A stretch of DNA of 64,000 nt from Bispira polyomma (Eukaryota): positions 52,204,001 through 52,268,000 of the forward strand of contig OZ287748.1 in assembly GCA_965649765.1 (NCBI GenBank), given 5' to 3'. Of this stretch, positions 1 through 64,000 are shown in pieces. Every line of letters begins with the position of its first letter. The first letter of the stretch is position 1. A program made the translations under genes and the position numbers. The notes beneath the pieces are model-generated. The model was not told where the DNA came from, ran no database searches, and worked only from the letters and a program-made list of their open reading frames with translations.

Positions 1-13545: not shown

Positions 13546-13870
13546 AATGGTTGTTCCACTTAGCCAATTTAGTCCCCGACCTTCTTGATTTTGAGGACCG
13601 GGGCGAGTTCGTATGGTCAACGGGAGAAAATGGGGCGAACACAGTGGTCGGCAAGGATATCCAACATGTTTTGATATTTTTATAAGTCCCCCGGACTAGT
13701 GCCCCGTACTTCAAAAACAAGAAGGTCAGCATCGCCAAATAAGTTCAATCGTATTGCCAATCTGGTCTGTCTGATAGGTGTTATCTCGCTCCAGGCCTGT
13801 CCTAACAAAGGCCTGTACGAACGTATAGCTCAGGGCGGAAAGGGGCGAAAAGGGTGGTGCGGAAGAACAA
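13546..13870 (-). mobile_element. Harbinger-family terminal fragment
   Basis: Begins AATGGTTGTTCCACT, the reverse complement of the right end at 22596-22610 and 32943-32957; subterminal sequence also aligns. Confidence 0.75.
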
Positions 13871-13919
13871 AAAACCATTTTGTCAGTTATTTTGCTATAC
13901 AAACACAGTGAATACTTCA

Positions 13920-14672
13920 GATCGTTACCCTTTACACAACTGGGCGATGATATACAGCCCTCTGATGATATTAAGAACCTTGGCATTACCATTGATTCTG
14001 CATTCTTATTGATACACACATCCGTGATATCGAAAGAATCAAAAATCAATTGTCACTGGAAACTTCCATCACTGTGGCTAACCCGCTTGTTAGCGGCTGT
14101 CTAGACTACTGCAATTCCCTTCTGCACTGAGCAAAAAAGTCTAACATAGACAAGTTGAAGTCTATTCAAAACTATCTGTGTCAGTAATTTTTCAAGGGAT
14201 CTGTACTGATGTCTCTCCATACCTCAAAAAACGACATTGTCTTCTCATTTATTATCGTGTTTTGTTTAAAATTCATGCAACTACTTTGGAACTGTTATCT
14301 ATCAACAGCTCTCCTACCTTGCTGCTCACCTTCCGTTCAGTAACCTTGAAAATGGAAAGAGACTTTCCGTTTCCTCTGTTAAACCAACCAAGAGGGCTGG
14401 ATTTGGAGCTTTCTATATTGCTGCCCATATGTTATGGAATAGTCTCTCTGTTTAACTTAAAACACTTTCTGGTTTTAGGAAAAAGCTTAAAACTTATCTC
14501 TTTAAACTCGCCCCCCCCCATACCCCCTTAATTCCCTCCTTGGACTCCCCCACATCCTTTCTTACGACCTTGGCTATGTTTTTTGACTTTTATGTTGGTT
14601 AACTGACTCTGTTGTTGCGCTTTAGAAGATGTCATGCATCAATAAGGTGCCTTAAAAATCCAAAATACAATA
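13920..14672 (+). mobile_element. L2/CR1-group LINE 3' fragment, decayed
   Basis: IQPSDDIKNLGITIDS, RLDYCNSLL and LKTYLF-like peptides; 3' UTR and short (TACAA)-type tail. Confidence 0.8.
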
Positions 14673-15425
14673 CACTATTTAAACACATACATGTTTAATA
14701 AATATTTGCAGAGTGAAATATAGTAATTTTCTATTATTGAGCAACTAAATTTAGAAGTATATGGCGTTCTAAATTTGAAAACAACTGTGTATTGCTAGTA
14801 TTTCACATATGCCTGTTGTAATATTATTACATCATGTTTGAATACACTACTTATGTGTGTGCGCTTACTGGAGCTTTTGAGTGACCTTCTATTTTAACAA
14901 CACTTAGGGCTGTTAACCCTCCATAAATACAGAGGTGCACAAGGATCTAACAAAGCAATCTTACCTGAAAATAAATACTCCAATATACAAGTATTTATCA
15001 TAATTACTTGTATGAAATACCTGCAATATTAAGTTACTTCACAGCACTAACTACTTTTATAGCTCTTTGTAATTCTGTAATTACTCACATATAATTTTAC
15101 CCAGTAGATTGCTCTCTAATACAAAACCGAGGCAGATTTTGTGTCATCGCTTAAGTTTCACTTGCTCAAGCAATTATCAATTGCTATACTTGAAGGCTGA
15201 AGGCTGTGTTGAAACATTATGCTGTATGTCTGAGGTTAAATGGTGTTTGCTACACTACCAGAATCTATCTTAAGAGAATGATAGAGATATTATGATCATT
15301 AGGATACTTCTGTATTACATAATATAAGTACAGGTGGACGTAGGTAAAAGGGTCAATCAGATTCCTCTTTTGTACCATGAATAGTTTTGTTGTTCACTTC
15401 GGTCTAGTTGTATTAGTACTTTTTT

Positions 15426-16288
15426 CTGTCTTACAGGTGTGTGTATTTAGTACTTGTACTGAGGTCAGTGTCCCTCAGTCTGTCTTAAAGATGTGTGTAT
15501 TTAGTATTTGTACTGAGGTCAGTGTCCACTCAGTTTGTCTTACGGGTGTGTGTATTAAGTACTTGTACCGAAGTCAGTGTCCCTCAATCTGTCTTATAGG
15601 TGTGTGTATTAAGTACTTGTACTGAAGTCAGTGTCCCTCAGTCTGTCTTATAGGTGTGTGTATTTAGTATTTGTAGTGAGGTCAGTGTCCACTCAGTCTG
15701 TCTTACAGGTGTGTGTATTAAGTACTTGTACTGAAGTCAATGTCCCTCAATCTGTCTTACAGGTGTGTGTATTAAGTATTTGTACTGAGGTCAGTGTCCA
15801 CTCAATCTGTCTTACAGGTGTGTGTATTAAGTACTCGTACTGAAGTCAGTCTCCCTCAGTCTGTCTCACAGGTGTGTGTATTAAGTATTTGTACTGAGGT
15901 CAGTGTCCACTCAGTCTGTCTCACAGGTGTGTGTATTAAGTACTTGTACTGAAGTCAATGTCCCTCAATCTGTCTTACAGGTGTGTGTATTAAGTACTTG
16001 TACTGAGGTCAGTGTCCCTCAGTCTGTCTTACAGGTGTGTGTATTAAGTACTTGTACTGAAGTCAATGTCCCTCAATCTGTCTTACAGGTGTGTGTATTA
16101 AGTACTTGTACTGAGGTCAGTGTCCCTCAATCTGTCTTACAGGTGTGTGTATTAAGTACTTGTACTGAGGTCAGTGTCCCTCAATCTGTCTTACAGGTGT
16201 ATGTATTAAGTACTTGTACTGAGGTCAGTGTCCCTCAATCTGTCTTACAGGTGTGTGTATCAAGTACTTGTACTGAAGTCAGTGTCCA
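15426..16288. repeat. Minisatellite, 54-bp unit, about 16 copies, ending about 65 bp before a Pcdh-A exon
   Basis: CTGTCTTACAGGTGTGTGTATTAAGTACTTGTACTGAGGTCAGTGTCCCTCAGT tandem. Confidence 0.95.
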
Positions 16289-16352
16289 AAGATATATGTG
16301 TTCATGGTAGTGTTACCACCATTCGCTGACTTAGTGTTGTGTTCTCTTTCAG

Positions 16353-16482
16353 CCCCGTACACGTGAGTTGGGTGCTCTACACAAGCTTGAGACTGACCAG
16401 GACAGTACTTACTCAGGTGATGGCTCTAACACAGATAGTGGCAAGGGACCTAGTGAGGAGGGGGACAACTCACACTCCCAGG
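16353..16482 (+). CDS. Pcdh: Protocadherin paralog A, internal cytoplasmic exon (phase 0 to 1)
   Basis: ttctctttcag acceptor and G|gtaagt donor; PRTRELGALHKLETDQDSTYSGDGSNTDSGKGPSEEGDNSHSQ matches Pcdh-B exon 2 in motif and phases. Confidence 0.88.
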
Positions 16483-17741
16483 GTAAGTCTCTAGATAGCC
16501 TACTTATGGCTTACACATCCTTCTATAAGATGGATTATCAGAATAATCTTTGAAGATACCTTTACTTTATAACTCTCACTGTTAGTGACATGGTTAAATA
16601 GTGTGGGGCCAATACTGTTTATTATTATCAATTAAAAAACATTCAGTTGTGTTGTTGGGGACAATTTGAGTATAAGACGTAAGACATCTCTCATACAAAG
16701 TTAATAAAATGTTACCATGTCACCTAGAGCATCGTTCATGGAAATTATTTACACTTTCTGGCCTAGAGCAAGTGCCACTATTTTTAGGCATATTTTCCAT
16801 TTAGCTTAAAATATTTATTTCAATAAGGGATTTAAAGATGAATTAGTGAAAGATTACTTTCCCTAAATAGTTGTAAAAGTGGATAGGCCAAATGTATTGA
16901 CGAAAGGAAGGCTTGCTAGACGATTGTTTATTTGTTGGGATAAGTTTCTCGTTTGATAGGCACACTCGTATGTACATACAGCATTGAATGTGAGGATAAG
17001 CATTTTATCCTGTAGAAATCCATCTGCAGCAGACAGTTGATCTAACAAAGATTGTGTAAAACACAACATTAGTGGTCAGTGTTTGTGGCGAGTACTGAAA
17101 CAGTATAACCACAGATCACACAGTCTGTATATCCACACTAGAAGTGATGATGTTAACGTAGTTTTACAAGACGTGTGTAGAGAAGCTCTCATTCCATTCA
17201 CTAAGCACTACATGATCGCCTTATTGGGACCTGGCTCATTATCCCTGACAATCCATTTTTATAGAACTTTGTGAGCACAAATATTCACCAAGTATCATAA
17301 TGCACTAGTTCACTATTTCAAAAAAAGTGAGTCTTAAATGATTCAGTATTACCACCATTGAAAGATGATCGCCAATAGATGTATGTATACCGCGACTGAG
17401 AACAACCTTCAAAGACAATGCCAATGTCCTATGAATGTTATACAGGTCTGCTAACTTTTGATGTAATATACCTTTGATTGATATATAATTATTGCGCTGG
17501 ACCATTAACAGAATGTATATGTAATAAAGTTTCATGATTTTCAGAGCCATTAAAAAATTTCTTTGCATTTTAGTTGCATTTTTAGTTACCTAAACAGACA
17601 TTAAATAAAGCAAAGTTTATAATTATAAGTTTCAAATAATCTTTAATACATTTTAATGAAACTCATTTTAATTTAATTACCAGACATTTGTTTATTTAAT
17701 TTGTTAAGTATTTTGTTTAAATACGCCTGATCTGCACAGCA

Positions 17742-18140
17742 CAAGAGGTGTTTATCATATTTTGACATCAGTTAAATGTTTAGAAAAACCTTGCTGCAAA
17801 AGTTCTCTAGAAAGGGATAAAAACCACAAGGATACAATATCTACGATTCAGAGGTTGACAGTCAATGTGAATGCACGAACTCAAAGCTTGGCATGCGTCT
17901 AGGGACAGTAAATAATATGGTAAAGAAGGTTTTAGAGGTAAATTGAGGAATAAATGTTCATCAACAGTGTCATAACCAGGTTTCTCTCAGATAGAAATGA
18001 TTTTACACCTGGTTCATGGTTTGGTGGGACTAACATAAGCTGTAAGGAAACATCAGATTGAAATGTGTTAAAAGTTATTTTCCAATTTTATACAAAAAGG
18101 TTATTACTCCATTTATCAAGAAAGATGTACCGAAATTGTT
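17742..18140 (+). mobile_element. Second Tc1/mariner-like remnant with left TIR, internally deleted
   Basis: CAAGAGGTGTTTATCATATTTTGACA TIR; about 17990-18140 aligns with 4200-4360. Confidence 0.7.
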
Positions 18141-18583
18141 ACCCCGGATTTTGTTGTTGTGCATAATGGACAGGACATTCAATTTTGATTTTATTTTGTT
18201 TAGGGCTTTTTACTTTTCGTTAAACCCAACAAAATTTTACACACTGTAAAGTGAATACTTAAACTAAGAATATTGTTAACCTTTACTAACAATTTCTTTC
18301 ACAAATCTTTACAAACTGACTTGGCAGTAATAAAGGCGATGCTCTATTGTATCGACTAGTGAGTGACAATTCTGACAGTATGTTATATGACATTTGAAAA
18401 CATTATCTCTACAGTTAATTATTCTGTGAAAAACTGTATAATGGAACTTTGAAAGTAAGGTTTCTATATAGTTTTAAATTGCAACATAAAAATTCAGGCC
18501 ACATATGATAACCCATAAGAATGGATAACTGCTGAGTTTGTGGTATTTTTAAGGCTTTACTTAAATTATTACCCTAAAATATA

Positions 18584-19050
18584 CCCTGGTCCCACCGGCA
18601 GTCACGTTAGGAGTCGTTTGAAAATTAATTTGCGTAGGTTTTGCGTGGTATTTGCGGGAGCTGACGTAATATACATAAACATACATAACCTGGCGTGAGG
18701 GTTGAGATGCAAGAAATTTATAATTTTAAACCGTTTGAAATTTGGACACGCAAGAGATGAAAAAGTATGACGTACTAAAACGTGGATATGCATCACAGTG
18801 TGTACATATGCGTCATTATGACGTCATTTTACATGTATTGACATACTCATACATGTACTTGGATGTGAACTTATGCATCCCCTGCGAGACTTTACAGCTT
18901 TTGACGTAATAATACATGAATTTTAACGTCTGTTGACGCCTTCAACGTGGAGAAAATCTTTAAATTCTAGTTTTGCATGACATTTTGCATCAAATATTTT
19001 ACAAGGCCATGTGTGACTTACATATTCTAACGTAAATCCGGTGGGACCGG
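18584..19050. mobile_element. Non-autonomous TIR element (CCC-terminus, possibly CMC/EnSpm-like)
   Basis: CCCTGGTCCCACCGG...CACGTTAG at left and CTAACGTAAATCCGGTGGGACC at right; related end in reverse orientation at 23170-23243. Confidence 0.65.
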
Positions 19051-19341
19051 CCCATAAATCTAGAAGTCGTTTATTATTGTCAATAGGTAAAGATCCTATT
19101 TGTTTCAACCATTGAAGTGAGGAAATCACAATTTTAAGTCTCAGATATTGTACCAATACACTTCTTAATGCTGTGTTATGCTATACCAGTACCAGTGTTC
19201 ATACCTTATTTTCTATGACTTTATAATAGTCCCAGGTTGTATTGTTAGTTCCATAATACAGTGATAAGTGCCATATTAATGTTATACCAATATACACCAG
19301 TGACTCTGCTAGTGTTGTATTATCCCTGTGTCACTACATCT

Positions 19342-19530
19342 GCCATTGTGGTCTAGTGGTAACACACTCCCTTTAGAATGCAGGGGACGTAGGTTCAATC
19401 CTAGCCTGGGCAACCATGTACAGGCAGATACAAAGCGGCTCGGATGACCACTTAAATTGGGATCCTCTGTCATTGGGTCCTGTCCCCAGTGGCAGGCTTA
19501 AGAACTTTGGGAATGTAAATAAATGGTCTT
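19342..19530 (+). mobile_element. Second family of tRNA-derived SINE, decayed
   Basis: A box TGGTCTAGTGG, B box GGTTCAATCC, followed by a non-tRNA core (GGATGACCACTTAAA...TTAAGAAC). Confidence 0.6.
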
Positions 19531-19716
19531 TATCAAGCCTCTCTGGTAGTCAATTAGCTGTTTGGTTACCAGATAGTGCCAGTTACATATACATGAGTAT
19601 AAATAACAATACACTACTGTGTCCATGTTGTGTAAATGTTAGATGCCATTGCCAGGTTTATTTTGTTACAAGATATACCAGTGTTCTATTAATTCTGTAC
19701 ATCTTTCTTTAACCAG

Positions 19717-20252
19717 GTGTTTGTACTGTGACTTTGACGCCAGTCTTAGAAGAAGATCAGAAGAATCATGATGTGATTTCCCACTCAAACTACAACACAT
19801 ACAGACATAACAGGCTTCACTACACTGAGCCACAGTATGGCTTCCATCGGTCCCTACCACACACTGTCATATCTGGAATTCCCAAATGTAAATGCAGATC
19901 ATGCAACACAAACAGATTTAGGACAGTCGTGTCTAAAACAAAAGACACTGTTTTCCCGGCAGACAGCAAAGAGGAGGTGAATACCCTGACCAGAGTGGAT
20001 AGAGTGGACAGCAGGACATCTCCTGACTGTCTCAAGTTGACCAGAGGTTGCAAAGCAGTGAGTTACCAGAAGGTCCCCGTGACGTATACAGGGAGCAGTC
20101 CACACCCCAGCCCTGGGAGAGGTGGAGAGGAGGAGGAGGGGGGATCTAGTACTACGTCTGGTAGCTATGTGGTAGACCACCACGATCTAAGTGACGTCAT
20201 GAATGACTCTCACTGGGACCTCAGTAACATCCCTCAACACTCGGTGGTGTGA
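19717..20252 (+). CDS. Pcdh: Protocadherin paralog A, terminal coding exon
   Basis: tttctttaaccag acceptor; phase-1 join (G+GT) stays in frame with the 174-aa ORF; acidic patch plus STTSGSY; ends HSVV* like Pcdh-B EDVV*. Confidence 0.8.
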
Positions 20253-20600
20253 TGTAACGGTGGTCTGATGTAACAGTGGATACAGTAAACTCCTAACTAA
20301 CATCCCTCAGTGATCTGATATAGCAGTAGATACAGTAAACTCCTAACTAACATCCCTCAGTAATCTGATATAACACTAGATACAGTAAACTCCTAACACC
20401 CCCAGTGATCTAATATAACACTAGATACAGTAAACTCCTAACTAACACCCCCCAGTGATCTAATATAACACTAGATACAGCAAACTCCTCATTAACATCA
20501 CGCAGTGGTTTGATATAACACTAGATACAGTAAACTCCTAACTAACATCCTTCTGTGATCTGATATAACAGTGGATACAGTGAACTCCTTACGAACATTT
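20225..20600. repeat. 50-bp tandem repeat at start of Pcdh-A 3' UTR (about 7 copies; a further copy at about 20803-20845)
   Basis: TAACATCCCTCAGTGATCTGATATAACACTAGATACAGTAAACTCCTAAC, period 50. Confidence 0.9.
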
Positions 20601-21177
20601 TGATACCAAATAACATTATATAAATTGAAAGGAAGTCTATTTTATTTGATCAACATTACCCTCCACTATTAACCAATCATATGTACTTATTAAACATACA
20701 CTACATAATAAAACTAAGAGGTGCGATGGGAGGTGCGATTGGAGATGACATATTCTGTTTCATTCCATTCCGATTCCATTCCAGCCTTTAGTACCTACCT
20801 CATTAACAACCCTCCGTGATCTGATATAACACAGGATACAGTAAACCGTGTTCATATCCCATCTTATCATTGTGTTCCTAATGAATGTGGTTATGCAAAT
20901 ACAATTACTGGAGATACATACTATGTTAGAATAGTATACTGAACAATGTGTGCAAGTGCATGTTCAATAGACAGTGTTAAACTTCAGTTTATTGCACTTT
21001 TTGATGATACAAGCATAGGAATTGTCAACAGAAAACATTTAAACATTTAAAACATCTATAAGTTGCATTTTAAATCTAAACTAGTAGAAACAGGATTTAT
21101 ATTAAACGTGTATGTAATTTATTACAGATGTAAACATTAATATATTTATTTAATTATGAGTTTAAATTGGAATAAGC

Positions 21178-21183
21178 AATAAA
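21178..21183 (+). terminator. Candidate polyadenylation signal for Pcdh-A
   Basis: AATAAA at the end of an AT-rich 3'-UTR-like stretch; another AATAAA at 20707. Confidence 0.35.
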
Positions 21184-21548
21184 TTTGATCAATTCACTGC
21201 ATACTTCCACCTGTTATGATTTACCATAGACATTTATTAGGATGGTTTGCCTCAAGTATTTAGTATGGAAAAATTTAGGGACACACAGTCAAGGCTCAGC
21301 CTGTGTTCCTGTGATGTTATTTAATCCGAGACAATCCAAAGTTATCCCACCGAATCCTTGTTTATATATGTTGATCACGCAAAGGTCTCACATATATTTG
21401 CAGTGCAAAAGGCATAAACCGATGAAAAAATTGACGTTAATGTACATGAAAATCTGTGCAAAGCCACAGCTTATACACATAGTTAGACGCACAAAAGGGC
21501 ACAGATTTACATGCTAATGTACATGAAAAAAGGCATTACTGCATATAA

Positions 21549-22918
21549 TGGTGCGTTCACATTGTCCAAGTTACATCCCGGCATCGCCCCGGCTAGGCGT
21601 TTACTCAAGACCTGAAGAACTTGGCTGATTGGGAGAGAAAAGACGGGCATATTCATTCATTTCATTTGCATATATTTGTATCCCTCGTTTATGACCCGTT
21701 TTAGCTTTGTTTTAGCCCCGTTTAGCCCCGTTTATGCCCAGTTTATGTAAAGTGATGGTTCCACATTTAAGTTCGATCGGCAAAATGGGCCCGACTTTAA
21801 AGTCGGGAAGGTCTGGGCAAAAAAATCAATAAAATTCGTTTTTAAGCGGGAAAATTAAAATGTGGGGCGACCTTCCCAATCGAACGGGACGCTGACCCCG
21901 ATTTTATTTGAACCTATATAGGATCAAACTTACTGGTAATAGGACCTGACGTATTGCCCTAGGATCTAAAGTGTCGCCAATAGGATCAGACGGATTCATA
22001 TCCCCGACCATAAGGATCGAACTTTTAAAAAGTCAAAGTTGGGACTGTTATGGTATAATATAGATGACAAAATGAGGTTATTGTAACTGAAATAAAAGAA
22101 ATAATACCTGTTTAGACCTCATTTTTGATGAAAGTTTGTTGTAAATATCAGCAAAAAATTTCATCGTTCGTGTACATGCACTACACCGGTAGTGGGTTTG
22201 ATGTCGCAAAGGTAAACAACTTTTAAACTGATTTCCATTATCAAGACTGACAAAATGGGCTTATATGTGTATCTTCATACATAAATTCTTCCCGACCTTC
22301 CAGACCACCCCGTTTTCGCCCCCCGACCGATCGACGGGCCAGTAATAGGACAGGTCTGGAGTGACATAAGACCTATCAGACAGAACGTATCGCCAATAGG
22401 ATCAAACTTATTCGCCATCGCCAATAGGATCAAACTTATTCGCCGAAGCCGACCGTCCCGTTTTTAGAGGTTTGGACCATTTTCAAAAAAGTTAACCATG
22501 CTTAACTTTCTTTCCGACCACCCCATTTTTGCCCCCTAACCACCCCGTACATGCCCTAGACCTCAAAGTCGGGAAGGTCAGGGACTAAATCTGATAGTGG
22601 AACCACCATTTAACGTTTTCTCCAGTTCTCTCCAGTTTAGGCAAGATCACACATGTTCCAAGCAGTTTAAGCATCATTTAGCCCCGTTTATGCCTCTTTT
22701 ATGCCGTTTTCTCGAGTTCTTTCAAGATGTGCTTTCACATCCGTCCACCCACAGAAGTTTTGAACATGTTCAAAATTTCCGGCTGTAGCTCCCGTTTTTG
22801 CCGTTCACCCCAATTCGCCCCAGTTCTGCCCCGTTTAAGCCCAGTTCTCAGACATTTGTTCAAGTCCTCACACGTTCTCAGAACGGGGACAGAGAACGTG
22901 GATAGTGTGAACCCCCCA
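21549..22918. mobile_element. Harbinger-type non-autonomous element A (contains nested element B)
   Basis: TIRs TGGTGCGTTCAC / GTGAACCCCCCA flanked by TAA and TTA; internal GCCCCGTTTA repeats on both sides of the nested insert. Confidence 0.75.
21751..22610 (+). mobile_element. Harbinger-type non-autonomous element B
   Basis: TIRs AGTGATGGTTCCAC / GTGGAACCACCATT with TAA duplication (21748-50, 22611-13); subtermini match the coding Harbinger at 29993-32957. Confidence 0.85.
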
Positions 22919-22949
22919 TTATCGCCTGTAAGAACAGGTTACAGCACTT

Positions 22950-23243
22950 TTATGTTTACGTAAAACCTAAATCTTACCTTGCGTCAATTTTCATCTTAAA
23001 CGGGGCTTGACAGCATTACTACACAAACTCTTGCACAGTCACGCATTCATTAAAATACGTCACCTCTCACAACAGTTACGCAAATATTGACCTTGAATTA
23101 TGCTGCATTCATCATCTTTTGCGTAACCTATTGTCAAGTTATGTACTTTCTCGTCTAATACGTTAACCCCTGCAAACTTTATGCAAAACCTACACAAATT
23201 TAGTTTTAAATGACATCCAGCATCATGGCCAGTGGGACGAGGG
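22950..23243 (-). mobile_element. End of a CCC-terminus TIR element related to 18584-19050
   Basis: Reverse complement of 23170-23243 aligns with 18584-18658. Confidence 0.6.
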
Positions 23244-23954
23244 CTCACACGTAGTATAATGTGGCTGCACATAAAGAAAAGGAAGTCAAAAGTTAAACAC
23301 AAAGTGTATATATGTATATATATATATATTTTGTGTTTATATATAGTAAATCTGTGACAATTATACAAATATGTAGAAGCAACGTGACATACTATAACCA
23401 CCCTAATGGCCGAGACGTTGCATTATTTTGTAATGTGTAGCATGACGATCTGACGTGGCCAGTTAAAACATAGGCATAGGTGATGTCATTTTCTGGAGTC
23501 AAGAACCTGTGATGGTGTAAGTATAAAAAAAGCATTAAGATATTGTCACGCTTATGTTAAATCTGTTACATACTTATTTGTTGATGGAGAGGGGGCAAAG
23601 AAGGTACATAATTCTGAGGTAGGGTCACTTACAGTTACGTCTTTGAAACAATTTTGGTTTTTAGTATGTGCGAGGTACTTTATTGTAATTGTAATTCGAC
23701 TTTTATAGTGCTTAATCTGCCCTTTATTAAGCACCAAGACTGTTATCCAATTTCGATATCCAGGGACAGAAAAAAGGCTGGCATCACAGAGAACACTAGG
23801 GAATGATTAAGACTAAGGTGGGTATGCCTTGGTGTACAGGCGGGTTTTAAGCTGCTTTCTAAAAGAGGCTAGAGAGGGGGGCGCACGGATCACATCAGGA
23901 AGAGGGTACAGTAAGGTACCCTACACTTTATTGCTACTTTATCACTACCTACCA

Positions 23955-24211
23955 GAGGGCCACGGTGGCCTAGTGGTTAGCAAGCATTGCGCTTCACAAT
24001 CACTGGTCTCTCACCTCTGGGCGGCGTGAGTTCCAATCCCGTCGATGCCTATGTGGGAAAGGTGGTAGTTCCTTACTGTGGGCCGCTGGTTTCTCTGCAG
24101 AACCTTGACCGACTGTATGCAGTGTTTCCTCCAGCGTTTTCAACTACCCGTCCCAATATAACCTACTAAAAGGTACTAGAGTGGACGTTAAATATCCAAA
24201 TTCAAATTCAA
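23955..24211 (+). mobile_element. Full-length tRNA-derived SINE with 14-bp TSD
   Basis: A and B boxes, (CAAATT)n tail, TSD ATCACTACCTACCA at 23941-23954 and 24212-24225. Confidence 0.93.
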
Positions 24212-25554
24212 ATCACTACCTACCACTAGGTAAAGCTACTTACTGCTTGTCAATGCTGCTTTGGTGAAAGATCTTATACAGATGCTCCGCAGAAACAGAG
24301 AATTCTGACACCAATATTTCAAACGGTTTGAATTAATTGTGGCAGTGGACTAAATGTAGACGATTGTGTAACGGCATACAACGTCAGGAACAGCACACAC
24401 AAAGAATACTCACTTTGTGATACTTTATGTAATTTTTTCAAACATGGTACTGTCGTAGCTCTTCAACAGAGAGGTGTGACCCTTACATTACAGAATCACA
24501 TCATTTTACAGCCAATTTTCAACCGATGGCTACAGGTGATAGACTAGGTTTATCTAGATATATACGGGGGGCACAAGTCAAAATATATTCTTCAAAGACC
24601 AGAGAGTAGTCAATGCATCCAGTTACTTGGTGTTAAAAATTGACGGCTCTGATGGAAAGGGGACAAATTTGTGTATCTAAGAATTCAATGTTCAGTACTA
24701 TAACACTGTTTAGCTTTAGAAAAACTAATAAAATGAAGCAAAACAAAACTTACACATTTCAATGTACATGTATTTCATGCATGTCACATTATTATTAAAT
24801 GATATTCAGCACCTTTTAATGACGTTTTTTTGAGAAAAAAGGCACATTTTTAAATCTGGCTGCTTTTCTATTATGACTAATGACTATTGTTTTGTTATTA
24901 CTAAGAAGGCACTGACTACCATTACCTAATTATACCAAGCATCTTCTTCCATAACCTTCCTAAATTTTTATGATAACTCACTGTATAAGTTGACATACTT
25001 TCATTGATTTGAAGGTTACTATTGCTTTACACAAACACATTTTTCAGGTTAGTTGGTCCAGGTTTTCTGCACTGCTATTCACCAGTATATAGCAAGTCTG
25101 CTGCCAACTAATAAAAGAGAAGGTAGGTACAAAGTGGGCAGAATCATATTGTCACTGTTAAAAAGATACAAAACAATAATGTCATACTTTGGGCAAACAT
25201 ATTAGGATGCTACGCATACTTGAGACTAACCTCTTTTTAGAATTGATATAAACATTTGTAAATATTTGTAGTAATTGCATCTAAAATAATGTTAACTTGG
25301 TGAAAATATATTAGTATCTAAGTATCTAAGAAATAGTGATCGATGCTCTAAAAAAGTCAGAATAATCAGAGTCCTTAATTGCAGAACAGTAAGTACATAA
25401 TTTCTAGTTGCTAAAGATGAGTAACAATAAATTACAAAAAAACTGTCCATTTTAAATGTATATTTATATGTATAACACATTTACAGTTGCTGAAATGTTT
25501 CATCCATTACAGTGACATTTGGTTCATCTTTTCACTGTAACATACGTCAGACAG

Positions 25555-26735
25555 CAGAGGACTAAAACTGTAAAACACATGAGAGGACTAAAACTGTAAA
25601 ACACATGAGATGACTAAAACTGTAAAACACATGAGAGGACTAAAACTGTATAACACATGAGAGGACTAAAACTGTAAAACACAGGAGATGACTAAAACTG
25701 CAAAACACATGAGATGACTAAAACTGTAAAACACATGAGAGGACTAAAACTGTAAAACACATGAGAGGACTAAAACTCTAAAGCACATGAGAGAACTAAT
25801 ACTCTAAAGCACATGAGAGAACTAAGGCAGTAAAATACACGAAATAACTAAAACTGTAAAACACATGAGAGGACTAAAACTCTAAACCACATGAGAGAAC
25901 TAAGGCAGTAAATTACATGAAATAACTAAAACTGTAAAACACATGAGAGGACTAAAACTCTAAACCACATGAGAGAACTAATACTCTAAACCACATGAGA
26001 GAACTAAAACTCTAAACCACATGAGAGAACTAATACTCTAAACCACATGAGAGAACTAATACTCTAAAGCACATGAGAGAACTAAGGCAGTAAAATACAT
26101 GAAATAACTAAAACTGTAAAACACATGAGAGAACTAAGACTATAAAACACACAAGAGAACTAAGATTGTTAAACACATAAGATAACTAAGACTGTACAAA
26201 GCATGAGATAACTAAAACTGTAAAACACATGAGAGGACTAAAACTCTAAACCATATGAGAGAACTAATACTCTAAAACACATTAGAGAACTAAGGCAGTA
26301 AAATACATGAGATAACTAAACTCTAAAACACATGAGAGGACTAAAACTCTAAACCACATGAGAGAACTAATACTCTAAACCACATGAGAGAACTAATACT
26401 CTAAAGCACATGAGAGAACTAAGGCAGTAAAATACATGAAATAACTAAAACTGTAAAACACATGAGAGGACTAAAACTCTAAACCATATGAAAGAACTGA
26501 TACTCTAAAACACATGAGAGAACTAAGGCAGTAAAATACATGAGATAACTAAACTGTAAAACACATGAGAGGACTAAGACTCTAAAACATATAAAATAAC
26601 TAAGACTGTAAAACACATAAGAGGAATAAGACTGTAAAACACATAAGAGAACTAAGACTGTTAAACACATGAGAGAGCTAAGTCTGTAAACACATGAGAG
26701 AACTAATTCTGTAAACACATAAGAGGACTAAAACA
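25555..26735. repeat. Minisatellite, 26-bp unit with higher-order variants, about 45 copies
   Basis: GAGAGGACTAAAACTGTAAAACACAT tandem. Confidence 0.95.
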
Positions 26736-27033
26736 ATTATATCTGCATTATCAACAACTAGATCACACAGCCCTCAGAATGATACATATTATTTCTTATA
26801 ATTAAATTTCTTATTAGATCAATGAAAAGTACACTTGACATAATATGGACTTTGTAATATACTGTTGTAACATTAGGAGACTGACTATGCAAAATCACAC
26901 CAATCGGAGAGACGTATGCTGCTGATGTGCGTATCAAATGATAAAGCAGAGTCAATAGTAACTAAGGTTTTTGACGTTATTAGAAGGTTGTATATATTTT
27001 CATAGTAGTACAATGGGGAATAATGATCTTAAT

Positions 27034-27895
27034 TACTCTAAGCTCACTGTATGTTCCGCTACCAATGAGAATGAAATCAGTTTGTCTAGATTTTATTTCA
27101 ATTTGGAGTAATTGATCCAAGCCTGGACTGAGGAGAGATAGTCAGCAAGTAGACTAAGAATTTTGTGGGCATTGTGAGGGGTTGAAAGATAGATTTGAGT
27201 GTCATAATCCAATCAAGGACAGTGCCGTTTAGTCCAAGCCATTGTTTAAGGGTGTCAAACAGCAAACCATGGTCAATGGTATAAAAATGTGGAGGGTGAC
27301 TGCTACACTTTTATCAAGATACAAAGCAAGCTTTGTATCATTACTGATGAAAAGTAGGGCACTGACATCACATTGGATATCATATCACTGATATCATATC
27401 ATATTTGGCATATCAAAAGAATCAGAAATCACTTGAGCAGATGTTGCCATTAATATTGCTAATTCCCGTGTCAGTAGCCGCCTTGGTTGTAGCAATTGCC
27501 CTTTGTTTGGGGTAAAAAGTCTCACATTAAGAAGTTACAATCTATTCAAAACTGTACCTAAAAATGACATTGGCTTACCATTGATTATAGAATTTTGTTT
27601 AAAATCTTGTTCTACCTTGGGGCTCGTGTTTTATTTCTGTTTCCCCTGTAAACCCACAAAGATCTAGAGTTTTCTCAATTGCTGCACTATGTTAAAGAAT
27701 AGTCTCCTAGTTGAGATTAGATCACTTAGAACACTTTCTAATTTTAGGAAAAAAGCTTTAAACACATCTCTTCAACCTCACTTAGCCCCCTTAGTTCCCT
27801 CCCTCACACCACGTTTTTTAACTTCTCAATTGATTTTGTTGTTGCACATGCCTCGCATCAAAAAGGCACGTCAAAAATGCAAGATACAATACAAT
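27034..27895. mobile_element. Decayed L2-group LINE with inverted 5' segment
   Basis: Minus strand about 27045-27360 gives TIDHGLL...WLGLNGTVLDW, DTQIYLS and FILIGS; plus strand from about 27405 gives HIKRIRNHL...VSSRL through a (TACAA) tail; ATCTTAAT on both flanks. Confidence 0.72.
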
Positions 27896-27902
27896 ATCTT
27901 AA

Positions 27903-28493
27903 TATGAGTTTGAGAGAACTACATGCAAAGTCTAATAGGTATGAGTTTGAGAGAACTACATATAAAGTCTAATAGGTATATGTTGGAGAGAATTACATGC
28001 AAAGTCTAATAGGTATGAGTTTGAGAGAACTACATGCAAAGTCTAATAGGTATAAGTTGGAGTGAACTACATGTAATGTCTAATAGGTATGAGTTTAAGA
28101 GAACTACATGCAAAGTCTAATAGGTATGAGTTTGAGAGAACTACATATAAAGTCTAATAGGTATAAGTTGGAGAGAATTACATGCAAAGTCTAATAGGTA
28201 TGAGTTTGAGAGAACTACATGCAAAGTCTAATAGGTATAAGTTGGAGAGAACTACATGTAATGTCTAATAGGTATGAGTTTAAGAGAACTACATGCAAAG
28301 TCTAATAGGTATGAGTTTGAGAGAACTACATGTAAAGTCTAATAGGTATAAGTTGGAGAGAATTACATGCAAAGTCTAATAGGTATGAGTTTGAGAGAAC
28401 TACATGCAAAGTCTAATAGGTATAAGTTGGAGAGAACTACATCTAATGTCTAATAGGTATGAGTTTAGGAGAATTACATGCAAAGTCTAATAG
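27903..28493. repeat. Minisatellite, 37-bp unit, about 16 copies
   Basis: GTATGAGTTTGAGAGAACTACATGCAAAGTCTAATAG tandem. Confidence 0.95.
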
Positions 28494-28494
28494 C

Positions 28495-29990
28495 TCAAAC
28501 CAGCCCAAATGGCTAACTACCTGTCGGCCATTAAGGCCCAATTAATCATCCATAATGTGCCAGTACAGGCTTTTAGTAATCCCAGGATAGCCTACCATCA
28601 GAAGGCCGCCTTATTGGCCACACCATTGCATGTCAAACTTAAGAAGGTCATCGATATCAGTACTCTAAAGATATTGTGTCTATCCGTCAGGGCCCTGTGG
28701 GCTGCTTTAGCTATAACACCTCCGGGCAACAACTCACACTTGTTTCAATACAAACTGAATCAGACATGGCTTTCGCTTACAGATACCAGGGTCTGAGGGC
28801 ATTTCAAAATTGTTCCTAAAAAATTAAGCCTTGGAAACTCAGGGCTTGCCTTCCATGCCTTCCGACGATCAGGTGCCAACTTTACTTTTAATCACAATGT
28901 CAGTATCCAAAACATTCAGAAACACGGCACCTGGATGTCCAACTGTATGTGGCGGGATGTCATTGATTCTGTTGATGCCGGTCAGCCGGTAGCTAATACT
29001 TTTAAACAGCACCTATAACGTGCCACCTTTCCCTTATCTCCCACACTCTTGTTGATTGTGTTCTGAAGTTACAAAATTAAATATTGTCGCTTGTATTCTT
29101 GCTTAAGTCCTCTTGTAAAGTTAAATAATTTATGGTAACGTTAAGTTACCATAAAAAAACTAGAATAAATGTTAAACCTCATGTTACCATAAAAACAGTG
29201 GAATAAATATTGAACTGCATATGACAGTGTTGCTCATTTGACCTCTACCTAACCCTGACCCCACTTCACTGGTACACATAGAACTGTAGTGGGTGATGCC
29301 TTAGCAGCACCACTCTTAGTTCTGGTACCAGTCTAATGTGGTTGAAATAAACCACTAGGGGTCATGGGTGCAAGTATATAAAGCATTGGTGCCTGTATCA
29401 GCACCATTGTTGTAAATTTTTGTTAAGAGGATAGAGTATTTTTACAACTCACCCTTACCCACCCGGTGATTGTCTTTTAGCTTCCACATTATTGTACCAC
29501 CAGCCAAGGTGGCACAATGGTTAGTCATAACCTGGTTCTTCCACTGGTATGGTCTTTGTTAATTCTGTTCCATCACAGCACATTCTAGTAATCTTCATAT
29601 ATGTTACTGTTCTTGTGTTTCCTCGGTCAGTGGGCAGGGTGCTTCTAGTTAGTGGGATAGGCATTCACCTATCCAGGTATCCAGTATATCCTTTAATACA
29701 ATTAACAAGTTTTGTTAAAACTGAAATGTTGAGCTTGTGTTCTCAGTTATAAATTTAACCTTGTTGCTTGTATTGTTGCTTGCATTCTCAGTTGGAAATT
29801 AAATCTTGTTGCTTGTGTTCTGAAGTTACAAAATTAAATATTGTCGCTTGTATTGTTGCTTGCGTTATCAGTAACAACTTCAATGTTGTGGCTTGTTTCT
29901 TTCAAAGTTAAATTAATTTTAACTTTCTATCCATGCATATATATAACTAGTTAAAAAATTGTTGTTGCTTGTGTTCTTTGAAAGTTAAGT
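28495..29990 (+). mobile_element. Ngaro-like tyrosine-recombinase retrotransposon 3' fragment
   Basis: YR remnant (ANYLSAIK, SVRAL, FHAFRRSGA, IQKHGTWMS) to about 29018, then noncoding region with a TATA box at about 29376 and direct repeats at about 29057 and 29814. Confidence 0.7.
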
Positions 29991-30051
29991 GAATAGGATC
30001 TGATATATTGCCCTAGGATCGAACGTATCGTCAATAGGATCTGACGGATTA

Positions 30052-30877
30052 GTTCATCCCACAGGTCTGTAAGGCCATCATCCAGGAATACGAGACTGAA
30101 AATCTAGCCTGCCCAACCACCCCCACTGACTGGCTGAAACTGGAGGAAGTCCATAGAACCCGATGGAATGTGCTTCATGCTGTAGGCTCTGTTGATGGAA
30201 AGCATGTGGCCATAAAGAAACCCCCCAAGGCTGGGAGTGAAATTTACAACTACAAGGGCTACAACTCAATAGTCCTCTTAGCCCTGGTTGATGCTGATTA
30301 CTGATTCATTTGGATGGACGTTGCTGCAGTGGTTCCTGTTCAGATGCTCAAATTTTCAACCACTCAGATTGAAGATGGATCCATCGGCCTTCCCAGACCA
30401 GCATCACTGTTTGAGGGATCTCGACGAGATGTTGGCTACTTTCTGCTGGGGGACGACGCCTTCGCTCTGAAAACCTGGTTAATGAAGCCCTATTCAAGGA
30501 GAAACCTCACCAACCACGAAAGGATATGTAATTACCGGATATCAAGGAGAAGTAGGGTGGTTAAGAATACCTTCGAGATATTGGTCAGCAGGTTCCGACT
30601 TCTGCTGACCATCATGCAACAGCATCCTTTGGTTGCATCAAACCTAACTTTAACCTGTGTGATACTGCATAACATTTTAAGAAGCCGGTGTGGCATCGCA
30701 GCCCTGGAGAATCCCAACCCTCAAGATGACCACCTGAGCCTGAGGAGAACCTGATGGTGGATCAACCAGAAAAAGCAATCAGAAACGCCACCACAGGGGC
30801 AAAACAGCAAAAGGGACACACTGATGGACTACTTCATGAATGAGGGGGCAGTCCCTTGGCAAAATGAGCGAATATGA
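30052..30877 (+). pseudogene. Harbinger (HARBI1-like) DDE transposase, 5'-deleted and disrupted
   Basis: VDGKHVAIKKP, YNYKGYNSIVLLALVDADY, LGDDAFAL..WLMKPY, NYRISR..RVV.NTF, CVILHN, VPWQ. Confidence 0.9.
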
Positions 30878-31559
30878 ACTTTTACCTGAGCCTGATGAGA
30901 AGCCACCTGAGCCTGAGCCTAACCACTTGAGTCTGATGAGAAGCCACCCCGAGCTGTGCTGTAACCAAAAAGGTCTTTTTCAGGACCACCCAAATTTTTA
31001 AAGATCAATGTCTAAGCTATTTGTTACACCTCTCACCCCTAACCCAAACCCACTTTACACAAAACACTGAAAAACTATTATTATAATACATTCGAACCCA
31101 AGGCCCTACACTTACACTTACATTATAAATCCCTACTGACCACAATAAGATATAACATAAAGATTCCCCAGTAATACATAGTTCATGGCCCATTCACTGT
31201 TATAGATCACTTTTTCAAAATTTGTCATTCGTGTTACTACTTGTTTAGGGGCAAAACTGAGTTCAAACCCCAAAAAGTAGTGTGACCACTCATTTGGAAG
31301 ATTTTAATCTTAGGATTTTTATTTTTATTTTGTCTACAAAAAAATCTTTGCATTGCATCACTACAGAAATCTAAGTTTAAGAAAAGTTTCTCAATTCCTT
31401 TTCCTCAAAATTATTTCTGGATTATTTCTTTCCCCAAAAACAAACACAATGCATGTGGGCATGGGGAGTATGTATCTCAATTTGGTACTTACTGGGTTAT
31501 TTTGGAGAGACTTTGTATTGTTTTTCTTTTTTAAACAATTTATTACCATTATTGTCAAA

Positions 31560-32206
31560 CACTTGGGCTTGTGAACTTCTGTGGGTGCTTCTCATGCTGT
31601 TCTCAGCTGCGCTATCCAAGCCAATACTGGAGCATCTGGAGATGTCGTGAGGTGACTCTGTAATACGGGGTAAGGAAGCTCCTGGGATGGATGACGTGGA
31701 CGGCTTGAAAGAAGATGATTTCACATGGCGAACGATGTGGGAGCCTAGGAATGCAAACCTACACATCAACCAGTTCTCCCTCTAGGTAAAGTTTGGGGCA
31801 GCTTGCCAAAATCCTCCAATAATCTCTTCTTACGGGCTCGATCCTTGAATTGTTCATGTCTCTTGTGGTGCAGTACTTCATTATCCTTAACAAACTCTAC
31901 TGTGGTCTCCTCGTCCTCCTCTGATAAAATGACATGGACCATCTTGCCGACCTTCTTCACTCTACTGCGGTACTGGGACTAATCCTTCAATCTCTGGGAT
32001 GAATTCTTCAATCCCTGTGACGAATCCTTCAATCCTTCTCTCTCACTTCTTTCACTAAGGGTGGGGCTCTCCCTCTGATCTCTCCTCTTTCTCTGAGCCT
32101 CCAGCTCATCTGCAGAAATCCCTATCTCAAACTCTGCCTCTCTCTCTGTCTCCACTTCCTTCTCCTTTACTGCCATCTTTCTCTTCATTCTCCTAAATCT
32201 TGGCAT
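31560..32206 (-). pseudogene. Harbinger MADF/Myb-like DNA-binding protein remnant
   Basis: LSEEDEETTVEFVKDNEVLHHKRHEQFKDRARKKRLLE resembles a MADF domain; position and orientation are typical of Harbinger ORF2. Confidence 0.7.
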
Positions 32207-32988
32207 CTTGCTGATATTAATGATGTGTGTATCAAAAAACCTAACTTTAAAACTTGCCCTAAACTCAAAACATATAACTAATTAAAAACAATAAAAATCC
32301 CTCTCTACAAAAAACACAACTCATATAACCAGCCAGCAATCTCCAAATATAACGAGTCCAGTACTGCCAGGATGTTTTTATACACAAACACCCGACCTGC
32401 ATAAGTTCGATCCTATTGGTCAGTACTGAATACATCAGATCCTAATGCTGATAAGTACTGTCCTATCCTCCCCCCATTCGATCCTCACCCTCTCCCAGCA
32501 GATCTGATTGCCAATACATTCTGTCCTACTGTGTTAAGTTCAATCATGATTAAAAAACGTATCGACACCAAGTTCTGCCGTGGTGACAAAAAGTTCTGTC
32601 GGGGAGCAATATGTCAGATCGGGACACAAATAAGTTTTATCTGATTGTCGCCTTGATCTGTCGGATTGAAAAAGGGCGGATCTGAGTAGGATAGAACAGG
32701 CTCACAGATAGGACAGGCCGGGAGTGCGATAAGATCTATCAGACAGAACGTATTGACAATACGATTGAACTTATCCATCAATACGATTTCGAGGTCCGGG
32801 ACGCAAATAAGGACACTTTTCAAAAAAGTTAAGCATGCTTAGCTTTCTTAGCGACCTTTCCAACCGCCCCGTTTTTGCCCCCCGGCCTTCCCGTACATGC
32901 CCCGGACCTCAAAGTCGGGAAGGTCGGGGACCAAATCCTGATAGTGGAACCACCATTAATCAAAATTTCGTACAGTATTATTAATATA

Positions 32989-33223
32989 ATCTGAAAAATG
33001 ATAATCAAGTAAAGTAATAGAAGATTGTCCCTTAAATTTATTTTTGTTTAGCCAACTGAAGACAAATCATGGCTAAAATTTGTCCGAGAAATCAGATACC
33101 TTACAAATAGCTTATTATCAATAAAATCTGAAATATGATAATCAAGTAAAGTAATAGAAGATTGTCCCTTGAATATTTTATTTGTTAAGCCAAGTGAAGA
33201 CAAATCACGGCTAAAATTTGTCC
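32989..33223. repeat. Local tandem duplication (about 100 bp twice, period about 137)
   Basis: AATCTGAAA..TGATAATCAAGTAAAGTAATAGAAGATTGTCCCTT...GGCTAAAATTTGTCC present twice. Confidence 0.85.
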
Positions 33224-33647
33224 AATCACAGGACTTAGATGTTTGTCAATTATTTTGGGTTTTTGCCATTCTTTTGTCATAATAAATCAGTGTTATAAAA
33301 TATATACATGTTCAGGTATATTGTAGGATTTGAATTTATCTTAAGTTGCTACACAATCAGTGTAATGACACAAACTGTCCAAGAAATCAGATACCTTACA
33401 AATAGCTGTCTCCTACAAACATGACCCAACTCGCTATATGGACTTTTCTCAATTTCCATCAAGTCATCAAATTGGGTAGAAATATTGTCTGGATGTTTTT
33501 CTGCTGCACTGGTTGCTGTACGCTTGGTTTGGAAAGCTGATATTTGACATAGCACAGTTTTAATGGCTGGCTGTTCCAGTAGAATCAGCATCCTATAAAA
33601 CAGACCATTCTGTAAGTGTGTACTTCAGTGGAATTTAGAACTGGCAT

Positions 33648-33880
33648 TTCTACTGAGAGAGAATTGTTAGTATGACTGGAGTATGCTTCTTCTCTGTAGT
33701 CAGGTGTAGGTCATATTTTCACTGACAGAGAATTGTTAGTATGACTGGACTATGTTTATCTGTAGTCAGGTGTGGGTCATATTTTCACTGACAGAGAATT
33801 GTTAGTATGACTGGACTATGTTTATCTGTAATCAGGTGTCGGTCATATTTCCACTGAGAGAAAATTGTTGAGAGACTGGA
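33648..33880. repeat. 66-69-bp tandem repeat, about 3.5 copies
   Basis: ACTGACAGAGAATTGTTAGTATGACTGGACTATG... at 33652, 33721, 33787, 33853. Confidence 0.9.
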
Positions 33881-34765
33881 CTTTGTGTTCAATATTCACA
33901 TTGGAAAAAGGGACATGTGCGTCTAATAGGTTTCTATCAATGTACCAATAAATGTAAACTTGTCAACAAAGGTTCAATACACAACAGACTGGTCTTTCAA
34001 ATACAAACGAGTGTCGGGTTCCGACAATTAAGATCTTATTGACTTAAAATGACTTTTATCACAGGTTATACACGGCATATACCGATGGCATACACTCGGA
34101 ACAAACAATACTCTAGTACACATACAAACTAAAGTCTGCAGCAGAAACAGAAATTAGAAAGTGATCACTGAAAACAGTTGAGCTGCTGTATGTGTGTGTG
34201 GTTTGTGCCACTCTGAATGAGCACATTACTGACCAACACTGTAAAAAGTAGAAACCTGTTGTTGAGGAGACATATTTTATGTGTGTGATTTTAGTACAGC
34301 CGCGTCCTACAAGCGCCGTCAACAAATTTGGTCAAATTGGTGTTAGGTTAGACTAGTCAGTTTTCGGTGATGTCACCAGTGTTAATTAGTGTTCTCTGGT
34401 TTAAATCAAATGGTTTTAATATCTGATACAAACAAAATTGGTGTTTTATCCATGTATCCATGGAGTTTTTGCACCATCTCTAACTTATAATTCCAGAGTA
34501 ATACAATATCTACAACTTTTTAATGTCATATGAAATTCAAAATTATGTATAAAATTTATGTACAAGAAAATTCTATGTACAATCTATGTACAAGAAAATT
34601 CTGTTAATTCTAGATGATACGGGGGATTCTAAACGTGAAAGGGTCCAGTATTGTGTCAATGAATGTCCCAATGAGTTAGAAAGGGCTTTTTTTTATGATT
34701 TAGACTGTGTAAACATGCTAAAGAACACACCCCTCCACTGCCACTGTTAGTTCTTTGTGTTGTAA

Positions 34766-35062
34766 TGACGTCCAGTGTCGCCACCTAACGAGTAGTATGG
34801 ACTACATAGGAGTAACTAATCTGATTGGTTCTAGCCAGCAGATGGAACTTGCCTGTGAGTGATAAGAAATGACGGTTCCATGACTTTTTCCTCGCGAGGG
34901 GTTTCCAAAGAAAAAATAACTAGTGGCGCAGATCTGCAGTTTATGGGCAACTGGCCGAGATTTGTAGTGTTGTGTTTGGTGTGGATGTGTTAGATGTATG
35001 TAGGTATTACTGCTCAGTGGTGCTCATTACACTGATTACAGGATACTAACTTTATTAACAAG
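34766..35062 (+). promoter_or_regulatory. Putative promoter and non-coding first exon of Pcdh-B
   Basis: CpG-containing unique patch with TGACGT, CGCCACCTA, reverse CCAAT (34824-28), CTCGCGAG (34891-98) and a strong AAG|GTGAGT donor at 35063. Confidence 0.35.
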
Positions 35063-35614
35063 GTGAGTTATACCACTTTCATGAAATCTAGACTGTTCAT
35101 ACACAGTTGTAAGGATGTCACACATAAGGTAGTAAACTACTTCACTCACAATCACAAACTCTACAAAAAATGTTCATCTTCATTTTACTTAATGTATTGA
35201 TTTTACAGCAAAATAAGATATTTGATGAGCTTGCAGTGAAGATGTTTTCACATTAGTCACTTGAAGTATTGACTATGTGACACCTTGTCAGTTGCAATAA
35301 ATTACAATAAAAATACACCTCCCTACACACAGTCTTTCACTGAGGTCTAAGGCATTCCCGGGCAAATCGCACGTCACTTTTGTGAAATCATTGTTGTATT
35401 TGCAGAGACTCCAGTTTAAGAGAGCATTACTTTGGATGGGTGTTAATATGAGAGGTATCTTAGTGGTCACTGGACTTGTTAACCCTATATTACACCGAGG
35501 AGTTTTAGTGAGGTATTGTCAAGGAAGCGTGGAATATAAAACATCAGATATATGTATCAAATGGAGTGCACATTAATTGAGAAGTGAGGGAGGCAAAGAC
35601 GGGTGATAGTTACC

Positions 35615-37350
35615 TAGGTGAGGTGTACTAAATGGTAACACATGGTAACTTTACAGATGTGTACTGAGGGGTGAGGTGTACTAAATGGTAACACATGTTA
35701 ACTTCACATATGTGGATGTGTACTGAGGGGTGAGGAGTCTGTACTAAATGGTAACACATGTTAACTTTACAGATGTAGGTGTGTACTGAGGGGTGAGGTG
35801 TACTAAATGGTAACACACGTTGACTTTACAGATGTAGGTGTGTACTGAGGGGTGAGGTGTACTAAATGATAACACATGTTAATTACACAGATGTTGATGT
35901 GTACTGAGGGGTCAGGAGTCTGTACTAAATGGTAACACATGTTAATTACACAGATGTTGTGTACTGAGAGGTGAGGAGTTTGTACTAAATGGTAACACAT
36001 GTTAACTTTACAGATGTAGGTGTGTACTGAGGGATGGGGAGTCTGTACTAAATGATAACACATGTTTATTACTGAGGGGTGAGGTGTACTAAATGGTAAC
36101 ACATGTTAATTACTGAGGGGTGGGGAGTCTTTACTAAATTATTACACATGTTAATTACTGAGGGGTGGGGAGTCTGTACCAAATGATTACACATGTTAAT
36201 TACACAGTTGTAGGTGTGTATTGGGGGGTGGGGAGTCTGTACTAAATGTTAACAGATGTTAATTACACAGTTGTAGGTGTGTACTGAGGGGTGGGGAGTC
36301 TGTACTAAATGGTAACACATGTTTATTACTGAGGGGTGAGGTGTACTAAATGGTAACACATGTTAATTACTGAGGGGTGGGGAGTCTTTACTAAATTATT
36401 ACACATGTTAATTACTGAGGGGTGGGGAGTCTGTACCAAATGATTACACATGTTAATTACACAGTTGTAGGTGTGTATTGGGGGTGGGGAGTCTGTACCA
36501 AATGATTACACATGTTAATTACACAGTTGTAGATGTGTACTGAGGGGTGGGGAGTCTGTACTAAATGGTAACAGATGTTAATTACACAGTTGTAGGTGTG
36601 TACTGAGGGGTGGGGAGTCTGTACTAAATGGTAACAGATGTTAAATACATAGTTGTAGGTGTGTACTGGGGGGTGGGGAGTCTGTACTAAATGGTAACAG
36701 ATGTTAATTACACAGTTGTAGGTGTGTACTGGGGGGTGGGGAGTCTGTACTAAATGGTAACACATGTTAATTACACAGTTGTAGGTGTGTACTGGGGGGT
36801 GGGGAGTCTGTACTAAATTATTACACATGTTAATTACTGAGGGTGGGGAGTCTGTACTAAATGGTAACACATGTTAATTACTGAGGGGTGGGGAGTCTGT
36901 ACTAAATTATTACACATGTTAATTACTGAGGGGTGGGGAGTCTGTACCAAATGATTACACATGTTAATTACACAGTTGTAGGTGTGTACTGAGGGTGGGG
37001 GGTCTGTACTAAATGGTAACAGATGTTAATTACTGAGGGTGGGGAGTCTGTATTAAATGGTAACACATGTTAATTACTGAGGGGTGGGGAGTCTGTATTA
37101 AATTATTATACATGTTAATTACTGAGGGGTGGGGAGTCTTTACTAAATTATTACACATGTTAATTACTGAGGGGTGGGCAGTCTGTACTAAATAGTAACA
37201 AATGTTAATTACTGACGGGTTGGAAGTCTACTAAATGGTAACACATGTTAATTACTGAGGGGTAGGGAGTCTGTACTAAATGGTAACACATGTTAATTAC
37301 TAAGGGGTGGGCAGTCTGTACTAACTTACAGCCCATGTTAATTACACAGA
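35615..37350. repeat. Complex minisatellite (about 43-bp and 64-bp unit variants)
   Basis: TGTACTAAATGGTAACACATGTTAATTAC(ACAGTTGTAGGTGTGTAC)TGAGGGGTGGGGAGTC repeats. Confidence 0.95.
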
Positions 37351-38311
37351 TGAGGGGTGTTAGCATTTGGCAGGAATAATTATATGTTCTCCAACCTTAG
37401 TAGAAAGTACTTTGTTAAACTTTGGCACACAACAGGACCATGAACATGTTTGTGGCAATATATTAATCATAATGAATGGTCTGTTTCCCATTTATTTAGT
37501 AACGGTAAGAGAGTGGTTTAATTGTCTAGAATCCTTATAGGGGAGTGTATTGATCCCATTGACCAGATAACCTTTGCTGTAGCACTACTAGCGTGTCTGT
37601 GTGGACCGTTGTGGTGTAAAGATGGACCATTTCCTGCTCCCTACTGCTCTAATGGTGTGTGTCTGTGGGGGGGGGGGGGGGGGGGGGCACTTGTGGACAT
37701 GCTATGTAAAAGGAGGAAAACCATGACATTCACACTACCTTACATTGGCTACACGCGACTGTAAGTAAAGCAAAGGTTGCCAAGGGCACCAGCACAGAAA
37801 ATGTCAGAGCAAATGCCAATCAGTAGGGTATTTATGTAATTGTGAGGCCCTAACTCAGAGAAGTCTTTGTATTCTACTCACTGTTTATACATATTTACCC
37901 GTTCCTCCTAGTTGTAGACATATTATGTGGACATGGTGATATAGATAGACTGGAGTTCTTGAGAGAGGGCACATATAAACCATGGTAACAGTCATTAATC
38001 CATACACACACTTAGTTATGATCACAATGTGTATGTAACATGTCCGATAGACAATTTCATTCAGACCATCTACATACTACACTATTAAACTCCTGCTTTG
38101 GAGATACCTATTGTTTAAAACAGATGTTTCTTTTTAAAGAATGTCATGTCTGCTTTCTGTGCCACATTAATAAATGACCTTTAATAAATTATTCAGTTTA
38201 AGTTTACATTGGTACATCACAGTTAGTAACTTTTAAATATATATTACATATATTTATCGAAATTATAATATTAAATTATATTACCTTAAAATTGTATCCC
38301 CTTACCTTTAT

Positions 38312-38487
38312 TTATAATAATAATGAGTGTATGTGTATTTAGAAATTCGAAATGGCTTAAACAATACTTAAAAATACAATTTCTAGTCAGGTGTTTCTTT
38401 AAATTAATAGTCATCGCCTTCGGCTTGGACCATTAATTTTAAAGAAACACCTGATTCTCGGCTATACTCCTACACATATTATTATAA
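38312..38487. mobile_element. Short palindromic (foldback) element, MITE-like
   Basis: 38387-38454 forms a long stem around GCCTTCGGC; outer imperfect inverted repeats TTATAATAAT.../...ATTATTATAA. Confidence 0.55.
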
Positions 38488-40455
38488 TGTTAGTTAGGTG
38501 TTCTAATTGATAAATATGATTCTAATATGAGTTCCACTACCTTGTTAAAATATAGGAATGTCTACCTGGTGTACGTTAAGGATGTGTAACCTTGGATACA
38601 GCAGTGACTTCAGACTCCAGTAAGATGGATTTCTTCTTACACAGTTTGTGCTGAACTTGTTTTCTATATATAGGACTGTTTACATACAGTCCTGAATTCA
38701 ACCCCTCTGGGAGTGTGAGGCCTCAACACAAAAAGAACCATAAGGCCAGATAGATTGTCAATAAGGCCAGCTGGCAGTTTTCACATATTTACAACTCCTA
38801 CACACTCTCAGGATTGTTGCTTTGGAAGAAACTATTATAACAAGAATATTATAAAACTAAGAATGTAACTCATTCGGTAGCAGAATTTTTAACTCAAAAA
38901 TACCCAAAATATATTCAAAAATATATTAAAATTGATTATTTTAATAAAATGTATAATTCATTAAGCTGGACAGAATTTAAAACTAATATTTAACCCTTAA
39001 CCTGGTGGAGACTTGCTGCTAAATGTATATGGAGATTGCCTGGTTTGGTTTTTATAATACACAACAGAACACATATAAATCACTTACTGAATACAAGAAA
39101 TATAACTTTCATTTGCAGGTTTGTTACTGATCAGTTGTTTTGTTGACATTTTGAAACTATAACAGATGTAAACCATACTACAGTGGTAGGGAGCTCACTA
39201 AACTCTGTGGACTTGAATAATGTCACCAATTATAGTAACTGTGCAACAATCAGATAAAATCAAAGTGTGTGGGAGGCATTCATGTAATTGTACAATTTAC
39301 AAGTCATTTTCTATATTTAAAATGTCTGACTTATGTATATGGTGATGTGTTATACACATTATATCCCTTCTAGGTATCTATTGTACCTACTAAAAGTCTG
39401 TAGAAGTCACTGTAATAAAACTATGAAATTTAGTCTTGTTTTCCCTTTGAAATCCCACAAAGTACTATGAGTGAGACAAGGCCCTTTAACTCCAAGTTGG
39501 CTTTGTTTTTACACTTTAAGGCTGACAGTTTGCACTTGGAGTGACTGCTGGGGTGAGAGTAGGTTTAGATTTAAGAGGTAAATGTCAGTTTGTCAGAGCT
39601 CTGATGGTTTGACTAGTGTTTGGGGTAGTCACTAGCCAACAACTACCAGGTGACTAGGGAAGAAGCCGGCTTGTTCTGGACCAACCATTCCCTATTGAAC
39701 CATCCATTCCGTGACACTGCGATCTCTCTGTTACTCGTGGGAATCTAGCTAAAATGGATACATGCCACTCAGATAAATCTATCAGCTTCTTTTTTCTTCA
39801 AGTGAAAAGCCCCCATTTCCTGGAGCATTATAGATTGCACAGTGTATGATAGGTTGTAATAAGTGAGTTTCCCCGAGTAGGGGGATATCTTACTCGCTTG
39901 AATGCCAACATTAAAAATAGCCTCACATCAATGAGTCTTTTTACAGCCACAAAAAAATGTCCATTTGGTAAAAACATTTTTTGTATTAGGCTATCGAATA
40001 GGCATTGGTTTAAAGTTTCGAGTATAAAGGTTGACTTGTTTGTTGAGGGACTGTGTACAGACACTATTTCACTGATTTCTTGCTGTACTTTCAGAATGCT
40101 TAATCCCATGACCTGGGGACATGCAGCAGGAGAGGCAGTGGTGTCCACAGGTAACTGAAAATAGGCACTAGATATGTCAGTAATTCATCAAATCATGGCA
40201 TCACTCCTGCTTAGGTTGAACAAGTCCAGCGGAGAGCTGACATCAAACAAGGAGATGATTAATTAAACAACATGTGCCATCTTTCTTCCCCCAAAGCTCA
40301 TCGAAAAGGATATATACTTCATGTAATAAGGACAGAAATCTCCTCATGTGTCTATAAAACTGGACTTAGTGTCAATTAGTCCTTCCTCAAACCTGTATAT
40401 ACTGTGTGTGAACAATGCACTAACTACAAAGCTGATTTAACACCTTACCAGGGAT

Positions 40456-43221
40456 ATGGGGTGTGACGTACTTCTCTGCTGCGTTATTGTATTGGTAAGC
40501 ATTCCCTCTGTATTCACTGAGGCATTAGCCCCAGCTCCTGTCACATACACAATACAAGAAGAACTGGATGCAGGAACAAAAGTAGGTCAGCTCTCCGTTG
40601 ATACCCAGTTAAATAAGAAGTATCCACCTCAGGTGTTGAACAAGCTCCGATTCCGTTACTTGTCCCTTCCAGTACTGACATTTACCCTTGAACTGACTAC
40701 TGGAGCAATTATTACGGGTGAGCGAATTGATCGGGAGGAGCTTTGCCCTATGCAGGAGGTGTGTGAAGTGAAGTTTGATGTGGCTGTGCAGCCTGTGAAC
40801 TACTTCCAGATCATCAAGGTGACCATTGTAGTGGAGGATATCAATGACAACTGGCCTCACTTCTCTGAGCCAAGAATCACACATGATATCTTGGAGTCTG
40901 CATCACTGGGGACCACACTCTCCTTACCCTCAGCTATAGATACTGACAGCCCAATCTATGGCATTCAGAGGTATGAAGTAGTGGATGACACTGGCAAATT
41001 TGGCTTAAAGATCACAGACAAATTGGATGGATCAACCGATGTCAAATTGATTCTTGATAAGAAACTGGACCGAGAAATGACAGAAGAATATAAAGTGCGA
41101 GTGATAGCTTTTGATGGAGGTGGATTCACGGGTTATGTTGATATTCTAATTTCTGTGCTAGATGCTAATGATTACAACCCAATGTTTAACAATAATACGT
41201 ATGAAGTCACTATTTCTGAAGATGTACCACTGCACACTACAATCCTACATATTAAAGCATGGGATCCAGATATTGGCGAAAATGGTCGAATTTGTTATGG
41301 CCTCTCTGCAAGAACAAGAACAAAGTATGGCCATTTGTTCTCCATTCATGAAGTGAGTGGGGATATCACTGTGATCGGAGAGGTAGACTTTGAGGAACAC
41401 CAAGTGTTTCATCTTGGAGTGACTGCTAAAGACATGGGACCTGGGTCTCTTCCCGCAGATGCCACAGTAGTGATCTATGTCAAGGATGAAAATGACAACC
41501 CACCAGAGATCACCATTAATACACTGACTGACTCCACCTCCTCCTTGGCGGAAGTCATGGAGGAATCTGCAGTTGGCACTTTTGTGGCACATGTCACTGT
41601 TGTGGATAAAGACAGTGGCTTGAATGGTAAATTTAGCTGTTTCCTCAATGACAATCACTTCAAGCTGGAACAGGTTTACGATAAGGAGTACCAGATAGTA
41701 ACTGCTCTTACTTTAGACAGAGAGACCAGAGACTCTTACGACATACTAGTAGAGTGTACAGATGAAGGATTGAAAAGCCAGACTTCTATTAGGAACCTTC
41801 TTGTGGTTGTAGGGGATAAAAATGATAACAACCCACAGTTTGACAGGGCTCAATATACTGCCAACATAATTGAAAATAATTATGAAGGTACTGCCATTTT
41901 GCAAGTGAATGCCACTGACAAGGATCTCGGCAGGAACGCAGATATCCGTTATGTCCTTCCACCAGAGGTTAAAAGGGTTTTCAACTTGGATTCAACTAAA
42001 GGAACTTTAACTGCAGCAATAAAGTTTGACAAAGAAGAACATCCCCAAATTAGATTTAAGGTAATAGCTGAAGACCACGGTGAACCATGCAAGACAGGTA
42101 CAGCTGTGGTTTTAATTACAGTACAGGATATTAATGACAATGCACCTGAGTTCGAAAAGAATCATTACACCTTTAGTGTAGCAGAAAATGAACCACTTGG
42201 CATAAGTGTAGACACTGTAACTGCACAGGATAAAGATTACGATATTCCAAATCGTAATTTTACATATTTCATTTCGAAACATGAAAGTGATGCTGGGAGT
42301 CTGGAAATGTTTCACCTAGACCATACAAATGGACAGATAACAACCAAAATATCATTAAACAGAGAAACGCATGACGTCTATCATCTGGTTGTTTTGGCTG
42401 TAGACAAAGGAGAACCAAAGCGCACAGGTAGTGCTCGAGTCACTATAATAGTCACAGATGTTAATGACCACTTTCCATATTTTGTTTTTCCAAACAACAC
42501 TAACCGCAGTGTCCAGGTGTCAAGTATGGCTCAGGTTGGTTATCCTATCACAAAAGTGAAAGCTCTTGATCTTGACAGTGGCATCAATGCTGAGCTGAGG
42601 TATAGGATTACAAGTGGTAACTCAGACCATCTCTTCAAACTAGAAAAAAATAGTGGCACTTTGAGTACAGCAAGAAGGTTACATAAAACACTAAACAGTA
42701 TTTATATATTAGAAATTACAGTTAGTGACAACGGTATGCCTAGTAAGACTGCTAAATCTTCACTTGAGGTCTACATTAACAGAACATTGCACCAACCAGT
42801 GCCAGATGGTCATAACAATAGCATAGAAGGCTTCTTCTCGGGCTATAACCTTTATATTGTGATAGGGCTTGCAGCGGCCTCTGCTTTAATAGCTGTCATA
42901 CTCATTGTTGCAATCATCTTTATCCACCGTAGGAGCAGGAGAGACAAGGATGAAGGCTCTTACAACTGTAGACAGGAAGAAGCAAAGAAAATTCTCCAAA
43001 ATCAACATACTGACGGTTCTGTAGCTAGAAACAGTCCCAAGCTTATAAATGGTGGGGCTACAATAATAGGCAACTCTGGTGTAAATCACTACTCTGTCAC
43101 ACCAACAAATAGCAGCAAGCTCTCCAAGAAGGAAGTGAGCTTCACCCTAGAAAGCGGCCCAGAGCAGCAGTCAGCGCACACACTGCCCAGACACAGGGCC
43201 GTGGAGGATCACGTCACCAAT
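40456..43221 (+). CDS. Pcdh: Protocadherin paralog B exon 1: signal peptide, 7 cadherin repeats, TM, proximal cytoplasmic region
   Basis: DRE and DxNDN-type motifs, EC1 CX5C (CPMQEVC), TM LYIVIGL...AIIFI, YNCR motif; AAT|gtaagt phase-0 donor at 43222 inside the 928-aa ORF. Confidence 0.96.
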
Positions 43222-45949
43222 GTAAGTTCTGTCTCTTTCTAGAATGTATTACTAGGTAATGTAAACCTGAATACTAGTTATTGATCGAACTCAAAAATGT
43301 ATGGAGGATTTTGAGGCTGACACTTATCTCCCCTAAACCAGAGCTCATCTTAAAGCATTTTGAGCGAGGCAAATAAATGCACTACTTCCTTACAAGTTAC
43401 ATGACATGTAGTAAAACATGTAGAACTAAGAATCAAATATTGTTGACTGTCTTTCTTCCTTACCTTTTTAATCAAATTTATCACATATTTAATGACATTG
43501 TGTGTTTGCCATTAAAATGGAAACATTCTAGTACGAAAAGGGGGCACCCGTCTAATTTTAACAACTGTAAACAACTTTTGCAACAAAATATCAAAATTAA
43601 GATATTCTGATTCTCCATAAGGCAACACTCCTTTTAATGGTTTATACCGATGGCATTGATAAAGTATAGACCAAATTATTGAAGACAATTAGTAACATTA
43701 GCGAAGGCATGTGTCCATTTCCACCCGTCCCTACACATATCACCAACTTCTTCCCACCATTAATCAGCCACATCTGGTGAAGCACAGCCAGGTAAACTAT
43801 CAGAGTCACTTTACAATGCCATTCAGGCGTCATATTCTTTGTTTCAATTGAAAGCTGTTTTCATTTGTGACCATTGATTTAACAAGCATCTTTTACAGCT
43901 CTGGTTTCCACAGCATATTAATTCTGAGCACAACTGCTACCCTAAGAAGGGACGCAGTCCTTAGAAAAACAAGTCCACAGAAAAATCCCTTCCTCTGGTG
44001 TGCTTTTACAGAATAAGTAACGTTCAGAGTAGTAGGCCAGATACGTTTGTGTTAAAAATGAGACCTCTATGAAGACACACACAGTTAATGTGATCTTAGT
44101 TAAAGGTCTACTGTATCTGGATATTTATGACTTGTTTTTATGTTCCTGTGAAAGTATTGATGTATTACAAGCATGTTTAATGTCTCTGTGCTCAGCATTA
44201 TTCTCTACAAGTGTTCATCAAGCTGGAGGAATAACTGGAATCTATATCATTACTATGTGGTGGTATTTAACTACGAATACTCTGATATTGCCCTGTAGGA
44301 GATAACTTGCATGAATAAGGCGTGTTAAAAATTCAAAATACATTACAAAAATATCATGGACTTGACACAAAAACTCATTTCCTCCATTTGTTTTGGATGA
44401 CCTATTTTCCATGCCCATATATATACTCGATTTTGGGGGTTTCTGGTTCTTTAAATGCAGCTTAACGAGTGCATCAATTCAAATATTTGGTGTATGAACT
44501 TGTTTTCCTTACTTACAAGTCAGTATAATGTGTATACTTGTGAGTAGGCCACCAAACCTGCATCTAACCCACCTCCTTACCCACCAATACTATACACAAT
44601 ACCTGCCAGTTCCCCAACCACATACCCCTACAAACTGGGCTATGGTAATCACAGCCATCAGTGAGTTAAGGCTCCAGTTTCTACACTCACTTCTCACTTA
44701 CAGTATGACTGCAGTTAGCATGCTAAGCTACCTTTGTCAACGAGCAAAACAAGGCCAGGGTAACTTTCATCCTGATTTTACATTCCATTTTTAACATTAC
44801 TTGGAGGCGCTGCCACTTATATATGTGACAAATGTTGTGCTATCAAAGTATCAGCCTGATAGTAATATGTTTTATAAGCGATGCAACCCACGGCATCATA
44901 GGTTTTATACCCTTTTAACATAGTATATTATGAATATGAAATATTTAAAAAGTCAACTATTGCTGGAACAACTGTTGTTAACACATATAACATTGGCTTA
45001 CTTTATCAAATGCGAGCTGTTTTGTGTAAAATGAGTGACACCGCATTTCTTTGATAACATGACTTTCTTTGAGTCTTAATGAGGTACACTGAAATTCAAC
45101 TTAGAGAAAATTGGTATATGGTAAGTGTAAACATTGTCAGTATTATAAGTACTGAACTTTGACATTATCAACAACAAATGAAAGATCTCACTGAAAAGCA
45201 CCATATCGAGGTCAGTTTGGTGTGTATTCCAACAGTTCCAATCATGTCTTCTTTGGAATAGCGTGGGTCATCCCTCAAGTGGGTGGAGTTAGGGGTTCTT
45301 ATAAAAGACCTTCGTACAAAAATAGCGACAGTATATGAAAAAAAAAATCTGAATGAAAACAATATCATCGCTTTCACAAAAATAAACAATGAAGTTACCA
45401 TTACAGCTTCAAAGTTAGCAACTTTTAGTATAATGAAATAAAAATCACAGTTGAAAAAAAGTATCTAGACAGTGAAAAACCAAATTATCTCTAAGCACAA
45501 TATAATCAACAACGGCTTTTTGATGAGTTGTTTATCTGGATTTTATGCACTGAACGTAGCTGAAGTATTGCTAATCTAATGCTTCCAGGGCTAACTCATC
45601 ATCCTGGCTTTGAGAAACTTGGTAATTTTCTGCAAGCTTATGGCCTGTAATCATTAATTTATACCTCGCATGATTGTAAGAGCCTGTAGTTCTTCTAGAG
45701 CCTGTAAGATCCTGTAGTTCTGTACAACACGGGTTTACTGGGTATAGGGGTCATAAAGAGATGAATTGCATGGATTGTGTTGGAGGATGGGATCTAAAAA
45801 CCAAACAATTAATCTGCCTGATAATCCCTCCATAGAATCACCTGTAGGAAGACCAGTAATAGTTTCTTTGTCCGTTTATAATTTAGGGGTTGTAAATCAA
45901 AGGTATCTCGAGAGTTAGTAACATGGCCAGAGGCTATCTGATAATATGC

Positions 45950-46615
45950 CGACACAGTGTGTATCTCTGGTGTCTAAAGACAATATGTCCACATAGTGTG
46001 TATCTGGGGTGTCTAAAGACAATATGTCCATACAGTGTGTATCTGGGGTGTCTAAAGACAATATGTCCACATAGTGTGTATCTGTGGTGTCTAAAGACAA
46101 TATGTCCACACAGTGTGTATCTGGGGTGTCTAAAGACAATATGTCCACATAGTGTATATCTGTGGTGTCTAAAGACAATATGTCCACACAGTGTGTATCT
46201 GTGGTGTCTAAAGACAATATGTCTACACAGTTTGTATCTGGGGTGTCTAAAGACAATATGTCGACACAGTTTGTATCTGGGGTGTCTATAGCCATGATGT
46301 ATACACAGTGTGTATCTGGGGTGTCTAAAGACAATATATCCACACAGTGTGTATCTGGGGTGTCTAAAGACAATATGTCTACACAGTTTGTATCTGGAGT
46401 GTCTAAAGACAATATGTCGACACAGTTTGTATCTGGGGTGTCTAAAGACAATATGTCCACACAGTTTGTATCTGGGTTGTGTGAATACATTATGTACACA
46501 CAGTGTGTGTCTGGGGTGTCTAGAGACAATATGTCCACACAGTTTGTATTTGGGTTGTGTAAAGACATTATGTACACACAGTGTGTATCGGAGGTGTCTA
46601 AAGACAATGTGTATA
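45950..46615. repeat. Intronic minisatellite, 39-bp unit, about 17 copies
   Basis: CCACACAGTGTGTATCTGGGGTGTCTAAAGACAATATGT tandem. Confidence 0.95.
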
Positions 46616-49600
46616 ACAAATTTTACAAAATCTTACTATTCTATTTGAGGTCCAAAGCTTCATTTAATTTGGGACTATATTGAGAAGTGTTTTTATTTTG
46701 GAGGTGCCTTTCATGTATTTATGTTGGGGCTGGGTGTGAGTGTAAACCATTACTGGGTACAAACTATCATAACAGAACTCAGAAGGCAGAGCCTGACTTT
46801 AACCCTTCATCTCCTTTACTCCCTCATAACAATGTTACGCTGTCTAAAGCCCATCGAGAAGCTGGCAGTAAATGGCTGTGGTCTGCTCTGATTTAGCTTC
46901 CAAATCTATCTCTAAAGGTTAGGGTATTACTTCAAGCTTTCCACACACTAACATAGGGGTCCTGTATGAATTCTGAGTTTACCAGAATTATATAGATGTC
47001 CTCTTTCCAGCTAGATTGCTAACGCCTAACAATATCAGTGATAGTGGGAAAAAATGCTAAACAGTGTGCAATAAAAGAGCAATCAGCAATATTTGGTGCA
47101 TATCCTTGTTCCTTAAATGTAAGAGAGTATTTTGATAAGCTACAGAACTTTTTTGTGGTAGGAACACATTGGGGATGTAGTTGTGTTATAGGCTGATTGC
47201 TGTGTAACAAAAGCTCCAGATGTCCACTGTGTATGTCAAGCTTAACATGATTACAGGCTTCCCCAAACTATGAATCAGCTATATCCTCAACTCTTAGGCT
47301 ATTACTGCCAAGTCTGCTGAACTGTTGAAGAATTAGAAAATAGAATATATTCTATCTATAAGTCATTGCTAGGAAAGTCCAACGGGTTTATCGGTGTATG
47401 ACAAAAATGATTTAATTAAACATGTGTAAGAAGTTTAGAGATTCTAAGATGCTCACATTCTAAACAGGATAATCCAATGAGCAAAATATTAATGTGGGGT
47501 ACTGCTAGGGATTTCTACAAAAGATAACACTGAAACATCCCTTTAACTGTTAGACATTGTCAGACTCTATCACAAACAGAACATCTTCTATCACCTTGTT
47601 AAGCCAGCCATGTCTAGAAGTCTTTCAGAAAAAATTGACTTGCAGGGACAGGCTAATAATATTTTTCTAAATGCTGCAGAGCTATGTATTGAGAACAAAG
47701 ATTCTCTCCGGAATAGCCAGCGGAGGTGCTTAAAGAATGGTCTACAGTCTACAGCCATTTCCCTTCATTATATTGACATTTGATGAAATTTCCCCGCATT
47801 GCCAGGCCATTTCGTTGAGAGCACTCAATGTGTGTGCTGTGTCTCTTCCTATGCAGTAGAGCCCCACTCCACTAGAACTGGCCGCCTTTAATTAGACCAC
47901 AGTCGTGTGCCTGGTCTTTATCAATTAGGAATTTTTCAAAGGCTTTCAGTTGTCTTATTGCATGACCAAAGTCATATTTCATCGTTTTTACAGTTCTCTT
48001 CATGGAGGCAGGGTGTGAAAGCAGCATTAGACGGCTTCTAGGGAGTAATTATAAGCCACCCAGCCCCTGTCTTGTTTTCTATAAACCTCAGAAATATGGC
48101 CAGCTACTGAAAACGGGTTTTGTTCCAGCTCAAAGACATATGAAATAGCAGTGAGGGGAATTGTAAAGAACAGTTGTTAATAGAGGGTGTGACATTTTAA
48201 TACACTGATTTATAGCTGTTGATTCTATTAACAGAAGCTTATCTTGCCTGTGGGAGTTTTATCATCATATTAAATCATGTCTGATCAAAGCAGATCTTGC
48301 AGGGGTTGGTTTATTGGGAGTGTGGGCTGTTTTACTGTAGGGGTGTGTGTCAGAGGTTGTCTCAAGGCCTCATTACTCCGCCATGACTTGCACCAACCAT
48401 ATTATCCACACCAATAACTAGACTAACATCAGTATAATGATGTGTCAGCTATAATTGAATTTTTAAGGGTCTGTTGACGGACATTAGTATAATTAAAAAG
48501 CAAACACTAACTTACAATTATGCGGAATACCTACAGGCTTAACTCTAAGTGGGATTGATCAAATAACCTTGATTAAAAACTTCATCTAATATTGATTTGT
48601 TACACCTCAAGTTTTTTTCTCATATCTGCCAGTAATTCGTTTGGATAAAATAAGATATTCTGGTTTTGCTTTGCAATATAATACTGCTATTCAAGCCCAA
48701 TTTATTTATAATTATAAATAGAAATATTTTATTTGGGAATATACATGCATAAACTTTACACATTGCATGTGACAAGACGTGCCAGTATTAAGGTATTGTA
48801 TCTGTTGATCACACAACTGCAACTTACCAGTGATATCCGTCTACCTTAGAAGTCCTATATTCGTCTTTATACATCCTCTTTGGCATTCTCAAGGTTTCAA
48901 GGAGTTGGCACTTTGCCCTCGATGGGTAGATCTTGCTTTCATGTATACCTTAGAACTTACTCCATCTTCATCAGCGGTAATTTGGTGACTTTTCCCCAAA
49001 AAAGTTCCCTTCCTAGTCAGATGTTTCTTGTGCTATGATGGATTACTGTGCACCCCCTTATATCATAAATAAGAGGGATAAACTGGCAGCAGAGACATGC
49101 CACCTGCTTAGGTTACTGCTTCTATTAGGGTATGTGATTGTATAGCTACTACAACAAACAACTTCTCTACTCTTTCTTGATTTACAGAGTTTGAAATGAC
49201 ACGTTTATAAAATACCAAACCTATATGCTTGAAGGCTAATAGTGAGCTAGATTTACTATGTGACAGTGTCTCAAATGTACCCTTTCCTCCCTGACTTTAG
49301 TGATCCCATGTTTCTGTTAAGAGTGTCTTTGGCTAGTGCTCCTTCAATCTCCCCTTTTTCCGCTCTCTCTGATTTCAAAATCACTCGCCAGTCGTATAAC
49401 TTCTAATTAAGATCAATTATTTACATCCCTGGCATTTCTCCACCTGCCAGTAAAACAATCAGAAGAAGCTTCTGTTCGTGGTCCAGTGTCACTCATACCA
49501 TTAGCACAGACTTTTTAAAGCATGATTTTTAATTCTCTAAAACTCTACTAATTTTGGGGGTATTTAAATTGTTTGCATAACTTTATCATCTTAACCAAAT

Positions 49601-49789
49601 CGATTAGCCAAATAAACAAAATAAGTGTGCAGATAACATATTGTTGTTGAAATACTGAAATGTATTTAATATATTTTGTGTGTGTGTGAAAATGACAAAA
49701 ATCCTGGTAAATTTTTTTATTTGTGTTTACCCTCTAAAATATAAGTGTACAATACAGGCCTCTCCTCAGTATAACTGTATGCATTGCAG

Positions 49790-49925
49790 ACCTACCATCC
49801 ACTGGTGGGCAGTTTACGACAGGATGACTGTGACAGCGGGTCCTACTCTGGGGATGGTTCCTTCCCAGACAGTGGAAAAGGCACTAGTGAAGAAGGTGAC
49901 TACAGCAGTCCACCTCACCCTCCTA
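49790..49925 (+). CDS. Pcdh: Protocadherin paralog B exon 2 (phase 0 to 1)
   Basis: ttgcag acceptor, A|gttagt donor; TYHPLVGSLRQDDCDSGSYSGDGSFPDSGKGTSEEGDYSSPPHPP in frame with exon 1; not shown in the ORF track. Confidence 0.88.
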
Positions 49926-49939
49926 GTTAGTAATAGATT

Positions 49940-50730
49940 TGTATACCTCTCACCAGTGTATAGTACCTTCTGTATGTGTGTACCTCTCACCGGTGTATAG
50001 TACCTTCTGTATGTGTATACCCCTCGCCAGTGTATTGTACCGTCTCTATGTGTATACCCCTCACCAGTGTATAGTACCTTCTGTATCTGTATACCCCTCA
50101 CCAGTATATAGTACCTTCTGTATGTGTATACCCCTCACCAGTCTATAGTACCTTCTGTATGTGTATACCCCTCACCAGTGTATAGTACCTTCTGTATGTG
50201 TATACCCCTCACCAGTCTATAGTACCTTCTGTATGTGTATACCCCTCACCAGTGTATAGTACCTTCTGTATGTGTATACCCCTCACCAGTCCTTAGTACC
50301 TTCTGTATGTGTATACCCCTCACCAGTGTATAGTACCTTCTGTATGTGTATACCCCTCACCAGTCTATAGTACCTTCTGTATGTGTATACCCCTCACCAG
50401 TGTATAATACCTTCTGTATGTGTATACCTCTCACCAGTGTATAGTACCTTCTGTATGTGTATACCCCTCACCAGTCCACAGTACCTTCTGTATGTGTATA
50501 CCCCTCACCAGTCCATTGTACCTTCTGTATGTGTATACCCCTCACCAGTGTATAGTACCTTCTGTATGTGTATACCCCTTACCAGTCCATAGTACCGTCT
50601 GTATGTGTATACCCCTCACCAGTCCATAGTACCGTCTGTATGTGTATACCCCTCACCTGTCCATAGTACCTTCTGTATGTGTATACCCCTCACCAGTTTA
50701 TAGTACCTTCTGTATGTGTATACCCCTCAT
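49940..50730. repeat. Intronic minisatellite, 37-bp unit, about 21 copies
   Basis: TGTATACCCCTCACCAGTGTATAGTACCTTCTGTATG tandem starting about 15 bp after the exon-2 donor. Confidence 0.95.
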
Positions 50731-51231
50731 CGCCTCATTATCTTGAAATACCTCCTAGTCGTTGTCCCTTCCACATTATCTTTTCAAATGTCTGATGGGC
50801 CAGACATTGCTGGTATGAGTGAATGTGATCGATTCAATGAGGTGATTTTTTACTGTACGAGTGCTGGAGATGTTTTTTACCATGGAATCTGCCATGGTTA
50901 GTGACGTCTCTACTGAGCACAAATTCTGCTCATTACTGGCTAGCAAGTACTTCAAATCTGTAATTGCTTTTCCAGCACTAAATAAATGCCCAGCAACCGC
51001 CACTTTAGGAAGAAGAAGTGCAATTTGTCTTGCTGGGCACTCAGCAGAAATTACTTTTCGATATCAAAGTTAATTTGTTTTGAATACACTACATCATGGC
51101 ACAACAGATGAACATGTTATCTTCATATTTGTTTACAACTAGAAGCTAATATAATCCATCGTGATTAATGTTGAACAAAAGCACGGAAGTTCAGAATTGT
51201 TATACATTTATAAAGTGATGTCTTTTGACAG

Positions 51232-51668
51232 GTTGTCGCCAGCTGTCCAGTGGGGAGCCACTGTTACAGAATACCAACAATCCAGCAAGCAGCTACAATA
51301 AGAGGAAGCCAGAGTTCCGGACGTTTAGTCCAGTGAATACCTTGTCAGGAGAGGAGAGGAAGGGTAGTAGTGGCAGTCTGGACAGTGACTCCCTACACCC
51401 CCTCATAGAGGCAGCAGTCAGAGCCAACTACACTGGACACAGCACCCTGCCTCTTCGCTCTTACTCCACAGACCGCTCTCATAACACCCTACCCCACCAG
51501 AGACAGATAAAGCCACCAGTTACACACAGAACACCAGCCAACAGTCTTACAAACAGGGAGGATCATACTGCTAACAGCTACCAACCTGGATTTGATGTGG
51601 ATCCAGATGAACTGAATTACACTATTAATGAGTTCATGCTAAGTAACTGTAAGGAAGATGTCGTATAG
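51232..51668 (+). CDS. Pcdh: Protocadherin paralog B terminal exon
   Basis: tcttttgacag acceptor; phase-1 join (A+GT) in frame with the 147-aa ORF; S/T/P-rich tail ending EDVV*. Confidence 0.85.
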
Positions 51669-52915
51669 CAATGTTGTCTCATCTCTGTAGAGTTGCTTCA
51701 CGTCGGTTTGTATCTTCTTGGTTGTCCTTCTATTCAGATCTACTTGTATCCATGTACTGAAATTTAAATTTGGGCTTTTGAAGATTTGTCTTTATACATA
51801 TGGTATTTGATGTATCATTGAGAAAATTTATTTTACAATAATCTAAGTTCTAATTGCTTTATATGTATATTTTTATTTGCAATTATTTGCTTGTCATTAT
51901 TTTAGGATTTTAGCTGCTATAAAGCTTATTTTAGAAAATTATCAATCTTTATGGAGGCATTCAGTTTAAATATTTAACTAAAACGATACAGCTTAATGTT
52001 TATACTTATAATCCATCTTCTCGGATTTAGCAGACCATATTGAGTGAGTGTAAAGTCCTGACAGGGACACCAACACAATATAACATCAGTGGATATATTT
52101 CATTGTGAGGAGGTAAAGAACTTCATTATTGTGGACGTCTCAATTAACGTGTATTAGTCCAGAATGTCACTTCAATGTCACTATTTGTGACCAGTTATTC
52201 AACCTTTTAGTTCGTTTTAAAGTTTTAAAAGCATTCCCAAGTGAACTCCTGTACTTGCTACCTGGTAGCTCTGTGTGTCAATCTGATAATGAGAGCTTTT
52301 AAACGTTCAGCTCACTAATGTACAGGTTGGTTCACTCTTATCTTACTTACTTTACAAGCTTTGAGCTTTGAATAATGTTGTCAATACCATAGAATGTATT
52401 ATGTACTGTTTGTTGTACTGATAGCTCTGGTTGTCTGTTAACTGTCAGTATTAACTATTGTCTTTATGTTTGTAACCAGTGTTCTTGCCAGAGTTTTCTA
52501 TACATTCTATACAGTATATATGTTCAACTTCTAGTCATATATGTTTTGCCTTTGGTTTCATTCTGGAGTTAAATATTTACACTCATTGAGAACTATCAAA
52601 TTCAAATATGACATATATGTTTTAAATGTTTAATATATAATTTGAATATGATGTTTTTAACAAATGTTGTAATATTTGTAATGAAATTTACAGTTGAAAT
52701 ATATATTCAAAACCATAACAGCAGGACTGGGTATAGTGTGACATTTATCTGATACCATATAAATATTTATGGTGATCAATCAATCATATAAACCTACCAT
52801 AAACTTGTAATGACAACCATTTTACAAAATTTGTTATACCTATTTAATTGTGCAAGTCTGCCTTTTGTAAGCGAATATTTATTGTTAAAAGTTGCTATAT
52901 ATTTATTATTACAAA

Positions 52916-52921
52916 AATAAA
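52916..52921 (+). terminator. Candidate polyadenylation signal for Pcdh-B
   Basis: AATAAA followed by a T/GT-rich tract after about 1.25 kb of AT-rich 3'-UTR-like sequence. Confidence 0.5.
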
Positions 52922-53879
52922 ATATGCATCTTAAACCTTTGTTTATTTTTCTCCGTCTGTGAGTTTTTTGGAATGTATCACAATGTATTTTGAGTAGCTG
53001 TTTGTATTAGTTAATCTGAATTATTGTTTTGGTTGAGACAATACCTAATCTCCATGTAATTATTACCGTCACTAATAGTATATACTCTTACACGCCTCCA
53101 TCCTAATTTTAGAAGAAGACAAGCTGTGTGAACATGTATGAGTTGGCTTGTGAACAACCTACATGTTTCTTCTTTAATGTGATTCATTAGTTTTGACAGT
53201 CATACAACAGCGGTAAGACATAGTTATGACCAAAAAAGTCTGTGAACTGTCAATCATATGACTCTGAAGGGACCTAGTTAAGACCTTTGTAAGACTGTAA
53301 CATGACAGCCGTAATACTTTATGTACGACTATATAAAGCTGCAGTCATGTTCAACTCGAATGTCGAAAAGAACAAAAAACAAGAATTAAGACAGTAAAAA
53401 GACACACACATGTGGAGAACACATTACTGCAATGTGAGGACAGTCACATTGATGCTGTGGACTGCTGGTGTTGCAACGCTTAATTTGAACATGTTCAAAT
53501 TCAATAGTGAACACAATACAAACCCTTTCGATATGAAAAGACTTAAAAAGACAACAAGGAGATGGTTTGATTAATTTCATGGGATGTGGTAATGAACATT
53601 CCCTAAAGTGGGATATCGGGGTGAGTCTAGTGATTATTTACAAATGTGCTGCACTACACACTTTTCTAGAGAAACTATAGGATCAAAAGGCCACTTTGGA
53701 CAGATGAGGTTCTCCTATATACTACACATCTTCGTATAATTAAAGCATGCCCTTTAGATCTAAGAGAGCCAGTATACATATGGAGAGTAATGGAAAATGT
53801 TCTTATATACCTCTTACTGGTTTACAAGACAGAACTGTGTAGAACACACCAATCTAGAGTATATGATGCTATGTGACTT

Positions 53880-54520
53880 ATCTACACAATGGCGGGTGTA
53901 ACATTTAACTAAGAATAATCTAAGCACAGTTCCCTTAGTATATACAAGAGTATTGGTTGATCATGGTATCAAAGGCTTCGTATAAATCTAACAAAATTAG
54001 ACACAGTTTATTCACATATAGCCTTTATTCAAACGCAGCAGGTCATTTATCACCTTAAACAGAGCTGTCGAATAGATAATCCCACTCTAATATGCAGACA
54101 TATTAAAGTCATTATTGGTAATGCAATACGTAAACTGAGTGACAACTACCTATTCAATGAATTTGGACATGGAAGTTAGGTTACATACCAATCGATAATT
54201 GTTACAGATATACAATCCAAACCAACTCATCTTCTTGATAAGTAGTCGTTTAACAGCATGTTTCAGTGATGTAGGTTTATTTTTTTCCTGGAGAATCCTG
54301 GCGATACTTTTAACCAGTTTATCTCGACATTTCTTCACATGGTTTTTTGAAATAGCATACAGATTGGAATTATTGTTAAATACCGTATTTGTCAACCATC
54401 AGACACCTAAAATTCACACAATGTGGGTGAATATAGTTCCTTTCACTGATGCTAACAGCTATAACATTACCAGACGAAATATCCGATTAAACCAATATAA
54501 TTGTGAAGGGTGTAATGGGA
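53880..54520 (-). mobile_element. Old L2/CR1-group LINE RT fragment
   Basis: LKHAVKRLLIKK...NNYRLVCNLTSMSKFIE, followed by STALFKVINDLL-like remnants. Confidence 0.65.
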
Positions 54521-56654
54521 TGTGGTGGAAATGAATATTCTCAATGAAAGCTTAATGCAGGACACAAACAGTAGGTGGTGGGTGTTTTAGACCACTGCAG
54601 AGACTTGACTTTGTGGGTGGCTGTATTGTTGTTATTGACATCTCCTCAGAGATAATCCTCTATGGAAGGATTATAACAGTAATACAGAGAGTATATGTGC
54701 TACTAATGTCCAATTTACTGCAAATACAGGTCTCTTACCAGCTGGGAGTAACTTCTCACACCTGTCATTTAGGGTGGAATCTAGAAGTAGAGGAAGTCTC
54801 TCACAACATCTGTGTCGTGTATTAAATACCACGTCTGTGAAAACTCCCGGACTCCCAACAAACAACATTGATCTTGTGTGTCCGTTTACAAGTCAGCCAA
54901 ATGTTTTAGCAATAAATCGACTGTAGACGTCACTTTTTAAAGAACAGAACTAGCCCTCTTTCTTCAAACTGTCATACTTTAAGAACCTCTAAAAAGCTAA
55001 TAGACTGCACATTAATACTAGCATTTTCTTGTTGAATCTCGCCATTTGAAGGGAACAAGCAATCGATTTACTCCTCCAACTGTAACCCAAAAATTTCAAC
55101 CTACTTTTTTAGCCTCGTATCTGAGAAGTCATCTCTTTGGGGAGCATTAAAACTTTGGCTAATATCGCCCCTGATCTTTTTTCTCTGAAATCAAGACCAT
55201 AATTAGGTTTTCTCGCTCCAAACGCTTCACTATGTGAACCAAAGCAGGGATTGTTTGTACAAAGAGGACAGAAAGTGGCTGGCGGAGATTGGTTTAGTGC
55301 CAGGGAAGTCTTGAGTAACTCAGCTTACTGGAGAACTAAATCACATCTACATAGAACAATGGGAGATGAGGGTGAGGCTGGACGTCTACTAAAACAGAGC
55401 CAACAACAGGTTGGGTGGCCTTGATTGATAGGGAGGATGGAACCATGTGTTTACAGCATAACGGTGGCTTAATAACCTTACTCTGAAGAAAATGAGATGA
55501 CACTTCCAGGACCTAATCAGTTTACACTGGCCTGTAAAACAATGTCACACGGTGCTGTCCATCAAACTTATTAAAACACACAGGGAGACAGGTGTATATT
55601 TACAACAGCAGATCATAAATAGTCTTCTTTTATCCAAATAATCCACACTGCCCATGCAATGCTGTCAGTATGGTCAATCTGGGCATAAAGCAGTTCTCTG
55701 GGGAGGGGAAGTTTTTACTGTATTCAGAGTGTATTAAGTAGGTGAGGGAGGATTAAGTTCTCACCACAGCTGGCGGGTCCTTTATGTAAATGAATGGCTG
55801 GGCCAATTAGGAAGCTCATTAACACAATGGCCAACAAGCTGTACTTTCTACAGCTTAAGCTGACTTTAAGTCTAGAGGTTTCAAAACACATATCACTTAC
55901 AGATGTACATACAGCTTATCATGTTTATTGCTTCCTAACTAGGTATTTATGTAAACAGTGCTATAGGAAAATAGCAATATTGGGGATCTTTCGCATTAGC
56001 CTTAGATATCTATATACCCCTTAATCTATAACATTAAGCCATCATGATGCTGTCCACACACAGCTCCCATTAAATACTGATGAAATGCTGATTGTGTGCT
56101 GAACTGTAGACCTGATAAACATGTGTTGAACAACAACTAGTTACCCACTACTCACTAACACACTACAGCTCTCTGACTGGGCTCTCTTTAAATTCACTGC
56201 ACAGTCTTAGCGTCAACTGCTCCTCACAAATACACCTAAAGCTCCTCAAAAGATGATTGTTTGAGAAAAGCTATGAACTTTTTTCCCTATTTAAGCACTA
56301 TTTGTTGGGTCTTTTTCTCCCAGAAAGCATTCACAATCCGGATTTCTATGGCTACATTTGAATGACGTCAGACAAGCTGTTAAAGGGGTAGGTTGGGATT
56401 GATTCAGATCCACACAAAAGTGGGAGTTGTCTGGTCTAAGAACGTGATCTATTCAGGACATCATGTCCCACAGAAACCAACAAGTTATCAGTGGGCTGCT
56501 TTTGATGATAGATGGTGTGCCTAATTCAAACTTCACAGCTCAAGACAGCACCTAGACTTAATCATAAACGATGAGGCCTCGCCTTCATGGAGCAAAGGTG
56601 GTGTTTAGTAAGAATGGAGCAGAGGACGACATCGGTTAGGAACTATTTATTCCC

Positions 56655-57870
56655 TCCACAGATAGTACAACCTTCACACATTTTACAACCTCCACACATA
56701 GTACAACCTCCACACATAGTACAACCTCCAGTACAACCTTCACACATAGTATAACCTCCACACATAGTACAACCTCCACACATAGTACAACCTCCACTGA
56801 TAGTACAACCTCCACACATAGTACAACCTCCACATATAGTACAACCTCCACTGATAGTACAACCTCCACACATAGTACAACCTCCATACATAGTACAACC
56901 TTCACATATAATACAACCTTTACATATAGTACAACCTTCACATATAGTACCACCTTCACATATAGTATAACCTCCACAGATAGTACAACCTCCACACATA
57001 GTACAACCTCCACACATACAGTACAACCTCCACACATAGTACAACCTCCACACATAGTACAACCTCCACATAGAGTACAACCTTCACACATAGTACAACC
57101 ATAACACATAGTACAACCTTAACACATAGTACAACCTCCACAGATAGTACAACCTCCACATATAGTACAACCTTCACACATAGTACAACCTCCACATATA
57201 GTACAACCTCCACATATAGTACAACCTCCACACATAGTACAACCTTCACATATAGTACAACCTCCACACATAGTACAACCTCCACAGATAGTACAACTTT
57301 CACATAGCGTACAACCTCCACACATAGTACAACCTCTACATAGAGTACAACCTCCACATAGAGTACAACCTCCACACATAGTACAACCTCCAGATAGTAC
57401 AACCTTCACATATAGTACAACCTCCACACATAGTACAACCTCCACAGAGAGTACAACCTTCACATATAGTAGAACCTCCACACATAGTACAACCTCCACA
57501 GATAGTACAACCTTCACATATAGTACAACCTCCACACATACAGTACAACCTCCACACATAGTACAACCTCCACACATAGTACAACCTTAACACATAGTAC
57601 AACCTTAACACATAGTACAACCTTAACACATAGTACAACCTCCACAGATAGTACAACCTCCACAGATAGTACAACCTTCACATATAGTACAACCTCCACA
57701 CATACAGTACAACCTCCACACATAGTACAACCTCCACACATAGTACAACCTCCACACATAGTACAACCTTAACACATAGTACAACCTCCACACATAGTAC
57801 AACGTCCACACATAGTACAACCTCCACAGATAGTACAACCTTCACACATAGTACAACCTCCACACATAGT
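56655..57870. repeat. Minisatellite, 18-bp unit (left part)
   Basis: ACATAGTACAACCTCCAC tandem. Confidence 0.97.
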
Positions 57871-60800
57871 AAGGTATTAAGGTTAGCGTGTATCGGGGGA
57901 AGACCGCTATGGGAAAATACCATAAAATTTTGTAAAAGATCGTCGTTTATGGCTACATCTTTACGTTTATTTGTTACTATTTATGTTTTTCTACCCTTTT
58001 TACATTAAATTTGAGTAATTTTGCTGTTTTATGTTGTGAATTTAGCTAGAAAAATATAATACCCAATTATCGCCCACTTCATTTGGCGGGAGTGGGCCGT
58101 ACTCTACTATAATATTTTGTAATAAGATCTACATCTGCACGGTTATTTGTTGGTATTTATGTTTTTTCTACCCTTTTTACATTAAATTTGAGTAGTTTTG
58201 CTGTTTTATGTTGTGAATTTAGCTAGAAGACTATAATAGCCGATTATCGCCCACTTCGTTTGGCGGGAGTGGGCCGTACTCTACAAGATCTATAATATTT
58301 TGTAATAAGATCTACATCTCCACGGTTATTTGTTGGTATTTATGTTTTTCTACCCTTTTTTACATTAAATTTGAGTAATTTTGCTGTTTTATGTTGTTAA
58401 TTTAGTCTTGTTTTGCTGTTCTATATTGTAAATTTACCAATATAACCAATATTTACCAATATAATTATTGTCTCATCTTCTGTCTCATCTTCTGTTTTGA
58501 GACTTTTCGTCTCATTTTGTTGTTCTATATTGTAAATTTGCCAATATAATTATTGTCTCATCTTCTGTTGCTACATGTTGGTGTGGTTGTACTTAGCTTA
58601 AGGTCAGGCTATAGTGTGGGGTGCTAGGGTGCCTGTGAGTCGCCCACGGGACGAAGAATTGTGCGGTGAGTTGTAGGGACAAGCTTTCTGAGGCTCCCCA
58701 CTGTTGAGTTCAGGTTAAGGGCTTCTTCTTTTTCTACAACCTCACTAGGCATGTTTCTGCTTCGGGTTGTCCTTTTTTCAGCACTGTTTGCTGTGGCTAT
58801 GGCTCATAGGTATGAGTTGTTGCATCACAGTGTTGCTCATACATCAGCAACCTCATTGGCTAAAGTTGCAAAAAATTTCCTACCACCATTAATGGAAGAG
58901 GTCTTGTCTTGTTACTTTTACTCGCCGGCGATGTGTCCCTTAACCCTGGTCCTGTCATGCTCGGGGTGTTAAATGCTAGATCCGTGAGGAACAAGGGTCC
59001 ACGCCTTGCAGATATTGTGACATCGCACGACCTCGACTTCCTTTGTGTTACTGAGACCCATGTCCGTCTATCTGATACTGATAGCTTCCTACGGTCTGTT
59101 ACTCCTCCAGATTTTGTGTTTCCTCAAGTGCCTCGTCCCTCACGTATTGGTGGCGGTGTTGGTTTCTTCATCAGATCCTCCTACAAACCACATAAAATAG
59201 ATTCTCCTGTCTATCAGTCCTTTGAAAATATGATGGTGTCAATTGGGCTTCATGGCCGCTCACTGTTGCTTGCCTGCATCTATCGCCCCCCAGGATCATA
59301 TACCTGTAATTTTTTAGAAGGATTTATGTCTTTTGTTGGTTTCTTGTCTTCCATTAACAGTTCATATCATATCTGTGGTGACTTTAACATCCATGTTGAT
59401 GCACCAGTTGGTGACGGTCATAAATTTATGACCTTTCTTGATTCATGCGATTAAAACAGTTAGTTAGACAACCTACCCATCTGCATGGTCACATTCTGGA
59501 CCTTATTATATCTCCTTGTGATCAGGATGCTATTGTGGATGTCAAAGTCTGTGATTTCATATCGGATCATGCATTAGTCAAATGCTCAATTGCCTCTCCC
59601 CCACAGGTGGCTCATATTCCTAATACAGTGCATTATAGGAGGTACCACCGTATTAACATGTCTGACCTCCGTACTGATCTTGAGAGTACTTCCTTTATTA
59701 AGTCACCTGCCAATTCTGTAGCCAAACTTTATGAACAATACATACATGACTTGGGTGATGTACTAGGTAAGCATGCACCACTTGTATCCAGAATGTCAAA
59801 GAAAGATTCTGTGCATTGGCTCTCTGATTCTTACCGACGGGCAAAATCTCTCAGGCGCCAATATGAAAGAACTTGGCGAAGGGCCAAGAATCCATTAAAT
59901 AGAAGTCGAGTACGTCGCCAGATTGCTCGGTGCAATGTACTTGTTAACGAGGATAAGTCGGTGTATTACAGCAAACTTATCTCTGACAACAGTCACAACT
60001 CCAGGAAGCTGTGGCACAAACTGCGCAAGACCCTTAATATGGATACCAATGTGGCACTCCCGTCCCATGATTCTGATAAATCACTAGCTGATAAGTTTGC
60101 TTCCTTTTTTTCGGACAAAATTAAGAGAATTAGAGATACTTTTGTTGTCTCTGGAACTAAAATTGATGTTTATCCTCTTTCTGATCCTCCAGAAATTACT
60201 GCCTTTACCAGAGTCTCTGAAGATGATGTTAGTAAAATAATAAGTAACTCGCCTACAAAATCCTGCATGTTGGATCCATGGCCAACATCTCTTATTAAAG
60301 AATGTAGTGATACATTACTACCATCCATTACAAAACTTGTAAACTGCTCACTTACGGAGGGACATGTACCTGATGGTTTTAAAACAGCTGTGGTTACTCC
60401 TCTTATTAAGAAGGATTCTATTCCAGTTGATGACCTGAAGAATTATTGCCCTGTATCTGGTCTTAGTTTCATATCAAAACTGGTTGAACGTGTGGTTGCT
60501 AGGCAACTGTTAGATCACATCTTGGTCCACGACTTAGACAACCCATACCAGTCTGCGTATAAAACTGGTCATTCGACTGAGACAGCTCTTCTGTCTATAA
60601 AAAATGAAGTTCACCTATCTTTGTCAAGAGGGGAACCTACTGCCCTGGTATTGCTCGACCTCTCTGCTGCCTTTGACACCATTGATCATTCCACGCTTTT
60701 CAGTTGTCTTCAGACTTGGTTTGGAGTTACGGGCTCTGTTCTTAAATGGTTCACTTCCTACTTAACCGATCGTTATCAGTCGATAAAAATTGGCTCTACT

Positions 60801-61950
60801 CTGTCCGATCTTTGTAAACTCTTGTTTGGTGTCCCTCAAGGTTCTGTTTTGGGCCCTCTGTTGTTCTCATTATACACTGCTCCTCTCAGATTGGTTATTG
60901 GCAAATACACAGGAATAAAGTTTCATTTTTATGCAGATGATACCCAAATTTATGTGCACATATCCCATAAAAACACATCTACTGCCTTTGAACAGTTGCA
61001 CAGGTGCCTTGACGATGTGAAAGGGTGGATGTCAACTGGTAAACTCAAACTTAATCCCGACAAGACTGAGTTCATAATCTTTGGCTCAAAACAACAGAGG
61101 GATAAGTTGAAAGCATTGTTTCCAGTTGACATCCTGGGTAGCCCTTTGAGCCCAGCTGATTCTGTCAAGAACCTGGGTGTATGTTTTGACTCTGACTTTT
61201 CTTTCTCTAAACACGTTCAGAGTGTCTACAAAAGCTGTTTTATGCAACTCCGTGACTTTAGATGTGTCAGACGGTTTCTCACTTATGATGCTTCTATACT
61301 TGTGGCCAATGCTTTTGTCAGTAGTAGACTAGATTACTGCAATTCACTTTTCAGGAGTCTGTCAAAGTTTAATTTACGCAAATTACAATGCATTCAAAAT
61401 AGTGCAGCTAGAATTGTGTCAAACACCAGTCGATACACTAGTATAACTCCTGTTCTTAAGAAATTGCATTGGCTCCCTGTTGAACAGCGTTCAGTGTTTA
61501 AGACAACTACACTTGTTTATAAGTTTCTCCACACTGGGTTTCCAAAGTATTTTGCCCCATATCTTTCCACTTACAGTAGTTCCTACAATACCAGACGTAG
61601 TCAGAGTGGTAGTAATTTCCTTGTTGTTCCGAAGTTCCACTCATCTACTCAAAAGTCAGTTAAACAGTTTGGTCACAGCTTTGCTTTTGATGCTCCCATT
61701 GTTTGGAATGGTCTTCCTGATGTGATTCGTGCTTCCCCCTCACTAGCCTGTTTTAGAAAGAAGCTTAAAACCCACTTGTACACTAAAGCATATCCACCTT
61801 AGTCTCAATCATCCCCCGGCGCGCTCTATGTTGCTGACCCTTTTTCTGTCCCTTGATTTTGGAAATTGGATAACTGTCTTTTGTGCTGGTGCGCCTTAGA
61901 GTCCCCTTTGTTAAGGGGAGATTAAGCGCAATAAAAGTCTAATTACAATT
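57871..61950 (+). mobile_element. Near-full-length L2/CR1-group LINE (APE + RT) inserted in the 18-bp minisatellite
   Basis: 5' UTR with about 180-bp repeats, APE and RT domains, 3' stem-loop 61891-61929, AATAAA and (AATTAC) tail; the same satellite resumes at 61951. Confidence 0.95.
58751..61802 (+). pseudogene. LINE ORF: hydrophobic leader, 2A-like motif, AP endonuclease, RT; two single-base frameshifts (about 58870 and 59450)
   Basis: GDVSLNPGP; LNARSV, VTETH, GGGV, IYRPP, GDFNIH, LDL, SDH; LDLSAAFDTIDH, GVPQGSVLGP, YADDTQ, SRLDYCNS, LHWLPV. Confidence 0.92.
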
Positions 61951-62440
61951 ACATAGTACAACCTCCACAGATAGTACAACCTCCACATATAGTACAACGT
62001 TCACACATAGTACAACCTCCACATAGAGTACAACCTCCACACATAGTACAACCTCCACATATAGTACAACCTTCACACATAGTACAACCTCCACATAGAG
62101 TACAACCTCCACACATAGTACAACCTCCACATAGAGTACAACCTCCACAGATAGTACAACCTCCACAGATAGTACAACCTCCACAGATAGTACAACCTTC
62201 ACACATAGTACAACCTCCACAGATAGTACAACCTCCACAGATAGTACAACCTTCACACATAGTACAACCTCCACAGATAGTACAACCTCCACATATAGTA
62301 CAACCTTCACACATAGTACAATCTCCACATAGAGTACAACCTCCACACATAGTACAACCTCCACACATAATACAACCTCCACACATAGTACAACCTCCAC
62401 ACATACAGTACAACCTCCACATACAGTACAACCTCCACAC
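61951..62440. repeat. Minisatellite, 18-bp unit (right part)
   Basis: Same unit as 56655-57870. Confidence 0.97.
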
Positions 62441-63596
62441 AACCTAAGACACCTGTATCAAAATACTACTCCACATACATACACTCTCACATACACATAT
62501 GCATTAAAAAATTTATTGTGATTTAAAAATAAGTTGGTTTCTGCCCCCTCTGTTTCTACCAATCTGCAATATCATGAATATTTTGATGTGGGTTGGAAAT
62601 GACGAATACTTTTTAAAACTTATTTAATTTGTTTTTAAATATATGTAGGTGTGACTGTTTAATGTTTTCCTTCTTTAGACAATAAATTACTGACATTCAG
62701 GTCCTTTGTTTTAGTAGCATCCTTTAAAACCTCTCGCCCTTAAATAGAGTCTGTATTGATAACTAACTACATGGTTGACCCTAGAGTGAGAGAATGTAAA
62801 TACCATTATGACAGTTCATGGACTAGGAACAGAACAGGTCAGACATGACCTTGGACTTCTCTGACGTGGTTAAATATATTGTGGACACTAATAGTCTCTT
62901 GTAGGAAGAATAGATTTGTCCTTCGATGACAATGTGTTTTACATCGTGGAAATCTAGGAATCATTTGAGCAGATCATATGAAATGTATATGGCTAAAATA
63001 AAGGCTTCTTATAACTAAGATATCAAATTTTGTTTAAAAATTCCCCCTGTATTACAATGAATAATATAATCTCTTGGTCTGAGATCATCTGATTTACTCC
63101 TGCAGCTTAGAGGATGTGGTGCTCTAGGGCTACCACTCTCACCTCAACCTCTCTAGTTAGAGGATCAAATCTTAGCCTCAGCATGCGTGTGAGCAAGTTG
63201 GCAATAGAATTGTTAAAGATCATCCTATCGCCTGTCACTGCCACAAAGTTGAGGCATGTTCAAATAAAACTTTGGAGAACGTGCCGCAAAAGTGACACGT
63301 ATCTCCAGTAAGACCCACTATTGAGAAACAAAGACATAACGAACAATAACGAATACCCTCTACTGACACTCCAATCATAACAAAAGCTCACTAACTGCTG
63401 CCAATTGACACTAAGACAAAACAAGTCATCACGACCTGCTACTGACAAGAAATGCTCCAAAGTAATCAAGACGTATATCCCTGCATCCCCTCGCATCACA
63501 ACCCTCACGTCCTTGAAGCTTAGAACATTTCAAAACTTTTGTGATGGTGTGGCTAATGCTCACGGATATCAACAAACATTACAGAAGTAGTCCTAA

Positions 63597-64000
63597 AGTG
63601 GTGACTCAACATTCAAGTTTGATTGGTAAAATGGGCCTGATTTTAAAATCGAGAATGTTGAGGCAAACAAATCAATAAAATCCATTTTTGCGCAGGAAAA
63701 TTTAAAATGTAGGGCGACCTTCCTGATTGAACTGATTGGACCCCGTTTTTACGGGACACTGACCCTGATCTTACTTGAACCAGGTTAGGATCGAACTTAC
63801 AGGTGATAGGATCTGACTTTTCGCCCTAGGATCGAATGTATCGCCAGGGGGATCAAACTTATTCGGCGAAGATGACCTTCCCGTTTTTAGAGGTCCGGGA
63901 CGTAAGTCAGGGGACTTTTACAAACAAACATGTTTGATATTCTTCCTGATGTTCCCGACCACCTCGTTTGAGCCCCCCGATAATCCTGACCAAATCCTGA
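63597..64000 (+). mobile_element. Harbinger non-autonomous derivative (family B), running to window end
   Basis: After TAA, aligns with 21751-21990 and then with the right subterminus (22420-22590); internally deleted. Confidence 0.8.

Follow-up and report, generated by a model that had tools for sequence, protein, structure and literature searches.

The question raised by this locus of the annelid Bispira polyomma is whether two neighbouring sets of cytoplasmic exons, found in the 64,000-nucleotide stretch of chromosome C1 analysed here (the window), belong to two separate protocadherin genes, Pcdh-A and Pcdh-B, or to a system in which several ectodomain exons share one tail. In the vertebrate clustered Pcdh-alpha and Pcdh-gamma genes many variable exons lie 5' of one constant set, and promoters are chosen stochastically via CTCF/CSE sites. 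The initial annotation of the window had considered an arrangement of this kind, within a lineage-specific cluster. We conclude that Pcdh-A and Pcdh-B are very probably two independent, complete and adjoining 7-EC protocadherin genes, each with its own tail, that go back to old whole-gene duplications; this is the best explanation of the findings below taken together. The features are the following (window positions unless C1 is given):

C1 about 52198.6k-52201365, + strand: Pcdh-A exon 1 (7 EC, TM and juxtamembrane part), left of the window, phase-0 donor AAG|GTAATG
1..16352, + strand: 3' part of Pcdh-A intron 1 (intron ~19.0 kb in total)
16353..16482, + strand: Pcdh-A exon 2, 130 nt, phase 0 in and phase 1 out, CAG|..|GTAAGT, with DSG (CM1-like) motif
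19717..20252, + strand: Pcdh-A last coding exon, phase 1 in, ending in TTSGSYVVD..DL...HSVV-stop
39665..39962, + strand: conserved non-coding block (88%), 0.5 kb 5' of the Pcdh-B ATG
40456..43221, + strand: Pcdh-B exon 1, 2766 nt, 922 codons, encoding signal peptide, 7 cadherin repeats, TM and juxtamembrane tail
49790..49925, + strand: Pcdh-B exon 2, 136 nt, phase 0 in and phase 1 out, donor GTTAGT, with DSG (CM1-like) motif
51232..51668, + strand: Pcdh-B last coding exon, with WIRS-like FRTF, ending in VD..EL...IN....EDVV-stop

The identical splice logic, coordinates and phases first described for the two units are confirmed (exons were searched singly), as is the presence of the Pcdh-B ectodomain and TM in one 2.77-kb exon, in which the TM lies at about aa 801 and the donor is AAT|GTAAGT in phase 0. 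It had also been remarked that the 16 kb before the Pcdh-A exons contain no ectodomain. This is true within the window, but only because the window edge cuts off exon 1, which ends 2636 nt before window base 1 and gives an ectodomain match at C1 52198720-52201161 on the + strand. The Pcdh-A exons are, as had been supposed, part of a cadherin gene and paralogous to those of Pcdh-B. The assembly of the Pcdh-A locus was confirmed by three sequencing runs, which behaved as DNA, gave only DNA contigs over 16330-20270 and contained no splice joints. Within 260 kb of C1 the order is D(-), A(+), B(+), C(+), so that a small tandem protocadherin group in an invertebrate is indeed present; gene C has a separate DSG exon (C1 52347574) and last exon (C1 52355020), its tail and the others beyond the window being located by coordinates alone.

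The proteins have the features of protocadherins, namely 6-7 EC, a protocadherin-type EC1, one TM and a non-classical tail. A, B and C each contain 6 DxNDxxP linkers, and therefore 7 EC, with the TM at 801-815; Pfam finds Cadherin six times plus Cadherin_2, and matches to solved structures are mostly protocadherins. The Pfam tail families PF08374 and PF16492 gave only sub-threshold matches in the TM region, the DSG exons were without any match, and a feature search queried with one tail yielded no usable match. Tblastn with 30 paralogous ectodomains detected no further cadherin-coding sequence in the window, and hidden ectodomain exons or pseudo-exons there were rejected on this ground; an ectodomain exon would not fit into the 130-nt run of N at 12411-12540. 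Additional coding exons in the Pcdh-B introns were likewise rejected, since in both species the conserved blocks there are interrupted by stop codons and by indels that break the frame.

All 30 protocadherins of the genome are on C1, spread over ~74 Mb (9-84 Mb), with 21 on the + strand, and some local groups are clades in a FastTree tree: B and C are sisters, and may be a family-level duplicate, and four genes at 57.25-57.57 Mb also group together. These observations would fit a young lineage-specific tandem expansion similar to the sub-arrays of coleoids; the initial annotation had inferred a lineage-specific cluster. Such an origin is nevertheless unlikely, as the paralogues are only 34-44% identical (best pair 44%), genes of other species are interleaved with them in the tree, in which the genes of this genome need 13 changes, and 30 genes are far fewer than the 168-288 of coleoids (PMC9068888). 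It should be noted that the FastTree branches are long and that the tree was relied on only for the grouping of B with C and for the interleaving. In the second species, orthologues of A and B are found in the same order, with the same exon order and splice sites; the five splice junctions and the Pcdh-A exon-1 donor are all conserved (the comparison excludes 29 kb of Pcdh-A intron 1). The orthologue of Pcdh-A exon 1, P0122, is 69% identical and has the same donor (AAG|GTATTG), that of Pcdh-B exon 1, P0001, is 77% identical, also with the same donor, and identities are 86% and 85% for the respective second exons, both with the same splice sites, and 70% and 73% for the last exons, that of Pcdh-B having the same phase and stop. 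With orthologues at 69-77% and paralogues at no more than 44%, the duplications must be older than the split from the second species, and the low paralogue identity together with the interleaving speaks for old duplication rather than a young cluster.

An about 30-gene, loose family on one chromosome would thus have been built by old whole-gene duplications, an annelid example of the known pattern by which spiralian protocadherins diversified. In coleoids, too, protocadherin diversity stems from full gene duplications and not from shared exons (PMC9068888), the genes being multi-exon with a large ectodomain and TM exon and nearly all spread across tens of Mb of a single chromosome (PMC9068888, PMC9795677, PMC10084454). 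Linkage of the whole family on one chromosome may be older than its expansion in cephalopods. The coleoid arrays differ in that they comprise 150-288 genes, in groups of 20-40 close paralogues, whereas here there are about 30 old genes on mixed strands, at most 44% identical and in groups of 2-6.

Each gene most likely possesses a promoter of its own, and its large exon would be spliced to its DSG exon and this to its last exon. Judged by its sequence conservation and position, the block at 39665..39962 is a candidate promoter or 5' UTR of Pcdh-B's own. The matching phases of A and B could however also allow regulated read-through from one gene into the next, the A ectodomain taking the B tail, with its differences in PP1/WAVE-type signalling, or B taking the C tail. 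The strand is the same, the A and B tails differ in their motifs and the gene order is kept in the second species. Even so, such cross-gene splicing is very improbable. Pcdh-A has its own stop and, 3' of its last exon, AATAAA candidates at 20707 and 21178; a chimera must skip both this exon and the 2.8-kb exon 1 of Pcdh-B; and Pcdh-B has its own conserved upstream block. Moreover, in most C1 paralogues the best donor after the TM is phase 0, including genes separated by tens of Mb and opposite in strand. The phase identity, being inherited by paralogues with the same intron positions, therefore needs no special explanation.

As to the number of ectodomains per tail, exactly one same-strand ectodomain exon precedes the Pcdh-A tail; the nearest protocadherin further upstream (52.10 Mb) lies 97 kb away in minus orientation. 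An EC1 profile (134/134 candidates scored) places only four N-termini in C1 52.0-52.4 Mb. For A, B and C alike, a single large exon is followed by a single DSG-motif exon and a single last exon (1:1:1), which gives every ectodomain exon a downstream tail to itself, the feature by which full gene duplication is recognised in spiralians. Over the chromosome, 18 of the 30 protocadherins have an own tail marker, and 17 DSG exons mapped to 17 different genes, none of which has two, although 3 of these assignments are pattern matches picked by position and a few profile matches are weak (E above 0.1). With the best DSG profile, 13/13 unselected matches were at most 50 kb behind a same-strand ectodomain (chance about 0.8% each); the DNA pattern search alone was not above control (134 vs 176 matches) and served for position only. 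That several large exons use Pcdh-A's two tail exons, as in a vertebrate-like variable/constant cluster, is hardly conceivable in spite of the long intron before Pcdh-A exon 2 and of an ectodomain and TM encoded whole by a single exon whose donor is phase 0. There is only one same-strand large exon before the Pcdh-A tail, and B and C are each equipped with a tail, so that the 1:1:1 map of the three genes refutes such sharing in genomic terms; one large exon is, besides, typical of non-clustered delta genes too (PMC9040349). The count of large exons per cytoplasmic module, a check set beforehand, came out at 1:1 for A, B and C, against the suggestion that the Pcdh-A tail serves several upstream exons; this is the genomic half of the condition that the initial annotation had named as refuting exon sharing. 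Pcdh-alpha/gamma resemble the present genes in that one large exon encodes the ectodomain, the TM and the juxtamembrane tail, and in their same-strand neighbours (PMC7811963), and differ in having shared constant exons, 6 rather than 7 EC, higher paralogue similarity and no mixed orientation.

No tail marker was detected in 12 of the 30 genes, and for 5 of these another gene of the family follows on the same strand less than 150 kb further downstream. Same-strand neighbours without a detected tail are found on C1 at 57.25/57.38/57.43/57.57 Mb, at 61.49 before 61.60 and at 64.38 before 64.29. That some annelid ectodomain exons share or swap tails, by regulated read-through from A to B or B to C or by true sharing elsewhere on C1, is distinctly unlikely, the evidence here being against exon sharing; if true, it would mean that a variable/constant protocadherin system exists in an invertebrate, convergent with the vertebrate mechanism, and would matter much more than the whole-gene duplication pattern found.

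The motif YSGDGS..DSGKG.SEEGD is common to exon 2 of Pcdh-A and Pcdh-B, as initially reported, with 52% identity across the exon. The Pcdh-A exon is 62% identical to that of Platynereis Pcd11x versus 52% to its neighbour's. The last exons of A and B cannot be aligned (E=2.1), except that both end in a weakly conserved VD..[DE]L...[IM]N....VV; only about 25 residues of the supposedly duplicated cytoplasmic module are therefore common to both. The closest relatives of A and B are annelid and mollusc protocadherins bearing the same tail motifs. These spiralian 7-EC proteins (Platynereis Pcd11x A0A2H5BFB8; Haliotis, Saccostrea and Mizuhopecten RefSeq; Capitella and Paralvinella models) have their TM near aa 800 and, as in the A/B group, tails with KKEVSF / KKVTF, DSG[KR]G.S[ED]E, an S/T-F WIRS-like site and TTTSGSY..D..[DE]L...VV. 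The DSG motif, an ancient and presumably signalling motif, is pan-lophotrochozoan, occurring also in proteins of Platynereis, oyster, abalone and scallop, all full-length with ectodomain and tail motifs on single chains.

Delta1-protocadherins have 7 EC and CM3 (RRVTF, PP1 docking), and delta2-protocadherins 6 EC and WIRS. Pcdh-B, with 7 EC, carries a putative RVxF-type KKEVSF in its juxtamembrane tail, kept in many of its homologues, and a WIRS-like FRTF, kept in the second species, although a 4-letter pattern may occur by chance. Pcdh-A, also with 7 EC, has neither site, and in Pcdh-B the C-terminal motif is eroded (its TTTSGSY part) and the tail shorter. The genes thus agree with delta1 in having 7 EC and do not conform to delta2. 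The ancestral tail would have combined four elements: a PP1 docking site of RVxF type, the CM1-like DSG motif, a WIRS-like site for the WAVE complex and, at the C-terminus, a motif with VV as its last residues. All four are present in Platynereis Pcd11x, and the tails appear to retain delta-type signalling motifs with complementary losses in the neighbours A and B. The proteins most likely mediate calcium-dependent homophilic recognition, with ectodomains that differ from gene to gene, and would signal via these short linear motifs from a delta-type ancestor. In octopus, vertebrate-like tail motifs are reported to be absent (PMC6339937); that annelid and mollusc tails retain the RVxF, CM1-like and WIRS-like motifs of delta type is more likely than not.

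The non-clustered delta-protocadherins (delta1 PCDH11X, delta2 PCDH10/18) also have a large exon 1 and small tail exons, as in Pcdh10, where exon 1 encodes ectodomain and TM, and small exons that follow carry CM1/CM2 (PMC9040349). As in PCDH11X, the RVxF site precedes the DSG motif, and as in catshark PCDH18a the DSG stretch is followed by a WIRS-like site. Unlike in delta-protocadherins, the genes are linked on one chromosome, and CM2 (CxxECxxxGHSDxCWMP) is found neither in the A and B exons nor in Platynereis Pcd11x, whereas the catshark control has it. The profile match to the delta1 tail was not significant, and a spiralian-only profile gave no signal on pika PCDH11X. In catshark PCDH18a the same profile selects DSGRGDSEAGDS, a stretch that, by its position before CM2, is probably CM1; 0/1000 shuffles scored as high, but the score is 6 bits and from one species. 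The DSG motif may therefore match a stretch, probably CM1, in the tail of a shark delta2-protocadherin.

The exons and splice phases that the initial annotation had given for the two + strand protocadherin genes Pcdh-A and Pcdh-B (A and B) were all reproduced, as was a motif common to their small exons (YSGDGS..DSGKG.SEEGD, here the DSG motif), which are 52% identical to each other. The last exons of A and B are non-alignable (E=2.1) save for a faint C-terminal pattern. No additional cadherin sequence was found within the 64-kb window, which spans G000:C1:52204001-52268000; the large exon of A, encoding ectodomain, transmembrane segment (TM) and juxtamembrane region, ends 2636 nt left of it at the conserved phase-0 donor.

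Exons of A, B and the next downstream gene C (bare coordinates are window positions)
G000:C1:52198720-52201161, + strand, A large exon, left of the window
12411-12540, unfilled run of N in the window
16353-16482, + strand, A small exon, 130 nt, phase 0 in, phase 1 out
19717-20252, + strand, A last exon, phase 1 in
40456-43221, + strand, B large exon, 2766 nt
49790-49925, + strand, B small exon, 136 nt, phase 0 in, phase 1 out
51232-51668, + strand, B last exon, phase 1 in
Chromosome C1, 52318678, 52347574 and 52355020: C large, DSG and last exon

It had been proposed that the A tail could serve several large exons, which does not hold at the genomic level, since the ratio of large exons to tails at A, B and C is strictly 1:1, the genomic half of the condition under which the initial annotation would give up exon sharing. 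An EC1 (first cadherin repeat) profile built on the genome's own genes scored 134/134 candidates and places only four N-termini between 52.0 and 52.4 Mb, those of D (a minus-strand upstream gene), A, B and C; Pfam EC1 and a last-repeat plus TM profile are concordant. Going upstream from A, one first meets a protocadherin at 52.10 Mb, which is minus-strand, and the order large-small-last is repeated three times. Overall the interpretation is supported in part: the A exons stand as part of a cadherin gene, and exon sharing is unsupported, given the 1:1 genomic ratio; sharing or swapping of exons between protocadherin genes is now very improbable. The phases of A and B match because of descent, a phase-0 donor after the TM scoring best in most of the paralogues, regardless of position. 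Most likely, each gene would be its own transcription unit, with presumed promoter and transcripts, and would yield one presumably homophilic adhesion protein of seven EC repeats with its own tail, to which PP1 or WAVE may bind; the source of diversity would most likely be the roughly 30 divergent genes.

Judged by sequence conservation, the A and B exons are real. Their orthologues in a second species, P0122 (69% identical to A) and P0001 (77% to B), lie on ctg30628l (ENA ERZ22147071) in the same order and orientation, and a walk along this contig recovered exon 2 and the last exon of A (86% and 70%) and of B (85% and 73%), with identical acceptors, donors, phases and stops; the exon-1 donors of both genes are also kept. 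The search for sequencing runs with this DNA gave no RNA run, and the three runs over the A tail are DNA contigs, without splice joints. Read-through of the B exon-1 donor (43222-43242) meets a stop after 6 codons and would give a short isoform as in vertebrate Pcdh10; in the second species it runs for 21 codons and the peptide is not conserved. Non-coding blocks with 73-85% identity to the second species are unusually many around and inside Pcdh-B and are candidate enhancers or splicing elements.

Conserved non-coding blocks at Pcdh-B
33437-33552
34776-35381
45475-45841
47671-48613
48959-49110
49368-49534
50818-51096
54834-55352

That the A exons belong to a cadherin gene follows from single proteins of other spiralians. 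In full-length Platynereis Pcd11x, KKEVSF is followed by a DSG motif with 62% identity to A exon 2, then by the WIRS-like LQTF and finally by TTTSGSYVVD..DL...VV at the C-terminus, which resembles that of A. Oyster, abalone and scallop proteins likewise have the DSG and C-terminal motifs, together with an RVxF-type site; the tail module therefore dates back to the annelid-mollusc split or earlier. Of the RVxF and WIRS-like sites A has lost both, whereas B, in which TTTSGSY is eroded, has kept both. A profile of seven spiralian motifs picked DSGRGDSEAGDS in catshark PCDH18a (0/1000 shuffles, 6 bits), directly preceding CM2 and WIRS, and gave no signal in pika PCDH11X; the C-terminal motif matched only weakly (17/1000). 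We take the DSG motif to be probably the delta-protocadherin motif CM1; there is no CM2. Protocadherin studies did not find the vertebrate tail motifs in octopus (PMC6339937), and no description of these motifs in annelids was found in the literature, of which the key papers were covered incompletely.

All 30 protocadherin N-termini of the genome (21 +, 9 -) map to C1, from 9.4 to 83.6 Mb, and the intact genes examined all match seven EC repeats in length and in the spacing of their linkers. With the best DSG profile, 13/13 matches fall at most 50 kb behind a same-strand ectodomain (chance about 0.8% per random site); the pooled searches place 17 DSG exons, three being pattern matches picked by position, behind 17 different genes, and another gene has a last-exon match only. 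No tail marker was detected in 12 of the 30. For seven of these the nearest downstream same-strand protocadherin is more than 1.9 Mb off or missing, so that they cannot plausibly share tails and their diverged tails were simply missed by the markers; the other five, at 57.25, 57.38, 57.43, 61.49 and 64.38 Mb, have a same-strand neighbour at most 150 kb downstream and could in principle share tails. At 57.25-57.57 Mb four same-strand large exons (L010, L008, L020, L014) form one clade, with no DSG or terminal-motif match behind them, and the L020 frame closes with a poor TM; this group is the best site to seek genuine exon sharing. Several paralogues (32.36, 32.41, 32.47, 61.86, 62.49, 63.45 and 64.25-64.29 Mb), unlike A, B and C, have the ectodomain split across at least two frames by intron gain or breaks.

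Among the genome's protocadherins, no two are more alike than B and C (44%; A-B 39%, A-C 34%), which are sisters in a FastTree phylogeny with long branches, A standing apart; in it the genome's genes require 13 label changes among homologues of other species. The best named invertebrate matches are annelid (Platynereis, Paralvinella, Capitella), which makes the host an annelid. The duplications predate the split from the second species. A and B are additional protocadherins of an already known type. In the vertebrate alpha/gamma clusters, constant exons are common to numerous similar variable exons of six EC repeats, which are spliced to them (PMC7811963), a layout that A, B and C do not have. 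Coleoids, with large ectodomain plus TM exons (PMC10084454), expanded their set through duplication of whole genes along one chromosome, other spiralians having few genes (PMC9068888, PMC9795677); the annelid set follows the same principle but is smaller and older. The large first exon is as in non-clustered Pcdh10, in which CM1 and CM2 lie in later exons (PMC9040349).

A minisatellite of 54-bp units (15425-16287) ends 65 nt 5' of A exon 2, and one of 37-bp units (49940-50729), missing from the second species' flank, begins 15 nt 3' of B exon 2. Intron 2 of A holds a MITE-like element of about 480 bp with terminal inverted repeats (18580-19058; depth up to about 2500 times that of its flanks), and another short high-copy repeat lies at about 19370-19494. 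Decayed retroelement pieces at 400-2600 and 28494-28793, with RT and RNase H matches and, by eye, integrase- or recombinase-like stretches, are possibly DIRS-type. A LINE-type element (58864-61802) has frames for an endonuclease and an RT and is flanked by a satellite of 18-bp units, and a Harbinger/PIF-type DDE_Tnp_4 transposase fragment (30051-30754) has a related copy on the opposite strand in the matching intergenic region of the second species.
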